A DNA stretch of 64,000 nt, taken from a virus. Positions 1 through 64,000 of the stretch are shown here, piece by piece. The DNA is taken from IMG/VR virus record IMGVR_UViG_3300017782_000001; one strand, written 5' to 3'. How positions within the stretch are numbered: the first letter of the stretch is position 1; each line of letters starts with the position of its first letter. The position numbers were made by a program, and so were the translations under genes. The notes under the pieces were generated by a model. The model was not told the origin of the DNA. It made no database searches and worked only from the letters and a program-made list of their open reading frames with translations.

Positions 1-78
1 GATTTAGCAGACTGATAGTCTTGGCCTTTTTTAATTTGTAATGCAATACATTCTTGCAAAACTTTTACAGACTGGCGC

Positions 79-276
79 TCATTGCTCATTACTTGAACTC
101 CATACGCTATTTAGATCGCTTTGAATTTCATCAAAAGCATATAGCGCAGAATTATATTGAAACGTATGTTTACCAAACTGCACTTCAGCTTTATCAACAA
201 ATACATTTCTACTTTCATTAAAGTTTTCTTCAGCGAAAACCTGACCTTCATAAAAGGCTTGACCTGTTTTTGACAT
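79..276 (-). CDS. hypothetical protein
   Basis: 65 aa ORF, stop/start-coupled to upstream ORF, AGGAG SD. Confidence 0.7.
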   Translation of the reverse strand: MSKTGQAFYEGQVFAEENFNESRNVFVDKAEVQFGKHTFQYNSALYAFDEIQSDLNSVWSSSNEQ

Positions 277-464
277 TATATATTACTCCTTAAACACATT
301 GCTGATCCAGCTATTATACCACAAAGTCCAACAGAAGTAAACACTAATAATTCAGAAAGTGACAAAGCGTTTTCCATACAATCGCCGTCACAATCAGAAC
401 CTGCTGCACCAATTACTAAAAAGAAACCTACAAAAATAAGAGCACTTCCAATTACATTTTTCAT
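276..464 (-). CDS. small membrane protein (two hydrophobic segments flanking a DCDGDC loop)
   Basis: 62 aa ORF in a TAATG-coupled chain. Confidence 0.7.
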   Translation of the reverse strand: MKNVIGSALIFVGFFLVIGAAGSDCDGDCMENALSLSELLVFTSVGLCGIIAGSAMCLRSNI

Positions 465-676
465 TATTTACACTCCTCAACTGTTACTTTATACTGCTTA
501 CCATTCCAGTCAGTTAAAGTAAGAAACTTTGAAGTTGATTGCATATAACCTTCTTTAGCTAAATCAAAATCAACAACACCTGAAGTAATATTACCATCAG
601 TAACTTTGGCAATATTATCTTTAATTGCATAAGCAATCATATCACAATAAGCTAAATTCATTATACGATACTCCAA
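464..676 (-). CDS. hypothetical protein
   Basis: 70 aa ORF in coupled chain; true start may be the Met at about 661. Confidence 0.65.
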   Translation of the reverse strand: MEYRIMNLAYCDMIAYAIKDNIAKVTDGNITSGVVDFDLAKEGYMQSTSKFLTLTDWNGKQYKVTVEECK

Positions 677-936
677 CCAAAGTTTTCTACCAAGAAGTCA
701 TTACCTTTATCTTCAGCAATGGCTACACAGATGGCTTCACGAACGATTGTATCACGGCTGCTAAGATATTTAGCGGCAGTTGGCATATTAGCACCATTGC
801 TTTCAGTGATGAAGTTATATACAACTTCTGCATCGTTTGCATCTGCAAGGTACATATCAGCCATATCTTCGGCAATTGCCCAATCTGATTTAGCTTGGTT
901 TTTATAAGATTTGATTAGTGATTTTAAGTTTTTCAT
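661..936 (-). CDS. hypothetical early protein
   Basis: start re-set to ATG 936 (MKNLKS, AAGGA SD), directly downstream of promoter 967-995. Confidence 0.7.
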   Translation of the reverse strand: MKNLKSLIKSYKNQAKSDWAIAEDMADMYLADANDAEVVYNFITESNGANMPTAAKYLSSRDTIVREAICVAIAEDKGNDFLVENFGWSIV

Positions 937-966
937 TTTTCTTTTCCTTTTCCATTTTATAGATCT

Positions 967-995
967 ATTATACACCATTTCTTCTCAAAAGTAAA
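967..995 (-). promoter_or_regulatory. sigma70-type early promoter TTTACT-N17-TATAAT
   Basis: read directly; same architecture recurs at six other sites. Confidence 0.8.
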
Positions 996-1033
996 GGAAA
1001 AAGTGCATTTTTATATTCAACAAAAACAAAGGC

Positions 1034-1459
1034 TTATGATTTTTTTGTAAATTTTTTTCCATTCCACTGGTATATTCCTTCATGAATATACTCTTTAGAC
1101 TTCTTATTATTGATAAAAATATAGACAATATCAGGGTATTTACGCCATGTTTCAAGTTTAGCTGCTTGACATCTAGCTAATACATAAGGAACGTTTCCAA
1201 GGTGTTCAGTACATTTAACTTCTATTAGATCACCTTGTGGATCTATCAGATCTTTGTATGGACGCTCATCATCCATCCATCCAGTTTCAATCAGGTATTG
1301 TTCTGCAGCATGACCGTATAAGGTTACTTCATATATTTCATTAAGAGTTCTACCTCGAGCAGTAGAAGGTTTTCTATGAATTTGTTTTGCTTCATTCATA
1401 GCCCTTTCACTCCATTCATGTTTGTCTTGTATATCATCAATGCTAAAGCTCATATCCAT
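1034..1459 (-). CDS. hypothetical protein, possible PD-(D/E)XK nuclease fold
   Basis: AAEQYL...DLID...IEVK spacing; start re-set to ATG 1459. Confidence 0.5.
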   Translation of the reverse strand: MDMSFSIDDIQDKHEWSERAMNEAKQIHRKPSTARGRTLNEIYEVTLYGHAAEQYLIETGWMDDERPYKDLIDPQGDLIEVKCTEHLGNVPYVLARCQAAKLETWRKYPDIVYIFINNKKSKEYIHEGIYQWNGKKFTKKS

Positions 1460-1460
1460 A

Positions 1461-2393
1461 TTAAATATTTCTGTACACGTATTCGATTGCACGATCTGCC
1501 TCCTTATCAAGTGGACGATTTTCATACCAATTACCTGTGTCAGTATCAAACTGTCGACATAGTTGAGATACTTCAGCTGCAGTAATTGGATATTTTTTAG
1601 TTACGGCGTTGCTTGCTGTTGCTACCATAATCTGATACATTTTGTGATACCAACCTGTACCACTAATAGTTCTATACTCATTAGCAAGCTTTTTAGGAAA
1701 GAAGGGACAATCGTGATATGATGTCCAATTGACATTAGTGTTATCCATTTGAGATTTACGATAAGATGTAATCGCTTGTCTCATTTCTTCTGGCATTCTA
1801 TCAAGAAATGAATTGCCAGTTGATTTTATAGGCATTGGATGTTTTCTAATTAATTCGTCCGGGTCAATAGTATTGCCGTTACGATTACTGAATATAAAAT
1901 TATTAGCACCATTATAGTTGCCTGGGATGTAATACATGCGAGACAAGTCTTTAGTCTGCTTATCTCCAAGTTCTCCGAGCTCACTTTGGAGCGCATACCA
2001 GAAGGCTTTGATTCTATCTCGTTCAACACCATATGCAAGTGGGAATACAAGTCTGAATTTCGGTACATCAATAGTAGAGCTAGCAGTAGAATAACACACC
2101 CAACGCCAACTACCAAAAAGTTTGTTAAGAGCATCAAATAAATCTCCTTCAAATTCGAAATCATCAACATCGACTGCACACCACATAGACCATTCAACTA
2201 CATTATCATTTGCACGTGTTGTGTTGGGTTTATATACAGCAGGTGACATTAGTTCTGCGTCTTGTTTTCCTTTCCTAGGCTTTTCAGCAAGTTGATATAA
2301 GACGCGTTCAAACGCATTGAAGTCATGAACATCAACTCGTTTGTCTGTCTTATTATCAAATATACTATTGAAAAGCGTTAGGGATAATGCCAT
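1461..2393 (-). CDS. archaeo-eukaryotic primase (prim-pol)-like protein
   Basis: AVDVDD (DxD), YSTASS, PKFRLVFPL, TKDLSRMYY motifs plus helical C-terminal domain. Confidence 0.65.
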   Translation of the reverse strand: MALSLTLFNSIFDNKTDKRVDVHDFNAFERVLYQLAEKPRKGKQDAELMSPAVYKPNTTRANDNVVEWSMWCAVDVDDFEFEGDLFDALNKLFGSWRWVCYSTASSTIDVPKFRLVFPLAYGVERDRIKAFWYALQSELGELGDKQTKDLSRMYYIPGNYNGANNFIFSNRNGNTIDPDELIRKHPMPIKSTGNSFLDRMPEEMRQAITSYRKSQMDNTNVNWTSYHDCPFFPKKLANEYRTISGTGWYHKMYQIMVATASNAVTKKYPITAAEVSQLCRQFDTDTGNWYENRPLDKEADRAIEYVYRNI

Positions 2394-2793
2394 GGTTTCC
2401 TCTATGTGTTGGAGCTTCCCAGCCTTCAGGTTTAATTAAATCAGGCATTCCTAATGGATTAGGGCGTGATTCTTTTACACCAACTTCTTTATCGAGATTA
2501 GCACGAAGCACTTCATCCCAAGCTCGATATGTATCTACTCCAAAAGCATCTAACGTGCCAAGAGCGACAACTACCAAATCAATAAGACCATCAACTACTT
2601 CTTCAGAATCTTTTTCATCGACAGCTTTTTCTGTTTCTTGTAGTTCTTCCATAAGAAATGAAAGACGAAACTTTAAGAACTTTTTCATTAGTTCTTTGTT
2701 ATCTTTATTTTCGGCTATCCACTTATGGACACCATATTTTTGATGCATAAAATTTATGTCATAAGGTAAGTCGCCTTTGAAAGGTGCACTCAT
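2365..2793 (-). CDS. MazG/PRA-PH-like all-alpha NTP pyrophosphohydrolase
   Basis: EELQE...EEVVDGLID...EVLRANLDK...KPEGW motifs. Confidence 0.8.
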   Translation of the reverse strand: MSAPFKGDLPYDINFMHQKYGVHKWIAENKDNKELMKKFLKFRLSFLMEELQETEKAVDEKDSEEVVDGLIDLVVVALGTLDAFGVDTYRAWDEVLRANLDKEVGVKESRPNPLGMPDLIKPEGWEAPTHRGNHGIIPNAFQ

Positions 2794-5258
2794 ACGAAAA
2801 AATCCTCCAATGTCATTTGTTCTGAGCTACTCCATCCAACCGCATTTAGAATAGGTTCCAATGGGTCGAGGAATGTTTTATTAAACTGCATTTCATAGTC
2901 AATATAGTTATGAAGCTGTAGTTCATTAGGTAAGTAATCTGGAAACGATACTACGTTTTCGCGGATTGGGTTAGGCATACGAAGATAGCAAAACTTTACT
3001 TTCTCTCCGTTTTTAATAGTCACATACTTTTTAAGTAAAGCTTTATCTTTGATGTGGTGATTATATAGTAAAGCACCACGTACATGAATTGGCGTACCTT
3101 TGCCATAAACAAGTTTTTTATCAGACCACTTTGATAAATCAGATGTGCCACGTGGAAAAGATACTTTTTCAGGTGGAAGACTTTTGAACTCATCGCGGAA
3201 ATCTGATATAAACTTTTGTGTTGCTTGTTCATCACCAGAAATAATAACTTGAAATATTTTTTTGAACTTATCCCGCACAACTTCTGGTGTAGAAGATTTG
3301 ATAGCCTCAATACCCATGATTTTAAGTTTAGGCACAGCGTATTGTACACCTTCGTTATTATGTACATTTAATATGTATCGCTTTTTAGCAGTCCATATAC
3401 CTCGATCAGCAATTGCTTCACGTGCCATAACCATACGATTATCGTATGCATTCATGTTGCTAGCCATTTTAGCATAAGACTTTTCAAGAGCAGGTTCAAA
3501 ATGATCTTGACAAATTTTATCAAGGAATGCTGTTGGATTCTTTGGCTCAAAGTGTTTGACTATATTCCCCATGTTGACATATAACGAATCAGTATCAATT
3601 GCAATAACGTAATCTTTATCATTAGTCTTAAGGATGTTATTCATTTCTTTGTTCATAGTACGTTCAGCCCAAAGAATAGCAAGCTGGCCAGATAAAGTAA
3701 TAGCCTCAGCTATACGCATATCAAAATAACGAAAGTACTTATTGCCAAGTGCACCATAAAGAGAATTCAATAGAATCTTAATAGCCATCTGACGATTTTC
3801 GAGTTGATTGATTTCTTTTTCAAGTTCAAATGTTTTTTCAACCTCGTACTTTTTCATAGCAGCAATCATCATATTCTTAACAGACTTACGTTCATCGTAA
3901 TATTGAACAATGATTTGAGGAATGATACCTTGCTTTTCGCAATTAAAAGTACAACCATTAGCTGCTGTGGCATAAGTGGAACAGGTTGTTTGGTCATTAA
4001 GATAATAATCCACACCACCTTTTTCAGTGACACCAATGATTGTTTCAGGTGACATGTTGTATTGTACAATAAGATTAGGATACAAAGAATTCAAATCAAA
4101 TGAGCATACCCATTCATGCATACCTACCTGTGGTTCTTTAACAAAGCCACCAGGATATTCCATTTTATTTTTTTCGATAGCAGGAGGAATAGCAATTTTG
4201 TTTTTATGTAGTTCACGATAAATGATTGAATCCCAGATAGCAGTAGTGCCAAATGTATCTTGGAAGTTAACACCACCTTTATAAGCTATAGTCACAGCTA
4301 GTGTGATAAGCCCCATCTTGTCTTCAAGGCGTTCAATAAGCTCGACATCTTTAATGTTGTAGTCAATAAAAAGCTGGTGATTTTGTTTGTAAAGATTATA
4401 AAGGTTACCGTATTCTTCATATGATAATTTAGTTTCACCAAGGACAACATAAGCAATATGATTTAGTGCATAAGATTCTTGAGCACCATAGGAATAACCA
4501 AACTTAATAAACAATTCCATGTAATCAAGTTGAGAAATACCAACTATGTCATATGCCTGTTGCTTACGGCCTTTGATAGTTTTTTCTTGAAAGTGCACTA
4601 AACCCCAAGGAGATAATCTACGAATAGATTCAGGAGAAACAATACGATTAATACGATTAACGAGATATGGAATATCAAAAAATCGTGTATTCCAACCAGT
4701 TATAACATCAGGACAATTATCCTCCCAGTAACTAATAAACTTATTAAGTAGCTCATGCTCATTAGCACACTTTACATAACGAATATTATCAGTTTTAGCA
4801 TGATAATCATCTAAGCCCCAAACATAGTATACGTTACCACGGCTCATTTTAAGAGCAATAGAAATTACAGGATGCAAAGCATCGCTAGGTTCGGGGAATC
4901 CATCATCCGAGGCAACCTCAATATCAATGTTACATACTTGAATATGTGCACGATTGAATTGAATATCGTGAGGAAACCTTTCAGTGATGTATTGGTGTAC
5001 AAAGTTTTGGTTGCCATATACCTTAGCATTGGCAACATCTGAATATCTTTCTAGGAATTCCTTACCATCTTTCATAGATGCTTGTTTTACAGGCGCAACC
5101 GGTACACCATCAAGAGATTTCCATGTAGTTTGTTTTTGTGTAGGCACAAAAAGCGTAGGCTCGTATTTAACTTTTTTCTTTACTGGCACACCATTATGGT
5201 TGTAGCCACGATAAAGTAAAGAGTTGCCGTAACGAGCGACAGAAGTGTAAAATGACAT
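2790..5258 (-). CDS. gp43: family B DNA polymerase
   Basis: DIEV exonuclease motif, DLNSLYP, KILLNSLYG, IDTDS, KKRY. Confidence 0.98.
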   Translation of the reverse strand: MSFYTSVARYGNSLLYRGYNHNGVPVKKKVKYEPTLFVPTQKQTTWKSLDGVPVAPVKQASMKDGKEFLERYSDVANAKVYGNQNFVHQYITERFPHDIQFNRAHIQVCNIDIEVASDDGFPEPSDALHPVISIALKMSRGNVYYVWGLDDYHAKTDNIRYVKCANEHELLNKFISYWEDNCPDVITGWNTRFFDIPYLVNRINRIVSPESIRRLSPWGLVHFQEKTIKGRKQQAYDIVGISQLDYMELFIKFGYSYGAQESYALNHIAYVVLGETKLSYEEYGNLYNLYKQNHQLFIDYNIKDVELIERLEDKMGLITLAVTIAYKGGVNFQDTFGTTAIWDSIIYRELHKNKIAIPPAIEKNKMEYPGGFVKEPQVGMHEWVCSFDLNSLYPNLIVQYNMSPETIIGVTEKGGVDYYLNDQTTCSTYATAANGCTFNCEKQGIIPQIIVQYYDERKSVKNMMIAAMKKYEVEKTFELEKEINQLENRQMAIKILLNSLYGALGNKYFRYFDMRIAEAITLSGQLAILWAERTMNKEMNNILKTNDKDYVIAIDTDSLYVNMGNIVKHFEPKNPTAFLDKICQDHFEPALEKSYAKMASNMNAYDNRMVMAREAIADRGIWTAKKRYILNVHNNEGVQYAVPKLKIMGIEAIKSSTPEVVRDKFKKIFQVIISGDEQATQKFISDFRDEFKSLPPEKVSFPRGTSDLSKWSDKKLVYGKGTPIHVRGALLYNHHIKDKALLKKYVTIKNGEKVKFCYLRMPNPIRENVVSFPDYLPNELQLHNYIDYEMQFNKTFLDPLEPILNAVGWSSSEQMTLEDFFV

Positions 5259-5283
5259 ATGTTAATCCTCAACTGTAGATATT

Positions 5284-5312
5284 ATTATACCACAGAAATC
5301 ATGTAAAGTAAA
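5284..5312 (-). promoter_or_regulatory. early promoter TTTACT-N17-TATAAT for gp43
   Basis: exact 17 bp spacer, TGTGG before -10. Confidence 0.8.
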
Positions 5313-5313
5313 C

Positions 5314-5339
5314 AAAAAAAGGGCGGTTTCCCGCCCTTT
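5314..5339 (-). terminator. rho-independent terminator
   Basis: AAAGGGCGG-GAAA-CCGCCCTTT followed by a T-tract. Confidence 0.9.
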
Positions 5340-5348
5340 CTGTCATTT

Positions 5349-5450
5349 TTATTTGCCTAACATAAGCTTTTTAGCTTCATCCATTCTTCCAGATGATGCT
5401 AGCCTATGTGCTTCTAACGACATTAACAAAGTATTAAAAAAGTCTTTCAT
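5349..5450 (-). CDS. 33 aa small protein (not in ORF track)
   Basis: MKDFFNTLLMSLEAHRLASSGRMDEAKKLMLGK; ATGA overlap with upstream ORF, ends before terminator. Confidence 0.65.
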   Translation of the reverse strand: MKDFFNTLLMSLEAHRLASSGRMDEAKKLMLGK

Positions 5451-5593
5451 CGGTAATAACCCAATGGGCCTAAACCGCGTTGTAGTCTTTTCATTCTTTG
5501 TTCAAGATCTACTAAGTCTGTAGCTCTTGCTAGATATTTTTCGTCAGGACACATTTTGTAGTTCTTCCACCAAGCTTTGATTTTTTTAATCAC
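5447..5593 (-). CDS. 48 aa small protein, DUF3563-like (not in ORF track)
   Basis: GTG start with GGAGG SD; EKYLARATDLVDLEQRMKRL motif. Confidence 0.7.
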   Translation of the reverse strand: MIKKIKAWWKNYKMCPDEKYLARATDLVDLEQRMKRLQRGLGPLGYYR

Positions 5594-5807
5594 GGTATCT
5601 TACCTCCGCTCTGTCATTCATTTCTGACAGTAGAGATTCAAGCGTGTGATGAGGGTACTCATGCAGAATCATAGGAGCAATTTGCCTATTAGCTGCTTTT
5701 TGTCTTGCGACTTGGTACCCAATCAGCATTGCTGAAAGAGTTACTTTTAGTGAGCTTAGAAATTTCTCAAATATTTTCGTTGAGAAGTTGAGCGCTATTG
5801 TTGTCAT
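5586..5807 (-). CDS. small hypothetical protein
   Basis: 73 aa, GAGGA SD, overlaps hsp20 3' end. Confidence 0.7.
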   Translation of the reverse strand: MTTIALNFSTKIFEKFLSSLKVTLSAMLIGYQVARQKAANRQIAPMILHEYPHHTLESLLSEMNDRAEVRYRD

Positions 5808-6234
5808 TTTTTAATTCCTCGTTAGATTTAATTTTGATCTTACGAGGCTGCTTTTCTTTTGGTAGAACCACCTGTAAATTCACGGCTAAGATTCCATCCT
5901 CAAGATTAGCTCCTGTTACTTCGGTATATTCCGACAGTCTAAATGACTTAATCCAGTTTTTTGCACTAATACCTTTATGAACATACGAATTTTGATCGCG
6001 CCTTGTCGGTCTGTCGCCTTTAATGTGCAACACACCATCATTTACTTCAATATCAATATGATCTTGTTTGAATCCAGCCACTGCCATTTCAACTACAAAA
6101 TTGTAATCGTCATTCTTTACGACATTATGTGGTGGGTAGGTATCCTTCGCATGCTTGTGAATATTCTCAAGCTGATCGAAGATGTGGTCAAAACCAATAA
6201 AACCCGAACGTGGGTATGCGAAATTGCTAGTCAT
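5767..6234 (-). CDS. hsp20: small heat-shock protein (Hsp20/IbpA family)
   Basis: IGFD, YPPHN, AVAGF, HKGIS, GANLEDGIL, PRKIKI. Confidence 0.95.
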   Translation of the reverse strand: MTSNFAYPRSGFIGFDHIFDQLENIHKHAKDTYPPHNVVKNDDYNFVVEMAVAGFKQDHIDIEVNDGVLHIKGDRPTRRDQNSYVHKGISAKNWIKSFRLSEYTEVTGANLEDGILAVNLQVVLPKEKQPRKIKIKSNEELKNDNNSAQLLNENI

Positions 6235-6292
6235 TGTTTCCTCCTATAGAATAGCAAGGTTATTTACGTAACCTACATAGTGTAGCATTACG
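6235..6292 (-). promoter_or_regulatory. ROSE-like RNA thermometer in hsp20 5' UTR
   Basis: CCUUGCUAU-UCU-AUAGGAGG hairpin pairs UUGCU with the SD; preceded by a second hairpin at 6267-6292. Confidence 0.75.
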
Positions 6293-6296
6293 ATTC

Positions 6297-6304
6297 TATT
6301 TATA
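6297..6304 (-). promoter_or_regulatory. T4-type late promoter TATAAATA (hsp20)
   Basis: exact consensus immediately 5' of the structured leader. Confidence 0.8.
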
Positions 6305-6430
6305 TTAGATTTTCTTTTTAATCCAACGATAAGCAGCATAGGCAAGCAATAAAACAAAAATTGTTCCAATGCCATCAAACCATGATGTCTCATTCATTGC
6401 ATCAATTAAATCAGCAGTTAGCCAATCCAT
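6305..6430 (-). CDS. 41 aa single-pass membrane protein (not in ORF track)
   Basis: MDWLTADLIDAMNETSWFDGIGTIFVLLLAYAAYRWIKKKI; TAATG coupling, GGAG SD. Confidence 0.7.
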   Translation of the reverse strand: MDWLTADLIDAMNETSWFDGIGTIFVLLLAYAAYRWIKKKI

Positions 6431-6861
6431 TATTCGTGCTCTCCTCCATTACCGCGACCAAGTCCACCAAAATATTGTGGAGCTCGTCTGGCTGTTTCGA
6501 ATGTAGCAACTGTTATAACAATTCCCGCTATAAAGAGAATGTGGGCAACAGCACTAACTGCAAATACAGTAACGCTGCCAACACTCATACTAAAAATAAT
6601 ACACCACATCCACGCTAGTATTTGCATTACTACATGGCGTGTTTGCATATCTGGAATATTTCGTAGCGGATTCATGTTATGATCCATGATTGCATTCCAA
6701 CAGTTTACGATCAATGTTCTCACAGGATATACTCCTTTTTCAAATGTCACTTTTATAGGATAGTTTGCATCGACAATATCTTTGAAATCAATAGCGTCGT
6801 ATACGTCAGTGAAGTACTGAACTACTTTTCTTTCCCTAAAATAACCTGTCACTCTATACAT
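6430..6861 (-). CDS. hypothetical membrane protein (possible second start GTG 6723)
   Basis: start re-set downstream of regA; two C-terminal hydrophobic helices. Confidence 0.7.
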   Translation of the reverse strand: MYRVTGYFRERKVVQYFTDVYDAIDFKDIVDANYPIKVTFEKGVYPVRTLIVNCWNAIMDHNMNPLRNIPDMQTRHVVMQILAWMWCIIFSMSVGSVTVFAVSAVAHILFIAGIVITVATFETARRAPQYFGGLGRGNGGEHE

Positions 6862-6874
6862 ACTAACTCTATAA

Positions 6875-7288
6875 TTACTGCTTTGACCCGATGTTATATT
6901 TCGGACAAAGTTCCCATTCACTTTTTTCTCTAAACGGTATGATTTTAATTTGTCTAAGCGGCGCTTGGCCATTTACATCATCACTCTTTTGAATCTCAAT
7001 AAGACCCCAATCACTCATTAATTGTGCGATTGTATTCCTACGAGCAAGATCGGTTCCTTCAAGGTTAGCTTTCTTACCGTCTAAAAGAAATAGCTCTTTG
7101 AAGTGTACTATAAAATACCTGCCTTGCTTGTGCAAAATATGACAGGATTGAAATAGTCTTTTTTCTTTACGTGATGCTACACCGATTCTTGTTAAAGTTT
7201 CTCTTACTTTGAGAAAATCGTCTGGTTCATTAAGAGTGATTTCCAGCATTGACTGCGGACTCCACTCGATTACATTATTTTGTTCCAC
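6875..7288 (-). CDS. regA: translational repressor RegA
   Basis: DDFLKVRETLTRIG, CHILHKQGRYFIVHFKELF. Confidence 0.97.
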   Translation of the reverse strand: MEQNNVIEWSPQSMLEITLNEPDDFLKVRETLTRIGVASRKEKRLFQSCHILHKQGRYFIVHFKELFLLDGKKANLEGTDLARRNTIAQLMSDWGLIEIQKSDDVNGQAPLRQIKIIPFREKSEWELCPKYNIGSKQ

Positions 7289-7652
7289 CTTTATACACCT
7301 TCTTCTTTAACCCATTGATATCATCTGGCGATAGAAGTGTGAGTGCTTGGCGGGCTTTTTCATTACTGTAACCATAGTATTCTTTAACAACTTCAATATC
7401 GCTTTCAATTTGAGGCTTTGCCCATTTCGAAAATCTTTTCTTCTTCCTTACTATATTTATAAGGAAGTCGAATTGAAGACGGCTGTCAAGGTGTGCATGC
7501 TGATTCATTTCATTAGCCATGAGAACAGTATCGTTAAAATAAGAAAGACCACGGTTAACCATAAACGCATTGTATTGCTTTTCTGTAATATCATCAACCA
7601 TTATATCTTCTTTAGAAGTATTAATAGCATTTAAGTATTCAAACGGATTCAT
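7275..7652 (-). CDS. gp62: clamp loader small subunit
   Basis: FMVNRGLS, ANEMN, RKKKRFSKW, YYGYSNEKA; synteny. Confidence 0.93.
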   Translation of the reverse strand: MNPFEYLNAINTSKEDIMVDDITEKQYNAFMVNRGLSYFNDTVLMANEMNQHAHLDSRLQFDFLINIVRKKKRFSKWAKPQIESDIEVVKEYYGYSNEKARQALTLLSPDDINGLKKKVYKGGTK

Positions 7653-7660
7653 TAAAACCT

Positions 7661-8599
7661 CTATGTAAGTTCAACATTGGCCATAATCTCTGTCATACAG
7701 GCGACTACGTTCAATTCATGATCTGCAACAAAAGCGTTTTTATATTGATAGTCAGCAAGTATAAGAACGAGTTGAGGAATAGATTGAGGAGATACTTTAT
7801 CTGTCATACGATCATACACTCCACGAAAGATTGCACTTGCATCGGTATCAATATTATTGACAACCCATTGCCGCATCTTTTTGAAGTCTTTAGTTTTCAG
7901 AAAAGTAAATAGTTCATCGAATGTTTTTTCACTTGATGACGTTAATACATTTGAGTCAATTCTACCAGATGCACTATGTCTTTGTAATTCATTAAGAACT
8001 CTGCGCCAATCTGGTGCATGTCTCATAATTAAATCAGCAAGAACTTTACTATCAAATGATACTTCTTCCTTATAAAGGATGTTAGCAGCGCGATCCATAA
8101 ATTGACCACACAATTGAACCATATCTTTTTTAGAAGTATTAAATTCGTATACACCACACCGTGAGTGCAATGGCTCAATAATTCGATTCTTAAAGTTACA
8201 TGTTAGAATAAATCGACAGTTATTAGCAAACTCTTCAATGAAACCACGAAGAGCAGGCTGTGTCGATTGAGGATTCAAATAATCTGCTTCATCAAGGATA
8301 ACTACTTTATAGCCACCTTGTAATGAAACAGAACTCGCGAACTGTTTAATTTTTCCGCGAAGTGTATCAATGTTGCCTTCCTCTGAACCATTGATTAAAA
8401 TATAATCAAGGTTTAGCATATTACACATTGCTTTTGCGACTGTAGTTTTACCTAAGCCGGCGGTACCGGTGAGAAGCATATTAGGCAACTCACCGGTTTG
8501 TACTACTGAACTAAACGTATTCTTAAGGGATTCAGGTAAAATACATTCTTCAATAGTTTTTGGCCGATACTTTTCGACCCACAGAAAATCTGTAGACAT
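7661..8599 (-). CDS. gp44: clamp loader ATPase subunit
   Basis: WVEKYRP, GLGKTT, DEAD, SRC. Confidence 0.97.
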   Translation of the reverse strand: MSTDFLWVEKYRPKTIEECILPESLKNTFSSVVQTGELPNMLLTGTAGLGKTTVAKAMCNMLNLDYILINGSEEGNIDTLRGKIKQFASSVSLQGGYKVVILDEADYLNPQSTQPALRGFIEEFANNCRFILTCNFKNRIIEPLHSRCGVYEFNTSKKDMVQLCGQFMDRAANILYKEEVSFDSKVLADLIMRHAPDWRRVLNELQRHSASGRIDSNVLTSSSEKTFDELFTFLKTKDFKKMRQWVVNNIDTDASAIFRGVYDRMTDKVSPQSIPQLVLILADYQYKNAFVADHELNVVACMTEIMANVELT

Positions 8600-8629
8600 T
8601 CACATACTCCATAATAAAAAATAACTAGC

Positions 8630-8854
8630 TTACTTAGAAGCTTGTTCTTGCTGGTAGTTTTCAGCAAGTTGGATGATCTGAATCGATTGATCACGCAATC
8701 CACCAATGGTAGATAGCTCTTCACCCTTAAACCCACCACGTTGTGTGAGGGCATCAACTACAGCGATCGTAGACCTAGCGGCCCGGTTCGCAACTTCATA
8801 AATCTGAGCATGCGGATCTTCCGCTGCTTCGACTTCTTTTTTTTCTTCAGCCAT
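8630..8854 (-). CDS. hypothetical protein
   Basis: start re-set to ATG 8854 (GGAG SD), between gp45 and gp44. Confidence 0.75.
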   Translation of the reverse strand: MAEEKKEVEAAEDPHAQIYEVANRAARSTIAVVDALTQRGGFKGEELSTIGGLRDQSIQIIQLAENYQQEQASK

Positions 8855-8856
8855 AA

Positions 8857-9531
8857 TTAAACTCCGAACGTTGAAGATTTTTCCATAGCAATCCAATATT
8901 GAACTGCAGTACTTTTGTTAACAAAGTTTGAGATTAGTTTAGATGAAATACTTACATCATAATCTCCATCAACAATTTTTAGATTGCTAATGTTGAGTAC
9001 AAAATTAAATTTTGCCTCAGAGTATTCTCCATCAACCATGATAGAGAAAGTATTCGATGTAGTATTCTGTGGATCTACAATCGAAAGTTCTAGTGCACCA
9101 TCACTTGGTGTAATCGATACATTAGTATGACCAAGTGCAGATGATGCGCGCTTTAGGCGAGATAGTGTTTCACTATCCAGCGTAAACTTTACATCCGTTG
9201 AAGGCATAGTGATTGCTTTACTAGGTGCTGTCAACATTTCTGTATCGCTAAAGAAATATTTACTCTTGGATCTACCTGAGCTATCACTAATGATAACATA
9301 GTTTTCATCAAACTTTAAGGTAGGATTATCAACAAGACTAACAACACTTAAAAATTCATTTAGATCGTAAATGCCAAACCCAACTGGAAATGATTCTTCC
9401 AGCGTTGCTTCAGCAAGTACATTTTTTGCTTCGGTAATAGTTTTAACAACATTACCGGGTTCTACAATTAGATTAAGATTAATCGTAGAAAAGTTTTTCA
9501 ATACCTGAAGAGTAGATTCTTTCAGTTCCAT
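8857..9531 (-). CDS. gp45: sliding clamp
   Basis: LKNFSTIN, FGIYDLNEFL, YWIAME. Confidence 0.96.
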   Translation of the reverse strand: MELKESTLQVLKNFSTINLNLIVEPGNVVKTITEAKNVLAEATLEESFPVGFGIYDLNEFLSVVSLVDNPTLKFDENYVIISDSSGRSKSKYFFSDTEMLTAPSKAITMPSTDVKFTLDSETLSRLKRASSALGHTNVSITPSDGALELSIVDPQNTTSNTFSIMVDGEYSEAKFNFVLNISNLKIVDGDYDVSISSKLISNFVNKSTAVQYWIAMEKSSTFGV

Positions 9532-9563
9532 AACAAAGCTCCATTGTTTATTCTATAAGTATT

Positions 9564-9592
9564 ATTATACCATAGTTTTGGCGGTATGTACA
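9564..9592 (-). promoter_or_regulatory. early promoter TGTACA-N17-TATAAT for gp45 operon
   Basis: exact spacing, TGG before -10. Confidence 0.8.
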
Positions 9593-9595
9593 CCA

Positions 9596-11308
9596 TTAAG
9601 TTTTAATTTTTGAAAAATTTCTATCTTTAACAAACTCAAGTTTCTCTTGAAATTTTCCATCCAGTATTTCACCTTTATGAGATATAACAAAGGTGTTTGT
9701 ATCATCCTCTAAAGAATATAAGATCTTCATCAGGTTATCTACTCCATCATGATCAAGTGACGAATCAAATGTTTCATCAAGGATAAGAAGATTTGTGGCT
9801 ACACTATTTTTCATTTTAGCAACTTGCCGCCACGTAAACAAGAGTGCTAAATCAATTCTTTGCTTTTCGCCTTCAGAAAAAGAAGCATAGGTAAAAGCAT
9901 CGCGATGTCTTGATCTAAGTGTTTCTTGAAATGATTCATCCAAATTAAAGTGGATAAAGAAATCTAAAGTCTGCAGGTAATTGTTAACTAGCTGGTTTAT
10001 AGCTGGGAGATATTGTTTAATGATTTTAGTTTTAATACCAGTATCTTTTAGCATTTCAAGAATCACTTGATTATATTGTTGCTTTTCATTCAAAGCAAAT
10101 TTTGTTTCCATAAAAGAATTACGAGTTTGTTCTAAATTCTTTAATTCTTTATGTGCATCATTTAGATCAGCTACTGCACTAGTTTCTAGCTCTCCTTTTA
10201 TAGAATCTATTTGAACACGAAGTGAACTAATTTGTCTACTGTTAGAATGAATAATTTGTTGCTTTTCTCTAATGTCTGTTAAATCTGCAGTAACTTGCTC
10301 AATACTTTGTTCTACCGCAGTTGACTCTAGAGATGCACTGTCCATTGCACTTTTAAGTTCTTTTGCTTTAGCCTTAGCTGAAGATAGCTTTTCATTTCTA
10401 AGAATTTCATCAATGTCCTGAGAACATGTAGGACATGATTCATTGTCTTCATAAAACTTAGCTTCCTTTGTAATATTATTCATTTGGCTTCTAAAGGTAG
10501 AATTATATTGTAAAAGACTTTGCTTTTTATCATGCAGCTCATTTAGTCTTGATTCGATTGGTCCTTGCTTTGAATCAATTTCTGCGGCAAGACTAGTGTT
10601 TTCTTTTTCAAGCGATTCGATCTCGGTATTATGTTCCGAGATTTTAGCTTCCTTTGATGCCAGATTTTGCTCCGTGAGTATTTTAACATCTTTAATATAC
10701 TTCTTTTGTGTATCTATTCGATTATTATTTATGTCAAGTTCATACTGGTTTGTACGAAGACTTTCTTTTATAATAGAATATTGTTCTTTACAAAGCTGAT
10801 TCATTCTAGAAAACACATTAATGTCTAATAGATCTTCAATTACTTCTCGACGATGGCCACCTGGCAATTGCATAAAGGGAATAAAACTACCACTACCAAG
10901 GACAACAATTTGATGAAAAGATTTATGATTTAGTTTAAGAATATTTTGTTCAAGAATTTTTTGATATTCTTTGGCATGTGATGATTGATTAATCATTGTG
11001 CCGTTTTTCCATATTTCAAAGATGGACGGCTTTATTCCTCGAACAATCTTATATTTGTTTTTTCCACTAGAAAATTCTACTTCAACCAAACAGTTTTTAT
11101 TATTAACTGAATTAAGAAGTTGTGGCTTTGTAATAGATCTATGTGGTTTACCAAATAAACCAAACGATATCGCATCAAGCATTGTTGATTTACCCGCACC
11201 GTTATGTCCTACGATGAGAGTTGATTTCGTTTTATTTAACTGGATTTCTGTCGTGTTATTACCCGTGGAAAGAAAGTTTTTCCACCGTACGATTTCAAAC
11301 ATAATCAT
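9596..11308 (-). CDS. gp46: recombination nuclease ATPase subunit (Rad50/SbcC-like)
   Basis: NGAGKST, CPTC zinc hook, FSEGEK, LDE, ISH. Confidence 0.97.
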   Translation of the reverse strand: MIMFEIVRWKNFLSTGNNTTEIQLNKTKSTLIVGHNGAGKSTMLDAISFGLFGKPHRSITKPQLLNSVNNKNCLVEVEFSSGKNKYKIVRGIKPSIFEIWKNGTMINQSSHAKEYQKILEQNILKLNHKSFHQIVVLGSGSFIPFMQLPGGHRREVIEDLLDINVFSRMNQLCKEQYSIIKESLRTNQYELDINNNRIDTQKKYIKDVKILTEQNLASKEAKISEHNTEIESLEKENTSLAAEIDSKQGPIESRLNELHDKKQSLLQYNSTFRSQMNNITKEAKFYEDNESCPTCSQDIDEILRNEKLSSAKAKAKELKSAMDSASLESTAVEQSIEQVTADLTDIREKQQIIHSNSRQISSLRVQIDSIKGELETSAVADLNDAHKELKNLEQTRNSFMETKFALNEKQQYNQVILEMLKDTGIKTKIIKQYLPAINQLVNNYLQTLDFFIHFNLDESFQETLRSRHRDAFTYASFSEGEKQRIDLALLFTWRQVAKMKNSVATNLLILDETFDSSLDHDGVDNLMKILYSLEDDTNTFVISHKGEILDGKFQEKLEFVKDRNFSKIKT

Positions 11309-12366
11309 TGGATTTCGAGAGCCTGTGCTTCTTTCATTAATTCATGCATTTTCATCTTTATCACGTCTTTCTCTAAGTCAGTATCAACATTATCAATATA
11401 TGCATTAAGAAGTACTGAGGTATCTTCAATTGATACTTCAGTATCTTCTACGTTTTCACCCATAAACTCTTGGAAATTTTCTTGTATTTTTAGATCATGT
11501 ATATTTAGGTTTTGAATTCTATCAACAAACCTATCAAAGGTAAACAGATCAGTTTTGTTTTTTACAACAATTTTTACAAACTTATTTTTTAGATAGGTTG
11601 TATCAAATTCATTGTAGTCTTTATTAGTATCATCATAGATTATTTTTTCAAATGATGTGACAGGATTTCTTACACTAGTTAATGCACGAGTTTCTGTATC
11701 TAACACATGAAAGTATTTAGGATCATGAGCATCAGACCAAAAAAATTCCATTTGAGAACCAAGATAATGTATGTTATCTTGACTTGATTTTACATGAAAG
11801 TGACCTGATAAAACCATTTCAAATCTTTTGAAAATATCTCTGGATAATCCTCCATCATGCCTATGACCACGCATTACTTCAAATCCTGATAACTCTAAAT
11901 GAGCACCAATAATATCAGCCTGACACGTTTCAATAAATTTCATAGACTTATCATAATTGTCTTGGCATATCCAAGGGATAAGACCCATTTTTAATCCATC
12001 GTAATCCATGACAGTTGGTTCCATAACAATATGAACTTCATTCATATAATGGCCAAGCAATTCTTTTAGAGAATTTAGATCATTAGTATTTTTGTAAAAG
12101 GTATCGTGATTGCCAGGGATGATGTCCATAGTAACACCGTACTCTCGCAACCTATTCAAAAATACATTTCGATTTGAGTTAAGACATTTGAAATTAACAT
12201 ATTTACGATGATCATAATAATCACCTAAGTGTACAATATGTTTAATATCATTTTCAATCATGTGTGGCCAAAAGATATTATTATAAAAATCTTCTTGGTG
12301 CTTCATAAAAACTTCTGATGAGTTTCTTATGCCACAATGTGTATCATTAAGTATAGCTATTTTCAA
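11305..12366 (-). CDS. gp47: recombination nuclease subunit (Mre11/SbcD-like)
   Basis: DTH, GD, GNHD, GHFH. Confidence 0.97.
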   Translation of the reverse strand: MKIAILNDTHCGIRNSSEVFMKHQEDFYNNIFWPHMIENDIKHIVHLGDYYDHRKYVNFKCLNSNRNVFLNRLREYGVTMDIIPGNHDTFYKNTNDLNSLKELLGHYMNEVHIVMEPTVMDYDGLKMGLIPWICQDNYDKSMKFIETCQADIIGAHLELSGFEVMRGHRHDGGLSRDIFKRFEMVLSGHFHVKSSQDNIHYLGSQMEFFWSDAHDPKYFHVLDTETRALTSVRNPVTSFEKIIYDDTNKDYNEFDTTYLKNKFVKIVVKNKTDLFTFDRFVDRIQNLNIHDLKIQENFQEFMGENVEDTEVSIEDTSVLLNAYIDNVDTDLEKDVIKMKMHELMKEAQALEIQ

Positions 12367-12950
12367 GTCATAAAATCCTGTAAGTCTGAATCAGTGGCTT
12401 TCTTTTTCTTTGTTTTTTTAGCATATTCTTTAACAGTAGTATCTTGTGTTTTTACACGATCAATACGTCCTTTTAGAACATCTACAAAGTGTTGCTGAAC
12501 TAATCCTGCTTGAGCATTATCACCTTCAACAGTCATAAACTCTTCAATGCCTGATTGTGATAGATACTTGAATTTAATATCTTGTTGTTTCTTTTCTTTT
12601 GCAATTCGCCTAAGAAAAGCGTACCACGAAATTTGTGTAAAGTAAGCAAACGCGTTTGGTTTACCTGTCCGTGTTGCAGCTTCAATATTATAATTTTCAA
12701 TCGCTTTTAAGCAGTTTTCTACAGCGTCCATTACCATCTCTTCGCGATATGTATAGCGAATAAAGTTTGACTTGTGTGACAAGCCTTCAGCAATTCTTAG
12801 AAAACAGGATGCGATATAATCTGTGACAACAGGAAGAGGTTTACCAGTATCTTTGGCTTCTCTAACTGTCATGACATAAGCTACCACGGACTGGGAAAAT
12901 TCTGCGTTATTCACATAATGTGGTTTTTGTCTGGCTGCGACTTTCACCAA
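12363..12950 (-). CDS. gp55: late-transcription sigma factor
   Basis: HYVNN, IAEGLS, YTYREEM, NAFAYFTQ, AFLRRIAKEKKQ. Confidence 0.96.
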   Translation of the reverse strand: MVKVAARQKPHYVNNAEFSQSVVAYVMTVREAKDTGKPLPVVTDYIASCFLRIAEGLSHKSNFIRYTYREEMVMDAVENCLKAIENYNIEAATRTGKPNAFAYFTQISWYAFLRRIAKEKKQQDIKFKYLSQSGIEEFMTVEGDNAQAGLVQQHFVDVLKGRIDRVKTQDTTVKEYAKKTKKKKATDSDLQDFMT

Positions 12951-12991
12951 GTCCTCCTAAGGTTATCTTTCTGTTATTAAATTCTAGATAT

Positions 12992-13020
12992 ATTATACAA
13001 CAGATCGTAGGAAAAGTACA
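12992..13020 (-). promoter_or_regulatory. early promoter TGTACT-N17-TATAAT for gp55, A-tract upstream
   Basis: exact spacing. Confidence 0.78.
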
Positions 13021-13053
13021 ATACTTTTTTTTTATTTTTTTGCATTTTAGGGG

Positions 13054-13082
13054 TGTACACGAGCCTAAAACTATGGTATAAT
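13054..13082 (+). promoter_or_regulatory. divergent promoter TGTACA-N17-TATAAT with no credible downstream gene
   Basis: matches the promoter family exactly. Confidence 0.7.
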
Positions 13083-13117
13083 TAAAGAGTAGTGTTGAGG
13101 ATAGGGATATACCGAAA

Positions 13118-13603
13118 TCAGTGTATGTTATCTGATCCAGGAAATTTAATAATATTCTCAAACTTTATTTCACTATCTGAATCTTCCCAATCAGTTTCTA
13201 GTTCCATTTTTAGATCTCTCATCTTAGAGAAGTATTCTTCCATGGCTTTTCTAGTTTCATCTATAGAAAGAAGTTTATTGTCTTGTGCGTCTGAATTAAG
13301 ATCTTCTACAGCTTTGCCGTATTCCTCAATAAGAGCACGTGTAGGAGTACATTCACCTACAATATGACCAGGGTTTAGGATTTGTACATGTTGTCCGTCA
13401 CCTTGGTATAACATAAAAGGTCTAAAGGCGTAATACCTTTGTCCTGATGTTGGATTTTCTACGTTAATTAATTTAAGAGTATTTCTAACAAGAATACTTT
13501 CTTCATCACTTTCTCCAAAATCTAGTACTTCACAAACTATTTCTTCTGAATTAGAAAGCTTAAATTGCCGTAGACTAATTTCTGTTACTGATTGGTTGTT
13601 CAT
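13118..13603 (-). CDS. hypothetical protein between uvsW and gp55
   Basis: 161 aa; N-terminal FKLSNSEEIVC beta-rich domain; ends NIIKFP. Confidence 0.85.
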   Translation of the reverse strand: MNNQSVTEISLRQFKLSNSEEIVCEVLDFGESDEESILVRNTLKLINVENPTSGQRYYAFRPFMLYQGDGQHVQILNPGHIVGECTPTRALIEEYGKAVEDLNSDAQDNKLLSIDETRKAMEEYFSKMRDLKMELETDWEDSDSEIKFENIIKFPGSDNIH

Positions 13604-13607
13604 GATT

Positions 13608-13615
13608 TATTTATA
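13608..13615 (-). promoter_or_regulatory. late promoter TATAAATA
   Basis: overlaps uvsW stop, 4 nt before ATG 13603. Confidence 0.65.
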
Positions 13616-15098
13616 TTCCTATTTCAACTACTTTGTAGTCGAATCTTTCTTTGCTGTAGATTTTGACTCGCTCTTCGCCGTGCGAGAGGGTGTAATTCTT
13701 TTTTGATTTCCACTGGAAGTTGTCTGTAATGTCGAAAAGTGATGTATCTCGTCCGTCATCAGACTTCCGTAACCCACGTCCAATACTTTGGAGAACTTTA
13801 ATTTGAGACTTAGATGGTGAAGCAAAAATAATATTATGGAGATTTCTGATATTAATGCCAGTACTAAAAGTACCAAGACTTGCCACGATAATTGCATCTT
13901 TTTGTTTCTCCGTTATTCTACGAATTGCTTCTCTATCCGAAGTATCAGTTTCTCCTGACACAAAAAATACTTTACGACCTTCATCTGCTTTACTATTTAT
14001 TAACTCATATAAAGGCTTTCCATGCTTTTCTACATATTGAAATAACACAAGGGTATTACCGCTTTGATCACATGCAAGATTACGAATAAACTTATTTCTT
14101 TTTTCATATCCTACTATAAAATCTATTTCGTCTTGATATTTTCTACTAGATACGTCTTTTCTAATTTCGTCAGGATATGTAAGCTTAATACATGTAATGT
14201 TAAGTTTAGCAAGAGTGTCGTTATCTTGAAGATCTCTAGTAGTAGTTACATTAAAGACTCTTCCAAACAATCCTTCCAAAACAAGCTTATGAGTTTGAGT
14301 ACCGTCAAGAGTTCCTGTTGTACCAATTCTATATATGGTTTTTTCAGCTTTGTTCATGATACCAGTTAAAGATTTAGATTTGAATCCATGTACTTCATCT
14401 CCAAAAATTCCTACAAATTGATTATACCAGGTTTTTGGTAATTTGTAAACAGACTGCCACGTGCTTATAACAACTCTTTCCGATAAATTTGTTTTTGGTT
14501 TACCAGAATATATTTTATGAATTTCACTACTAGCATCAAATGAGTGATCACCTTCAGCGTACTCTACAAAATCACCTGCCATTTGTTCTACCAAAGAAGT
14601 AGTAGGTACAATAATTAATACTTTGCTGTCAGTATTTTCAAGTAAGTATCTCATTAATGTATAAATGATAAGAGACTTTCCTGATCCAGTAGGAGATAGC
14701 GCAATAACTCGTCTTACAGTAAGAGCTTTTTTTACAGCAGCGAATTGGTAATCTCTTATATCAAAAGGAAGAAATAGAGAATCTATAAATTTATTAAGTT
14801 CATCTTCAGTAACTTTTTCTATATGTGTCAACTCAGGATCACAAGTTAATTTATAACCGCGTGATGAGCAAAAATTCATAACGTAAGTTAATAGACCAAT
14901 TGGTAACTCACGTGTTTGCATATTCATAAGACGAATTTTTCCATCCCATACTTTATTTCTATAAGCAGGCATGAACTTATAACCTGGAACATAAAAGCTA
15001 AAAAACTCTACGAGTTCTCGTGCTATTCCAGAATCTGACTCAATTAGCATCGAGCTTTCATTTTGTTTTATTAAATTAACATCAGACACCGGCTTCAA
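13611..15098 (-). CDS. uvsW: SF2 RNA-DNA/DNA helicase
   Basis: WDGKIRL, PTGSGKS, DEVH, QSIGRGLR. Confidence 0.97.
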   Translation of the reverse strand: MKPVSDVNLIKQNESSMLIESDSGIARELVEFFSFYVPGYKFMPAYRNKVWDGKIRLMNMQTRELPIGLLTYVMNFCSSRGYKLTCDPELTHIEKVTEDELNKFIDSLFLPFDIRDYQFAAVKKALTVRRVIALSPTGSGKSLIIYTLMRYLLENTDSKVLIIVPTTSLVEQMAGDFVEYAEGDHSFDASSEIHKIYSGKPKTNLSERVVISTWQSVYKLPKTWYNQFVGIFGDEVHGFKSKSLTGIMNKAEKTIYRIGTTGTLDGTQTHKLVLEGLFGRVFNVTTTRDLQDNDTLAKLNITCIKLTYPDEIRKDVSSRKYQDEIDFIVGYEKRNKFIRNLACDQSGNTLVLFQYVEKHGKPLYELINSKADEGRKVFFVSGETDTSDREAIRRITEKQKDAIIVASLGTFSTGINIRNLHNIIFASPSKSQIKVLQSIGRGLRKSDDGRDTSLFDITDNFQWKSKKNYTLSHGEERVKIYSKERFDYKVVEIGI

Positions 15099-15525
15099 AT
15101 TGTCTCCACTTGATCATATTGCCTATTGTTTGGTGTCTCCATTTAATGTTCTCTACAATTTCATGTAAGGTTTCAATAACAGTTTTCCAATACTCTTCTA
15201 ACTGTTCACTTTCCTGTATCTCAGGATCTGAATCATAATAGTAATCCATTTCACCTTTAAGAATTTTCAAACCATTAAAAGGATCTGGCTTCCAACCTTT
15301 TTCTTTCAAAGTTTCTTCATCCATCTTTCCATTATAATATAGCCATTTTTCTTTTAATAAGATTTTCTGCTTAGACCTAACTCTTTTAAGTCTAAGTTTT
15401 GACTGCGATAACATGTCTAAATATTTAGCATGAAGCTTAGGTGTTTCTTCAGAGGCTTTGTCTAGGTAAGCGCCGATTTGACAATCTGTACGCCATTCAT
15501 CTAAAATCTTTTCAAGTTCTATCAT
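15082..15525 (-). CDS. uvsY: recombination mediator
   Basis: PKLHAKYL, KWLYYNGK, IKWRQFEAG; adjacent to uvsW. Confidence 0.9.
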   Translation of the reverse strand: MIELEKILDEWRTDCQIGAYLDKASEETPKLHAKYLDMLSQSKLRLKRVRSKQKILLKEKWLYYNGKMDEETLKEKGWKPDPFNGLKILKGEMDYYYDSDPEIQESEQLEEYWKTVIETLHEIVENIKWRHQTIGNMIKWRQFEAGV

Positions 15526-15540
15526 TATATACTCACACTA

Positions 15541-16080
15541 TTAAATTAAATCAAAATAACTAAATCTGAAGTTTGCTGGAAATACTATATATTGTACATC
15601 TCCAGCTGCAGCTTCAAACGCAACGTCTCCTAATGAAGTTGGTATTGCATCTCTATATACTATTTGTTTTGTTACATTATTATGACTACTCATAATTGAA
15701 ACTGTTATATCTGCACTGGAAGGTCCAGCGCCATCAACGACTTGTGTTGGGCTAGCATCTTCTTTTTCTACAAACGATTTGAGCCAACCAAACAATTCTG
15801 TATATGCTGTCATGTCTTCATCTAAAATAACCATCATACTTACTTCGCCAAATTCTAAAGAATCTGCTGTCATAGGTATACCTGCGCTTAGACGAGGTAC
15901 CATTAATGATGGACCAACAGCATTCATTGCTGGATGCATTACACTTTGAGCAAAAAACTGTAAGTTAGGAAAATACTTCCTATTAATTGAAACTCTAAAC
16001 CCGTTTGGTTGTAGATAATTCGTGTTGCTTGTTAGCGTCGAAGTATCAACACCTGTGGTAATTGTTCTAGTAGTTGCCAT
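15541..16080 (-). CDS. gp3: tail completion / tube terminator protein
   Basis: NYLQPNGF, LDEDM..Y.EL..W, F.FSYF; synteny. Confidence 0.88.
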   Translation of the reverse strand: MATTRTITTGVDTSTLTSNTNYLQPNGFRVSINRKYFPNLQFFAQSVMHPAMNAVGPSLMVPRLSAGIPMTADSLEFGEVSMMVILDEDMTAYTELFGWLKSFVEKEDASPTQVVDGAGPSSADITVSIMSSHNNVTKQIVYRDAIPTSLGDVAFEAAAGDVQYIVFPANFRFSYFDLI

Positions 16081-16101
16081 AATTCACACCTCTGTTTACT
16101 T

Positions 16102-16109
16102 TATTTATA
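16102..16109 (-). promoter_or_regulatory. late promoter TATAAATA
   Basis: exact consensus before gp3. Confidence 0.8.
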
Positions 16110-16112
16110 CAC

Positions 16113-16141
16113 AAAAAAAGGGGCCCTCCGAAGAGGACCCC
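16113..16141 (-). terminator. rho-independent terminator after gp23
   Basis: GGGGTCCTC-TTCG-GAGGGCCCC followed by T7. Confidence 0.92.
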
Positions 16142-16164
16142 AGTGCGTTTTTGACGTTTCTTAT

Positions 16165-17493
16165 CTATGCAAGAATGTTGTCAACTCTAAAGATACGGAA
16201 GTACTGGTTAGACTTCACTGTACCCAGACCGTTGTTAGCGATAGCACCCGGAGTAAATGGGTTACCTGCCATGCCGTAACGTGTCTTAAAGCCAATCTTT
16301 GGCTGGAATGTATCTTCACCAACCGCTCTCACCATTGTTAGCGGAACGTATGGACAGTAGAAGATACCTGCGTCATATGGGTTAGTACCCTTATAACCAA
16401 CAGTAACGTAGTCAGCAGTTGCATATGGGTCAATGTAGACCTTTGTGCGACCGTTAAGAACACCGGCAAATGTATTACCTGTGTCATCTACCTGCAAGTT
16501 AACTGACAATGCAGGAGTGTAATCCAGCATGCCTGAAGCAGCTAGAGCAGAAGCTACGTCTGAAGATGTGATAAGGAAGTTACCACGGCCTCTACGTGTT
16601 TCTTTAGCAATCGTGTTTGCTTCTCTTTCGATCTGTACAATCAGACCTTTGAACTTCTCAACTGACCAACGGCCGTCTGCATCTGTTGACAAGTCAAAGA
16701 TACCATTAACCGCAGTGTTGCCAGTAGCAGCACCAGTTTTTGCCTGAGAGTTAATGGTTCTGATAACCTCACGGTTAATTTCAGCCATGATCTCAGCAGA
16801 CAAGATGTTTGCTAGTTCTGTTTCAGCATCCAAGCCATGAATAGCTTTAAGATCCTGAGCAAGTTCCAGTGAGTATTCAGCTTTCAAAGCACGTGACTTA
16901 GCTGTCACAGTTTGCTTTTCAATGGTGAAACCCATCTGAGCGAAAGAGTTGCTGGCAGAATCGCCAAGTGCTTCAGCAGAGTCTGTTGCCATACCCTGTG
17001 TAGCAAGTGCAGTTGCACGATCGTCATCAGCAGATGAGTCAGAATCAGTTGCAGAACCGAGACCGGATCCGTCTGATGGCTGAGCCGCACCGGTTTGTGT
17101 ACCGGAGAAGCGAGTATCTGCTTCGTTAAACAATGCTTCTGTTGAGCCAGTTGTACCGGCACCATAGCGTGACTTCATTGCGAAGATCAAGCCAGTTGGA
17201 CCTGACATTGGCTGAACACCAGCAACATCATAGGCCATAAGGTTAGGCATCGCACGTCTTACAAGTGAGATCAACACTGGATCCCATGTGCCGATAGAAG
17301 CAGTGTTTGCACCAGCAGGTGAAGCTTCATAAAGGCCGTGTTGTTGTGCGCGCTCTTCACGGAGAGCGATTTCTTGGTTTTCCAGAATTGCTGCTGTTAC
17401 AGCTTTTCTGTGGTTATCTTTAATGGCACCAGCTGATTCTTCATTCAGTACTGGGGCCCACTTTTCGATCAAGTTATTATATGTATTCTGCAT
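16165..17493 (-). CDS. gp23: major capsid protein
   Basis: GVQPMSGPTGLIFA, SRALKAEYSLELAQDLKAIHGLDAE, QPKIGFKTRYG. Confidence 0.99.
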   Translation of the reverse strand: MQNTYNNLIEKWAPVLNEESAGAIKDNHRKAVTAAILENQEIALREERAQQHGLYEASPAGANTASIGTWDPVLISLVRRAMPNLMAYDVAGVQPMSGPTGLIFAMKSRYGAGTTGSTEALFNEADTRFSGTQTGAAQPSDGSGLGSATDSDSSADDDRATALATQGMATDSAEALGDSASNSFAQMGFTIEKQTVTAKSRALKAEYSLELAQDLKAIHGLDAETELANILSAEIMAEINREVIRTINSQAKTGAATGNTAVNGIFDLSTDADGRWSVEKFKGLIVQIEREANTIAKETRRGRGNFLITSSDVASALAASGMLDYTPALSVNLQVDDTGNTFAGVLNGRTKVYIDPYATADYVTVGYKGTNPYDAGIFYCPYVPLTMVRAVGEDTFQPKIGFKTRYGMAGNPFTPGAIANNGLGTVKSNQYFRIFRVDNILA

Positions 17494-17504
17494 CTCGGAC
17501 TCCC

Positions 17505-18551
17505 TTATATCGCAGATTTACGGATTGCTTGGAGATACTGGCCCATTGCGCTAGAAGTTTCAACAGTTTGATCTGCGTCATCTTCTTCATCAACAGTAGT
17601 TTCTGTAACAATCTTTTTATCACCAAAGTATGTTTCTTTGATAGTTGCAACCTTTGTAGTAAATGTTGCCTCATCTTCAAAGTCAATATCTTCAGCCAGT
17701 TTGTGTAGCTTCTCAACTTGAGTTTCTGCAAGACCACGAGCCGCTTCGCGGATAATAGTATTGCGCTTGTAAACTTCAAGCTCTTCAGCCAAAGTGATAG
17801 CGTCAGCAGTTGTTGAGTTAAGTCTTTCTTCCAACTCAGCAATGTTTTCTGCTTGTTCGTCAACTAGGTCAACCTTAGACTCAGGAACTTCAACGTAAGA
17901 CTCAGTGAATAGATCTTTCAAGCTATTCATAAAGTTCTCAGCAATTTCTGTTCTGAGGCCAGCTTGGATAGCAACTCTATTTTCTTCCATCCAATTCTCG
18001 ACCACGTAGTTCAGGTAGCTGTCAACCTTCTCAACCATCTCACCTTTTTGGGTTTCGATTTCTTCATTGAGTTCAGTTGTGTACTGCTCTTCGAGACGAT
18101 TAATCTCTTCAGACAGTTTTGTTTTTACAGCAGCTTCAAAAATTACAGCTGTTTTAGCCTTAAACTCATCAGAGAGAGTGGCTTCAGACTCGATCAGTGC
18201 ATCTAGTTCACCATCAAAATTGACAGCAACATCATTCATCTCTGGTTCAACAGATTCTTTCTGTTCCTTGTCTCCCATATATGATGAGTACATCTTAGAC
18301 ATTTCCTGCTTAGACATACCACTCATTTTTGAGAACATTGCATTGATCATACCAGCTTTTGTTTTTGGCATTGGCTCAGCCGGCGAAGCTTTCCCACCGG
18401 GTTCCTTAGCGGACTTACCAGCGTTTTCTGCTTTTTTGACTGCGTCTACTGCCTGCTTTTCAGCGTTTTTCGGATCGTGCGCTTCGTCCATGATTTCGTT
18501 CTCGTCATCATGGAGTTCTTCAACCTGATCTGTGATTTGATCTTCAGTCAT
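17505..18551 (-). CDS. gp22: prohead core scaffold protein
   Basis: IFEAAV, KVDSYLNYVVENW; synteny. Confidence 0.93.
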   Translation of the reverse strand: MTEDQITDQVEELHDDENEIMDEAHDPKNAEKQAVDAVKKAENAGKSAKEPGGKASPAEPMPKTKAGMINAMFSKMSGMSKQEMSKMYSSYMGDKEQKESVEPEMNDVAVNFDGELDALIESEATLSDEFKAKTAVIFEAAVKTKLSEEINRLEEQYTTELNEEIETQKGEMVEKVDSYLNYVVENWMEENRVAIQAGLRTEIAENFMNSLKDLFTESYVEVPESKVDLVDEQAENIAELEERLNSTTADAITLAEELEVYKRNTIIREAARGLAETQVEKLHKLAEDIDFEDEATFTTKVATIKETYFGDKKIVTETTVDEEDDADQTVETSSAMGQYLQAIRKSAI

Positions 18552-18562
18552 ACTTGACTCCT

Positions 18563-19225
18563 TTACAAATTATTTTTGAGCAACGAGAGGAAATTCTTGA
18601 ACTCACGAGTTTGAACCTCATATAGATCCGAACGCGGAGCTTGTTTAATTTCAGTCTCCATTTTTTCAATTTCTCTTGCTTCAACAATGCCGTTATTCCA
18701 GACCCATTCCACACCTTCCATAATTCCATTAACGAAAGCGCCAGGAGCGGATGGATCTTGTACGATGTCAACCGTATTAAGAAGGTAGTCGTCTTTAACT
18801 ACCATCGCGCCATTTTGTTGCATGAGACTACCCATACCACGAGTTGAGACACCTAGTCTTACTTCACCATCGAGCAAACCTTCAACGATTTTCCCCATAG
18901 GAGTAGGCAAGATAGTTGCCTTTCCGACCACACTATTGCCTTCAAAATGAAGGTCAGTAATGAGATGCGAAACTTTATCCAAGTTAACTGTCGGACCTTG
19001 CGGGTGATTTAACTCACCAACAGATCTTTTAGTTTTTACTTGGTCATTGACGTATTTATTAACAGCTTGTTCCATGACAGCCTTTGGATAAATACGACCA
19101 TTGCGATTCTTTGTGTCTGCTTCTGCGAATACGCCTTCAATGACATACTTTTTTGAGCCATCTTCTTTAGCTTCAACGATACATGCGATATCGTGGCTTT
19201 CTTGGTATTCGCTAATCAGTTTCAT
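18563..19225 (-). CDS. gp21: prohead protease
   Basis: NRNGRIYP, GELNHP, GVSTRGMGS, DPSAPGA. Confidence 0.97.
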   Translation of the reverse strand: MKLISEYQESHDIACIVEAKEDGSKKYVIEGVFAEADTKNRNGRIYPKAVMEQAVNKYVNDQVKTKRSVGELNHPQGPTVNLDKVSHLITDLHFEGNSVVGKATILPTPMGKIVEGLLDGEVRLGVSTRGMGSLMQQNGAMVVKDDYLLNTVDIVQDPSAPGAFVNGIMEGVEWVWNNGIVEAREIEKMETEIKQAPRSDLYEVQTREFKNFLSLLKNNL

Positions 19226-19437
19226 TTTGTCATCGCCTTTATGAATTCCATACCAGCTCTCTTAGCTTGATTAAGATTAGAGAACTCATCAAATTTGTCA
19301 CGATCTACATACACAACAAATTTGTTTTTTTCTTTGTGAATCATTAACTCGACTTTTTTAACTTTTTTGTCGAATACATGTTCACCGGGAGGCATGCCTT
19401 TAGACATTTTCTCCCTTAATTCAAGAAACGTCTTCAT
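19222..19437 (-). CDS. small protein, probable prohead core component (gp68 position)
   Basis: 71 aa, coupled to gp21. Confidence 0.65.
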   Translation of the reverse strand: MKTFLELREKMSKGMPPGEHVFDKKVKKVELMIHKEKNKFVVYVDRDKFDEFSNLNQAKRAGMEFIKAMTK

Positions 19438-19744
19438 CAGACTCTTCGTCTTCGATTACTTCTTCTTCATCACCAGTGATTTCAACTTCTTCATCAGACT
19501 CTTCATCTTCTTCAGACTCATCGTCATCATCGTTTTCATCTTCGTCGCTAGGTTCTTCATCTGCGTCCAAAGGTAAATCAAGTTGTTCTTCATCTTCGTC
19601 TCCGTTAAATACAGTTCCGGCTACTTTGATTTTTTCTTGTTCTAAAGCATCAGCCACTTTGGCCATCATTAGCTCATTGAATGTTGCACCAGATTTTGTA
19701 AAATCTTGGTCTCTTACATCCTGAATAAAAGTTGCTATATCCAT
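19421..19744 (-). CDS. acidic prohead core protein (gp67 position)
   Basis: very acidic C-terminus, late promoter upstream. Confidence 0.7.
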   Translation of the reverse strand: MDIATFIQDVRDQDFTKSGATFNELMMAKVADALEQEKIKVAGTVFNGDEDEEQLDLPLDADEEPSDEDENDDDDESEEDEESDEEVEITGDEEEVIEDEESDEDVS

Positions 19745-19768
19745 AATCTATCCTCTCTAATATGATAT

Positions 19769-19776
19769 TATTTATA
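19769..19776 (-). promoter_or_regulatory. late promoter TATAAATA
   Basis: exact consensus. Confidence 0.8.
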
Positions 19777-19781
19777 TAATT

Positions 19782-20003
19782 TTAGTCTTTAAGAAACAAT
19801 CTTTCTTCTATTTTCAAAATATTCTCTTTCAATTCAATTATTCTTTTCTGAGTTGATTTGTGAAGATTTAACCAATACACATTTCCAGTTATAGCGTATT
19901 GATAATCAGCGTTGTCAACAATTTGAGTGAGAGATTTTATTTCATCTTCATAAGGCGCACGAACTGAAAAATTAAACTTCTTCTTCTTCCTCGTCGCTAT
20001 CAT
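19782..20003 (-). CDS. hypothetical protein
   Basis: fills the gap after the portal gene; start uncertain. Confidence 0.4.
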   Translation of the reverse strand: MIATRKKKKFNFSVRAPYEDEIKSLTQIVDNADYQYAITGNVYWLNLHKSTQKRIIELKENILKIEERLFLKD

Positions 20004-21519
20004 CAGGTTGTTCTTGATCTTGCTCAGGCTCAGGTTCCTGTTCTTCACCAGCAGGATTTTCAGCTTCAATTTCTTTAACCATTTGAGCAATTTCGAATTC
20101 ATCAAGATTGAGTACATTTTTATAAATCCATGTTTTACTAAAGAATCCTTCTGGACCTACATAATTGGCCAAGCCATCTAATGTAGTAATTTTTTCTCGC
20201 ATAAGCTCCGCATCGCGCAACTCAGTGAAATGATTATCTCTTATAAATTCAACTTCAAGTTTATTTTTCCAAGAAGTCCAATCTTCTTCAGTAATAATTT
20301 CTTTAAGAATAAGTTGCTTTTTTAGTACATCATAGAATAAATGTGCAAACTTTTTACGGAGTCTTTCAATAAACTTATTGAATTTTAATTCTTCTCGGCT
20401 AATTTCAGTTGCACGCCCAAGAGAAAATGCTTGCTCTTGTTCTAACCTAGATGCTGGAACATTAAGAGATCTATATAATCTCTTTTGAAAGTAAATAACA
20501 TCATCAATTTGTCCTAGGTTTTCCCCGCCTGGTAAAGTCTCAATTTGAGTACCTCTACCACCTTCACGCCTTGGCAACCAGAAATCTTCTAGCATTGACA
20601 TGTGTTTACGATCGTCTTTTAATTGACCAGTGTTTGCATCATATACAAGTTTATTGCGATACCTTGCCATGATGTCTTTCATATATTGTTCTGACTTACC
20701 TCTAGGTAAGTTACCTACATCAATATAAAAAATGCGTCGTTCTGGTGCTCGAGCCAGTCTGTAAATAACTAACGAGTCTTCCATCATACGTAATTGATTA
20801 ATAGGCTTTAATGCTTTATGAAGAAATGAAAGTACCTTTTTTCTATCATCACTCATTACACCTGAAGTGGTATAAGAAATTGCATCTGGAGAAATTTTTA
20901 CGCCGTCTGTTTGTGCCTTAGGCTTTTCTTGAAAGATATAAAATTCTTCAACGTTTTGAATGATAGATGCACCAGTTTTTTCATCTTTCTTTTTCTTAAC
21001 CTGTTTTACTTTACGAATTTTACATGCATCAATAGATCTTATTTCTTGAATGCCTTCCTTAGGATTATTAGGATCTACTATAAGATGATAGTACAACCGG
21101 CCATCAATATACCAGCGCTTGAAAATGTCATGTCCATTTTCATTCATGTTTAGCATTGTAGTAATGCCATGAAATTCTTCTTTAATTTGTTTTTTGATGC
21201 TAGCTGAAACGTCTATTTCGTCAAGTATAATCTCAACAGGATTTCCAGTTTCAGAAGTAATTGATTCATTACAAATATCCTCAATAGCAGCATCAACTTC
21301 TGGGTGATTTGCAACACCTCTATATTTCATTATCAGGGATTGATTGTCGGTTGACTCATCCCCTTCCATATTAATAAATTGACCATAATGACTACCAGAC
21401 GCAGTTACGTATCCAGCACCATCGTCTTCTTGAGGAGGGACAATAGAGTCTAGTTTTTTAGCAGGCTTAGCCCGTTTAATTTCAAACCCAAAAAGATTGA
21501 GTGGTTTGTCCTCAGCCAT
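19972..21519 (-). CDS. gp20: portal vertex protein
   Basis: RAPERRIFYIDVGNLP, EDFWLPRREGGRGT. Confidence 0.99.
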   Translation of the reverse strand: MAEDKPLNLFGFEIKRAKPAKKLDSIVPPQEDDGAGYVTASGSHYGQFINMEGDESTDNQSLIMKYRGVANHPEVDAAIEDICNESITSETGNPVEIILDEIDVSASIKKQIKEEFHGITTMLNMNENGHDIFKRWYIDGRLYYHLIVDPNNPKEGIQEIRSIDACKIRKVKQVKKKKDEKTGASIIQNVEEFYIFQEKPKAQTDGVKISPDAISYTTSGVMSDDRKKVLSFLHKALKPINQLRMMEDSLVIYRLARAPERRIFYIDVGNLPRGKSEQYMKDIMARYRNKLVYDANTGQLKDDRKHMSMLEDFWLPRREGGRGTQIETLPGGENLGQIDDVIYFQKRLYRSLNVPASRLEQEQAFSLGRATEISREELKFNKFIERLRKKFAHLFYDVLKKQLILKEIITEEDWTSWKNKLEVEFIRDNHFTELRDAELMREKITTLDGLANYVGPEGFFSKTWIYKNVLNLDEFEIAQMVKEIEAENPAGEEQEPEPEQDQEQPDDSDEEEEEV

Positions 21520-21544
21520 GATTTCTCCTTACATGATAAAAATC

Positions 21545-21568
21545 GGAAGAGGGCCGAAACCCTCTTCC
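21545..21568 (-). terminator. hairpin/weak terminator between gp19 and gp20
   Basis: GGAAGAGGG-TTTCGG-CCCTCTTCC then GATTTT. Confidence 0.65.
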
Positions 21569-21575
21569 ACACACT

Positions 21576-22103
21576 TTAGCTAGTGGTATTTGATGTCCAG
21601 TACTGAATCTGGAACTCCACTGTAAATTCCTCAATCTGATCATTAGCATCGTATGCCAATTCGATTGCAGAAACATTTGTTGGAAATGCACCTTTGAATT
21701 GATACTCTTTGATTGGGTCACCAGCTTTATTTAGCTGTTCTACAATCATATCTGCTTCATACTCGGCAATGGCCACAAGACCAGTGTTTTCTGTATGGGC
21801 AGCCATACCATTCATCCATCGCTCCATTGCATCTCTAATTGCAAAATCAGTATCGTTAATGATAGTTACTGTCCAAGGTTCGAACGTTCTATCACCAGCC
21901 ATCTGAAGTTGCCTACCGCGGAAAGGAACCACAATAGGCGCAATTGTTGATGCTGGAAGCTGTGCACCTTTACACATAAATGATGTAGCTTCTACATCAC
22001 CGCCAGCGTAACCGGGGAAATTTAATGTCACCTTAAAAAGGTTAGGGCGAGCACCACCTCCGCGGATTTTTGACTTAAAGTCGTCAACTCCTAAAATTGC
22101 CAT
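21576..22103 (-). CDS. gp19: tail tube protein
   Basis: GGARPNLF, FRGR..AGDRTFEPWTVT, FPT.VS. Confidence 0.97.
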   Translation of the reverse strand: MAILGVDDFKSKIRGGGARPNLFKVTLNFPGYAGGDVEATSFMCKGAQLPASTIAPIVVPFRGRQLQMAGDRTFEPWTVTIINDTDFAIRDAMERWMNGMAAHTENTGLVAIAEYEADMIVEQLNKAGDPIKEYQFKGAFPTNVSAIELAYDANDQIEEFTVEFQIQYWTSNTTS

Positions 22104-22116
22104 TTGTTCTCTCCCT

Positions 22117-23838
22117 CTACGCTACGTTACCAGCAATTTCTTCAAAGTCAACACCGGTTCTTACTGCAACAAAGTTCAGAGTAACAAAGTTAATTGAACG
22201 TGCAGGTTTGATAAGGATATTGGCAATGAACTCGTTACGATCAATTACGGCCGCAGTGTTGTTTGTGTCATCACAAATGACTCTAAAGTCTGTGATACCA
22301 CGTCTACCTTTAATTTCTCTTAGGAAAGGTTCAACAATGCCTACAAATTCTGATCTCGTAAATTCATCGTTAAATTCAAACATAACGTTACGAGCAGCAA
22401 TTGCAATAGCTCTTTCAATGACAAGGAACAATCTACGAACGTTAATTCTGTCAAAGGCAGAAGGTCTGTTCATTTTTGTCTTATCACCGAAAAGCAACAA
22501 TCCTTGACCAGGAATATTTGCGATAGGGTTAACACTTTCTCTATACAAAGTATCTCTTTGAGATTTTGTAGGAGAACGGAATGCGTTAACAACCCCAAGG
22601 TATCTGCCTCTCCGCGGGCCCGCTGGTGAGAACCAAGGTGCTGCTACAAAATCTGTGGCAGCCATTAGGCCTGCAGTGGATGATGCCGATGGAATATCAA
22701 TGTATTGATCATTGAATTTATCGTAAATTCTAAAATAGTTGTTATCTACAAATAGGTAGCTTGAGGTTGTGAAACCTTTAGCTGTAGTAACAATTTCAGT
22801 AATAAAGTTTTTGTTAGTAACAGCATTCTTATTAGGTGATGCTACTACAACACAATCTTTACGTGCTTCTGCAATTGAAACCAGATCGTTAACAACTGCA
22901 GTATGATCTGTTCTACCAGCAACGTCTGGAGCAATAATCATATCTACTTGAATATTATCTTTATCCTCAAATTCGTCGAAGCCTCTTAAGATTCTTCCAA
23001 CTTTACCAGCTGTTGCTGATGCCGCACCATTTGCAAGGTTATATGTTTTAACCGCAGGAGCAGCAAGTGCAAAGCTCGTACCAGAATCGGCGTCATCGCC
23101 TGCGTTAGCAGTATCGAATGCCGAATCAAATGTTGACAAAAATACATAACCTGATCTTTGGTTCAATACATCTTTAATGTATATGCTAGAACCATCAGGT
23201 GATTTTGCATTTTGTGCAAGTGATACGAAAGGAAATGTTTCTAGTACATTTCCGACTGTGCCAGTAAATTTGCCGAGTCTATCAATAATTGCTACATGAA
23301 CCTCATCGTGAGTTGAGTTTCTCTTAGTAGCAAATTCTGATGTTGCAGGAGCAGCATCGAAGTTAGCTTTAAGAGTCCAGTTATCAAACGCAGAGTCATT
23401 TGATTGTCTTGGACAAATTTGGATTTGAATTCCGTTACCTAGATCGCCAGGATATTTTGCGATAAAATCAAAACCATCTGATTCTAATTTACCTACTTGG
23501 CCATCAAAGTTTTCTATTGATTTAATTACAGGCGAGGCTGGACCACCAACACCACCGGTGAATGAATTAACACCGTTTGAGTCAATGATTCGCACAACTT
23601 GAAGTGAGTTACCATACTTTAAGAAGTATGCTGCACTGTGAAAGTCGACTGAATTATATGTTTCGGGTGCGCCAAATTCGCTTACAAGAGTTGCCTCATT
23701 GTCAATCTTGCGCGGAGTATGGACAGGACCCCAGCTAAAGTTCCCAACAATCGCACCAGTAGAACTAGATACTGAAGGAACTACACCCGACAGGTCAACT
23801 TCTCTGACTACAATTGAGGGAGATTCTGAAAAAGCCAT
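22117..23838 (-). CDS. gp18: tail sheath protein
   Basis: SP..VREVDL, WFSPAG, AFDRINVRRLF, KPARSINF. Confidence 0.97.
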   Translation of the reverse strand: MAFSESPSIVVREVDLSGVVPSVSSSTGAIVGNFSWGPVHTPRKIDNEATLVSEFGAPETYNSVDFHSAAYFLKYGNSLQVVRIIDSNGVNSFTGGVGGPASPVIKSIENFDGQVGKLESDGFDFIAKYPGDLGNGIQIQICPRQSNDSAFDNWTLKANFDAAPATSEFATKRNSTHDEVHVAIIDRLGKFTGTVGNVLETFPFVSLAQNAKSPDGSSIYIKDVLNQRSGYVFLSTFDSAFDTANAGDDADSGTSFALAAPAVKTYNLANGAASATAGKVGRILRGFDEFEDKDNIQVDMIIAPDVAGRTDHTAVVNDLVSIAEARKDCVVVASPNKNAVTNKNFITEIVTTAKGFTTSSYLFVDNNYFRIYDKFNDQYIDIPSASSTAGLMAATDFVAAPWFSPAGPRRGRYLGVVNAFRSPTKSQRDTLYRESVNPIANIPGQGLLLFGDKTKMNRPSAFDRINVRRLFLVIERAIAIAARNVMFEFNDEFTRSEFVGIVEPFLREIKGRRGITDFRVICDDTNNTAAVIDRNEFIANILIKPARSINFVTLNFVAVRTGVDFEEIAGNVA

Positions 23839-23900
23839 TTGTTTCTTCCTCTCATTTGTTTTATAAGTCTACATAATACGATTTAGATTTCACTTAATTC

Positions 23901-23908
23901 TATTTATA
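23901..23908 (-). promoter_or_regulatory. late promoter TATAAATA
   Basis: exact consensus before gp18. Confidence 0.8.
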
Positions 23909-23911
23909 AAA

Positions 23912-25519
23912 TTAGAAATCTTGGTGGCTTTCATCAATAGACCACGTCTCGCCTCTAATTTCTTGTTCTGTTAGTTCTCTTACTTCGCCATTATCAATAA
24001 AACCAAAAGGCACAATGTCTTCTTCAATTTCTTTCATTCTTTGTTTATAAATCATTTCTTTTAGATTAATATCAGTCATATCCATAAAGTATGCAGTTGT
24101 TGCAAAATAAGCAAACAAAACTATATTCATCATTAAATCATCATGGTTACCATCTTCAGCTTCAAACGATATACCTTTTGCTACAAATGTAGAAATTTCT
24201 TTAATTGTTTCTTCGTCTACGATACTTAGTTTATTATTTTCAAGTAAATCTTTTGCAGCAGAACATCCTAGTCTTTTAACCTTACGGCCCATTTCAATAC
24301 CAAACGCATTTGATTTAACACTAGATTCCGTATGCATATTTTCATATTCTAAATCGTGATACAAACCTGTACAAACAACCATTCCTTGATCGTTATTTTC
24401 AATTACTACATAGGCGTTGTTGTAGGCGACTGCCCATTTATAAATAATATTGGGGAAGAGTAATGGAGAGATAGTGTTATTGCGATATACAGCAACCTGT
24501 GCAAACGGGCGAACGCTAATATCGATCAAATTGAATGTAGAATAGTCCTGACCTCTTCCCTTCGCAACATCTACAACCATAACATAATCGTGTTTTTCAA
24601 TACACTTTTTGTATATTGTTACGTCGCCGTTTTCTTCTATACATAAAGGTCGACTAGCTCTTAGTGATAATAAAGTTTCAGAATTAATAAGAGTATTACC
24701 AGTACCAAAAAACGTATTCCCAAATTCTTGATCGAACTGTACTTGACTGGTATTTGCAATTGTTTGCTCTTTCCAAGTTTGATCACGCCCAGGAACATCC
24801 CACCAATCTACTCGAAACGAAGAAAACTCATTGGTCTCCTGTTGAGAACCTTCCCAAATCTTATGAAATTGATTTCCAAGACCATTTGCAGTAGAAGTAA
24901 TAATCACCTTTGTGTTTTTACCTGATGAAATAACAGGATAAGTTGAAGTATAAAATTCAGAAGCGCGCTCAACAAATGCAAACTCATCAAGATAAAGAAG
25001 ATTAACTGAGAGACCACGAATAGAGCTACCAGTTGTTGCGCTAGCAATAATTCTAGAGTTATTAGAAAAATCTACATTTTGTTTGTTTAGTGCTTTACAC
25101 CCAGGCTGTAAGAAAAAAGGAATATTTTCTAGCATTAAAGTTATACGCGATAGCATTTCTTTTGCTGTCGCACCTTTATTAGCTAATATAGCAATAGTTT
25201 GTTCAGGATTAAATAGTGCATACCAAAGCAAATAAGCACACACTGAAATAGATTTGCCTGATTGTCTACATGCAAGAACAATATTAAATCTATGGTTATC
25301 AAAATGTGAAAACATTTTTTCTTGATACGCGTATGGGACAAAGTCAACCAAGCCTTCATCAAGAGAAATAACTTTTACATATGTTGAAACAAAATATACG
25401 GGATCTTTACTACACTTAACGTATTCTGCAACTTCTTCTTTAGCAAAATTGTGCTCAACGCCATCCCTTTTAACGTTGGGATTACCTAGGTAGTTTTCCG
25501 GACTTAGCGCCTGCGTCAT
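23912..25519 (-). CDS. gp17: terminase large subunit
   Basis: YLGNPN, RQSGKS, LDEFAF, STANG, HDDL. Confidence 0.98.
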   Translation of the reverse strand: MTQALSPENYLGNPNVKRDGVEHNFAKEEVAEYVKCSKDPVYFVSTYVKVISLDEGLVDFVPYAYQEKMFSHFDNHRFNIVLACRQSGKSISVCAYLLWYALFNPEQTIAILANKGATAKEMLSRITLMLENIPFFLQPGCKALNKQNVDFSNNSRIIASATTGSSIRGLSVNLLYLDEFAFVERASEFYTSTYPVISSGKNTKVIITSTANGLGNQFHKIWEGSQQETNEFSSFRVDWWDVPGRDQTWKEQTIANTSQVQFDQEFGNTFFGTGNTLINSETLLSLRASRPLCIEENGDVTIYKKCIEKHDYVMVVDVAKGRGQDYSTFNLIDISVRPFAQVAVYRNNTISPLLFPNIIYKWAVAYNNAYVVIENNDQGMVVCTGLYHDLEYENMHTESSVKSNAFGIEMGRKVKRLGCSAAKDLLENNKLSIVDEETIKEISTFVAKGISFEAEDGNHDDLMMNIVLFAYFATTAYFMDMTDINLKEMIYKQRMKEIEEDIVPFGFIDNGEVRELTEQEIRGETWSIDESHQDF

Positions 25520-25850
25520 GTTCTATCACTTCACCTTTATCTGCATCTTTTAACATTTTCTGTAACTCTGAAGTAGATCCTATAAAGAAATTGTTTTGTT
25601 GGTTTTCAACCTTTTTCTTTTCAGTCTGAGTAAGTTCTTTCATTTTTTTGTTTAGGTCCATCAACTTATCATTAGTATCTGAAACCTGTTTAAGCATTCC
25701 TGCAAGAACTTCAATTGCTCTAGGATGTTCAGTTTCTTCAGCAATTCTTTGAGCTAATTGTAAGCTTTCTTTTCCTTGTTCAATAAGCTCGTAATATGTA
25801 TTTCTTGAATAATCATAATCGCCTTTTACATCGTCATTTGAATCTGTCAT
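25482..25850 (-). CDS. gp16: terminase small subunit
   Basis: DYDYSR, HPRAIEV, FIGSTSELQK. Confidence 0.93.
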   Translation of the reverse strand: MTDSNDDVKGDYDYSRNTYYELIEQGKESLQLAQRIAEETEHPRAIEVLAGMLKQVSDTNDKLMDLNKKMKELTQTEKKKVENQQNNFFIGSTSELQKMLKDADKGEVIEHDAGAKSGKLPR

Positions 25851-26647
25851 TAAATCACCCCGGCATCACTATCTGCCGCTAATATAAATGTTTCTGTAAA
25901 TCCAAAATCGCTATCAGGAGAAACGCTTAGCGGGTTTGGAACTAAATTAATTCTTTCTAGCGGAACATCAGAATCACCTGTTAATCCGCTATTCATAATA
26001 AGTGTGTTAGCATTAACCTCACGAATGATAGAGCCTTCATCAATCTTACCATGAAAGTAAATGTGCATATCAAAGGTTAGTGTATATTGTATTGTACGTC
26101 TTGTTCCTTGCTCACCTTCATAGTCGTCATTAAAGTTTACACCAGTTAATATAATAGGAACGTCTTCTGTTATATTATCAAATTCATTAAATGGTTTAAT
26201 TGTGAGAGTATATTGAGGAGCAAAATAAGGAATAATCTGTTCTACAATTTGCAATGCATCGTCTTGATTTTTTGCGTATATTGTTAAAGCAAAATTCATA
26301 ATATACGGCACACCGCTTCTAAATTTATTTCTTACATTATTAGTACTGCCTGATCTATTTTGATCATTAAGCTTTGGTAGTTGTCTCATCGTGTCATAAG
26401 AAATTCCTTCTATTTCAAAAGAAAGTCTTGGTAGTTTAATAGCAACTTTATCGTTATTAACTAAATCTGCAACTTCTCTTATTCTTTCAAGAAACTTCGC
26501 GCGCGGCCCGTACGAAAGCGGAACTTTCATTTGTGTTGCGCCTTGAGTTGAACTACTTTTTCTGAGTATATAAATGTCGTTAAACATTTTACCAAATGTA
26601 GAAACTGCTTTTTTTATTCTTTCGTGATAAAAATAATTTCCAAACAT
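25850..26647 (-). CDS. gp15: tail sheath stabiliser / completion protein
   Basis: YFYH, VPLSYGP, LPRLSFE, DDALQIVEQIIPYF. Confidence 0.95.
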   Translation of the reverse strand: MFGNYFYHERIKKAVSTFGKMFNDIYILRKSSSTQGATQMKVPLSYGPRAKFLERIREVADLVNNDKVAIKLPRLSFEIEGISYDTMRQLPKLNDQNRSGSTNNVRNKFRSGVPYIMNFALTIYAKNQDDALQIVEQIIPYFAPQYTLTIKPFNEFDNITEDVPIILTGVNFNDDYEGEQGTRRTIQYTLTFDMHIYFHGKIDEGSIIREVNANTLIMNSGLTGDSDVPLERINLVPNPLSVSPDSDFGFTETFILAADSDAGVI

Positions 26648-26913
26648 TATAAACCCTTATAGATTTCTTGTAATTTATCTTCGAACTGTTCAACCTTAGC
26701 TAATCTATTTGGCCAAAGAATATAATCTTTTTCTGGATTCGCTTTGAGATTATTTAACAATGGTGTAATAGCGTTATATAATCTATCAAGTTTGTCTTGA
26801 GAAGTTCTAGCTTCAACTGCAGTATCACCTACAGCTTTTTGTGCATCTTGTACCGCAGTCAGTTCATCTTCATTAACTGCAGTAAAACCGAAATCAAACA
26901 TATCATCATTCAT
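26647..26913 (-). CDS. hypothetical protein
   Basis: 88 aa, coupled between gp14 and gp15. Confidence 0.8.
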   Translation of the reverse strand: MNDDMFDFGFTAVNEDELTAVQDAQKAVGDTAVEARTSQDKLDRLYNAITPLLNNLKANPEKDYILWPNRLAKVEQFEDKLQEIYKGL

Positions 26914-28031
26914 TATTCAGGATCTCCAAACGGGTTATTTTCAGAAAAATCAATAATGTTTGAAGTAAAGTCATCAAAATCTAAATTATCTTCTGTATCT
27001 GATTGATTCATTAATTCAGAAACTGATTTTACACTTGATACCGCAAATGATGTTCCACCAGTTACGTCAATATCTTTAACAAACGTATGGAACTTACCGT
27101 CATTAGCTCCAACGTGTGTAACATAGAGCGCAGCGTCAGAATCAACTTGTTTGACAAGTTCTCCAGTAACTTTAACACCAGAAGCTAATGTTTGTTCAAC
27201 AGTTTCTCCTCTTTCAAATTCTACTGATGCCGGAGCTTCTATAGAAATAGTAGGGGCAGTTGTATAGCCAGTTCCTCCTGAAGATAATGTTAAAGTTGTA
27301 ACTTTACCGCCAGAAACCTGAGCTGTGCCTGTAGCAGTAGTTCCACTATCTGGAGATGAGAACGTAATATCTGGGAATGTTTCTTTATAACCATCACCGC
27401 CGTTTACTAATGAAATCGAGCTGACTACTCCATTTGAATCAATTAAAGATGAAGCAGTTGCAGTTTCAGGTTTTGTGTAAAAAATTACATATTGATATGT
27501 GTTATCAACTTCAATATTATCGATATCAATAACACCTGTGTCAAGATCTTCGCCGCTATATTCGAATAAAGCTGCTCTACATTTGAATGTAGGTATGTTT
27601 GATATTTGATAAAAAGGTTGTTCATTTTCAACGTGATTAATTTCAAACAATGATTTAGAAAGAGGAAGATAAATCAAATCACCTTCTCTTGGTCTTTCAC
27701 CAGTAATGTCATTATCATATTGTACTGCAGTGTGAATAAATCTTTTACGCGAAATAATGAACGTAGCTTCATCTCTAATTTCAACACCAAACTTAGTGAA
27801 CAAATCTCCTTCACCTTCAAAACCTTCAGTGTTTTCAATGTACATTTCTACTTTATACGCAGTGCCATACCTTGAAGCAGGATCTTCATTAAGAATCGTA
27901 TCTTCATTGACAATTTCTCTTGGAATGTAATAAACATCCTGTCCATACATTTTAAGAGATTCAATTACGATATCTTCGTAAAGCCTCTGCTCAGAAGTTA
28001 CCTTCTGACTAAAGTAGCGATTAGTAGCCAT
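26913..28031 (-). CDS. gp14: neck protein with an extra beta-rich insertion
   Basis: YGQDVYYIPR, FTKFG, RPREGDLIY, FSENNPFG. Confidence 0.93.
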   Translation of the reverse strand: MATNRYFSQKVTSEQRLYEDIVIESLKMYGQDVYYIPREIVNEDTILNEDPASRYGTAYKVEMYIENTEGFEGEGDLFTKFGVEIRDEATFIISRKRFIHTAVQYDNDITGERPREGDLIYLPLSKSLFEINHVENEQPFYQISNIPTFKCRAALFEYSGEDLDTGVIDIDNIEVDNTYQYVIFYTKPETATASSLIDSNGVVSSISLVNGGDGYKETFPDITFSSPDSGTTATGTAQVSGGKVTTLTLSSGGTGYTTAPTISIEAPASVEFERGETVEQTLASGVKVTGELVKQVDSDAALYVTHVGANDGKFHTFVKDIDVTGGTSFAVSSVKSVSELMNQSDTEDNLDFDDFTSNIIDFSENNPFGDPE

Positions 28032-28035
28032 TCAA

Positions 28036-28791
28036 TCATCCTATAAAGAAATCTGCTGGAAGCTCTTGCTCTAGCCTAATTCTTTCCATAAGTTTTTCTA
28101 TTTCAGCTGTAGCATCTTCATAAAGCTGACGTCCATTTAACATAACACCACCGGGCAGCTGCATTCCTTCAAACTTAATAAGGTTAGCGCCCCACTGTTG
28201 TTTAATAAGTTGTGTAGTATATTCCTTTAGCCACATGTCGTTATATACACCTGTATGTGTATTAGGATCAACGATTTGATACACTTCTGCAATAACGTAT
28301 TCACCTGCTTTAATATCCTTATCTTCAAAATCTCCATGAATAAGCAATCTATTTTGAAGTCTTGAAAATGTTACCTGAGGTGTTCCGTTTAGCTTCATAT
28401 CCAGCAAAGATAAATACTGTTGCATCTGCTCATAATAACCTAAGTCACCAGCAAAATTTTGCAAATCTGCTATATCATTAAGCATCATTTGATACTTTAA
28501 GCCAAACATATTAGTTGACGAATTTAATGAAGAAGAAATAGGGAAAAGTTTAGATACATATATAATATTGTCTGAAATAGGAATATATTTGTTAGTGACA
28601 TCTGTTGCAGTTACTTGGTGCTTCAAATAAGTTTTAAGTGTTGCGTCTGAATGAAACTCCTGATAAACTTGTAGGGCTTCATCAACGCGGTCTTCAAGTT
28701 GATCTGGATCAACATTAACCTCGATGACAGGATCGCCAAGCTTCCTCAGGCAATAGTCTATCAAACCTTGTCGTGTTGATGGGTTTGCCAT
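28036..28791 (-). CDS. gp13: neck protein
   Basis: YCLRKLG.PVIEVNV, QWGANLIKF, LPGGVMLNG. Confidence 0.95.
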   Translation of the reverse strand: MANPSTRQGLIDYCLRKLGDPVIEVNVDPDQLEDRVDEALQVYQEFHSDATLKTYLKHQVTATDVTNKYIPISDNIIYVSKLFPISSSLNSSTNMFGLKYQMMLNDIADLQNFAGDLGYYEQMQQYLSLLDMKLNGTPQVTFSRLQNRLLIHGDFEDKDIKAGEYVIAEVYQIVDPNTHTGVYNDMWLKEYTTQLIKQQWGANLIKFEGMQLPGGVMLNGRQLYEDATAEIEKLMERIRLEQELPADFFIG

Positions 28792-28801
28792 GATTTTTTC
28801 C

Positions 28802-28830
28802 TGTACAAAATACGTTATCTATGGTACTAT
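28802..28830 (+). promoter_or_regulatory. early promoter TGTACA-N17-TACTAT
   Basis: TGG before -10; predicted +1 falls on ATG 28836. Confidence 0.7.
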
Positions 28831-28835
28831 TTATA
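28828..28835 (-). promoter_or_regulatory. late promoter TATAAATA for gp13 operon
   Basis: exact consensus, overlaps the divergent early promoter. Confidence 0.8.
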
Positions 28836-29246
28836 ATGAAAACAATATTCACCAACGGCTGCTTTGACATCTTACACGCTGGCCACGTAAATTATCTTCA
28901 ACAATCTAGAGCTTTAGGCGATAGGTTAATTGTCGGGCTAAATTCTGATAAAAGCCTGTACAATCTAAAGAATAGATGTTATAATATAGATATAGATCGA
29001 AAACAAGTATTAGAAGCTTTATCTTGTGTAGATGAAGTTATTATTTTCGATGAAGAAACTCCTTGGAATTTAATTAAGGAAGTAAAGCCCGATATCATTA
29101 CTAAAGGTGGTGATTATAACCTAGATCAGGTAGTCGGCAAAGAATTAGCAGAAGTACGTATTATTCCAGCCTTACGCGATAGATCTACTTCTCGACTTAT
29201 ACGAAGGATTAAAGATGGCAACTCAGTTATCTGGCCAAGTGAATAA
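28836..29246 (+). CDS. rfaE2: heptose-1-phosphate adenylyltransferase (HldE domain II-like)
   Basis: FTNGCFDILHAGH, VGLNSD, KGGDY, STS. Confidence 0.92.
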   Translation: MKTIFTNGCFDILHAGHVNYLQQSRALGDRLIVGLNSDKSLYNLKNRCYNIDIDRKQVLEALSCVDEVIIFDEETPWNLIKEVKPDIITKGGDYNLDQVVGKELAEVRIIPALRDRSTSRLIRRIKDGNSVIWPSE

Positions 29247-29586
29247 AGGGTGGGGAAGTGAACTCATTTTTGCCACTAATGATATGTACTGCGGTAAACT
29301 ATTAAGGTTTAACCAGCAAAAAAGCTTTTCAATGCATTTACATAAAGAGAAGCATGAAACTTGGCATATACTTGAAGGGCAATTTAGGCTAGAAACAATC
29401 AATACTATTGATGCTTCTAGAAACATTGAGATTTTAGAAACCGGAGATACAAAAGTTATTCCGCCTATGTTACCACATAAACTAACATGCATTTCTAACG
29501 TTGGTATTATTATTGAAGTCTCGACACCAGATTCAGTCGAGGATAACTATAGAGTTGAACCTGGAGATAGTCAAATTGAGAAGTAA
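29215..29586 (+). CDS. cupin, sugar isomerase-like
   Basis: KGWGSE, SMHLH..KHETW, PH, EVSTP..DNYR. Confidence 0.8.
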   Translation: MATQLSGQVNKGWGSELIFATNDMYCGKLLRFNQQKSFSMHLHKEKHETWHILEGQFRLETINTIDASRNIEILETGDTKVIPPMLPHKLTCISNVGIIIEVSTPDSVEDNYRVEPGDSQIEK

Positions 29587-30481
29587 AAGAATATGGGGTA
29601 TGGCAGGTCATGGTCATGATGCTAGCATTACTGTTTGGTATGACACAGACGTAATGGTTGAGCACTATACTTCTGAGCCTTATCATAAATATGAAGATGT
29701 AGAGTCGTTAAAGAAAAAGTTTGGTGCACCTGATTTAGTTGTATGGTACGAAAATCCTTATCTAAAATCTATTAGACAATGGTGGGCTGGCCAAAAAAAT
29801 CCTTTTCAAAGAAATAATGTTAGAAAAATTTTAGACGATTTAGGACTTGATCGTACTCGCTGGACATGGGTTGGCCACCACGAAGCTCACGCATCTTGGG
29901 CACTTAAATCACCTTTTGATAAAGCCTTGGTTTTTGTAATTGATTCTATTGGCGAATGGGATTGTACTTCAGTATGGAAGTATGACGGCGATCTTACAAA
30001 AAAAGCTTCAATTAGATATCCAGATAGCATAGGTTTATTTTATAGCTCAATGGTTAAAGAAGCAAAGCTTGTGCCACAAAAAGATGAAGCTCATTTTGAA
30101 TCACTAGCAGTAACACCAAGCCCGGCAATTAAAAATAAAATTAAAAGTGATCTTGTCCTTAGTGCTGGTTGGCAACCAAGATTCAGTAGAAATATGCATA
30201 GAGGATTAGGTGGGATATATGAAAATTTTAGAGCAGAAGACTTAGCATCTGCAACTCAAGAAATATTTGAAGAACTTATAGTTAATATGATTGAGCATTG
30301 GGTCAAAAAAACTGGTATTAAAAATATCATTTTAACAGGAGGATGCGCATATAATAAAAAAATTAGAAGTAAAATACCGTATACGCTATGGGTTCCACCA
30401 CGGCCACATGATGGAGGCTCAGCTTATAGTTGTGTGCTAGCTCATAACCGGACAGCACTTATAGATTCATTGAATACGTAG
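29576..30481 (+). CDS. carbamoyltransferase, N-terminal (Kae1-like) domain only
   Basis: GHDAS, HHEAHA, DSIGEW, SIGLFYS, TGGCAYN, DGGSA; TTG start with GGAG SD. Confidence 0.8.
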   Translation: MRSKRIWGMAGHGHDASITVWYDTDVMVEHYTSEPYHKYEDVESLKKKFGAPDLVVWYENPYLKSIRQWWAGQKNPFQRNNVRKILDDLGLDRTRWTWVGHHEAHASWALKSPFDKALVFVIDSIGEWDCTSVWKYDGDLTKKASIRYPDSIGLFYSSMVKEAKLVPQKDEAHFESLAVTPSPAIKNKIKSDLVLSAGWQPRFSRNMHRGLGGIYENFRAEDLASATQEIFEELIVNMIEHWVKKTGIKNIILTGGCAYNKKIRSKIPYTLWVPPRPHDGGSAYSCVLAHNRTALIDSLNT

Positions 30482-31148
30482 GTTTAGTTTTTTGCCAAGC
30501 TTCTGTAATAGGCCAAAGACAATCATCAATATATTGTTCAACCACTTCTTTTTCAATACCTAATGATTCCATTACGCGTGGGGTATGTGGATTTTGTCTT
30601 TGATTATAAACGTACCATGATTGGTTTGATGAGAAATCTTTAGAAGTTCTTTTTCCAATATGAGACAAGTGCATTTTTAGATTTTTAATTGCTAAGCTTA
30701 ATATTTGATCAACTTCAGCGTCTGTATTTACATTACCTGCAGCAATCATATGTGGACTAAAAATATTTTTTGCCCAGTCTGGAAGTTCTCTTTTCTTTGA
30801 TGGAATAAACTCCTTTACATTCTCTCCAAACTGTGTTATAATAGTACTATTATGGTCCATAGGAGAAAAGTCATGAAAAGCTCCAGTAACTTTCTTAGGA
30901 CCTGATATAATATCGAACCCGTAAATAGGAGAAGGATCATTAAAATGCGGATAAACTACTAAGTGTAACATCCATAGTTTTCGTGTTTCTGTAACATCAA
31001 TAATGTCTAAGTCAGCTCTTCTAAACTTTTCACATGGACCATACGATAAAGCAGGCCAAGGGAATTTATGAGTATGCTTTAGATCAGTGGTATCTTCTAA
31101 TATTTCTTGAAGATCATTGCTAGCTGATATTAACTTCTGAAACATCAT
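30459..31148 (-). CDS. pcyX: ferredoxin-dependent bilin reductase, PcyX/PcyA-like
   Basis: LWMLH..YP, PIYGFD, TGAFHDFSP, RELPDWA..IFS, Q..NPHT. Confidence 0.85.
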   Translation of the reverse strand: MMFQKLISASNDLQEILEDTTDLKHTHKFPWPALSYGPCEKFRRADLDIIDVTETRKLWMLHLVVYPHFNDPSPIYGFDIISGPKKVTGAFHDFSPMDHNSTIITQFGENVKEFIPSKKRELPDWAKNIFSPHMIAAGNVNTDAEVDQILSLAIKNLKMHLSHIGKRTSKDFSSNQSWYVYNQRQNPHTPRVMESLGIEKEVVEQYIDDCLWPITEAWQKTKPTYSMNL

Positions 31149-31707
31149 AGTATTCTTCTAGCTCCTTAAATAAATTGATTGCAAATTGAAAACAAGTTTT
31201 AGCTTCATCAGCCATATCATCAGACAAATCTTCTCTAATGCTAGTAATTAATTCTTTTTTATTTTCGAAATTATACATAGTTGACCAAGAATTAGGATCA
31301 GGGTTTTTTCCCATCCAGTCTATATTTTGTGGAGAAGGAATAGCTTTTGAAATCATTTGACCACCATACATATCCCCAAAATGTCTAACATATATGTGTG
31401 CCAATACTTGCTTTCTTTTCATTTTACTACAATACTTAATGTACTTATTAACAGAAGGAAAAATCTTAGGTGAGAAATCATAAAAGCTTCGATCATGCGC
31501 AATATTCATTGCGCGCTCCAGACCAGGAAGTTCTTCCAAAATACCAAAATGATCAGCCCTGTCTTCTAAAGCAAGATAACAAGCAACTTGATTATTTAGG
31601 TATAGAGCATATTGCTCTGCTGTCATTTTATGAGACACCAGAAGCTTTGCCCACGGCATGTTCTCCGCTTCAAGGTGAATATCTTTTGTCAATTCTTTAA
31701 GGGACAT
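31120..31707 (-). CDS. hemO: heme oxygenase
   Basis: LKELTKDIH..AE, AHIYVRHFGDMYGGQ, EA..CF; start ATG 31707 with GGAG SD. Confidence 0.92.
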   Translation of the reverse strand: MSLKELTKDIHLEAENMPWAKLLVSHKMTAEQYALYLNNQVACYLALEDRADHFGILEELPGLERAMNIAHDRSFYDFSPKIFPSVNKYIKYCSKMKRKQVLAHIYVRHFGDMYGGQMISKAIPSPQNIDWMGKNPDPNSWSTMYNFENKKELITSIREDLSDDMADEAKTCFQFAINLFKELEEYYDVSEVNIS

Positions 31708-31717
31708 ATATAACTCC

Positions 31718-32599
31718 ATGATCCATGTTATTGGCGACATTATAATAGATGAGTACCTATTAGGTTCATCTACCAGATTATCACCTGAAGCACCTATACC
31801 AGTTGTAGATCTAAAACGAAAGCGCTACTCTTTAGGTGGTGCTGGTAATGTATTTATGAACGTAAAATCTGCCACAGAAGACGTAAGTCTATATGGCTAT
31901 ATTGATGACGCTCATAGTTATATATTAAAGAAAATAAAGCCAAAGGGTAAAATTAGCGAATGTGATTTAATGCCGCTTAAAACAAGAATTGTAGCAAATG
32001 ATCATATGTTAGTTAGAGTTGACACTGAAGAATATATTGAAGAAACAATTATCGAAGATTCTTTTTCAATTAAAAACGAATATGATATTGTAGTTTTATC
32101 AGATTATAATAAAGGGACTGTAAAAAACCCGCAGTCAATAATCACTAAAAGTAAAAGGTGTATTGTAGATCCAAAGGTATCATTAGATTATTATAAAAAT
32201 GCGTATGTGTTAAAACCAAACAAAAAAGAATTTGAAGACTATATTGGTGAAAGTAACCTATCGCCTAAACATCTGCTGGTGCACGCGCGGCGCGTGCGGG
32301 ATGAGCTTAATGTAGATAATTTTATTGTTACTCTTGGATCAGAAGGTGTACTTTTAGTAGGAGATCAAATAGAACACTATCCTGCAACATCAACAGAAGT
32401 TTCAGATGTCACTGGAGCAGGGGATACATTTACTGCAACATTAGCGATATGTTTATGGATGAACTTACCAGTGTATCTGGCAGTACGAATAAGTAATACT
32501 ATGGCTGGAGAAGCTGTGAAAAGACATGGTACGTATTTGATTGATTATAACAAATTAGCAGAAGAGATAGAAAATGAAAAAATTATTAGTAACAGGTGA
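31718..32599 (+). CDS. rfaE1: heptose-7-phosphate kinase (HldE domain I-like, PfkB family)
   Basis: RLSPEAPIPV, GGAGNV, SDYNKG, VDPK, DVTGAGDT. Confidence 0.93.
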   Translation: MIHVIGDIIIDEYLLGSSTRLSPEAPIPVVDLKRKRYSLGGAGNVFMNVKSATEDVSLYGYIDDAHSYILKKIKPKGKISECDLMPLKTRIVANDHMLVRVDTEEYIEETIIEDSFSIKNEYDIVVLSDYNKGTVKNPQSIITKSKRCIVDPKVSLDYYKNAYVLKPNKKEFEDYIGESNLSPKHLLVHARRVRDELNVDNFIVTLGSEGVLLVGDQIEHYPATSTEVSDVTGAGDTFTATLAICLWMNLPVYLAVRISNTMAGEAVKRHGTYLIDYNKLAEEIENEKIISNR

Positions 32600-33404
32600 T
32601 AAAGGTTTTATCGGAAAGCGTGTTGCCGAACAATTTTACGGCGCTGGTTGGAACGTTGATGGATGCGATTATAATGAGGCAGTACCAAATGTTTCAGGGT
32701 ACGATTTAGTAATTCATTTAGGAGCTATATCATCTACTAATAACAGAGATGCTGAAGCAATATACAAACAAAATTATCAGTATAGTATAGATCTTATGAA
32801 TAGTTGCCTTATAGACAATGTACATTTTCAGTATGCTTCATCTGCAAGCGTCTATGGTACAAACACAAACTTTGAAGAAGATTCTCCAAAAAATCCTCAA
32901 AGTGGCTATGCATGGTCAAAGTTTTATTTAGATCAGTACGCTGAAAAGGTTATGAGCTTTCCAACTTCTAGTACTATACAAGGATTTAGATATTTTAATG
33001 TGTATGGTGCTGGAGAAGAACATAAATTACAACCTTCGCCTATTACGTTTTTTACTAATCAGGCAAAAGAAACAGGGATAATTAAAGTATTTGAAGATAG
33101 CGCAAATTTTAAGAGAGATTTTATAAACGTATTTGATATTTGTAGTTTACACTTAGCGTTAGCAGAAAAGCCTGAGTCTGGAATTTTTAATGTTGGAACA
33201 GGATCTACTGTAAGCTTTCAAGAAGTTGCAATACAAGTTGCTGAAAAATATGGTGCTGAAGTTGTAGAAGTTCCTATGCCAAATGATATTAAAGATCAAT
33301 ACCAAAAATATACGTGCGCAGATTTAACTAAATTAAATAAAATAATTCCACATAAAGATTGGTGTGAGTGGACAGTAGCGGAATATATTGACAATGCCTT
33401 ATAA
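32574..33404 (+). CDS. rfaD: ADP-L-glycero-D-manno-heptose 6-epimerase
   Basis: TG.KGFIG, HLGAISST, YASSASVYG, YAWSK, FRYFNVYG, YQKYTCAD. Confidence 0.9.
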   Translation: MKKLLVTGDKGFIGKRVAEQFYGAGWNVDGCDYNEAVPNVSGYDLVIHLGAISSTNNRDAEAIYKQNYQYSIDLMNSCLIDNVHFQYASSASVYGTNTNFEEDSPKNPQSGYAWSKFYLDQYAEKVMSFPTSSTIQGFRYFNVYGAGEEHKLQPSPITFFTNQAKETGIIKVFEDSANFKRDFINVFDICSLHLALAEKPESGIFNVGTGSTVSFQEVAIQVAEKYGAEVVEVPMPNDIKDQYQKYTCADLTKLNKIIPHKDWCEWTVAEYIDNAL

Positions 33405-34032
33405 TATGTGGGGTGAAACCCCTGTAGACCAAGAACAAGCCACCAACGAAGACTTTAATTTAACTGACAAAGAACGCTTGGCAAAATACACTAAACCAAT
33501 AGTTTGTTTTGATAGAGAAGGCGTATTGTTTGAATACAAAGAAGCTATAACTTCACGAGAAGAAGCCATTCCTATTAAAAGCTCGTTTGAAGCAATTGGT
33601 CTTATCCGAAGAAAAGGATATAAAATTGCTATGATTCATGATCAACCTGGAGTTTCTAAAAATTTAGTTACACACGAGCAAGTTGAAGATATAAATGCAT
33701 ACGTAATTGAACTGCTTGGCGAATCAAATTGCCCTAGCATTGATTGTATTTTATACAATGAAAGTAATGAAAAGTTTGATTATTATGGTAAACCAAATAA
33801 TGGTATGTTTTTAAGAATGCGTGACGAATTTGGTGTGCCATTCAAAGATGGATATTATATTGGACACGAATATCTTGATATTAAAATGGCAAAGAAATCT
33901 CAGCTGAAACCTGTGGCATTCCGCTTTTCTCCAGAAGATTTGAAAAAGTTGAACAGCTTTGCAATGAAAGACATAAAACGAAAAACAAAATTGGTCGATG
34001 ATCTAATGGATTTTGCACATTCATTACCTTAA
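33388..34032 (+). CDS. gmhB: HAD phosphatase, heptose-1,7-bisphosphate phosphatase-like
   Basis: FDREGVL, DQPGV, KP..GM; operon context. Confidence 0.7.
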   Translation: MTMPYNMWGETPVDQEQATNEDFNLTDKERLAKYTKPIVCFDREGVLFEYKEAITSREEAIPIKSSFEAIGLIRRKGYKIAMIHDQPGVSKNLVTHEQVEDINAYVIELLGESNCPSIDCILYNESNEKFDYYGKPNNGMFLRMRDEFGVPFKDGYYIGHEYLDIKMAKKSQLKPVAFRFSPEDLKKLNSFAMKDIKRKTKLVDDLMDFAHSLP

Positions 34033-34058
34033 AAAAAGGGGGGACTTTGTCCCCCCTT
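34031..34058 (-). terminator. rho-independent terminator between convergent operons
   Basis: AAGGGGGGAC-AAA-GTCCCCCCTT with T-tract on the minus strand. Confidence 0.88.
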
Positions 34059-34081
34059 GCTGCATGATGAGGTGCAACTCA

Positions 34082-34657
34082 TTATACAAAATCAGGTCCG
34101 CGGACCCAACCTACAAGAGCTCTTCTTGTTCCTTTAGTAACAGGAGAAACTCTATGTAGAAGATATGAAGGAAATAACATTATATCCCATTTATTCATAG
34201 GAATAGAAACTGGTTCTGGTCCTGTGAATAATTCAAAATCTCCTCCTTCAAAATCATCATTTAGTAAAATAGAAAAGGATAACTTTCTACCTTGTCCTTC
34301 ACCATCTTTTAGCATATTATCAATATGCCAAGTGTAATGTCCATTTTCTGGGTATTCACTATATTGTAAGCTTTCAATATAATTCAAAGCAAAAGAATAT
34401 TTTCCATTATTACTCATTTCAATTTTATGAGCTATATCATAGTAAATGTGTCGAGTATCTTCAGTTGCTTCAATCCATAATATATCAGATTTTCTTATGG
34501 AGCTATCGTTTCCATCTTTTTCAGGATTATTAATTTCAGCAGGCTGTGTATCATTAGCTTCAATATAGTTAACTAACTGGTTTATCCCATCTTTTGAAAA
34601 GCAATTAGGAATAATGGTTTCCCAAGAAGTTGGATTAGGATCTCTAAGAGCTAGCAT
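34082..34657 (-). CDS. 2OG-Fe(II) oxygenase
   Basis: WHID, RKLS, FEGG, FPSYLLHRV.PV, TR..LVGW. Confidence 0.92.
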   Translation of the reverse strand: MLALRDPNPTSWETIIPNCFSKDGINQLVNYIEANDTQPAEINNPEKDGNDSSIRKSDILWIEATEDTRHIYYDIAHKIEMSNNGKYSFALNYIESLQYSEYPENGHYTWHIDNMLKDGEGQGRKLSFSILLNDDFEGGDFELFTGPEPVSIPMNKWDIMLFPSYLLHRVSPVTKGTRRALVGWVRGPDFV

Positions 34658-36462
34658 TAATTAGGCACCTTTACAATTTTACCAATTTCTGGAAAATAAC
34701 AATATTCAATATCAGAATTTTCAAGAGTCCTAATAGCATCATTTATAGTTTCAACTAAAGGCTCACCACCAAGATTAAATGAAGTGTTGAATACAATAGG
34801 CATACCTGTTTTACGCTTAAATTCTTTAATTAGCGCGTGATAAGATGGATTTTCTTTTTCACTTACTGTTTGAATTCTACACGATCCATCGGTATGAATA
34901 ATGCTTGGAATTTTTGCTTCAACACCTTCTTTACAATTTACGGCGTACATCATATGCGGAGTTTTTTCCATGCCCCTTAAATCAAACCAATCATGTACAT
35001 CTTCTTCAAGAATTGTTCCTGCAAACGGCCTGAAATACTCACGATTTTTTACTAGATTAACGTAGTCTTTGCCATCTTCAAATGAAGGATCAAACAAAAT
35101 AGATCTATTACCTAAAGCTCTAGGTCCATTTTCAGATTTCCCTTGAAAGATTGTCACAATATTCTTTTGTGTTAACAAATCTACTACACCTTGATTATCA
35201 CAATCATAAATTGTATCACCTTCTGAAAGAAGACTTTTTATATCGTTTTCATCATAATCATATTCAGGTCCTAAGTATAACGTACTTCCATAATCTCTAA
35301 TTTCTTCATCATTAGAAATTAAGTAGTGATGATAAAGTGCTGCACCAATCGCAGTACCTGCATCATTAGAAACTGGCTCTACATATAATTCAATTTCTTC
35401 GTCTTTAAGTTGTTCAAGGAACCAATAGTTAGCAACACAATTCAAAGCATATCCGCCTGAAATAACAACATTTCTCTTACCTGTCATTTCAACAGCTTTT
35501 CTAATAAGCTTCAAAAGTTCTTCTTGTGTTTCTATTTGACATTTGTAAGCAACATCTCTAGCAATATTTGTTTTAGTCATATCGCCTTGACAGCTTTTCA
35601 TTTCTTCTTCTGTAGGCTGGAATTGACTATAGAACATAGCATTCAAAAACGCTGCATTAGGCGTATTTGGCGTAAAAATATTTCTATTAAATGAGCCTGG
35701 GATAGGAGAATCTGGATCAAAGAACGGAGGTAGATTTTTATTTGGTAAACCATAAGGAAATAAACCCATTGTTTTACCAGCTTCAATTGGCTGCCAACCA
35801 AGATATTGTGTAATAGCTTCGTAAACTTTAGTAATTCCGCCTCTATCATCAACAGCTAGTTCAATTTCATTTCCAGGTTCACCAATAAACTCTGCATCTC
35901 TTTTTCCAATTTGAGGAAAAATTGGATTTCTACAACCAACATGTTTATACTTTGTTTGGAAAACTGCAGGATAAGCACATTCAATAATAGATTCATATTC
36001 CCATACAGTTTCTTCGCCTGCAATTGGATCTTTATAATTTAGCATAGATCCAGCACCATCTGCAATAACAGCAACAGCGTCTTCAAATGGAGATCTATAA
36101 AACGCTGCAGCAGCATGCATTTTGTGGTGATTATCGGAAACTTCAATTACTTGAGGATGTTCACCACCGTATTCATCTCTAGCATCAATTAAATGCATTT
36201 TACGAGCAAGACCAGTATATACATCATCTCCACTAAAATCTACTTTAGCTCCCATATACAAAGGTTGAGTATGAGAAATGATCAGATAATCAATTTTATC
36301 GGTATATTCTTTAATTTTCATCATAGCAGCATAAGGGCCACCATCATATTTTTTACGAGAAAGTCTTTCTTCTTCAATAGCAAAAACAACTTCACCGTTT
36401 TTCAATAGACACACTGCAGCGTTATGACCTCTTGAAATACCAGCAATCCAAAAATCTTTCAT
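34657..36462 (-). CDS. carbamoyltransferase (NodU/CmcH/TobZ family), full length
   Basis: EEERLSR.K, HH..HA, GKTMGL, GPRALGNRS, RPFA, NTSFN. Confidence 0.94.
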   Translation of the reverse strand: MKDFWIAGISRGHNAAVCLLKNGEVVFAIEEERLSRKKYDGGPYAAMMKIKEYTDKIDYLIISHTQPLYMGAKVDFSGDDVYTGLARKMHLIDARDEYGGEHPQVIEVSDNHHKMHAAAAFYRSPFEDAVAVIADGAGSMLNYKDPIAGEETVWEYESIIECAYPAVFQTKYKHVGCRNPIFPQIGKRDAEFIGEPGNEIELAVDDRGGITKVYEAITQYLGWQPIEAGKTMGLFPYGLPNKNLPPFFDPDSPIPGSFNRNIFTPNTPNAAFLNAMFYSQFQPTEEEMKSCQGDMTKTNIARDVAYKCQIETQEELLKLIRKAVEMTGKRNVVISGGYALNCVANYWFLEQLKDEEIELYVEPVSNDAGTAIGAALYHHYLISNDEEIRDYGSTLYLGPEYDYDENDIKSLLSEGDTIYDCDNQGVVDLLTQKNIVTIFQGKSENGPRALGNRSILFDPSFEDGKDYVNLVKNREYFRPFAGTILEEDVHDWFDLRGMEKTPHMMYAVNCKEGVEAKIPSIIHTDGSCRIQTVSEKENPSYHALIKEFKRKTGMPIVFNTSFNLGGEPLVETINDAIRTLENSDIEYCYFPEIGKIVKVPN

Positions 36463-37415
36463 TATGTTCTCCCAGCAGCTGCTGCTACTTTAGCATCTAC
36501 TTCTTTACAAATTTCTCTAACTGCGGCATCATCTAGATACATAAGTCTGTCGTGTGCACGCGCATATTCATCTTCCATAGTAATACGGATAGGGTCATAT
36601 CTACGCTTTCCTTCGCCTAAATCAAGAACCTGAAAGGTTTTTGAATCTGGATAAGAAATATTCTCAGGATATGTTGAACCTACAACTACAACAGAAGGAA
36701 CATCTAATGCATAAGCCATGTGCTGTCCTACACTATCACAACCGATAAAACAATCTGCCGCATTAATAATTCCAGCCCAATGTCTTAAAGGAGCACCTTC
36801 AGGTTGAGCGACTGGTTGATTACATCCTAGCTTTTGATAATCTGTAGGAAACTCAGACATTAAAATAATAGCGTATTTTTCTTGAAGTTTTTTAATAACT
36901 TTTACAACATCATCCGGTCTAAATGATCTTCCTCCAGGATCAGCAATCGTATCACCAAAGGGTTGTGTAGATCTACCGAAAGGTTGAAAAACAATTAATC
37001 TTTGTTTAGAAGTTTTTTCTTTTACTTCACGAACAACCGCAGCTCCTTCTAAACCTTCAGGTGTATTAAGCACAAGAGTAGGTTTATTCATAGGCCTTAC
37101 GCCTTTAGAGCTCATCTCAATATCAAAAGCTTGAGTGATATTTGCTTTTTGGTTATAATACTCCCAAATACGATATGGCTCAAGACTTACACAATCTCTA
37201 GATTTGATCTTTTCTTCAAAAAGACCTTTATGCCAATTATCAAATACTCGTTTATGGAGAGTTGGGTGGCCATGGAACATGTCAGTTCCGCCTTCACAGA
37301 TAATGATAAAATCATCATCTGGATTTTCTTTTTCATACATTTCGAAAGCTGGAATAGAGCTAATAACTCTACCGGCGCCTCCGTTGACGAAGAACGCCTT
37401 TGATCTATTTTTCAC
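36462..37415 (-). CDS. GT9-like (ADP-heptose-type) glycosyltransferase
   Basis: GGAGR, FQPFG, FIGCDSVGQHMAYALDVPSVVVVGST; GTG start with GAGGTG SD. Confidence 0.8.
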   Translation of the reverse strand: MKNRSKAFFVNGGAGRVISSIPAFEMYEKENPDDDFIIICEGGTDMFHGHPTLHKRVFDNWHKGLFEEKIKSRDCVSLEPYRIWEYYNQKANITQAFDIEMSSKGVRPMNKPTLVLNTPEGLEGAAVVREVKEKTSKQRLIVFQPFGRSTQPFGDTIADPGGRSFRPDDVVKVIKKLQEKYAIILMSEFPTDYQKLGCNQPVAQPEGAPLRHWAGIINAADCFIGCDSVGQHMAYALDVPSVVVVGSTYPENISYPDSKTFQVLDLGEGKRRYDPIRITMEDEYARAHDRLMYLDDAAVREICKEVDAKVAAAAGRT

Positions 37416-37449
37416 TTTTTGCACCTCACGTGAACATTTATTTAGTAAT

Positions 37450-37478
37450 ATTATACAACATTTTTTAACCATTGTACA
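37450..37478 (-). promoter_or_regulatory. early promoter TGTACA-N17-TATAAT (late-like CTAAATA at 37439-37445)
   Basis: exact spacing. Confidence 0.75.
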
Positions 37479-37509
37479 GGATTATGTATAACGGTTAAAA
37501 ATATATTTT

Positions 37510-38277
37510 TTAGACTACGAGTCTTCCATTGGAATCGTATGTTCCTCCAGATACTCCACCAGGATCGCCTCCTGCAACATCTGGCTCTTCAGATCCATTA
37601 TCAACAGCACTAGGATCTGCTTGCCCTGGGAACATTGCTGTTACTACATTGTGCGGCATTAAGCCTGCAGCTTTGTATTTTGCAATTTTATTTACATTAT
37701 CGCTATCCCAGTCTTCCCAAGCCTGTTTAACATCTGCAGATAAAGCATTCCATGTTTCAGTATCTGCTTTTGTGTCAAGATAAAGATCGTGGCATGATGC
37801 TAAACTACCTTCAACACTTGTCCAAGATATAAAAGGAGGGAAATATGGCAGAGGTCTTTTTAGTTTATTAGTTTCAACATCCCACTTAACCTTGTTTCTA
37901 TCATATGTATGATCAGGTGCCGGCGGATGAATTCTTTTGTAAACTAATCCATCTGGCAGTGTGATTGACTTATGAGGAAAAACGTTAGAATCTCCTAAAT
38001 CAGAATCAGGATTCGGGTCATACATTGATGCAATTAATGCGCCTTCTGCAGTATTTGTATCAATTAAAAAGTGCCACTCATCCTCGGATAAAGTATCTTC
38101 AAAGTTATCTGGATCGTTGAGCGCTGTTACGTTTTGGACAATATATGAAGCATTACATTCTACATCATAGAATCTAGGACCTTTCCAAGTCCATGATGCG
38201 GATGAATCATTGTCATCTGTTAAATGAGTATAGTCATCTGCTACTTTATAAGTAAATTGTTTAGTTGTTTTTTCCAT
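37510..38277 (-). CDS. hypothetical protein, possibly fibre-assembly chaperone
   Basis: TAATG-coupled to last Cys-rich gene; function inferred from position only. Confidence 0.55.
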   Translation of the reverse strand: MEKTTKQFTYKVADDYTHLTDDNDSSASWTWKGPRFYDVECNASYIVQNVTALNDPDNFEDTLSEDEWHFLIDTNTAEGALIASMYDPNPDSDLGDSNVFPHKSITLPDGLVYKRIHPPAPDHTYDRNKVKWDVETNKLKRPLPYFPPFISWTSVEGSLASCHDLYLDTKADTETWNALSADVKQAWEDWDSDNVNKIAKYKAAGLMPHNVVTAMFPGQADPSAVDNGSEEPDVAGGDPGGVSGGTYDSNGRLVV

Positions 38278-39206
38278 TAGTCGTCTGCCCAATCCCCGTC
38301 CCAAGTAATTCTAATAGCACCGTAAGATCCTTTTTCACCACAACAACATGGGGCGGCGTATGTTGCAGCTGATAGTCCACCTTCTCCAGGAAGTCTAGAA
38401 TACCAAGATGATCCAATTGTTGAGTGTGCCATTCTTCCTGATGCACCATCATGAATATCCATGAAACATTGACAATAGTACATAAGACCTTTATGGTGTA
38501 CACCACCTTTAGCGGCTCGGTTAAACATATGCCAACCGCCTGGGAAAGCAAGTCCTGTTTTAATACCACAGGCGTTTGCTTCTTGCCAAGATCCACAACA
38601 ACCTACCTGGGCCCATGAATGAGAACCACAAGATCCTGTTTCAGTGCCGTAATATTTAGCAACTCTATATGGATCAGAGTCAGATTCACCAACTCTACGT
38701 CCAAGCAAATCACACATGTACATATATTCGTTATGTCTATAGTTTACAAAGAAATAACAACACGTTACGCCAGGATTACCACCTTCTGCACAAAAATTAG
38801 TAAGGCCATCACCCATAATATATGTTTTACCACCTCTAAATCCGCATTGATGGTTTGCTGTACAAAAGTAACAACACTGCTTGTCAATAGGATTACATGC
38901 AATATAACATTGACCTGGAGTTACATTAATAGTTTTATATGCGTAAGCACCGGAGCCACCTGGAATGCCTTGTTGACAACATGCAGCTCCTGCTCCATTA
39001 CCACCAGCGCCCCAAATTTCAAAGGTCGCTAGGCGTGCTCCTTGTGGAACTTTCCAATGGAATCTATCTACGCCTCTTTCGTTAGTGACTTGATCAGCAC
39101 CGTGACTCCACCCTTCAGGACCGGGTTTCCAGAATACGGTCTGACCGTGAAATCTACCAATTGCCATATCTGTGGCCGGTAGAAGGGTTCTGAGTTTTTT
39201 AGCCAT
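38277..39206 (-). CDS. Cys/Gly-rich putative virion adhesin, paralog A
   Basis: FEIWGAGG.GAG..CC, GGSGAY, CCC...GAIRIT. Confidence 0.7.
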   Translation of the reverse strand: MAKKLRTLLPATDMAIGRFHGQTVFWKPGPEGWSHGADQVTNERGVDRFHWKVPQGARLATFEIWGAGGNGAGAACCQQGIPGGSGAYAYKTINVTPGQCYIACNPIDKQCCYFCTANHQCGFRGGKTYIMGDGLTNFCAEGGNPGVTCCYFFVNYRHNEYMYMCDLLGRRVGESDSDPYRVAKYYGTETGSCGSHSWAQVGCCGSWQEANACGIKTGLAFPGGWHMFNRAAKGGVHHKGLMYYCQCFMDIHDGASGRMAHSTIGSSWYSRLPGEGGLSAATYAAPCCCGEKGSYGAIRITWDGDWADD

Positions 39207-39232
39207 TCTTTACACCTTTACAATACTAAAGC

Positions 39233-39251
39233 TATTTATACTTTATTTATA
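39233..39251 (-). promoter_or_regulatory. two tandem late promoters TATAAATA
   Basis: exact copies at 39244-39251 and 39233-39240. Confidence 0.75.
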
Positions 39252-40463
39252 CTTTACTACAACTAATCCTTGCCCAGACCAGCCACCACAACATATACCA
39301 TTACCTCCGCAATGTTTACCTGTAGCACCTCCAAAGCCAGCGGTTCTAATATTCGAATAACATAACTGGTTATTTGAGCCATTATGACATAAGTACCATT
39401 GACTCCATTGGTAACCGCCTCTTGCCATAGAACTATTTATAGAAGTATGATTAAACATCGCCACTCCAGTCCTAGGACATGAGACTGACGAATAATATTT
39501 ATTTGAACATGACCAATCTGAGCATCCATTATAACATTCAGAAGCAACATGTCCAGCCATTTGAGATGGATCACCACTAGGTTGATGCATAACATCTCTC
39601 ATTGCATTTTGGAAGGTTCTTACACATGTACCCCATGCTGCGCATCTTTCACCGTGATGGACATCGCACCGAAATTGAGTATCATGGTATCCTTGGTTAA
39701 TAAGACATCTTCCCTTTGGAACACAGTTTTTGTTGTTTCTTATAAATCCTGCATATTTACCTGTCATCCAAGGGCGTCTTTTGTCAGAACTTAAATTATC
39801 AAACGATTCCATTCCTCTACCCGCTGGAAAGCCTCCATTATGATGACATCCATACTTATACAGAGTATGTTGCCGACCTGGTGAACTATCACTATCGTTT
39901 TCTACTGCTCTTAGCCTGCTAGGACCACCTTGTCCGGTTCTATCATAGCAACAATAATCAAAGAAACATTGAGAAGCACCACACATGCCGCCGCATACAC
40001 ACAGACTTCCTTGGTTTTGTTTCCAATCATCAATGTGACTATGTTTACCATAATAAGTTGAAAATACACCACTAAAACACCCGTGGTTCCCTTGCCTTCT
40101 TGAAATACAACATCCACCGTGAGAAACAACATAGCAAAAAACTTCGCCTGGTTGTACATCCATGCAAGCTCTTCCATAAGCACCACCAGAGCCAGGTACA
40201 CCTTGAGTACAACAGCACCCACCGCCACCTCGGCCACCAGCACTCCAAACATCGATAATCGCTGATTTAGGTAATGGTTCGTATAAATTACCTTGACTTT
40301 GTGTTACACCATGAATACAAAACCGGCCGCATTCAGATCCATATATAGGATCCCAATAGCTACTTGCTTCACATCTTTGTTCGTAAAAAATTGCTTCACA
40401 ATAATCTGCTGTAGGCGTTACGTCAGCTAATCCAGGAGCAAAATTTCTTAAGTATTTAGCCAT
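39243..40463 (-). CDS. Cys/Gly-rich putative virion adhesin, paralog B
   Basis: MA..R.FAPG.ADVTPT N-terminus, WSAGG, CCC, LCHNGS. Confidence 0.7.
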   Translation of the reverse strand: MAKYLRNFAPGLADVTPTADYCEAIFYEQRCEASSYWDPIYGSECGRFCIHGVTQSQGNLYEPLPKSAIIDVWSAGGRGGGGCCCTQGVPGSGGAYGRACMDVQPGEVFCYVVSHGGCCISRRQGNHGCFSGVFSTYYGKHSHIDDWKQNQGSLCVCGGMCGASQCFFDYCCYDRTGQGGPSRLRAVENDSDSSPGRQHTLYKYGCHHNGGFPAGRGMESFDNLSSDKRRPWMTGKYAGFIRNNKNCVPKGRCLINQGYHDTQFRCDVHHGERCAAWGTCVRTFQNAMRDVMHQPSGDPSQMAGHVASECYNGCSDWSCSNKYYSSVSCPRTGVAMFNHTSINSSMARGGYQWSQWYLCHNGSNNQLCYSNIRTAGFGGATGKHCGGNGICCGGWSGQGLVVVKYK

Positions 40464-41655
40464 GACACACCTTTTCGTCCCCAGGGGATCCTCTATATCT
40501 TAGTTGAACTAGACCTAATCCTCCCCAGCCACCACAACAACATGGACCAGCGCAAACTCTTGTAGGATGACCACCAAAGCCTACTGTTCTAATATTCGAA
40601 TAACATAACTGGTTATTCGAACCATTATGACATAAATGCCATTGACTTAGGTGCCATCCTCCATGGGCTAGCCAGTTATTATGTGATGTTAAATTCATCC
40701 ATCTTGGACCTGAAGTTCTAACTCCAGATTGAACTGTCGTATAATTTTTATCTCCACATCCCCAAGCAGCACAACCACTATAGCATGATGATACGGCGTG
40801 ACCATACCCGCCATAGCCGCCTCTATTTTGACCTACGCTAGATTGTCTAAAAGCTTTTTGACAAAACCCTGCAGCTGCACAATGTTCGCCTACAACTTGA
40901 TCACACCTATTGTTTACTGTTAAATCAGTACAGCAATGATTATAAGGACCATAGCAACATTTTGACACAGGTATATTATTCGCGTTTCTTGGTTTTTCAA
41001 GATCATATGAAGATTGAATCATACCTTCTAAATGAGGAGCACGGCCGTGATGCCAATGCGGTATTCTCGCATTATAGTTATCAGAAGGATATCTAATAGT
41101 GTCACCTTCATATTTCCATTGAGGAACTGGGTATGAGCTATCGCCACCGCCATCTATTTTTCTTTTACCATAAGTCCCGCCAGTACCTTGTCCGGTTCTA
41201 TCATAGCAACAATATCCAAAATAACAACAAACCGGGCCACATCGACCGCCGCAAGTACAGAAACATCCTTGAGCATTTGGAGATATTCTTACTGTTGTAA
41301 AACACCCGTGACACCCGACACGCGCGGGGAAACAGCATCCACCGTGAGCTACGACATAACACATACCCCAGCCTTCAGTCATTTGAACACAGCTTGACAT
41401 ATAGTTACCACCAGCCGCGGCTGGTCCTTGTTGGCAACAGTTACCACCAGCTCCTGCTCCTCCAGCAGACCACATTTCTAGTTTACCCCATTTAACTCCA
41501 GGAGGTGCACAGAATCTTCCGCAATTCGAACCGTAAATTACCGCACGATAGCTACTTGCTTCACATCTTTGTTCCCAAAAAATTGCTTCACAATAATCTG
41601 GCGTAGGTGTTACATCAGCGTATCCGGGAGCAAAGTTTCTTAATTTTTTAGCCAT
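40456..41655 (-). CDS. Cys/Gly-rich putative virion adhesin, paralog C
   Basis: same motifs; start re-set to TAATG junction at 41655. Confidence 0.7.
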   Translation of the reverse strand: MAKKLRNFAPGYADVTPTPDYCEAIFWEQRCEASSYRAVIYGSNCGRFCAPPGVKWGKLEMWSAGGAGAGGNCCQQGPAAAGGNYMSSCVQMTEGWGMCYVVAHGGCCFPARVGCHGCFTTVRISPNAQGCFCTCGGRCGPVCCYFGYCCYDRTGQGTGGTYGKRKIDGGGDSSYPVPQWKYEGDTIRYPSDNYNARIPHWHHGRAPHLEGMIQSSYDLEKPRNANNIPVSKCCYGPYNHCCTDLTVNNRCDQVVGEHCAAAGFCQKAFRQSSVGQNRGGYGGYGHAVSSCYSGCAAWGCGDKNYTTVQSGVRTSGPRWMNLTSHNNWLAHGGWHLSQWHLCHNGSNNQLCYSNIRTVGFGGHPTRVCAGPCCCGGWGGLGLVQLRYRGSPGDEKVCHG

Positions 41656-42776
41656 TATCGATACCTCAACATTACCATACCGTGTCCAGGCCAACCTGAG
41701 CAACAACATGGACCACCGCAAACTCTTGCCGCATTTCCAGAATGACCAACTACCCTAACATTAGAGTAACAATTATTATTATTTGATCCATTGTGACATA
41801 AGTGCCATTGAGACCAATTCCAGCCACCCCATGCATCAGCATTCACTGAAGTAAAGTTAATCCATCTTGGACCTGAAGTTCTAGTTCCAGATCCGGATTG
41901 ACCATATTTTTTTCCACCACATGAGTGCCAAGCTTGCTTCCCGCAGTTTTCTACCGCAACAAAACCAACGTGATATCCTTTTTGAATATTCGCATAGTTC
42001 ATAGTACATTCAGGTGCAGCACCTCTACAATCGCCAAGACAAGATTTTAGGTGTGTAGTTGCTTCTTTACATGCAAATTGTGATTGTTTTTTTCCACTTC
42101 CTGTACCCGGAACATGATTCCAGCCATCTTTATTTGTACGACTTCTATCCCAAGGTCTTCTACCTACCATAGTAGGCGCATACTTAGCACAAGGATCACC
42201 GTTAAAGAATTGACTACAACCACATCCATATTGATAGCGAGTTTTATCTCTCATGGTTCCATCCCAATCAAGTGCACCGCAATCTCTATTGTTACAACAA
42301 CTAAAGAAATAGCATTGTGAAAAACCGCACCATCCTCCGTTAATACACATCTCTGCGCATTCGTTGCCATGTTTCCAAAAACTGTAACACCTAGCGTCTG
42401 TTGTCGTTGGTTGACAACATCCGCCATGAGCAACGACATAGCAGTAATATCCAGGCTTTGGTTCAAAGCAAGCTTTCATATATGCTCCGCCGCCTGAAGG
42501 TGCGCCATCCATACAACAACATGATCCCCAAGAACTTCCTCCTGCAGACCACATATTTACTTGTAATTCACTAGGATCCTGATGGTCACATTCTTTTGAC
42601 CCATGACCTTGAGCACCAAATTTTGGAAACCACCATCTGCCACAGGATGAGCCATATATTGCACTTCGGTTTTGAGCTGTGTTTTGCCGTTGTTCCCAAA
42701 AAATTGCTTCACAATAATTTGGGGTCGGTGTAACATCCGCTAAGCCTGGTGCAAATTCTCTAAAATTCCTAGCCAT
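41655..42776 (-). CDS. Cys/Gly-rich putative virion adhesin, paralog D
   Basis: same motifs; start re-set to TAATG junction at 42776. Confidence 0.7.
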   Translation of the reverse strand: MARNFREFAPGLADVTPTPNYCEAIFWEQRQNTAQNRSAIYGSSCGRWWFPKFGAQGHGSKECDHQDPSELQVNMWSAGGSSWGSCCCMDGAPSGGGAYMKACFEPKPGYYCYVVAHGGCCQPTTTDARCYSFWKHGNECAEMCINGGWCGFSQCYFFSCCNNRDCGALDWDGTMRDKTRYQYGCGCSQFFNGDPCAKYAPTMVGRRPWDRSRTNKDGWNHVPGTGSGKKQSQFACKEATTHLKSCLGDCRGAAPECTMNYANIQKGYHVGFVAVENCGKQAWHSCGGKKYGQSGSGTRTSGPRWINFTSVNADAWGGWNWSQWHLCHNGSNNNNCYSNVRVVGHSGNAARVCGGPCCCSGWPGHGMVMLRYR

Positions 42777-43861
42777 TATCGATACTTCCAAATAATAGCG
42801 CCATTAATGCCTGGGCCACCACAACAACATGGTCCTGCACAGACTCGCGCTGGTTTTCCACCAGTTCCTACACTTCTTAAATTAGCAAAACACGTACTAC
42901 TACCGCTGCCATTATGACATATATGCCAATTTTTCCAATTCCAGCCACCCCATGCATTAGCATTCACTGAAGTAAAGTTAATCCATCTATGTCCTGAGGA
43001 TCTAATTCCAGATCCAGAAGTTACAAAGGGTTTTTCTCCACATGTAGCCCAGTTAACTTTAGCACAACACTGCATTTGAGAAACACCAATAGGCCATGCA
43101 TCAGGAGGTGAAGTCCACTTTTTTGAACATGTGCCAGATCCAGAACAACACTCAGTGTCTTCTCTAGTACAAGTTGTTGCATAAGGATCCACACCATTTA
43201 GTGGAATGCAATTTTTCCCACCAAGATTTTTAGTTTGTACATTTGAAGGATGTCTACCTATTTCACCGCCAGTAAAGCAGTTTGTACTGTTGAAATTTCT
43301 GGTGTAATCGCAGCTACAAGCCCATTTCCAAGTGGTTTGAGTATCATCATCAGGACCACAAACAGCATCGGGTCCTTGAGCAAACTTTCGTCCACCATCA
43401 CCCCATTGACTTCTATTACAACAATAATCAAAATAACAAGCGCTAACTCCGCACATGCCACCGATATTGCAGCTTGTACAACAAGTATCTTGATCTTTAA
43501 TAAGAGTAAAGCAACCATATGCTGCGGCCGCAGGCTGACAACATCCAGACGATCCTACGACATAACAATAAGACTTACCTTCATAAGCGCTGTAACAACC
43601 TCTCATATATATGCCACCACCAGCTGGTTGACCACTCATACAACAACATGATCCCCAGCCTATTCCGCCACCAGACCATCTATCAATTATTACATGTTTT
43701 GCAGGTGCATTGAGACAAAACCGACCACAGGCATGTCCATAAATGGCGCTTCGCTCGCTGTCGGGATTCTGTCTCTTCTCGAATACAATGAATTCGCACC
43801 AATCAGGTGTAGGTGTTACATCAGCGTATCCGGGAGCAAATTTTCTTATGTGTTTTGCCAC
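42776..43861 (-). CDS. Cys/Gly-rich putative virion adhesin, paralog E
   Basis: same motifs; GTG start. Confidence 0.7.
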   Translation of the reverse strand: MAKHIRKFAPGYADVTPTPDWCEFIVFEKRQNPDSERSAIYGHACGRFCLNAPAKHVIIDRWSGGGIGWGSCCCMSGQPAGGGIYMRGCYSAYEGKSYCYVVGSSGCCQPAAAAYGCFTLIKDQDTCCTSCNIGGMCGVSACYFDYCCNRSQWGDGGRKFAQGPDAVCGPDDDTQTTWKWACSCDYTRNFNSTNCFTGGEIGRHPSNVQTKNLGGKNCIPLNGVDPYATTCTREDTECCSGSGTCSKKWTSPPDAWPIGVSQMQCCAKVNWATCGEKPFVTSGSGIRSSGHRWINFTSVNANAWGGWNWKNWHICHNGSGSSTCFANLRSVGTGGKPARVCAGPCCCGGPGINGAIIWKYR

Positions 43862-43874
43862 CGGTTACTATCCC

Positions 43875-44765
43875 TTATCGATATGTTATTCGAATCTTAC
43901 CAGAGTTTGAAGTTGGAGAGCAACAGCATGTAGCTGCTCCAGTCCATGTGCCAGGTCTTCCCATACCGTATTCAATGTCGTATGGGTGACACGTACAAGA
44001 TCCACCCCAGAACAATCCTACTTTATTAGATAGGTTTTCTCCACCAAGTCCTTGAACACCTCTGCAGAAAAATCCTACAATGTGTCCTCCTCTTTTACTC
44101 CAATCGCCGCCGGGATATGGAACTCCATACTTCCAAGTATTTCCTTGACCTGGCTGATTATCGGTTGCACTATCTGCCATAGCAGAATCAGCTGGAATCA
44201 TTAACCAACCCGGCAATCCATAAGCTCCACCATCTGCACCATAGTATTTGGCACATCCGGAATCTTGTCCGTAAAAAAGTCTGTATCTAGAAGCTGAGTC
44301 TCCGGAATCAATATATTGTCTAGGACAACACGTATTAACTCCTGGGTATCCTTCTTCAGCGCAAAAGTTATTTAGACCTCGTCCAATAACCATAGCATTT
44401 CGCCATGATTCTCTAATGCCTGTTCTTTCAGACCGACAACACATGTGAATGCCAGCTTGTACATAGTAGCAGTCACCTTGTTTTACTGGAATAGGTCCTT
44501 TATAAGCATACGCACCAGATCCTGATGGTGTTGAAATTGAACAACATTCTGAACCAGCGCCTTGTCCACCTGCACCCCAAATTTCAAAGTAAGCACAAGT
44601 TACACCATTAGGAACACACCAATGCGTTTTATGTCTTAAATAAGCGCAATTATCTGCGTTTACTCCGTTGGTGTGTTTTGGAATGAAGTTCCATTCACAC
44701 CACCCATCCCAACGAGTATCGTCTTTTAGACCCGCTCTGATAAGATGTGTTAAATATTTAGCCAT
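43875..44765 (-). CDS. Cys/Gly-rich putative virion adhesin, paralog F
   Basis: closest to paralog A (FEIWGAGG, AYAYK, NFCAE, AKYYG). Confidence 0.7.
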   Translation of the reverse strand: MAKYLTHLIRAGLKDDTRWDGWCEWNFIPKHTNGVNADNCAYLRHKTHWCVPNGVTCAYFEIWGAGGQGAGSECCSISTPSGSGAYAYKGPIPVKQGDCYYVQAGIHMCCRSERTGIRESWRNAMVIGRGLNNFCAEEGYPGVNTCCPRQYIDSGDSASRYRLFYGQDSGCAKYYGADGGAYGLPGWLMIPADSAMADSATDNQPGQGNTWKYGVPYPGGDWSKRGGHIVGFFCRGVQGLGGENLSNKVGLFWGGSCTCHPYDIEYGMGRPGTWTGAATCCCSPTSNSGKIRITYR

Positions 44766-44793
44766 GTTGTAGCTCCATCCAAATTGTTAACGT

Positions 44794-45213
44794 TTAGCCC
44801 TGAACCAGGAATTGCCAGCCGTTAGTGTCTCCGGACCAAACAAGTTGTAGGCCAATACCCATTGTATCGACAAGAATATCAGAATCTTGACCAAGAATCT
44901 TGTCTGAAGATGAAATTACCAAATGATTAGTTTGGAATTTTTGTTTTACGTCTACAATGTTTACTCTACCATCGCCAACAGAGTTACCAGATACACTTGG
45001 TAGTGTTATTGTAACTTCGCCGGTGGATGTATCTACAAAGTATCCATTATAGTTTGCTGCAGTTAAGTCTGAATCGATCAAAGACCATGCAATAGGAGGC
45101 TCAATTGAGTTTACCGCTTTAGCGATATAAGCGAGCTGTTCCGGACTTGCAGATGCGATTGACGTCTCAAGCTTGTTGACTAGCGCTGTCTTTACGGTAT
45201 CAACGGTTGCCAT
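44794..45213 (-). CDS. small virion/fibre-associated protein
   Basis: GYFVDTS...TITLP...LVW....GW pattern of fibre beta domains. Confidence 0.65.
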   Translation of the reverse strand: MATVDTVKTALVNKLETSIASASPEQLAYIAKAVNSIEPPIAWSLIDSDLTAANYNGYFVDTSTGEVTITLPSVSGNSVGDGRVNIVDVKQKFQTNHLVISSSDKILGQDSDILVDTMGIGLQLVWSGDTNGWQFLVQG

Positions 45214-48200
45214 TTCTTATTCCTCTCTTAATTTTTTTGCCATCTAAAAGTTCTTTAGCGTCAAAGCCAATATATTGTTCAAACGCTATTTCTCCGGTTT
45301 GGCCTGTCCCCGGTAACGTTACAGTTCTGTTCTTATAAATTTGATCATCAACATAAGTTTTGACTGCAAATTCTGTTGGAACAGCGCTATTCGAAGCTCC
45401 CGACAAATTAGGATCTGCCGAGAATTCATTAATTGTTTCACCTAGCTTAGCTCCAATGGAACCAAGTCTCAATGATGTAAGACCTGCAAGGTCGAAGGCA
45501 GATGCATCTAGTGTTGCTCTACCAGTCGCCTGATCAATTCGGAAATAGTTACCTACTCTAAAGTTACCGTCTTGGTCAGTTGATACGTAAAAGACTCTTC
45601 CAGCACCTTTTTCTATAACCTCATTTCCTTGAGTTTTAGAGTAACCCGTTAAAGGAGAATTCGGATAATTAGTATTAGTAGCATTACCAGTACCAATATT
45701 TAAGAAATCATGGCCAGTTAGTCTTGTCTGAGAGTATCTATAACGAACTCTCGATGTTTGTCCGTGGAACGCTGGACTAGTAGCAAGCTTTTGTTGAGCA
45801 AATACTAGAGTAATTCGTCCACTTGTTGAATCCCAATCTTGTGTAGATTGAATAACATATGTAAATGAGTCATAACCTGAATCTGATGGATTACCTCCTG
45901 AAGTTACAAATTCAACCGATCCACCTTCAAGTGGTTCTGAGTCAAATCCTTCAAAGGCCATTGTAAATCCATACTGTCCGTGCGCAGTATCAGAGTCTAT
46001 GAGGATAGAATATACATTACCTCCAGATTCTTGAATCGAATCTCCTGACTTAAATCCAGATCCATCAATTTGATTTTCGACAATTAATCTTTGGATTGAA
46101 GTTAGTGCAGCAATGACTTTGCCTCTGGTTCCTTGATAAACCGCAGTACCTGAATCAAAATCTCCACCGGAATCTGTGAACTTTGCAGCTCCACCAGTTA
46201 CATAAGCACTGTTTCCTGAAGCATCATATGTAGGAGGATCAACAAGAGTAATTTCTTGGAAAAATCCAGCCGCCGAAGTGCTTTTACCTGAAGCCACATA
46301 GAGAGGACCTGTTTGTGCAGAATCAATAGTGATTTTATAAGCAAAGCTGTTTTTAGTGCCAGTAGCTCTTGAGTTAGTAACACCTTTTATAACTTCGCCG
46401 GTGTAATTACCAGCTGACCACTGACTTGAATCAGAAGTTGTTAGATAGAAAGGATTAAATCCTGTTGAGCTATCCAAAGTAAAGTAATATCTTGAACCTC
46501 TATACAACTGGAAGCCTGAGTCTCCAGTAATATTATAATCAGTTCCTACACCAATACCGCTTAAGTTAAATCCTGCTGAATCACCTGTAACTGTCCAGTA
46601 TTCATTTTCAGCTGTTCTTAGTGAGAAGTCGTTTGAAGTAATACTATCAACTAAGAAATACTTGTTGTTAACTTGACTCATACCAGTTACGCTTGAAACA
46701 TTGATAAGGTTATAGCTATCAAAGTTATGCGAAGCAACTGTAACAACAGCCGGATTAGATCTAGTAATATCAGTAATTGATGCGTTAGTTACACTTTTAC
46801 CGCCACTAAATCTTGTATCAAGAAGACTTGTTGCATTAGAGTCATTATATAAAGAGAAGTTAAAACTATCGACTTTTCTAATATGATACTCAAGTCCATC
46901 TGCAATACCGGCATCATTACCAATATCCGAATCCCAAAGACCAGAATCAGGCGATACATCATTAACATATCTATTTTTTAGAGAAGCAAGCCTAACTCTA
47001 TCATTATCTACAAGACCATGAGCAACTCTGGTTTTAACTACTCCTGGATTTGCTCTTGTAATAGTATCAATTGAAATGTTTTTATTAGGCTGGCGAATGA
47101 TATCACCATCTTCAAACTCACCATTTGTAATTGATCCATCTTTATAATCTATGGCAAATCCTCTAACAGTCCCATCATTTGATGTTTCATTAGAATCAAA
47201 GCCTGCTGACACAGCACCATATGTACCATATGAGTTGTTACCATTCAATGCTCTAATTTGTCCGCCAGAAGATGTAGCATAACCAATGTGACAATAATAT
47301 GTAAAGCAAGAAACAATTTCTGCTCTACCATTATTTCTTACCCAAAAGCCAATTCCATCTGAGTGTAAGTTAGTAAATGCATGAAAAACCATTGAGGCAT
47401 TTGTGCTTGAATCTGATTGTCTAGCAGCATCAAAGTGGCCACCGTCAACAATAGCACCAATTCCTCCGGTTGAAAACGCCGAGCAATCTTTAATATACGG
47501 TGACTTTGTTGAAATTGCAAAGTTTGGATCAAGCTTAAAGTAAGCGCCTTTTCTTCCAGTTGACAATTCAGGATTTTGATCATCGCCAGAATCTGGAACA
47601 AATCCAGTAAGACCTCTAAATGTCATACCTTCAACTAATGTAGCATCTCTCATAAAGAACATGGCATCAGCTGAATCATATCCTGGTGAAGGCTGAACTC
47701 TTGTAGTTCTTAAACCTTGGCCATGCATAGTAGTGTTATGAGGAATATGGATTGGAAGAATTTCTTTATAATCGCCATTAGCAACAAGAACAGTTGTTGA
47801 TGAATCCTTCGTAATATTTTTATCGATAAAGCGCATTGCAAAGTTAATTGTCTTAAATGGCGCATTAGCAGATTTACCATAATCGGAATCATCAGTACCA
47901 GCATCAACAGAAATATAGAATGTATTTTTTGTATCGTCTGGATATGAAAGTGAATATCCAGAAGCTGTGCTATTAACTGTAATTACTTTACCAATATCAG
48001 ATGAATCAATTACTGGAAGAATATTGTCTCCGCCTGCAACAAAAAGATCAAAGAAAGAATCTGCTAAATCATTAGCAAAGTTTCCTGTTGAAGTAAAATC
48101 TTGTTTTGCAATATAAACTGATGTTGCTGTACTAACCAAATCATCTATTAGGTATTCAGAACCTGATGCATATGCACCTCTGAATCTAATACCTGAATTA

Positions 48201-49285
48201 TACTTTTCCCAATTTCCATTTGCAAGATCTGAGTCAAAGTTTGAAGTAGAAGCATGAGGAAGAATAGAAATATAGTTATTTCCTCCTCTATTAACAACTA
48301 CATCAATACCGTATTCAACGCTTGAGTCCCAATCTGCTTGATAATCAATACCTGGAACAACCTTTGTCCAATTTGCAGTTACTGTAGGCTTAACATTCAA
48401 GCTGTTTGTAGCAGCTTTGAAAACAGATCCACCATACCTTACAGTATCACCTGTATAGTATTGTGTAGTATCGGCCCAATCACCATTGAAATTAAATCCT
48501 GAAACTACTAGCGACCAGCTTGCACTATCATTAGGATCTGTGCCTGCTACTGTTTGTCTTGCTCTATAAAGATCACCACCAAATTTTACAAGATCATTTG
48601 TAAAATACGTTGTGGCTGAGTCAAAACCGCCATCAATAAATTTAGTACCGCCAACATAAAGTTCCCAATATGTTGAGTTTGTTGGAACAATTCCGGCAGT
48701 AGTATTTTGTTTAGCTTTATAAAGGTTGGCACCATATCCTACAACGTCATCTTTCTTATAGACTGTAGCTTGGTTCCATACACCTTCATTGCCAATGCCG
48801 CTAATGAAAGGATCCCAATATGTATTATTTGTAGGATCATTCGATGTAGAATTTTGTTTTGCAATATAAGCAGACCCGCCGTATTTTACAACGTCATTTG
48901 CTTGATAATCAGTACTGGAATCATAGGAACCTTCCCACTGAATACCATCAACAAACTGAGACCAGTAGGAACTATTAGAACCTAATCCTGGATTTTTATT
49001 TGTTGACTGCGTTTGTGCAATGTATACTTTACCACCGTATGATACGCCATCACCGATGTTATAGCTTGAAGATGAGTCCCATACACCATCGAATGAGAAA
49101 CCTTCAAGCATTAATCTCCAATACGTAGTAGCCGTTGGAACGTTACCACTCGTTTTGAGATTGTAAATGTATACGTATACGTTACCGCCATATTTTACGA
49201 CATCATTTTGTTCGTAGGTTGTGGAGTTGCTCCACTGGCCGGCAAAGTAGAATCTTAATTTTCCTAGATCTATAACTTGTGTCAT
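45200..49285 (-). CDS. long fibre/spike: eight CBM5/12-like repeats plus pectate-lyase-like beta-helix region
   Basis: W....Y...D.V.YGG..Y...W repeats; APFKTI..A, GDYKE.LPI, GQGLRTT; STDQDGNFRVG. Confidence 0.8.
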   Translation of the reverse strand: MTQVIDLGKLRFYFAGQWSNSTTYEQNDVVKYGGNVYVYIYNLKTSGNVPTATTYWRLMLEGFSFDGVWDSSSSYNIGDGVSYGGKVYIAQTQSTNKNPGLGSNSSYWSQFVDGIQWEGSYDSSTDYQANDVVKYGGSAYIAKQNSTSNDPTNNTYWDPFISGIGNEGVWNQATVYKKDDVVGYGANLYKAKQNTTAGIVPTNSTYWELYVGGTKFIDGGFDSATTYFTNDLVKFGGDLYRARQTVAGTDPNDSASWSLVVSGFNFNGDWADTTQYYTGDTVRYGGSVFKAATNSLNVKPTVTANWTKVVPGIDYQADWDSSVEYGIDVVVNRGGNNYISILPHASTSNFDSDLANGNWEKYNSGIRFRGAYASGSEYLIDDLVSTATSVYIAKQDFTSTGNFANDLADSFFDLFVAGGDNILPVIDSSDIGKVITVNSTASGYSLSYPDDTKNTFYISVDAGTDDSDYGKSANAPFKTINFAMRFIDKNITKDSSTTVLVANGDYKEILPIHIPHNTTMHGQGLRTTRVQPSPGYDSADAMFFMRDATLVEGMTFRGLTGFVPDSGDDQNPELSTGRKGAYFKLDPNFAISTKSPYIKDCSAFSTGGIGAIVDGGHFDAARQSDSSTNASMVFHAFTNLHSDGIGFWVRNNGRAEIVSCFTYYCHIGYATSSGGQIRALNGNNSYGTYGAVSAGFDSNETSNDGTVRGFAIDYKDGSITNGEFEDGDIIRQPNKNISIDTITRANPGVVKTRVAHGLVDNDRVRLASLKNRYVNDVSPDSGLWDSDIGNDAGIADGLEYHIRKVDSFNFSLYNDSNATSLLDTRFSGGKSVTNASITDITRSNPAVVTVASHNFDSYNLINVSSVTGMSQVNNKYFLVDSITSNDFSLRTAENEYWTVTGDSAGFNLSGIGVGTDYNITGDSGFQLYRGSRYYFTLDSSTGFNPFYLTTSDSSQWSAGNYTGEVIKGVTNSRATGTKNSFAYKITIDSAQTGPLYVASGKSTSAAGFFQEITLVDPPTYDASGNSAYVTGGAAKFTDSGGDFDSGTAVYQGTRGKVIAALTSIQRLIVENQIDGSGFKSGDSIQESGGNVYSILIDSDTAHGQYGFTMAFEGFDSEPLEGGSVEFVTSGGNPSDSGYDSFTYVIQSTQDWDSTSGRITLVFAQQKLATSPAFHGQTSRVRYRYSQTRLTGHDFLNIGTGNATNTNYPNSPLTGYSKTQGNEVIEKGAGRVFYVSTDQDGNFRVGNYFRIDQATGRATLDASAFDLAGLTSLRLGSIGAKLGETINEFSADPNLSGASNSAVPTEFAVKTYVDDQIYKNRTVTLPGTGQTGEIAFEQYIGFDAKELLDGKKIKRGIRNGNR
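48030..49240 (-). repeat. eight approx. 50 aa tandem protein repeats (bounds approximate)
   Basis: visible in translation. Confidence 0.85.
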
Positions 49286-49533
49286 AGGATTACCAACTCC
49301 AGATGTCCAGTGTTTTTATTCATACGAAATGTAATTGCATCAGCCGTCCAAAAATATTGTTTATACCCATCAGGATCTTTTATAAATCCGTCTTCTGGTA
49401 GTACTACTGGTGAACTATCATTTGTTCTTATTACGTCAATTGAAAGCGAACTTTGTGAATCCATTTTCAATCCATAGAACGCCTTATCATATAAAGTATC
49501 TATCTCTTCGAGATTTTTATAAAATACAGTCAT
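49282..49533 (-). CDS. small hypothetical (fibre-associated)
   Basis: coupled to both neighbours. Confidence 0.75.
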   Translation of the reverse strand: MTVFYKNLEEIDTLYDKAFYGLKMDSQSSLSIDVIRTNDSSPVVLPEDGFIKDPDGYKQYFWTADAITFRMNKNTGHLELVIL

Positions 49534-49862
49534 TATGATAAGATGTCCTCTGTTATAGTGGCGATTACGCTAAATGCATCGTCAACGGCCGCACTTGCTT
49601 TAATCACATCACCTGCTTCTAATGAAACTTTGCTTCCTAGAAGAATATCGTTTGTATTATCTGTTTCAATTCTTTTGTTATGAGCCAGATAAATTGTGTC
49701 TGCACCTCTGATAAGCTTTATTGTAATGCCAAGTCCAGCGCCATAAATGTTTGTCGCAATTAGACCTATCAATAAATGTGGACCACCTGATGGTGCTGTA
49801 TATACAGTAGCTTCGCTAGATCCTACATTCGCGGCAATACCATTATCAAATGCTGCAGCCAT
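49533..49862 (-). CDS. small virion protein
   Basis: TVYTAP...KVSLEAGD; late promoter upstream. Confidence 0.75.
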   Translation of the reverse strand: MAAAFDNGIAANVGSSEATVYTAPSGGPHLLIGLIATNIYGAGLGITIKLIRGADTIYLAHNKRIETDNTNDILLGSKVSLEAGDVIKASAAVDDAFSVIATITEDILS

Positions 49863-49889
49863 TTCTAAACCTTTTTAATTTCCTGATTG

Positions 49890-49897
49890 TATTTATA
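49890..49897 (-). promoter_or_regulatory. late promoter TATAAATA
   Basis: exact consensus. Confidence 0.8.
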
Positions 49898-49910
49898 ACA
49901 AAAGTAATTT

Positions 49911-52900
49911 TTATAATCCTATGAATGCTAATAATTGTGCACGTTTTGCTGCACCCGCAACAGCAGTTTCAAGAGCTTTAACTGAAGCTTGTTTAAGAGC
50001 ATTAGAATCTGATGCATCAACAACCAGAATTAAATCAGAATCAATTGAAAAGTCTGCGTTTGAAAGTAAAGGTTTACTTGTTACAAATGCTGGAGATATA
50101 GAAAACTTAGAAACTGAATCATAAGAAACGTCTCCAAAATTTGCTTGATTTTCAAAGTGCTTAAATACATCATCTGCAACTGGCCCTTGATAATTAATTT
50201 GTCCTGTTGCACTATTATACGTAAGACTTCCATCACCGCCTGAGTCTATTACGCTTATTGCATGTCTTGCATCTGAATCGTTATATTGTAAAGCACCAGA
50301 TAATCTTATTTCGTTTGCTGAATCATTATATGTTGCAGTTATATTAGTGTGATTACTATGAGTAAGAGAAGATGCAACAGCATCTTGTGCTCTTTCATTT
50401 GTAAAGTAGAGATTAGTAGTTCCTTCTGCTAATGAATCTGTTGTCGCATCATTAAAGTCAGAATCAAAATTAACACTATTATATTGAGCACCCGGAGCAA
50501 AAGTAAATTGGCCGGTTGCACTATCATAACTAAAACCAGGGCCTGTTGCACTAAATATGTTTCTTGTGTCAGCTGAGTCTAAGATATTTGGCTTGCCAGT
50601 TAATGAGGCATATGCAAAATCTTGTAAAGGTGATATGTTTAGAATATATGCAGAATCAATTAAGTTAATTGCATCAGCAGAATCAAGGAAAGGTGCTTCA
50701 GCTACCCTTGCCAAAACATATGCACTATCAACTGCATCCACAATGGTGTTGTTAATTGTTACTTGTACAGCATTACCAGAATCGCTAATTGAAGCAGCGA
50801 CATCACTATCAACACGTGCTTTGGTATAATAAAGATTTGTGCCTTCAGGCAATTGCCCAGTATTTGCTAAACCTAAATCAGAATCAAAGTTTGCTTTTGT
50901 ATAAACTGATTCAACATCAAAGGTAAACTGACCAGTAGTAGAGTCGTATGTTAAATCTCCACCAGCACTAAAGTGAGCTCTTACTTCTGCAGGAGTAGGA
51001 CCGCTGTAAGTCATTATTCCAGTTGCTGAATCGTAACTGAATGAACCGTCACCACCAGCGTCTACTGAACTAAAGTGAGCTCTTACTTCTGCTGAACTTG
51101 GTCCAGTGTATGTGATAAGACCAGTGTCACTGCTATATGTTAGACTTCCATCACCGCCATTATCAACAAAACCAATTGCGTGTTTAGCATCAGAGTCTGT
51201 TCTAGCCTGAGTGTAGTACTTATTTGTTGAACCTTCTGCTAAAGAGTCAGTAGAAAGATTTGATATATCACTAACTTGACCAGTTACGTTACCTGTAACA
51301 TTACCAATAAAACTATCGGCTTGAATATTTCTATTAAATACAAATCTTTCATCAGCATGTGAATATGTTAATGATGGCTTATTAACAATATTGGATCCAC
51401 CTACCGTAATACCTGCGCCATGCATTGCTGAGCTATCAGCAGCACTGTCAGCAAGCACAATGTTTTTATCATTGATACTTACAGTAGTAGAATTAATAAT
51501 TGTTTGAGTACCTTCAACCTGAAGGTTACCGAGAATTTTAACAGTACCAGTATTATCACCAATAGCTGCTGGATCAATTATGAATTCTGCAGGACCACGT
51601 AGCTGACCGGTTTGAGTAATATTTTGAAATCTAACATTACTATTTGAGTCTAATGCTTGATTTGTTGTAAATTTTCCTGTAGAAGAATCATAAGTTAAAC
51701 TAGCACCAGCACTAAAATGAGATCTTACTGAATCTGGTGTAGCTCCAGTGTATGTAATAACACCAGTAGTTTCATTGTATTCAAGTGAACCATCACCACC
51801 AGCATCTACAACACTAATGGATCTCTTTGCATCACTATCAGCCCTTGCTGTAGTGTAATATAAATTTGTTCCTTCTGCAATAGAATCTGTCGTTGTTGAA
51901 AGTAGTCTAACTCTAAAGTCAGAGTCAAAATTAGCTGCGGTGTATATTTCCTCGACATCAATCGAGAATTTTCCTGTTGCGGAATCATATGTTATGTCGC
52001 CGCCTGCGCTAAAATGTTCCCTTACATTGGCTGCACTAATGCTACCGGTAAGTGTTCCTGCTAATGTGATGTTGCCACCTACATTAAGATTGGAATCAAC
52101 GGTAAGGTTATCTCTAATTCTTGAAGAATCTGTTACATCTAATGTGCTTTGTAATGTTACACCTTGTCTTACAGTGAGAGTACCATCAACTAACGCATTT
52201 GAATCAACAAAGATATTACCACTAATAGTAATACCGGAATCTGTTGTTGTTAGTCTTCTGTCTCCATCTCTGTAATTAAGCTGAACGCCTCCGGAATCTC
52301 CGGCAATAATAAGTTGTTGTCCGCCTGATATATTATTAGCAGAAGTAATAACAAGATTAGAACCTATCCTAGGTGTTATTTCAATAGCACCATAGTTGTT
52401 TTCTATTTGAAGATTGTTATCACTTTCTTTTATTGTGGAAAATTTGTTTCCTGTGCCAAAGCTAATATTTTGTCCGTCAGGTAAAGCTATACCTTCGTGA
52501 TATGTCGAACGGAAATCGGTTCTGCCAAAGTTGGAATCATTGAAGGTAAAGATTCCTGTAGCAGAATCGTAAGTAAAGTCTGTGCTATCTTGGCCTGTGA
52601 CCTGACCAGAAATAAGCTTTCTTGTTTCTGGTCCAGTAAATAAAATTGTGCCTGTCGCAGAATCATACGTGATATCACCATCACCGGCGCCAGACGAATC
52701 TTTTCTTGCAGATAAAACCCCGCGAATATCCGAAGTGTTAACACCTTGGAAATTAAATGTACCGCCAATAGAATCAAATGCAAGTGATGCAAAGTCACCA
52801 GTGCTATTAACTGAAACATTTTGTCCAATAGCCTGAGCTAAGCTTACGTGTTTGAATTTTGATTGTGCAGAATCATAGCGAAGAAATGATCCTTCGCTTA

Positions 52901-53075
52901 AGTTATTACTTCCATCTACATCTGAAAGATTGACTAAGAAACCTTGCGCAGCAATGCCTGTTTTAATTGGCGTACCAACAACGACTTTCTTTACGATAGT
53001 CTTATTGCCAGGAACAACAACTTTAGTTACTTGACGTACTCGTGTTTTCCCTGCACTTACAATGATTTCAGCCAT
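49911..53075 (-). CDS. repeat-rich tail fibre/virion structural protein
   Basis: repeated TDS(L/I)AEG..NLYYT..R and GGDGSL.Y...TG..TY.GP..EVRAHFS units. Confidence 0.8.
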   Translation of the reverse strand: MAEIIVSAGKTRVRQVTKVVVPGNKTIVKKVVVGTPIKTGIAAQGFLVNLSDVDGSNNLSEGSFLRYDSAQSKFKHVSLAQAIGQNVSVNSTGDFASLAFDSIGGTFNFQGVNTSDIRGVLSARKDSSGAGDGDITYDSATGTILFTGPETRKLISGQVTGQDSTDFTYDSATGIFTFNDSNFGRTDFRSTYHEGIALPDGQNISFGTGNKFSTIKESDNNLQIENNYGAIEITPRIGSNLVITSANNISGGQQLIIAGDSGGVQLNYRDGDRRLTTTDSGITISGNIFVDSNALVDGTLTVRQGVTLQSTLDVTDSSRIRDNLTVDSNLNVGGNITLAGTLTGSISAANVREHFSAGGDITYDSATGKFSIDVEEIYTAANFDSDFRVRLLSTTTDSIAEGTNLYYTTARADSDAKRSISVVDAGGDGSLEYNETTGVITYTGATPDSVRSHFSAGASLTYDSSTGKFTTNQALDSNSNVRFQNITQTGQLRGPAEFIIDPAAIGDNTGTVKILGNLQVEGTQTIINSTTVSINDKNIVLADSAADSSAMHGAGITVGGSNIVNKPSLTYSHADERFVFNRNIQADSFIGNVTGNVTGQVSDISNLSTDSLAEGSTNKYYTQARTDSDAKHAIGFVDNGGDGSLTYSSDTGLITYTGPSSAEVRAHFSSVDAGGDGSFSYDSATGIMTYSGPTPAEVRAHFSAGGDLTYDSTTGQFTFDVESVYTKANFDSDLGLANTGQLPEGTNLYYTKARVDSDVAASISDSGNAVQVTINNTIVDAVDSAYVLARVAEAPFLDSADAINLIDSAYILNISPLQDFAYASLTGKPNILDSADTRNIFSATGPGFSYDSATGQFTFAPGAQYNSVNFDSDFNDATTDSLAEGTTNLYFTNERAQDAVASSLTHSNHTNITATYNDSANEIRLSGALQYNDSDARHAISVIDSGGDGSLTYNSATGQINYQGPVADDVFKHFENQANFGDVSYDSVSKFSISPAFVTSKPLLSNADFSIDSDLILVVDASDSNALKQASVKALETAVAGAAKRAQLLAFIGL
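50967..51092. repeat. 24 bp direct repeat (50967-50990, 51069-51092)
   Basis: actaaagtgagctcttacttctgc twice, encoding AEVRAHFS. Confidence 0.85.
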
Positions 53076-53090
53076 TCATTACTCCGGTAA

Positions 53091-53441
53091 TCAAGTAACG
53101 CCAGGCGTTACTGTAATTTGTCCTTCAAGGATTCTTTCGATCACCGTGTTTGTATTACTATCTTGGAAAGAGATCTCTACATCATATACGTATCGTCCAT
53201 TTTTTAATGCAGCAGTAGTAGCATTATTTAGTGTTAGTTCTACTATACCATCAGTTTCGGGAGAGATAACTGACGATGTAAATACTGTTGCATCTGAATC
53301 AGGCGTGTTATAAGTTTTTTTCATTTTTGCTGCAACAGAATAGTCTAGCAAATTTTTCTTATTACCGTCAATGTCGACAAGCTCTAGCTTTATCGTTACA
53401 TCTGTACCTTGATCTATTGTGATTTCTTCTTGCTGTGCCAT
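53091..53441 (-). CDS. small Ig-like/BppU-like virion protein
   Basis: IDQG, GRYVYDVEI, RILEGQITVTP.VT. Confidence 0.75.
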   Translation of the reverse strand: MAQQEEITIDQGTDVTIKLELVDIDGNKKNLLDYSVAAKMKKTYNTPDSDATVFTSSVISPETDGIVELTLNNATTAALKNGRYVYDVEISFQDSNTNTVIERILEGQITVTPGVT

Positions 53442-53473
53442 AAAACAAACTCATATATTAAAAGGGTTTGTTC

Positions 53474-53481
53474 TATTTATA
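53474..53481 (-). promoter_or_regulatory. late promoter TATAAATA
   Basis: exact consensus. Confidence 0.75.
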
Positions 53482-54082
53482 CCCCAAAGATCATGAACCG
53501 TGTATAACCATCAAGCTTAAGTTCGCATTCTTTAAGTATTCTTAACTTTACTGAATTTGAAAAATCATGAACAGACCCTTTAGAATTAATATGATCTTCA
53601 TGACCATGCATATTATTTGAAGTTAAGCAAACTAAAGTGCTTTCATTTTTTTTAGAAAGAAAGTTGTTTAATGTTTCATCTGTGATATGCTCGCATGAAG
53701 GCAATACAATAATATCAAAGTGTTCATCATCTGGATTCCAATCTTCTATTTTACCCCACGTATGTTTAATCTTAGGATACATCCAACCGCCAATAGGTTG
53801 ACACATTGGATCTTTGTCCATTATACATACTTTATTAGGTTTTATTTTAGAAGTTCTAATCATATCACCTACTAGGCCAAACCACCCGGCGTGAATTAAA
53901 ACATTAGGATTTACAAGTTCTTTCATTTCGCACATGTCAGCCAATTCAAGAGTCAACCACTTTTTGGTTGCCATTTGATTTTCATTTACATGGTTAGCTA
54001 TAGATAAAGCTAAGTCAACATTGTGCGGCCATTGACGCAATGCAGTGTCAACAGATTTAAGAGCTTCTTTGTAATAGGACAT
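53477..54082 (-). CDS. class I SAM methyltransferase-like protein
   Basis: VLIHAGWFG, MDKD, SCEH, NNM...DHIN, RFMIFG. Confidence 0.65.
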   Translation of the reverse strand: MSYYKEALKSVDTALRQWPHNVDLALSIANHVNENQMATKKWLTLELADMCEMKELVNPNVLIHAGWFGLVGDMIRTSKIKPNKVCIMDKDPMCQPIGGWMYPKIKHTWGKIEDWNPDDEHFDIIVLPSCEHITDETLNNFLSKKNESTLVCLTSNNMHGHEDHINSKGSVHDFSNSVKLRILKECELKLDGYTRFMIFGV

Positions 54083-54085
54083 AGT

Positions 54086-54979
54086 ATGAGTATTTATAAA
54101 AATAAAGTAGTCTTTAGTTTATACGTAGATATTCCAGAAGAAAAATTAGATTATCAACCTCCTCATGTAGATACGACAATTTCCAAAACATTACATACAA
54201 AAGAACAATTTTTAATACATTCCCCTTGGCTTATAGAAAAGCAAAAGCAGTATGCATCTTTAATAGGCGCAGACTATTTTTGTTTTACATATGATAAAGC
54301 GTATGAAGAATATGCAAAAACTATGCCAAGCACAATCACTGAATATAACATTGTTAACTTTTATAAAATTAAGCTCTTATATGATTTAGCTGAAAAATAT
54401 GATGAGGTTTTATATTTAGACCTTGACGTTATTCCAATGACAGATCAGTGTTTTTTTAAGAGATGGCCAGGCTTAACTATAATGTCAGGTACGGCTGAAA
54501 GTCAAACAAGAATTGAAACTAATAATAAAGCTCTACTAAGGATGAAACGTAGTACAAAAAAACATAGCAATAGATCACCTACTGCAAAATATTGGAATAC
54601 ACAAGCAATGCTATTTAATAGAGATTTTAGCACTAGCGATATTGAAGTTTTTAATACTGGAATAATTGGGTCAAATAAAAAAAGTCTTGAGCTTCTTGAT
54701 TATTTTAATTCTTTTGAAAAGAATATTAAGTATATGGATAGCTTAGTAAAAGAACAAGATAGTATATATCCAGACTACATACAAAAATTATTTGGGTATG
54801 ATAATGAAACTTTGTGGAGCTATTTAATGATAAGCAAAAAAATACCATACAATAAACTAAGTCCTTCTTGGCATTACTTTATGGATAAGTTTTCATACAT
54901 ACCAAAAGGAACTAAATTAGTTCATTGCATTAAAAAGGATTTTGATTTTGTCAAGAATCATATACAGTCTATACAGTGA
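54086..54979 (+). CDS. GT-A fold glycosyltransferase
   Basis: K...YDEVLYLDLDV, FNTG, DNET, WHY; ATG 54086 with AGGA SD. Confidence 0.75.
   Translation: MSIYKNKVVFSLYVDIPEEKLDYQPPHVDTTISKTLHTKEQFLIHSPWLIEKQKQYASLIGADYFCFTYDKAYEEYAKTMPSTITEYNIVNFYKIKLLYDLAEKYDEVLYLDLDVIPMTDQCFFKRWPGLTIMSGTAESQTRIETNNKALLRMKRSTKKHSNRSPTAKYWNTQAMLFNRDFSTSDIEVFNTGIIGSNKKSLELLDYFNSFEKNIKYMDSLVKEQDSIYPDYIQKLFGYDNETLWSYLMISKKIPYNKLSPSWHYFMDKFSYIPKGTKLVHCIKKDFDFVKNHIQSIQ
54091..54098 (-). promoter_or_regulatory. late promoter TATAAATA inside the divergent GT gene start
   Basis: 8 nt before minus-strand ATG 54082. Confidence 0.6.
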
Positions 54980-55739
54980 AAATGTAGGTGAGCATATGTC
55001 TTCAACTGATTATAAAAAAAATCAGTTTAAGAAATACAAACTACACTTAGAAACAAAACAATTAGAATACGCAACAAAAGTTAGCGCTGATTATAAACTA
55101 TACATTATAAAAGAAACCGACTACGATAAAATTCAATTTATGAAACTAAATAAACTTGAAGAATTATCAAAAATATATGACGAAGTTTTGTATTTAGATT
55201 TTGATGTAATCCCTCAAACAGATGTCAACTTTTTTGAATACTTTGATATGAATAAAATTAACGCCTATTCTATGTCTAGAACTCCTGGAGCAAATGAATT
55301 AAAGTGGAAGTTTCAAGCAAATGACTGGGATAGAATGAATGTATATGCAAAAACTTGTGCTAAAAAATCAATGTTAATTTTAGAAAACATGTCTGGCAAT
55401 GATACAATGATTAACACAGGAGTTATTGGAGGTAATCGTAAAGCAATCCAAAACTTAAATTTTAGTAAAAGATTGCCTGAAGCATATAAAGTTTTTGAAG
55501 AATCGTGTATTGATAATCTATATCCAGAAGAAATTTCAAGATCTTGGAGACCTAATAACGAAGTGTTTATATCATGGATGATAGAAAAATATAATGTACC
55601 TTACACAAATATTGGCATGGCCTGGAATTTTATGCTTGACGATTATGCGCCTCGAGGAGGAGAATCATCGCACTTTTTACACCACATAAAAAAAGAATTT
55701 GATATTACCTTTGGAGAAATAGATGAAATGGAATCCTAA
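54942..55739 (+). CDS. GT-A fold glycosyltransferase (paralog of preceding gene)
   Basis: YDEVLYLDFDV, INTG, NNE, WNF, H.IKKEFD. Confidence 0.75.
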   Translation: MILSRIIYSLYSENVGEHMSSTDYKKNQFKKYKLHLETKQLEYATKVSADYKLYIIKETDYDKIQFMKLNKLEELSKIYDEVLYLDFDVIPQTDVNFFEYFDMNKINAYSMSRTPGANELKWKFQANDWDRMNVYAKTCAKKSMLILENMSGNDTMINTGVIGGNRKAIQNLNFSKRLPEAYKVFEESCIDNLYPEEISRSWRPNNEVFISWMIEKYNVPYTNIGMAWNFMLDDYAPRGGESSHFLHHIKKEFDITFGEIDEMES

Positions 55740-56787
55740 TTCAATAAAGGTTTTTCTTGACATATCAACTTATTGTAATGCTGGTTGTCCTCAATGTCAT
55801 AGAACAAGCGAAAACGGTTTAGGTAAAACCGATTGGCTGCCACTAATACAATGGGATCTTGATATGTTCAAAAAAGCATTTCCTCCTAGTGAAATGATGC
55901 GTATTAAGATATTTAAGTTTTGTGGAACATGGGGCGATCCGGTTATGTGCAAAGACTTAGATAAAATTTTTGCATATATTATTGATAACTCAGACACTTT
56001 AATTTCTATGGATACAAATGGAAGTATCCGAAATGCTGATTGGTGGTGGGATATAGGTGTTAAGTGTAGATCTAGATTAGAAGTTATATTTGATATTGAT
56101 GGAATCAATCAGGAAATGCATGAAAAATATAGAAGATTTACTCACTTAAGTAAAGTTCTAGAAAATATGGATATGCTTAGTCAGACTACATCATTAGTAA
56201 AATCTCAAACTATTTTATTTAAGCACAACCAAGAATATAAAAGTGAAATTAAAAACCTAGTTAAAGCACATGGATCTATTGCTCACGCATTTGTAATTAG
56301 TGATAGATTTAGAGGTAAAGAAATTAGATCATTTATTAATGAACATGGAGAAGAAGATTGTTTAGAAGCTGCTGACAGAGAAGTATTGCCGGATGGAATA
56401 ATTGCTGGAAGTACAGACAGATATAATTCTTATGAAATAAAATGTAGATGGGCTTTGCCGAGAAACGAAATTGTAGTTAACCCTGATGGTCAAATTATGC
56501 CTTGTTGTTTTCACGCAAACGCACACTTTTGGCAAAGACACGATCCTGTATATAAAAACAGCAAAACAGCATTAAACTTAAATGCTGTTTATAGCGAAGA
56601 CTATAATAGAAATTTGAAGTCTTATAATGTACTACATACGAAATTATCTGAAATATTAAATTCAGACTGGTTTACAAAAGCTTTACCAAATAGTATAAAA
56701 GGTAATGATCCAATTGGCCAATGTGTTAGAAATTGTTCTAATAGACAAAAGAAAACTCATCAGATTAGAGAATTACATGCACCTTGA
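55723..56787 (+). CDS. radical SAM protein with SPASM/twitch-like C-terminus
   Basis: CNAGCPQC, GTWGDP, TNG, DG.IMPCC, C...C. Confidence 0.92.
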   Translation: MKWNPNSIKVFLDISTYCNAGCPQCHRTSENGLGKTDWLPLIQWDLDMFKKAFPPSEMMRIKIFKFCGTWGDPVMCKDLDKIFAYIIDNSDTLISMDTNGSIRNADWWWDIGVKCRSRLEVIFDIDGINQEMHEKYRRFTHLSKVLENMDMLSQTTSLVKSQTILFKHNQEYKSEIKNLVKAHGSIAHAFVISDRFRGKEIRSFINEHGEEDCLEAADREVLPDGIIAGSTDRYNSYEIKCRWALPRNEIVVNPDGQIMPCCFHANAHFWQRHDPVYKNSKTALNLNAVYSEDYNRNLKSYNVLHTKLSEILNSDWFTKALPNSIKGNDPIGQCVRNCSNRQKKTHQIRELHAP

Positions 56788-57358
56788 TAGAATTATTGTA
56801 GTTAACACTGGCACAAAATATAGTGAGTGGTACGTCAATAACATAAAGCATATGATTGATACGTATTCTAATTTAGAATACGATGAATTTGTGGTGATAA
56901 AAGAAAACAAATACGATCTTCAGGTTGCAAATAAACTTATTATGTTTGATAAGTTTCGCACTGGAACAAATATTTATTTTGACTTAGATGTTATTATAAA
57001 AGGAGATTGCAATAGGTTTTTGTCAAACTCATTAAAAGTTTGTTGGGCCTGGTGGAGAGATGCATGGCACACACCACTAAATTCAAGCATTATATCTTGG
57101 ACCGGTGATAGAAGTGATGTGTTTAAGTTGTGGGATCAGAATCCAGATTACTATCAGTTGAAGTATTATCTAGGGATTGATCAATATTTTCATGAGATGA
57201 TTCGTCCGAATCTAAACTTTCATTGGTATGGTTATTGCTCGTATCAGACAGAGTTTCGAGATTTACCGGAGTATCCTGTTGTTCTGATGAATCAGAATCA
57301 TCAGAAGATGCTTCAGCCTGGGTGGTGGCAGGAGTATTTGCTGCACGAGCCTCAATAA
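56777..57358 (+). CDS. small GT-A fold glycosyltransferase
   Basis: GTKYS..YV, YFDLDVII, NSSI..W, GIDQYF; start re-set to ATG 56777. Confidence 0.75.
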   Translation: MHLDRIIVVNTGTKYSEWYVNNIKHMIDTYSNLEYDEFVVIKENKYDLQVANKLIMFDKFRTGTNIYFDLDVIIKGDCNRFLSNSLKVCWAWWRDAWHTPLNSSIISWTGDRSDVFKLWDQNPDYYQLKYYLGIDQYFHEMIRPNLNFHWYGYCSYQTEFRDLPEYPVVLMNQNHQKMLQPGWWQEYLLHEPQ

Positions 57359-57833
57359 CAATTTCTGTAGAAATATTAACGGCTTCAAGTAAAGTCGGAG
57401 CTTTTCTTAATTTAGATTTAAGAGCTTTATTTTTACTATTCATAATTTCTTCATTTTCAAATAAAGCAATTTTAATTAAGAAAAGTTTTTCTTTATGGTC
57501 TTCTGCGTCAAAGTCAATAAAGATAGATTTAAGTAGAACTTCATATAGTTTACTATTTAGATCATCCACATCATAAATTAAGCCTTGATCTTTTGCAATT
57601 GCAATAACATCTTTTTCATAATCTTCCTGCATCACTTTCATACGCTTATACGTATTTTCATGTAGCTGATCTTCGGTTACTATTTCCAAAAGATCTTGAT
57701 AAACCTTTTGTGATTTATCAGCTTTCAAATATTCAACGTATGCGTCTTCATCATTATCAGGATTTACATAAACCACTTCTATAGTATTTCTAGTGTCGTT
57801 TGTAAAATATGCGTTATAAAATTGATATGTCAT
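57123..57833 (-). CDS. hypothetical protein with S/D/T-rich tail overlapping the convergent GT
   Basis: starts 2 nt after upstream gene; ordered N-terminal approx. 160 aa. Confidence 0.75.
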   Translation of the reverse strand: MTYQFYNAYFTNDTRNTIEVVYVNPDNDEDAYVEYLKADKSQKVYQDLLEIVTEDQLHENTYKRMKVMQEDYEKDVIAIAKDQGLIYDVDDLNSKLYEVLLKSIFIDFDAEDHKEKLFLIKIALFENEEIMNSKNKALKSKLRKAPTLLEAVNISTEIVIEARAANTPATTQAEASSDDSDSSEQQDTPVNLETLSDTSNNHTNESLDSDESSHENIDQSLDNTSTDSNLDSDPTT

Positions 57834-57835
57834 GA

Positions 57836-58780
57836 TTAAGACCTTTGTATAGAAAATGTATAAGTGTTAACTGTAATTACTGACCCTGAAGGGTGCTCCT
57901 GCGCGCGGTAATCGTTTGTATCTACTTTTCTAGTTCTATACGTAGATCCATTAACGACAGTGTTTACAAGGGCAGTTCCTCTTTGTTGTCCTGTTCCAGT
58001 CCAGTTATACGAAATTTGGTTACCAGTACCTCCGTTAGCTCCGCCATAATATTGCAAAAGTTCTCCTAATGTAACATCTAAAGCAGCAGCATCGTATGTT
58101 TCTATGTTATCATCTGCACCAATTTTCAAAGGCAAAGGGTGATTTTCAACTGTAGTTAAAGAAGCATTACCAATGTGAAGATAGTAATTATTAATAGTAG
58201 TAGGTTGATCTTTTGTTTCACTAATACCGCCAGACGTATAGGCACCAACATTAGCTCTAGTATCAGTAAAGACAGGAGTACCTGAAACAATTGTGTGATT
58301 AGCTAGACTGGTTAAAGTTGAAAGCTTATAAACTCCAGGGTGATCGCTTCCATCCACAATATCATCTAATGCTTGAGTAATAAAGGTGTCAAACATATCC
58401 TGTTGGTTCATAGCAACTAAGTTATTTGTGCCATCAAGATAAAGTGGGTATCTTCTGTTATTAGTATCTGTAACACCTGACATAGAATCAGGTGAATGAA
58501 TTAAACGATTATAATTAATTGTTTTTGTGGTTACATCAGCAGTTTGTGCTGCAGTACGAAATGATGATACGTGAGTATTACCTGCTCCTGCCATTTTACG
58601 AGTATCGGAGATCGTCAGCATATTACCTCCAAGAACTCCAGAGGCAACTTGAATGTTTACTGTTTTGTAATTTCCATGTAAAAATAATACGCGCTTGCGA
58701 ATTCTTTGTATGCCTTGAACAGACATGGGGCGAATTGTGCCTGCCGCATGATCCCAGTATACCGGATACCTAATAGCCAT
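57836..58780 (-). CDS. virion structural protein
   Basis: T/G/N-rich, YRAQEHP.G near C-terminus; late block. Confidence 0.7.
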   Translation of the reverse strand: MAIRYPVYWDHAAGTIRPMSVQGIQRIRKRVLFLHGNYKTVNIQVASGVLGGNMLTISDTRKMAGAGNTHVSSFRTAAQTADVTTKTINYNRLIHSPDSMSGVTDTNNRRYPLYLDGTNNLVAMNQQDMFDTFITQALDDIVDGSDHPGVYKLSTLTSLANHTIVSGTPVFTDTRANVGAYTSGGISETKDQPTTINNYYLHIGNASLTTVENHPLPLKIGADDNIETYDAAALDVTLGELLQYYGGANGGTGNQISYNWTGTGQQRGTALVNTVVNGSTYRTRKVDTNDYRAQEHPSGSVITVNTYTFSIQRS

Positions 58781-58783
58781 CGA

Positions 58784-59311
58784 CTAGCTCCCCGGAGATC
58801 TTAGTGTCTTTACTATCGTTCCCGCAGAATCTGTAATTGTGAGAGTAACAGTCGAATCAAACTTCGATGACTGAATAGTGTTGTCTGCAATTTTACCATT
58901 TGTAATTGCAAAGTCTTGAACCATAGCAGTTGTAAGACTGAGAGATCCAACATGAGTTGAGTCAATCGCATCAGTAGCAATAATAATACCTGTGACAGCA
59001 TCAAGCTGAAGCTTTAATGTACCTACTGATCTTGCTTGAATAGCATTTGAATCAACTGCTAAATCCCCAAGATTAATTGAATCTACTGGAAAATATAAAC
59101 CGTAAAAAGAATCTAAGTTTGAATCAATCATACGATTGATTTCAGCAGAGTCCTTAGAGTTAAGGTTGATTTCGTTAATAGCTTCAACGAGGTCAGAGTC
59201 TGCATCTGTTGCAAGCTCGTCAAGATCGCCAAAGTAATTACTTAACGTATTGGTTTTGGTGCGCCAATCATCTACGAGATCATCAATTTCAATTTTAATT
59301 CTACGTGCCAT
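58784..59311 (-). CDS. virion structural protein (fibre-like)
   Basis: WR.KTN, LVEAINE, 10-residue periodic repeats; 9 DS dipeptides. Confidence 0.7.
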   Translation of the reverse strand: MARRIKIEIDDLVDDWRTKTNTLSNYFGDLDELATDADSDLVEAINEINLNSKDSAEINRMIDSNLDSFYGLYFPVDSINLGDLAVDSNAIQARSVGTLKLQLDAVTGIIIATDAIDSTHVGSLSLTTAMVQDFAITNGKIADNTIQSSKFDSTVTLTITDSAGTIVKTLRSPGS

Positions 59312-59531
59312 TTTTATCTACCAATATTTTGAGCAAATTTTTTATCTCACCTATTTCATTCTTTAAGTTATTTATATCATTTTCCATTTGTTTTTTTTTC
59401 TTCTTAGCAGCCCTGGCAACGTTACCATCTTCACTTTTAGATCTAACAATAGCATTAGATCTCATATCTCTTTTCCAGCCAGGATGACCTTCAATGTCAA
59501 CAAATCTTCCAAATTTATTTTCTGCGTTCAT
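59301..59531 (-). CDS. small coiled-coil protein
   Basis: EGHP...RD..SNAI, coiled C-terminus; follows the DUF4815-like gene. Confidence 0.75.
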   Translation of the reverse strand: MNAENKFGRFVDIEGHPGWKRDMRSNAIVRSKSEDGNVARAAKKKKKQMENDINNLKNEIGEIKNLLKILVDKNGT

Positions 59532-62500
59532 TATGCGCTCAGTGCTATCACTCTTAAATCAGTAAATTGAGGAACCGAAGCATTGTTAGAACTGTTCATA
59601 ACAATCTTAAGCATAAACTTCGAGAATGGTGTTGATAGTCCGTCTTCTCCACCCACTAAATATTCATAATCTCTAAAGATTGAAGGATTTTCATCTGTTG
59701 GTTGATCAACTTCTTTTATAACTTCTGTCCAGGGAGTATCCGAAAATAGTATATCTTCACCAATTGCTTTATAGTAAACTCTAAAGTTAGAGGCTGAAGG
59801 CCGGTTAGCTGCTAGCAAAATTTTAAGGCCAATGGCATCATTTTCTAGAGTTACTGGTCTAGTAATATGCTTAGCAAGAGATGTTCCGTTTTGAGAGTTA
59901 GTTTCATCAACATACGTTATAGGATTATTTCTATCAGCAGAATCACCATATTGGCTTTGGAAATCAATTCTATTATGAATTGTCCACATAGAAGCTCGTT
60001 GCATATCAATCACTGGAGAAACATCAGGACTTTGTGATATCATATTTAGTTTTAGTGTTATAGCTTTTTCAAGTCCTAGGTTATTAACTCTTTGTTCTTT
60101 AGAAGGAATAATTTGAGGAACGTTAAAGTAATTGTTTTCTCTTCCTGCCAAAGTTAAATATGTAGTTGCCTTTGTGTATTTTGTTTCATTACCAGCAATA
60201 GACCGTCCTGTAGTAAATCTACCGGTAGGTGTAATCCTAGTAGAAGTAGGCACCAGAGTATCGATAGCTGGAACAACTTGTTCAAATAGTTGCTGTTTTG
60301 ACATTGCTACTAAGTTGTTACCAATAATTTCACTATTGGTTGCATCTGAATCAAAGTCTACTTTGAAGAAATCATTATCTGCACTATCGATTGCGCGGAT
60401 ACCCATAATAGAAGAACCTAAGATTCCTGCGTATCTAGCAGATGAGTCAAGTCCGGTGATCATAACCTGATCACCATCAGTAAACCCATGATCAGGGTGG
60501 AATACTGTAGCTGCTGGTGACCCACTAGTTACATCAATAGGATCAGTTGTTAAAAGGTTTATTGATGGATCTGCATTTTCCAATATTGCTTCAGCTGTTG
60601 AATGTCTAAATCTAGCTGTGTGCAATTCAAACGCCATATCAATTGTTTGATCTGGTTCCCAAATAAATGAGTTTTGAGATTTGAAAAATGAACCTAGTGT
60701 TGGTTGCTGTGTAATTCTTCTTTCAGTAGATCCAAGAATAAATTCACCTGTTTTACCAATGTAAACGTTATATTCAATTGTTTCAGCTTTTAGAACAAAT
60801 GCATATTCAGTATACGAATTCAGGTAAATAGGCTCATCAAATTCAAAGTAGGTGATAGCAGTACCATCAGCAGATATATTCACATCAGCCGGATCCTTAA
60901 ATACTACACCTCCCGGCAATACTTGGTATGCCGCAGGAGCACCTTCAACAGCAGGCCTTAGTTCTAGTTGAACCGGAACAATTGGATCTTTTGAAGCAAA
61001 TCTTACACCAACCTTTGTACAGAAAATACCATCTGGCCTTGGAACATAGAATGTTTGAGCGATAGGATCACCACCGCCGCCACCATCACCACCTTCGCGG
61101 CCACCGTCATCAGGTGGATCTGGAATTCTTCTTACAGATCTTGCAGTACGTGTATCAGTTCTAATATTTAAGCTTCTTGTTGATCTAATAGTTTGTTGTC
61201 TAGTTTCAAGAATACCGTTTGCCTCATATGAAGCAAATGCTCTTGAAGTAGAATCTGCAGGCTTTGGAACTGTAATGTCCAAAAGCATAAACTCTCTTCT
61301 ACCTGTTCTAAATTTTTGAACGCCATTAGGAATGAAGAAAGATCCTTCAATTTTACCAGTCTCATCTGTAATAAGAGTAGACTTACCTTCAGGATGCTCA
61401 GTTGCATTATTGTGTCTAGACCCAAATTGAGTAGGATCATCTGAAGTTCTTTGGAATGTTTCTTCTCTTACCCATTGAGAAATATCTTTTTCATCAAAGT
61501 AAGGGAATAGTCTTGTTTCCGGTTTTAAGCCTTCAGCCTTAAAATAAATTTTCCTAGATCTCATAAACGGAATAACTGCAACATCCAAAACTCTATCGCC
61601 AATAACTTCACGAATAGTTTCACCTTGAACAATTCTAGTAACTGAAGTCGTAGTTGTAGTGGTTATAGTACGACCGCTTTGACTAGATCCTGACGAAACT
61701 GAACGACCTAGTTGTCTACCAGCAAGATTAGAAAGATCTGTTCCACCCCACTGCCATTCCCAGTTATTCCAAAGATTTTGCTGTGCAGGATTAAGTCTGA
61801 ATCCTCCATCTACAATTCTTGGTGGTACTCTTTTTACTTCACGCCAATCGTCTGATTGTGGTGAAAGAAGAACTCGACCTGTATGAGTAATAACTGCAAA
61901 CGGGTTAACGTTAATTGTACCAGAATATAAAGGCTGATCAATAAACTTTAGATCATCATATTTAATATAAACGTTATCGCCTTTTTTAATTGTATTGGTT
62001 GACTTATCTGAGTCATAAACAAAACCGATTTGATCTTCATTAAACGAAGGTCTAACTATTCCTTCTCTTGGATCAATCGCTGCAGCGTATTCTGGACTAT
62101 TAACTGCTGATGCTAGTTGATCAGAAAAGTTATCAACTAAAAATCCAGCTTTAGTTCTATCAGCACCTGTTGAATCAAAAACACTAAATGTTCTTAGATT
62201 TGTTTCTAAAGCATTAAGCGTAGCTATTTCTTCTAATTGATCGATACGAGTTTCAAGTTTACCAATGTCTGCCATTGTAAATACTTTTGTCTCAATAAGA
62301 TCAGTGTCAGTGTCTGAATCATTTAGAGTAAAAGGATTTAGCTTAAGCTTATAAAGCTCTAATGAATTTTCTGGTGTTTCTGGAAATCTTGGTGAAAGAT
62401 CTGATTGACCAGGAATGATTTCAATTAATCCAGTTTCTTTGATAATGAGTTTATCATATCTTGGCATATAAGTTTCTTGATCAAATCTAATCAAAGAGTT

Positions 62501-64000
62501 AGGCTTTGGTAGCTCGTTAATACGAGCAGTACCACCAGCAAAGTCAAGCGCATCGTCTTTCAATCGAGGACGGAAGTCTAATACATCTCTTAAATTAACT
62601 ACAGTTCCATTTGACAATTCGTGGTTTGGAATGTCAGCATAATCTACTTGTCCAGTATATGAGTTAACTGCAAAGAAATCGCCAGATGCACCATGTGTAA
62701 AATATGAAAATGAGCAGAAAACGTTACCAGCAGGTTCCGCCGCACCTTGCTTAAGAATTAGTCTAGCTGGCGCATAAAAATTGTCTCTTTGTCCATTGTC
62801 AACAATAAATCTACTTGAAATATCTGTGCCATCAGATTCACCATCAGCAATAAGCACTACCTTAAACAAATCTGGTTTAGCAAGATCTAGTACGTTATTT
62901 GAATCCAATGTAGTTTTAATAAAGGTTCCATTGGTTGCTAAACCCTTTGGTCCAGTTGTAGGAGGAGAATTTAGAGTTTTAGATCTAACAGTACCTTGAG
63001 ATTTATCAACTTTAGTTAATAACTCAAAGTTTGTTGTTGTTGGTCCGCCTGAAATATTAATAGTTGCTGTGCCAGTACCAGTGATAGTCACATCATTATT
63101 AGTAAGCATTTTACCACTTGAATCAATAGTAAAAATCCACTCAGATGGAGAAGCGAAAGTTTCACCGTTTGCTGTTAACGTAAGTGTTTCTGATCCAGAA
63201 AAGTCAAACTGTCCAGTAAAGTATCTTTGTACTTCAAGACTAATATCTGTAATTTGCTTAGGTCGACTATTTGGAAGAGGGAATAGAAGATTATTATTAA
63301 TAGCTCCTTTAAGTTCAGTTTCACCTCGTGTTTGCCTAACGTTAACATAGTCTGAAGTTGAGCCACCAATTGATTTGACATCACGAAATGATTTACCGCT
63401 ATTCATTGAAATATCAAAAAGATAGTACTTATAATCTGCACCATCTTCTTCAATATATCTTGCTCTTGCAGTACCAATTGTTGCGCCTAAGTGATTAGCA
63501 GAATCTCTTAAATTTCTAACTTGATAGGCGTTTAGATTAGGAAGCCTCTTAAACATCACCTCTAGTCTTGGATCGTTTGTTGAGTCAAGTTCAACAAAGT
63601 TACCAAAGTTTGCAGCAACAACCTGGTTATTAAGATCAGTAGTTTCTTGTGCTTTATTAATAGTAATTGTTTTAGGAATCATGCTTTCAGCGCGATAGCC
63701 ATTAACATAAGCCACACCAGCAGAAACATCTACATCAAGTTTAGTGTTATCAGAATCATTCTCGTCAAATTTAACTCTAAACTGCTTAGCACTAAAGTTA
63801 CCATTTGTTTCATATGCTCTTTGTGAAACATAGTCTGCAATTTTTGCATATTGATTTGTTCCATTTGCAAATTCAGAAACGGAACCATTAATTACATTAG
63901 CATAAAAAACAAAATTTTCATCAGAATCAACATTGGCTTTGTCAATTAACTCTAGTCTAATTCTATATCGATCAGCACCTGCTGCTGCCTTATTAGGAAT
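59531..64000 (-). CDS. large virion structural protein (DUF4815/VrlC-like), 5'-truncated by window edge
   Basis: same frame reads AGADRYRI at the window edge; GFLVDNF, DPIAQTF, GSFFKSQN, DLRVIAL. Confidence 0.88.
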   Translation of the reverse strand: MPNKAAAGADRYRIRLELIDKANVDSDENFVFYANVINGSVSEFANGTNQYAKIADYVSQRAYETNGNFSAKQFRVKFDENDSDNTKLDVDVSAGVAYVNGYRAESMIPKTITINKAQETTDLNNQVVAANFGNFVELDSTNDPRLEVMFKRLPNLNAYQVRNLRDSANHLGATIGTARARYIEEDGADYKYYLFDISMNSGKSFRDVKSIGGSTSDYVNVRQTRGETELKGAINNNLLFPLPNSRPKQITDISLEVQRYFTGQFDFSGSETLTLTANGETFASPSEWIFTIDSSGKMLTNNDVTITGTGTATINISGGPTTTNFELLTKVDKSQGTVRSKTLNSPPTTGPKGLATNGTFIKTTLDSNNVLDLAKPDLFKVVLIADGESDGTDISSRFIVDNGQRDNFYAPARLILKQGAAEPAGNVFCSFSYFTHGASGDFFAVNSYTGQVDYADIPNHELSNGTVVNLRDVLDFRPRLKDDALDFAGGTARINELPKPNSLIRFDQETYMPRYDKLIIKETGLIEIIPGQSDLSPRFPETPENSLELYKLKLNPFTLNDSDTDTDLIETKVFTMADIGKLETRIDQLEEIATLNALETNLRTFSVFDSTGADRTKAGFLVDNFSDQLASAVNSPEYAAAIDPREGIVRPSFNEDQIGFVYDSDKSTNTIKKGDNVYIKYDDLKFIDQPLYSGTINVNPFAVITHTGRVLLSPQSDDWREVKRVPPRIVDGGFRLNPAQQNLWNNWEWQWGGTDLSNLAGRQLGRSVSSGSSQSGRTITTTTTTSVTRIVQGETIREVIGDRVLDVAVIPFMRSRKIYFKAEGLKPETRLFPYFDEKDISQWVREETFQRTSDDPTQFGSRHNNATEHPEGKSTLITDETGKIEGSFFIPNGVQKFRTGRREFMLLDITVPKPADSTSRAFASYEANGILETRQQTIRSTRSLNIRTDTRTARSVRRIPDPPDDGGREGGDGGGGGDPIAQTFYVPRPDGIFCTKVGVRFASKDPIVPVQLELRPAVEGAPAAYQVLPGGVVFKDPADVNISADGTAITYFEFDEPIYLNSYTEYAFVLKAETIEYNVYIGKTGEFILGSTERRITQQPTLGSFFKSQNSFIWEPDQTIDMAFELHTARFRHSTAEAILENADPSINLLTTDPIDVTSGSPAATVFHPDHGFTDGDQVMITGLDSSARYAGILGSSIMGIRAIDSADNDFFKVDFDSDATNSEIIGNNLVAMSKQQLFEQVVPAIDTLVPTSTRITPTGRFTTGRSIAGNETKYTKATTYLTLAGRENNYFNVPQIIPSKEQRVNNLGLEKAITLKLNMISQSPDVSPVIDMQRASMWTIHNRIDFQSQYGDSADRNNPITYVDETNSQNGTSLAKHITRPVTLENDAIGLKILLAANRPSASNFRVYYKAIGEDILFSDTPWTEVIKEVDQPTDENPSIFRDYEYLVGGEDGLSTPFSKFMLKIVMNSSNNASVPQFTDLRVIALSA

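Follow-up and report, generated by a model that had tools for sequence, protein, structure and literature searches.

A tandem array of cysteine-rich, glycine-rich proteins behind a tail fibre gene of an uncultured marine T4-like phage

The array and its neighbouring genes

The source of the array is an uncultured marine T4-like phage (IMG/VR record IMGVR_UViG_3300017782_000001), of which a stretch of 64,000 nucleotides, hereafter the window, was analysed. Six consecutive genes, F to A, encode cysteine-rich paralogs of 296 to 406 amino acids, and all six reading frames lie on the minus strand at the positions given by a first-pass annotation made from the sequence alone (Table 1). Cysteine accounts for 6.4–10.5% and glycine for 14–16% of the residues (19–37 Cys per protein). 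Among the 50 open reading frames of at least 150 aa in the window, these six have the highest Cys contents, against a median of ~1% and a next highest value of 3.4%. Earlier hand counts of 21 Cys in A and about 36 in E proved exact (36 in E), and the CC and CCC clusters reported at that time amount to 5–9 CC pairs and 1–2 CCC runs per protein by composition count.

The W-G-x-G-G...G-x-Y core that had been pointed out is invariant in a six-way alignment (W63, G66, G67, G71, C74, C75, G84 and Y86). The alignment also reveals a nearly identical docking-like N-terminal peptide in all six proteins; inspection of their N-termini (MAKxLR...) by eye detected no signal peptide. Proteins B to E are 74% identical over the N-terminal 30 residues, 11–22% in the centre and 43–59% in the C-terminal part. 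They contain 7–16 His and a shared block that reads W-H-L-C-H-N in D and C, W-H-I-C-H-N in E and W-Y-L-C-H-N in B. Two subfamilies had been proposed, A with F and B to E. The latter stands as the middle clade, whereas A and F are 39% identical and belong to separate last- and first-position clades, which makes three groups. For C, a TTG further upstream, at 41721, could serve as the start instead.

The late-operon context suggested for these genes is supported by a single coding strand throughout, by neighbours that overlap by 1 or 8 nt or are separated by short gaps, and by a T4-type late-promoter-like motif before A. Of the 15 copies of this motif in the window, 14 are on the minus strand, mostly just upstream of gene starts. 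Intrinsic terminators within the array did not exceed those in shuffled sequence.

Table 1. Features of the array and of the cassette around it; all positions refer to the window.
Feature	Position	Strand	Remarks
1361-aa tail fibre with CBM_5_12-type repeats	45200..49285	-	homolog upstream of array in 68 loci
139-aa small protein between fibre and array	44794..45213	-	kept in 28 loci
F, first-position Cys-rich glycine-lattice head protein	43875..44765	-	296 aa, 19 Cys, 47 Gly; phrog_4205 E 8e-31; first-position clade, 100% support
E, middle-type paralog	42776..43861	-	GTG start; 361 aa, 36 Cys, 50 Gly; middle clade (11 rows), 100% support
D, middle-type paralog	41655..42776	-	373 aa from conserved MARNF start, 33 Cys, 51 Gly; start overlaps E stop by 1 nt
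C, middle-type paralog	40456..41655	-	399 aa from conserved MAKKL start, 37 Cys, 64 Gly; start overlaps D stop by 1 nt
B, middle-type paralog	39243..40463	-	406 aa, 33 Cys, 60 Gly; 8-nt overlap with C; sister of C (C/B pair 95% support)
T4-type late-promoter-like motif TATAAATA	39233..39240	-	27 nt ahead of A ATG
A, last-position paralog, modelled	38277..39206	-	309 aa, 21 Cys, 49 Gly; phrog_4205 E 1e-42
255-aa partner (phrog_9740), candidate assembly chaperone or structural partner	37510..38277	-	start overlaps A stop by 1 nt; adjoins array in 62 loci
GT9-like protein (phrog_8954)	36462..37472	-	phrog_8954 E 3e-136; downstream of array in 70 loci
NodU/CmcH-type carbamoyltransferase	34657..36462	-	PF16861 E 5e-57, PF02543 E 6e-28; in 69 loci
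2OG-Fe(II) oxygenase, frequent cassette member	34082..34657	-	PF13640 E 3e-15; in 23 loci

In essentially every complete locus the array belongs to a conserved cassette on one strand, which comprises a long fibre, small proteins, the array, the 255-aa protein, the GT9-like protein and the carbamoyltransferase. Over 100 related loci have the array directly behind the 1361-aa fibre gene, and in S-CAM1, P-SSM2 and S-SSM7 homologs of this fibre carry the annotation 'tail fiber protein'. The 139-aa protein has a weak match to PF07880 (T4_gp9_10_N), at E 0.0011 and below the cut-off, and its PHROG tail-protein matches fall at positions ~96–173 of proteins longer than 1000 aa. By sequence it thus looks like the N-terminal part through which long tail proteins are attached, and it is a possible adaptor. 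The GT9-like protein matches PF01075 weakly (E 7e-4, below the cut-off). Its close homologs, at 39% identity or more, occur only in isolates in which the array was found or inferred.

Fold and family of the array proteins

The AlphaFold and Foldseek check proposed in the first-pass annotation was run for A as a single chain and matched a known fibre-head fold. The AF2 model of A has a pLDDT of 75.7 and a pTM of 0.80, with low confidence at residues 1–16 and 243–266; residues 1–16, with a pLDDT below 50, form one 4-residue helix. Foldseek aligned the model with the Pam3 fibre 7ypx (E 2e-5) and the Bxb1 tail tip 9d93 (E 3e-5). VIA gave Z scores of 15.3 against 7ypx_A (rmsd 3.3, 187 aa), 12.0 against 9d93_Qb and 8–9.7 against the glycine-rich domains of ALK/LTK. 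Residues 21–307 of A, the one protein modelled among the six, have a TNF-like β-sandwich followed by a polyglycine lattice. With a fold that matches the Pam3 gp24 head and Bxb1 tail-tip proteins and with the fibre gene directly ahead, the earlier description of glycine-rich, adhesin-type proteins in a tail-fibre module is upheld.

That description had also called the complex undescribed, which does not hold for the fold. A Pfam scan of A–F gave no match at E 0.1 or better, and the gathering score of PF21722 (Gly_rich_2) was not reached. Five relatives (P0034, P0053, P0063, P0052 and P0013) pass the PF21722 cut-off with 26–39 bits against 24.3, in four cases across almost the full profile. A profile built from A and its relatives retrieved 2269 library representatives at E ≤1e-3, including, at ~1e-21, the Cys-poor multi-repeat proteins P0205 and P0213 through the WGxGG...GGxGAY core. 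In the profile alignment, the CCC of the Cys-rich family aligns to the Gly runs of the canonical Cys-poor repeats. By the relatives' Pfam matches and these profile searches, A–F belong to the glycine-rich domain PF21722 as a divergent, Cys-rich branch. What sets the array apart is the combination of stand-alone heads, Cys in place of parts of the Gly runs and constant tandem arrays. Searching the family profile against the sequences of solved structures returned nothing useful. In the literature we found no paper describing the Cys-rich array family, none mentioning PF21722 or Gly_rich_2, and no Cys-rich cyanophage structural proteins of the A–F kind.

The closest structural counterpart is the Pam3 gp24/gp25 system (7YPX, 7YFW; PMC9608196, PMC9942802), in which a TNF-like β-sandwich also leads into a polyglycine lattice and a helper gene lies directly downstream of the head gene. 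The TNF-like and polyglycine head of gp24 has been assigned to receptor recognition (PMC9608196). However, gp24 is a homotrimer encoded by one gene and has a long N-terminal helical docking domain (PMC9608196). Protein A is devoid of such an α-helical domain, which in gp24 serves for trimerisation and for docking to the baseplate, its matched head starting at about residue 21. The array heads stand alone behind a peptide of ~20–45 residues, contain 6–10% Cys and come as 3–6 paralogs, whereas cysteine is never mentioned in the Pam3 paper (PMC9608196). Relatives of the P-SSM2 type have a helix-like N-terminal stretch of ~35 aa, as judged from their sequences.

Polyglycine-rich minor tail proteins of mycobacteriophages are reported to be associated with the tail-tip central fibre (PMC13252515). 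Those of Bxb1 (9D93 chains Qa/Qb), of ~230 aa, are separate proteins like those of the array, and they have the same fold as A. Unlike the array carriers, phages of this type are siphophages of Gram-positive-type hosts, and lipids are proposed as their targets, via exposed hydrophobic loops. We know of no Cys enrichment or fixed three-paralog array in mycobacteriophage polyglycine-rich proteins. The PF21722 and ALK/LTK domains are linked to the family by the Pfam matches of its relatives, by the canonical repeats retrieved and by the Z scores above. They differ in that the array proteins have no Pfam match of their own and carry Cys runs instead of Gly runs, and in that ALK/LTK is the ectodomain of an animal receptor, functionally unrelated to phage fibres. 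Finally, gp38 of T-even/S16 phages (6F45) is a small stand-alone adhesin with glycine motifs, whose gene follows that of the distal fibre and whose N-terminal part anchors it at the tip of the fibre (PMC9608196, PMC3157838). Functionally it would be the nearest parallel to a separate tip protein, the gene order being analogous. It is, however, a monomer from a single gene with a β-helix instead of a TNF-like domain, and 6F45 is absent from the structural matches listed for A, although the two may still be related.

Occurrence and order of the paralogs

The family was found in 407 stretches of IMG/VR, with 361 library representatives at E ≤1e-10. Carriers include cultured phages of Synechococcus and Prochlorococcus and uncultured relatives of SAR11- and OM43-type phages; S-CAM1, S-CAM3, S-SSM7, P-SSM2 and Sf-FS3 are carrier isolates. 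Neither megablast of the array nor tblastn with E against phage records gave a match; in several carriers its divergence or low complexity puts the family beyond the reach of BLAST, and an HMM found it there. Seawater and virome data from at least nine studies contain a near-identical array. Contigs from three RNA libraries cover the array and its neighbours, which is compatible with expression, although DNA carry-over is possible.

Carriers have tandem arrays of 3–6 distinct paralogs, usually three (60 of 79 loci). A single copy occurs in one locus alone, whose end falls inside the gene. Array position tracks clade, with 14 label changes against 62 in shuffles, and none of 200 shuffles was as low. 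The source array consists of one first-type, four middle-type and one last-type gene, and four-gene arrays have one first, two middle and one last. In loci L009 and L011 the array of six genes is a triplet that has been duplicated, and the array of five in L008 follows the same pattern. On the deepest branches of the tree the three position groups do not each form a single clade, so some triplications may be independent or homogenised. Arrays of four genes and of the 1+4+1 type fit poorly with a simple one-of-each trimer.

The 255-aa gene, present in S-SSM7, Sf-FS3 and P-SSM2, is interleaved and duplicated with the array in L100–L102. Its AF2 model (pLDDT 86.7) comprises a β domain (1–145) and a helical hairpin (150–220). 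Compared with solved structures, the model matched no chaperone, gp25 included (best Foldseek E 0.47). VIA gave Z scores of 6.4 or less, on the helices only, from generic helical matches and a weak TssK-like one; the profile of the protein against the sequences of solved structures matched nothing useful. The chaperone role suggested for 37510–38277 is plausible by analogy, given a constant neighbour of the array that is co-duplicated with it and has a β plus helical build like that of Pam3 gp25, in which an N-terminal β-sandwich grips the head and a C-terminal helical domain trimerises (PMC9608196).

Possible assembly and function of the heads

A–F are probably the host-recognition tips of the phage, receptor-binding proteins whose location in the virion we infer. 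They would be stand-alone heads in which a TNF-like β-sandwich leads into a polyglycine lattice, as at the receptor-binding end of the Pam3 fibre, made late along with the 1361-aa fibre, whose gene lies just upstream. Each head might dock by its short conserved N-terminal peptide (MAKxLRxFAPG...) onto this fibre or onto the 139-aa protein, and the 255-aa neighbour may help the heads to assemble. The genes for the first, middle and last positions represent old, distinct lineages in a fixed order, and their products therefore most likely co-assemble. The paralogs would then be non-interchangeable chains of one mixed distal knob, a hetero-oligomery that we infer from gene order and position-specific clades. 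Multiplication of the middle gene to four, with conserved ends and a hypervariable, Cys-studded centre of ~180 aa, could provide four alternative binding surfaces. Taken as a whole, stand-alone fibre heads that co-assemble as non-redundant paralogs into a mixed distal knob is the best explanation, to which we give slightly better than an even chance.

The paralogs could instead act singly, as monomers like T-even gp38 or as homotrimers like Pam3 gp24 (PMC9608196), each capping its own fibre or competing for one docking site, and so offer a host-range menu of parallel or swappable tips. The near-identical N-terminal peptide of all six would suit such tips, as would the at least three long fibre-like genes in the window and the arrays of four and 1+4+1 genes, which are not divisible by three. 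Swappable tips should be gained and lost freely, yet three genes are kept in most loci, their order tracks clade, and the whole triplet is the unit of duplication in L008, L009 and L011; we regard this reading as possible but on the unlikely side. A location outside the virion seems improbable to us; A–F would then be released or stay inside the cell, serving for instance as substrates or scaffolds of the sugar and carbamoyl enzymes, or coat the host surface. Such a location would account for the tight linkage with the GT9-like and carbamoyltransferase genes, and an action of P-SSM2-type LPS-like genes at the host surface has reportedly been discussed by Sullivan et al. in 2005. However, A has the fold of fibre heads that are part of virions, no signal peptide was seen, and on the late strand the genes are flanked by those of a fibre and of a chaperone-like protein. 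The published virion proteomes (S-SM1, S-PM2 and Syn9; PMC3037559), which include no carrier phage, leave room for such a location; none of the three was among the phages matched in searches of phage records.

In the mixed knob, the cysteines at canonical Gly-run sites and in the enlarged loops would cross-link the lattice and the loops, most likely by disulfides that form when the virion reaches oxic seawater. Over 204 family members, Cys makes up at least 50% of 26 alignment columns, and the median Cys content is 9.6% (8.7% in the top 150 library representatives). Motif totals in the same members are 648 CC, 289 CCC, 403 CxC and 409 CxxC. Odd Cys counts (95 members) are as common as even ones (109), so not all Cys can be in intramolecular disulfides. 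To look for disulfide partners, paired gain and loss of Cys columns was analysed; the columns that correlated were clade-specific, which makes the test confounded by relatedness and uninformative. The same architecture might hold its Cys in Zn, Fe or Cu thiolate clusters with no disulfides, the heads thereby folding and staying stable in the cytoplasm. Phage assembly takes place in a reducing cell, and the abundant Cys motifs, the odd counts and the His residues of B–E with their W-H-L-C-H-N-type block would all agree with metal binding. Against it, no known metal-binding family or fold was matched in the Pfam scan or by Foldseek, exposed thiolates oxidise on a virion in oxic seawater, and no metal chaperone is among the cassette genes examined; we consider it unlikely.

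A more speculative extension, in which we place little confidence, is that the cysteines do more than cross-link and that the constant companions of the array, the carbamoyltransferase and the GT9-like protein, S-carbamoylate or S-glycosylate the Cys runs. The tip would then be a receptor-binding knob of mixed chains with chemical decoration, a type of phage adhesin not yet described. Part of the carbamoyltransferase weakly matches the Kae1-like domain of HypF, whose own target for carbamoylation is the thiol of a HypE cysteine.

Which cells a marine phage can kill is determined by its tail-fibre tips, and these are almost unknown for the abundant oceanic T4-like phages. Three proposed features would, if they hold, be new for phage adhesins: a head made of different chains, a glycine lattice partly rebuilt from Cys in a protein that comes from a reducing cytoplasm, and an obligatory link with enzymes of sugar and carbamoyl transfer.

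The cysteine-rich array and its fold

Six paralogous genes, A to F, span positions 38277-44765 on the minus strand of the window. The encoded proteins contain 6.4-10% Cys and 14-16% Gly, with 5 to 9 CC pairs and one or two CCC runs each, and are the six most Cys-rich of the 50 window ORFs of at least 150 aa, for which the median is about 1%. A tandem array of Cys-rich, Gly-rich proteins had been described in the first-pass annotation; the ORFs and their Cys and Gly composition confirm it, and the Cys counts made then match the computed composition exactly. The genes are tightly packed, with 1-nt overlaps between E and D, D and C, and A and the gene of a 255-aa protein (37510-38277), an 8-nt overlap between C and B, and gaps of 13 and 36 nt at the other junctions. 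A six-way alignment reveals an invariant W-G-x-G-G ... C-C ... G-x-Y core and a common N-terminal peptide, MAKxLRxFAPG. A T4-type late-promoter motif, TATAAATA, is localized 27 nt upstream of the start of A, and the window has 15 copies of this motif, 14 of them on the gene strand.

Genes of the cysteine-rich array, from first to last position
Gene	Coordinates	Strand	Length (aa)	Cys	Start
F	43875-44765	-	296	19	
E	42776-43861	-	361	36	GTG
D	41655-42776	-	373	33	
C	40456-41655	-	399	37	
B	39243-40463	-	406	33	
A	38277-39206	-	309	21	

A Pfam scan of A-F gave no match. The proteins match phrog_4205, a PHROG family of unknown function, and the relatives are labeled only as viral 'hypothetical protein' in the ESM Atlas. 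A search of 5.8 billion proteins with A returned 63 clusters, all of them Cys-rich (4-12.5%), several of which carry a precomputed PF21722 label. When these clusters were re-scanned with Pfam, five scored above the cut-off of PF21722 (Gly_rich_2), four of these over nearly the whole profile. A profile built from A and its relatives retrieved 2269 proteins at E≤1e-3, and 361 at E≤1e-10, from 1.84 billion representatives; the best 150 representatives have a median Cys content of 8.7%. This profile also aligns canonical, Cys-poor, multi-repeat glycine-rich proteins, whose glycine runs sit opposite the 'ccC' of the A family. On the basis of this alignment and of the PF21722-passing relatives, sequence comparison places A-F in the glycine-rich domain superfamily, as members of a large Cys-rich branch where Cys takes the place of some of the lattice polyglycine.

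The AlphaFold2 model of A, built from a 53-sequence alignment (pLDDT 75.7, pTM 0.80), has a fibre-head fold. Its top Foldseek match in the PDB is the cyanophage Pam3 fibre (7ypx, E 2e-5), followed by the mycobacteriophage Bxb1 tail tip (9d93, Qb and Qa) and then by ALK/LTK glycine-rich domains. With VIA-align, residues 21-307 of the model superimpose on residues 78-279 of the Pam3 gp24 chain with a Z of 15.3 and an rmsd of 3.3 over 187 residues; Bxb1 Qb gives a Z of 12.0 and ALK/LTK 8-9.7, and unrelated TNF-like folds reach only 4. A comparison with predicted viral structures ranks the S-CAM3 and P-SSM2 homologs first, followed by many 'glycine-rich domain-containing' proteins of phages and giant viruses.

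Pam3 and Bxb1, and by analogy S16 gp38, already provide examples of this fold and of its role at fibre ends. The polyglycine-rich domains of mycobacteriophages are located on the central fibre, where contact with envelope components is proposed (PMC13252515; bioRxiv 10.64898/2026.07.24.740622). Our literature search found no description of the Cys-rich branch, its stand-alone form, the fixed multi-paralog arrays or the obligatory enzyme cassette, and no paper that mentions PF21722. Glycine and cysteine are not mentioned in the pelagimyophage study that named the 'host recognition cluster' (PMC7029224). The cyanomyoviruses with a published virion proteome are S-SM1, S-PM2 and Syn9 (PMC3037559), none of which is among the matches in our phage-record searches.

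Array order and variation of the middle paralogs

Relatives of the A-F family are encoded in 407 stretches of an IMG/VR scan. Array size was counted in 79 sources, comprising 76 IMG/VR loci, two isolate loci and the window: nine loci have two copies, 60 have three, three have four, three have five and four have six. Several of the two-copy loci stand at contig ends. A lone copy of the Cys-rich family occurs in 0 of the 79 sources, and the sole single copy in any set is from one additional locus, which ends inside the gene.

Array position follows clade in a tree built from 132 non-redundant members: the position label changes 14 times, against a mean of 62 for shuffled labels, and none of 200 shuffles was as low. 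The paralogs are old and non-redundant, and their order is fixed. The six-gene arrays of loci L009 and L011 are duplicated triplets, in which genes 1 and 4, 2 and 5, and 3 and 6 group together, and the five-gene array of L008 follows the same pattern. The window and its lineage (L004-L007) carry a single first-type gene, between two and four genes of the middle type and a single last-type gene; C is the sister of B. At the level of the deepest branches, the three groups defined by position do not each form one clade, and the array rule thus holds within major lineages only.

The middle paralogs B-E share 74% pairwise identity over their N-terminal 30 residues and 43-59% over their C-terminal ~90 residues; their hypervariable centre of ~180 residues, rich in indels and cysteines, is only 11-22% identical. 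At the DNA level (39265-43861), the conserved ends form 5' and 3' repeat families of 138-147 nt with 61-80% identity, and the gene centres cannot be aligned. The repeats could reflect conserved segments for docking and scaffolding, or else gene conversion among the paralogs. Receptor-binding proteins typically show this arrangement, in which the attachment and scaffold parts are conserved and the centre is hypervariable. The variable part of the Pam3 lattice is at its distal loop tips, for which a binding role is proposed (PMC9608196).

In one low-depth DNA contig, 41851 is connected to 45552 through 35 other letters, and 3.7 kb of the array is skipped. Its shorter side is only 21 nt and may represent a repeat or another strain; if real, the join hints at array-size variants in the population.

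The conserved late-strand cassette

The array belongs to a conserved late-strand cassette, all members of which are on the same strand as the array. A homolog of the 1361-aa fibre is found upstream in 68 loci; downstream are homologs of the 255-aa protein (62 loci), a GT9-like protein (70) and a carbamoyltransferase (69), and a 2OG oxygenase is present in 23. More distant Cys-rich members occur in the same cassette as P-SSM2-type pairs and as 250-aa triplets, the latter interleaved with two copies of the 255-aa family. Close homologs (at least 39% identity) of the GT9-like protein were found among 50,697 phage records only in S-CAM1, S-CAM3, P-SSM2, P-SSM5, S-SSM7, S-SSM6a, Sf-FS3 and four single-cell marine virus records. 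BLAST or HMM searches located Cys-rich genes in the six carriers checked (S-CAM1, S-CAM3, P-SSM2, P-SSM5, S-SSM7 and Sf-FS3), and members of the 255-aa family in four of them, S-CAM1, P-SSM2, S-SSM7 and Sf-FS3.

The P-SSM2 locus (L002) has only two Cys-rich heads (8701-9771 and 10500-11567), with a 255-aa-family gene between them. In each P-SSM2-type head, a helix-like stretch at the N-terminus precedes an uninterrupted GGGGGG run, and the layout of Pam3 gp24 is closer to these heads than to A-F. Near its N-terminus, the 1361-aa fibre of the window (45200-49285, minus strand) has carbohydrate-binding repeats of the CBM_5_12 type (E 4e-22).

The carbamoyltransferase is of the NodU/CmcH type, with a weak, sub-cut-off Pfam match to the Kae1-like HypF domain. 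Given its tight link to the array, the head proteins may be chemically modified. Cassettes of cultured carriers include several prolyl-4-hydroxylase-type 2OG oxygenases (Sf-FS3, L104, 9305-18586; S-SSM7, L103, 9311-20033), and the window has a 2OG oxygenase at 34082-34657. X-Pro-Gly motifs, for example IPGG and FPGG, are present in the heads, which could conceivably be substrates for proline hydroxylation.

The 255-aa protein is modeled (pLDDT 86.7) as a β-rich domain (residues 1-145) and a helical hairpin (150-220). No convincing relative was found among solved structures (best Foldseek E 0.47); a wide VIA search reached a Z of at most 6.4, with helices only, and a profile search of PDB sequences was empty. 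In Pam3, the chaperone gp25 is encoded adjacent to gp24 (PMC9608196). Given its constant adjacency to the heads, its co-duplication with them and its β-plus-helix build, the 255-aa protein fits a candidate dedicated assembly helper like gp25, by analogy and not by match.

Proposed working, host and occurrence

We propose that the head proteins would form virion tips, docking through their common N-terminal peptide on the fibre or on the 139-aa adaptor-like protein encoded just upstream. They would co-assemble into a mixed knob, assisted by the 255-aa protein, and the four alternative middle subunits of the window phage would diversify its binding surface. Arrays of one first, four or two middle and one last gene do not fit a strict one-of-each trimer. 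The cysteines may cross-link the loops and the lattice, and in oxic seawater would probably do so as disulfides. Family members with an odd number of Cys are as frequent as those with an even number, so that free, intermolecular or metal-bound thiols must exist. The first-pass annotation had interpreted the array as an undescribed hetero-oligomeric receptor-binding complex, stabilized by metal-thiolate clusters or by disulfides formed after lysis, with the 255-aa protein as chaperone. This interpretation is supported in part: the fibre-head fold agrees with it, and the mixed assembly, the bonding and the helper role are plausible.

Near-identical copies of the array (0.91-0.98 of sampled words) occur in seawater metagenomes and viral metagenomes from at least nine studies. 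Each of the six genes is partly covered, at 95-100% identity, by contigs from three RNA libraries; these contigs also cover neighbor genes, and DNA carry-over is therefore possible. In one contig from an oligo-dT RNA library, position 45232 is preceded by a loose run of 14 T. Read on the gene strand, the run would correspond to a poly(A) tail, with the RNA ending ~30 nt short of the fibre stop codon; this is one record only and may be an artefact.

The major capsid protein (16165-17493, minus strand) is closest to those of Phage C48C1, Methylophilales phage Melnitz and Pelagibacter phages HTVC008M and Mosig (61-66% identity), and slightly further from those of cyanophages. These closest relatives point to a marine heterotroph as the probable host. 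None of the four phages is among the matches in the array or GT9-like gene searches. The fibre-head cassette is common to the window and to Synechococcus and Prochlorococcus phages, and seems to cross phage lineages that infect different hosts. In the window, its middle paralog has expanded to four copies in a phage with a SAR11/OM43-phage-type capsid.

Follow-up and report, generated by a model that had tools for sequence, protein, structure and literature searches.

Asp-Ser (DS) pairs are about three times too frequent in four proteins of an uncultured marine T4-like phage, namely two tail fibres and two small proteins of the outer tail. With a probability of roughly 0.4, Asp-Ser is a recognition tag for a lineage-specific, phage-encoded, cytoplasmic enzyme that would modify the serine, and we favored this reading over a purely structural motif.

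The stretch of DNA that was analyzed (the window, 64 kb) is the host recognition cluster of this phage, from gp14 through the VrlC-like gene. It is of the pelagimyophage type, with the fibres, glycosyltransferase genes and a radical SAM gene placed between gp14 and the VrlC/DUF4815 gene. The borders of the cluster, the tail genes and the genes among them are:

26913-28031: gp14, one border of the cluster
43875-44765, minus strand: 296-aa Cys/Gly-rich protein, one of six paralogs
45200-49285, minus strand: 1361-aa tail fibre (CBM5/12-like repeats at the N-terminus, beta-helix domain)
49911-53075, minus strand: 1054-aa tail fibre
53091-53441, minus strand: 116-aa gene, likely a fibre assembly factor, directly before the 1054-type fibre
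53477-54082, minus strand: methyltransferase-like gene, 201 aa (weak match)
54023-54979, plus strand: GT8A, a GT8-like GT-A glycosyltransferase
54942-55739, plus strand: GT8B, a GT8-like GT-A glycosyltransferase
55723-56787, plus strand: Radical SAM/SPASM enzyme
56705-57358, plus strand: 217-aa DxD protein (Y-F-D-L-D-V), the third GT-A-like gene
58784-59311, minus strand: 175-aa protein, adjoining the VrlC-like gene
59531-64000, minus strand: VrlC/DUF4815-like baseplate protein, cut by the window end; the other border of the cluster

Asp-Ser excess in the outer tail proteins

The expected number of DS pairs in each protein was obtained from sequence shuffles, with O/E denoting observed over expected, and all 400 dipeptides were compared. 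The 1054-aa fibre has 42 DS pairs against 11.0 expected (O/E 3.8, z 10.4), Ser following 42 of its 93 Asp residues, and the 1361-aa fibre has 33 against 11.8 (O/E 2.8, z 6.9). For the 175-aa protein the counts were 9 against 2.2 (z 5.0), and for the Cys-rich 296-aa protein 5 against 0.8 (z 4.9). In each of these four proteins, DS was the most over-represented of the 400 dipeptides. A sequence-only reading had counted the pairs by hand in the two fibres and the 175-aa protein, and its counts were exact. The reverse pair, SD, occurs 15 times in the 1054-aa fibre and 9 times in the 1361-aa fibre.

The effect is Ser-specific. DT is depleted in the 1054-aa fibre (2 against 9.4 expected), and the 1361-aa fibre has 6 DT pairs. 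Across eight records holding several DS-rich proteins, the O/E of DT was 0.42 to 0.59 in those proteins and about 0.9 to 1.1 elsewhere.

When sites with similar flanks were collapsed, 25 distinct contexts against 10.8 expected were retained in the 1054-aa fibre (z 4.6) and 32 against 11.6 in the 1361-aa fibre (z 7.0), and the enrichment claimed earlier thus survived both the shuffles and the correction for repeats. The 1361-aa fibre has 32 unique contexts among its 33 DS sites, while the 1054-aa fibre has the repeat families Y-D-S-A-T-G, N-F-D-S-D, T-D-S-L-A-E-G and A-R-x-D-S-D-A plus about 23 unique contexts. The counts of GAYTC over the three frames were 34:0:0 in the 1054-aa fibre and 28:2:1 in the 1361-aa fibre, and the DS serines are encoded by both TCN and AGY codons. 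Because GAYTC is frame-specific and both types of serine codon are in use, the signal lies at the peptide level. With DS as the top dipeptide in four unrelated proteins, this agrees with the proposal that selection acts on the D-S peptide in unrelated folds.

The description of the virion proteins as saturated with DS was an overstatement. The z-score was below 2 for the capsid, sheath and neck proteins (gp23, 4 against 1.8; gp18, 4 against 3.3; gp15, 3 against 1.3; gp14, 3 against 2.6) and for five of the six Cys-rich paralogs, the 296-aa protein being the sole DS-rich one. The DUF4815/VrlC-like protein was marginal (14 against 8.8, z 1.9), and its homologues were DS-normal in all genomes examined.

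DS-rich and DS-normal relatives

The homologues of the 1361-aa fibre were bimodal, with an O/E of either 2.1 to 4.0 or 0.2 to 1.5, and 80 IMG/VR loci were divided into 6 DS-rich and 74 DS-normal. Fibres of the 1054 type followed the same split. The best 120 database homologues of the 1054-aa fibre all had an O/E of 1.8 to 4.0, and its homologues in CRP-207, S-ShM2, S-CAM7 and S-MbCM100 were DS-normal, with NS, DT, DD or TA at the aligned sites. The sequence-only reading had named equal DS enrichment in relatives lacking glycosyltransferases as evidence against a glycan; the opposite was found, in that the same folds are DS-normal where the glycan genes are missing.

Five rich-clade homologues of the 1361-aa fibre kept a fraction of 0.43 to 0.81 of the DS sites compared with 0.21 to 0.42 for any dipeptide, a difference of about twofold, whereas six normal-clade homologues kept 0 to 0.04 of the DS sites compared with 0.22 to 0.28 for any dipeptide. 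At the aligned DS sites, the normal clade has NT, DT, AT, SA or NG, with x-Thr/Ser at the same loop positions. Judged from these alignments, DS is under purifying selection in the rich clade.

The DS trait is set by the genome and not by the fold. Homologues of the 175-aa protein were DS-enriched in L008 (246 aa, 14 against 3.6), G009 and L024. The pattern of the 296-aa Cys-rich protein was repeated in a 98-99% relative (L005), and its homologue in G009 had 5 DS pairs against 1.4. Fibres of sister genomes that have no homology to the window were also DS-rich (G016, 1328 aa, 53 against 14; G023, 1413 aa, 30 against 13). In the portal tree, the DS-rich genomes with a portal gene formed one subclade (fork 94/95, just below the tree's star threshold), with C48C1 as sister. 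Because the DS-rich genomes form one subclade, an association between a gene and the trait may represent a single evolutionary event, without statistical weight.

Mapping the DS pairs onto a predicted structure, as had been suggested, placed 12 of 14 in coil in the AF2 model of residues 1-720 of the 1361-aa fibre (pLDDT 83.5), mostly directly after a strand ending in an aromatic residue, and the other two at or immediately before a short helix. The DS sites are predicted to be exposed-type positions. Aromatic residues were enriched before DS (W 4.3-fold, Y 2.9-fold, F 2.7-fold). After DS, the most enriched residue was Ala (3.1-fold), and the 89 sites had A 22, D 13, S 12, G 12, N 9, I 5, T 5 and F 5, with few V/L.

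DS could also be a structural or assembly motif with a bare serine, that is, a strand-exit turn (Asx/ST turn) and helix N-cap fixed in one subclade, perhaps through a clade-specific fibre chaperone or trimerisation. We considered this a possible explanation, and a less probable one than a modification tag. At the ends of strands, DS comes after an aromatic or aliphatic residue that is conserved, and elsewhere it opens helices (D-S-A-E-I-N, D-S-A-Y-V-L). Many DS sites are at places where Asp-Ser readily forms a turn or helix cap anyway, which we counted against the tag. Since Ser/Thr is already at the second position in about 70% of normal-clade sites, the hydroxyl at that position is ancestral; yet Thr, which can usually replace Ser in turns and caps, shows a specific depletion. 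The fibre is always preceded by the 116-aa assembly-type gene, whose position is kept in L006/L007, L020, L022, L024, G009, Mosig and HTVC008M (the HTVC008M homologue is annotated 'L-shaped tail fiber protein assembly'), but the DS-normal phages Mosig, HTVC008M and C48C1 have this gene too. A single origin in the portal tree would suffice for a structural motif, and other proteins do not avoid DS, the O/E of non-target proteins being 0.73 to 1.02 in DS-rich phages and 0.83 to 0.86 in DS-normal phages, with no stronger avoidance in the former. On the other hand, the same folds function without DS in many phages, and unrelated folds have shifted together, including the CBM-like repeats, the beta-helix, the helical 175-aa protein, the Cys-rich protein and the fibres unrelated to the window.

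Alternatively, the aromatic-Asp-Ser unit could itself be a micro-site that binds Ca2+/Mg2+ or host-surface sugars, the latter with the aromatic residue as a platform and hydrogen bonds from Asp/Ser, in keeping with the enriched aromatic residues before DS. Many copies over the fibre surface would make adhesion multivalent and reversible, or would stabilize the fibre in sea water. Four DS sites are at the first aromatic residue of the CBM5/12-like repeats, and the 1054-aa fibre has weak EF-hand-like matches to V-D-x-G-G-D-G-S loops. Such micro-sites are improbable, as the aromatic residue is conserved in the rich and normal clades alike, the EF-hand-like loops differ from the DS sites, and DS-rich and DS-normal phages share one sample (e.g. 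3300020438). We know of no minimal sugar site of the aromatic-Asp-Ser form.

Candidate genes for a proposed serine modification

Further sugar-related genes and their neighbours in the window are:

28821-29246, plus strand: RfaE-II-like, ADP-heptose supply
29215-29586, plus strand: cupin
29501-30481: truncated carbamoyltransferase, interspersed among the heptose genes
30459-31740, minus strand: bilin reductase and haem oxygenase genes, interspersed among the heptose genes
31718-32599, plus strand: RfaE-I-like kinase
32574-33404, plus strand: HldD-like epimerase
33388-34032, plus strand: GmhB-like
34657-36462, minus strand: NodU-like carbamoyltransferase
36462-37472, minus strand: GT9-like gene (weak)

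The gene content given by the sequence-only reading, namely an ADP-heptose pathway, a GT9-like gene and three GT-A genes, was recovered; the GT9-like match is weak, and the three GT-A-like genes have DxD. The RfaE domain I/II, GmhB-like and HldD-like assignments are best NCBIfam matches, all under the curated cut-offs, and no GmhA was seen among the window genes. GT8A and GT8B are paralogous (E about 1e-20 to common homologues) and have a conserved Y-L-D-[LF]-D-V; with Pfam PF01501, GT8B scored 24.3 bits, equal to the cut-off, and GT8A 16.5 bits (E-values for the pair, 2.7e-5 and 6.4e-3). The 217-aa DxD protein had no Pfam match, and the 3' end of its gene overlaps a 236-aa minus-strand gene; homologues were found in L008, L020, L022, L026, L027 and Mosig. 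The 201-aa methyltransferase-like gene has homologues in L008, L022, L026, L027 and G009, and the Radical SAM/SPASM gene in G004, G005 and G009.

The GT8 family includes protein-directed enzymes, and DS might be the sequon of the fibre-adjacent GT8-like enzymes (54023-55739) and not of a distant operon. A GT8A-type gene lies within a few kb of the DS-rich fibres in the window, L008, G004, L024, L026, L027, G009 and G014. None was found in HTVC008M, S-ShM2, S-CAM7, S-MbCM100 or CRP-207, or in the 74 DS-normal IMG/VR flanks, although absences from flanks are confounded by synteny with the query. GT8-like genes are present in many DS-rich loci, yet also in DS-normal Mosig, whose GT8A is 39% identical with DxD present and which has no DS-rich protein genome-wide. 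Because Mosig carries GT8-like and p217-like genes without DS excess, the neighbouring GT8-like genes are not sufficient, and because G017 (whole fibre region) and G016 (71% complete) are DS-rich without the GT8A type, they are not necessary. By this distribution, the three in-window GT-A genes are not the discriminating genes, and a sequon of the adjacent enzymes is unlikely.

Serine heptosylation exists in the bacterial cytoplasm, and the window encodes the RfaE-I, RfaE-II, GmhB and HldD-like proteins and the weak GT9-like protein beside the NodU-like carbamoyltransferase. The ADP-heptose route of the sequence-only reading, in which the GT9-like enzyme would heptosylate the DS serines in the AIDA/TibC manner, with carbamoyltransferase tailoring, is very improbable and already disfavored by the gene distribution: the GT9-like/carbamoyltransferase pair adjoins DS-normal fibres in 8 IMG/VR loci (L036, L041, L043, L050, L060, L080, L082 and L096, with kinase and cytidylyltransferase genes accompanying it in L080), and G016 (71% complete) and G017 (84%), both DS-rich, lack the heptose and GT9-like genes, as do G014 and G015. 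In addition, the GT9-like gene scored 24 bits, with the cut-off at 170.

Among the genes compared, the DS trait travels best with a conserved operon outside the window, which has seven genes: a GT8-like gene, a sulfotransferase, a methyltransferase, two GT25 genes, a GT8-like gene and a 199-aa protein of the Maf/sialyltransferase fold. The idea that DS tracks a specific glycosyltransferase gene thus failed for the in-window genes (Mosig, G016, G017) and held best for this operon, within one subclade. An HMM search found no Maf-like gene in the 64-kb window, and a sequence word look-up found, in the same genome, a look-alike of the Maf-like protein and operon some 51 kb upstream of the window.

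The Maf-like subfamily was present in every assessable DS-rich genome (G005, G009, G014, G016, G017, G023 and the L024 record, confirmed to be the same contig) and also in G015, in which the fibre region is cut off. Among the DS-normal genomes, Mosig, S-ShM2, S-CAM7, S-MbCM100 and CRP-207 are complete and lacked it. All Maf-positive records that cover the fibre region had DS-rich fibres, but G028, also Maf-positive, has a DS-normal 1054-type fibre. C48C1, a complete genome without any DS-rich protein, carries a Maf-like gene that looks intact (43% identity, motifs conserved), and gp002 of DS-normal HTVC008M is a distant relative (18.7 bits). Because these two phages carry Maf-like proteins without DS excess, the Maf-like fold is not sufficient. 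The 266-aa GT8-like gene and both GT25 genes of the operon were found in G009, G014, G015, G016 and G017, whereas C48C1, Mosig and HTVC008M lacked them. In the L024 record, KdsA-like and CMP-sugar-synthetase-like (CTP_transf_3) genes follow about 2 kb after the operon, and such genes were also found in G009.

The AF2 model of the 199-aa protein (pLDDT 92.9) has a predicted Maf/sialyltransferase-like nucleotide-sugar-binding core fold. The best VIA-align match was the Magnetospirillum Maf 5MU5_A (Z 11.3, 167 residues, rmsd 3.5), followed by the sialyltransferase 2P56 (Z 10.3), and the top Foldseek match was CstII 1RO8 (prob 0.91, E 8e-3). The protein has the motif G-N-G-D-S, and against PF01973 it scored 15.1-15.2 bits, below the gathering cut-off of 34.6 for membership.

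In this phage and its subclade, the distal tail proteins have come to carry [W/Y/F/I/V]-Asp-Ser-[Ala/Asp/Asn] in surface loops and at the starts of helices. If Asp-Ser is a modification tag, as we infer, the likeliest chemistry would be O-glycosylation of the fibres before or during assembly. The seven-gene operon is the best candidate for the machinery. Its 199-aa Maf/sialyltransferase-fold protein would use a CMP-activated ulosonic acid, and the GT8-like and DxD genes adjoining the fibres could extend or tailor the glycan. A glycan coat on the virion, made through the operon outside the window, is plausible. In its fullest form, a two-residue hydrophobic-Asp-Ser code in dozens of surface loops of the fibres and outer baseplate proteins of an abundant clade of marine T4-like phages would be read by the phage's own cytoplasmic glycosylation line, in which a miniature Maf-type starter uses CMP-ulosonic acid, GT25/GT8 enzymes extend the glycan, and sulfotransferase, methyltransferase and carbamoyltransferase decorate it, giving a sulfated, methylated coat on the host-recognition apparatus. 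This full scheme is doubtful; if it is true, a bacteriophage virion would for the first time have a defined O-glycosylation sequon.

Modified serines would mean that the glycosyltransferases of marine myophage clusters, now read as modifiers of host LPS (PMC7029224), act on the phage's own fibres. For ocean viruses that are very abundant, this would change the view of host range, receptor binding, decay and resistance to grazing. It would also give glyco-engineering a minimal, portable Ser sequon and the small set of enzymes that goes with it. Should the serines be unmodified, the clade-wide, Ser-specific rewriting of loops in unrelated folds would still want an explanation, and the bimodal DS index would be a cheap metagenome marker for a phage lineage.

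Comparison with known systems

The general O-glycosylation sequon of Bacteroidetes is D-(S/T)-(A/I/L/V/M/T), and the analogy drawn by the sequence-only reading holds in that Asp stands before the hydroxyl residue in both, and at +1 the phage sites are most enriched in Ala. It fails in other respects: the Bacteroidetes sequon accepts Thr whereas the phage sites deplete DT, and about 60% of the phage sites have a +1 residue (D, N, S, G, F) that is not in the A/I/L/V/M/T set. The Bacteroidetes glycan is transferred en bloc in the periplasm, out of reach of T4-type tail proteins, which assemble in the cytoplasm. The autotransporter heptosyltransferases AAH/TibC (BAHT family) heptosylate Ser in the cytoplasm from ADP-heptose, on repetitive beta-helical surface proteins. 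The window resembles this system in its ADP-heptose genes and GT9-like protein, but the DS trait occurs without these genes, and they occur beside DS-normal fibres.

The architecture of the window is the same as that of the pelagimyophage/cyanomyophage host recognition cluster (Zaragoza-Solas et al. 2020, PMC7029224), a large variable island from the VrlC gene to gp14 that holds tail fibres, GT8-family glycosyltransferases, rfaE, radical SAM, 2OG oxygenases and haem oxygenase/bilin reductase. In that study, the glycosyltransferases were read as host O-chain modifiers, and there is no mention of any Asp-Ser bias. In the portal tree, the clade of the window (64-70% identity within) is separate from HTVC008M and Mosig (51-53%), both cultured pelagimyophages and both DS-normal.

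The 199-aa operon protein is predicted to share its core fold with the Maf (PF01973) flagellin O-glycosyltransferases, together with the G-N-G-x-S motif. The substrates of Maf enzymes are Ser/Thr residues exposed on the surface of a filament protein, to which CMP-activated nonulosonic acids or Kdo are transferred in the cytoplasm, and the KdsA-like and CMP-sugar-synthetase-like genes near the operon in the L024 record could parallel this sugar supply. No sequon is defined for Maf enzymes, and they also accept Thr (PMC11339370; Clostridium botulinum Maf), whereas the phage targets would be Ser-specific D-S. Maf has 632 residues, while the phage protein is a bare 199-aa core.

A parallel in concept, phage-encoded cytoplasmic glycosyltransferases acting on the phage's own structural proteins, comes from mycobacteriophages of the Che8 and Corndog types, whose glycosyltransferases reportedly decorate their own virion proteins, as Freeman and colleagues are said to have shown by experiment in 2023. 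The targets there are the C-terminal tails of capsid and tail-tube proteins and the enzymes belong to other families, whereas the putative targets here are dozens of internal D-S sites in fibres and outer tail proteins.

Asp-Ser excess in distal tail proteins

The hand counts of Asp-Ser (DS) dipeptides made in the sequence-only reading were exact on recount. When the expected number of DS was obtained from shuffled sequences, which controlled for amino-acid composition as a source of the excess, four proteins of the window were enriched.

Proteins with a DS excess (coordinates, strand, protein; DS observed, DS expected, z)
49911-53075 (-), 1054-aa fibre; 42, 11.0, 10.4
45200-49285 (-), 1361-aa fibre; 33, 11.8, 6.9
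58784-59311 (-), 175-aa protein; 9, 2.2, 5.0
43875-44765 (-), Cys-rich 296-aa protein; 5, 0.8, 4.9

DS was the top outlier of 400 dipeptides in each of the four proteins, and 45% of the Asp residues in the 1054-aa fibre are followed by Ser. The reverse dipeptide SD was at expectation, DT was depleted, and the motif around the DS sites was [W/Y/F/I/V]-D-S-[A/D/N]. The earlier claim that virion proteins are saturated with DS held for the two fibres and for two small proteins of the outer tail, where the excess is real, and was overstated for the remaining virion, as z was below 2 for the capsid, sheath and neck and for most of the Cys-rich paralogs. The DUF4815 protein showed a marginal excess. 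DS avoidance in non-target proteins, a signature of a scanning enzyme, was looked for and not seen.

Repeat amplification as the sole cause was ruled out by collapsing similar contexts: after sites with similar flanks were merged, 25 contexts were left in the 1054-aa fibre versus 10.8 expected, and 32 versus 11.6 in the 1361-aa fibre. A DNA-level motif (a GANTC-type methylation site from GAY-TCN) was also rejected, since GAYTC was found in codon frame 0 only and AGY serine codons were used as well. The excess is therefore neither a repeat artefact nor a DNA motif, and the proposed selection at the peptide level was borne out by the frame confinement, the use of both serine codon families and the context merging.

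Two other features of this region were observed. At residues about 420-460 and 625-690, the 1054-aa fibre has repeated V-D-x-G-G-D-G-S-L-x-Y loops with weak calmodulin/EF-hand matches (E 0.014), which suggests putative Ca2+-binding loops separate from the DS sites. A 236-aa ORF (57123-57833, -) lies antisense to the 217-aa DxD ORF (56705-57358, +), overlapping it by 236 bp (57123-57358). In the 236-aa protein, the last third of the chain is a low-complexity tail, acidic and rich in Ser, Asp and Thr, with 5 DS. Only the first ~160 residues are matched by the homologues from L008, Mosig and L020, so this tail may be specific to the lineage, or the ORF may have been called too long.

A trait of the lineage

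Roseobacter phage CRP-207 and the Synechococcus phages S-ShM2, S-CAM7 and S-MbCM100 encode fibres homologous to the 1054-aa one that show no DS excess and have NS, DT, DD, TA or SE at the positions aligned with DS. Because these homologues are DS-normal, DS is not inherent to the fibre folds, and a general property of such folds was ruled out. The best 120 metagenomic homologues of the 1054-aa fibre all had an observed/expected ratio (O/E) of 1.8-4.0, in a search that favours DS-containing relatives because it is word-based. Sequences of the fibres are abundant in Tara and ENA data. The 1361-aa fibre family was sharply bimodal (O/E 2.1-4.0 or 0.2-1.5). Among 80 IMG/VR loci, the 1361-type fibres were DS-rich in 6 and normal in 74, and the 1054-type homologues in the normal loci were normal too. 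Environment is an unlikely cause of the excess because DS-rich and DS-normal types occur within one sample.

In an alignment of both 1361-type classes, the rich clade kept 43-81% of DS sites versus 21-42% for any dipeptide, while the normal clade kept 0-4% versus 22-28%. At the DS positions the normal clade has variable polar loop residues, mostly with Thr or Ser last, and the hydrophobic residue preceding the position is conserved in both clades. An AF2 model of residues 1-720 of the 1361-aa fibre (pLDDT 83.5) placed 12 of 14 DS in coil, typically directly after a strand, and the other 2 at, or immediately ahead of, a short helix. DS could also be read as a structural turn or cap motif fixed in the clade, an explanation that we regard as possible but rather doubtful. 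That the sites are ligand-binding micro-sites is improbable; compared with the PDB by sequence, the 1054-aa fibre gave weak EF-hand-like matches only, unrelated to DS.

The excess also occurred in two fibres that have no homologue in the window, in the relatives G016 (1328 aa, 53 DS versus 14 expected) and G023 (1413 aa, 30 versus 13). The clade conservation, the exposed-type positions and these non-homologous fibres therefore pointed to a clade-wide, Ser-specific constraint on exposed sites of unrelated distal tail proteins. On these sequence comparisons, the DS trait is a property of the lineage, not of the fold. In the relative G015, the gp15 tail-sheath stabiliser (L212, 14206-15000) was DS-rich as well (7 versus 2.0, z 3.8), unlike the gp15 of the window (3 versus 1.3).

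Candidate glycosylation genes

We tentatively favour DS as a lineage-specific Ser modification tag, most likely for O-glycosylation by an operon outside the window, with a probability of about 0.42. No published description of an Asp-Ser bias was found in the literature searched. The operon was recognized in G009, a syntenic 152-kb IMG/VR relative, where a 199-aa ORF with a weak PF01973 match is the last gene.

Operon order in G009 (24545-29221)
GT8-like, sulfotransferase, methyltransferase, GT25, GT25, GT8-like, 199-aa Maf-like ORF

Sequence searches with PF01973 gave no match in G003, G004, G005, Mosig or HTVC008M, and the gene was then traced by homology. The predicted fold of the 199-aa protein (pLDDT 92.9) was closest to that of the Maf glycosyltransferase 5MU5 (Z 11.3), with a Campylobacter sialyltransferase second (Z 10.3). 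In G009, core genes (gp23, the 1361-type fibre and the GT8A-type gene) are each split in two ORFs (L109-L116; for example 110764-112094 and 83056-87244), which looks like assembly frameshifts, not biology.

The Maf-like subfamily was present in every assessable DS-rich genome (G005, G009, G014, G016, G017, G023 and the L024 record, where it shares a 185,529-bp contig with a DS-rich fibre) and in G015, which is truncated in the fibre region. It was absent from Mosig, three cyanophages and CRP-207. In the reverse direction, Maf-positive records spanning the fibre region had DS-rich fibres save G028, whose 1054-type fibre is DS-normal. In C48C1, a complete phage that branches as the sister of the DS-rich subclade, a Maf-like gene that appears intact goes together with zero DS-rich proteins; of the operon, the GT8-like gene and the two GT25 genes are missing there. 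A distant Maf-like hypothetical protein, gp002 of the DS-normal pelagiphage HTVC008M (L106:752-1306, +; 18.7 bits to the Maf-like HMM), has the motifs I-G-N-G-E-S and M-Y-G-F-D and adjoins a Nol-like carbamoyltransferase gene. In the portal tree, the DS-rich genomes that include a portal gene all fall in one subclade; the co-distribution could therefore go back to one evolutionary event, and the operon-DS association, as read from these genomes, is of no statistical weight.

In the genome of the window, a word look-up found a look-alike of the Maf-like protein 51 kb before the window. G003, 99% identical to the window, extends 13.8 kb past its start, and both the operon and the Kds-like genes are absent there. 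G025, from the same sample and with a complete operon, shares no overlapping nucleotide sequence with the window or with G003 and G009. KdsA-like (DAHP_synth_1) and CMP-sugar-synthetase-like (CTP_transf_3) genes lie ~2 kb downstream of the operon in the L024 record (L267:6425-7835, +) and away from it in G009 (130627-132049), and G016 has a KdsA-like gene. In DS-rich relatives, these genes may possibly supply a CMP-ulosonic acid donor.

The sequence-only reading had looked instead to the glycosyltransferases of the window, including two GT8-like paralogs.

54023-55739 (+), GT8A and GT8B, beside the fibres

GT8-like homologues adjoin DS-rich fibres in L006/L007 (G004), L008 (G005), L024, L026, L027, G009 and G014, and are lacking in HTVC008M and four cultured phages with normal DS; the relatives without such genes thus differed, as the proposed comparison had asked, in being DS-normal. 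However, the Pelagibacter phage Mosig has a GT8A copy (39% identical) although its whole genome encodes no DS-rich protein, and, conversely, the GT8A type is missing from the DS-rich G016 and G017. GT8A is thus neither sufficient nor necessary for the trait, the earlier choice was probably wrong, and there is only a slim chance that the GT8-like enzymes of the window read DS. In L026 (2589-4304, +), a GT8B-like and a GT8A-like half are fused in one 572-aa protein, which suggests that the paralogs act as a pair in some relatives.

Heptosylation of the DS serines via ADP-heptose and GT9, the mechanism first proposed, is very improbable, as the heptose/GT9/carbamoyltransferase cluster adjoins DS-normal fibres in eight IMG/VR loci and is absent from DS-rich G016 (71% complete) and G017 (84%), so that the link fails in both directions; the analogy with the Bacteroidetes sequon was likewise judged wrong.

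The phage and its host recognition cluster

By gene content the window comes from a T4-like phage, and it also encodes terminase, gp15 and gp14.

2790-5258, DNA polymerase gp43
16165-17493, gp23
19972-21519, portal
22117-23838, sheath

The portal is 51-53% identical to those of the HTVC008M/Mosig group, outside which the phage falls. It forms a separate, well-supported clade (about 63-70% identity) with G009, G015, G016 and G017 from IMG/VR and C48C1.

Some side observations concern the surrounding genes. A ferredoxin-dependent bilin reductase and a haem oxygenase (30459-31740, -) lie within the fibre/glycan island, and Mosig likewise has genes annotated as phycocyanobilin:ferredoxin oxidoreductase and haem oxygenase. 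Downstream of the 1361-aa fibre, six Cys/Gly-rich paralogs of 296-421 aa (38277-44765, -) have a local GC of 0.43 versus 0.35 and a Pfam family for none; only the last (43875-44765) is DS-rich, and 11 kb separate the array from a radical SAM/SPASM gene. Homologues of the latter occur in G004, G005 and G009. The DS-rich contigs G002 and G004 encode a collagen-repeat protein (L006:19497-20912, +; PF01391, E 7e-38) downstream of their fibres.

The variable island runs from ~28 kb to 59.5 kb, between gp14 and the VrlC/DUF4815-like gene (59531-64000). Besides the haem oxygenase and bilin reductase, it holds the ADP-heptose gene set, two carbamoyltransferases, a weak GT9-like gene, two long fibres, the six Cys/Gly-rich paralogs, the two GT8-like genes, the third DxD protein and the radical SAM/SPASM gene. 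This island is the host recognition cluster known from pelagimyophages and cyanomyophages (PMC7029224), in which the glycosyltransferases have been interpreted as modifiers of the host O-chain (PMC7029224).
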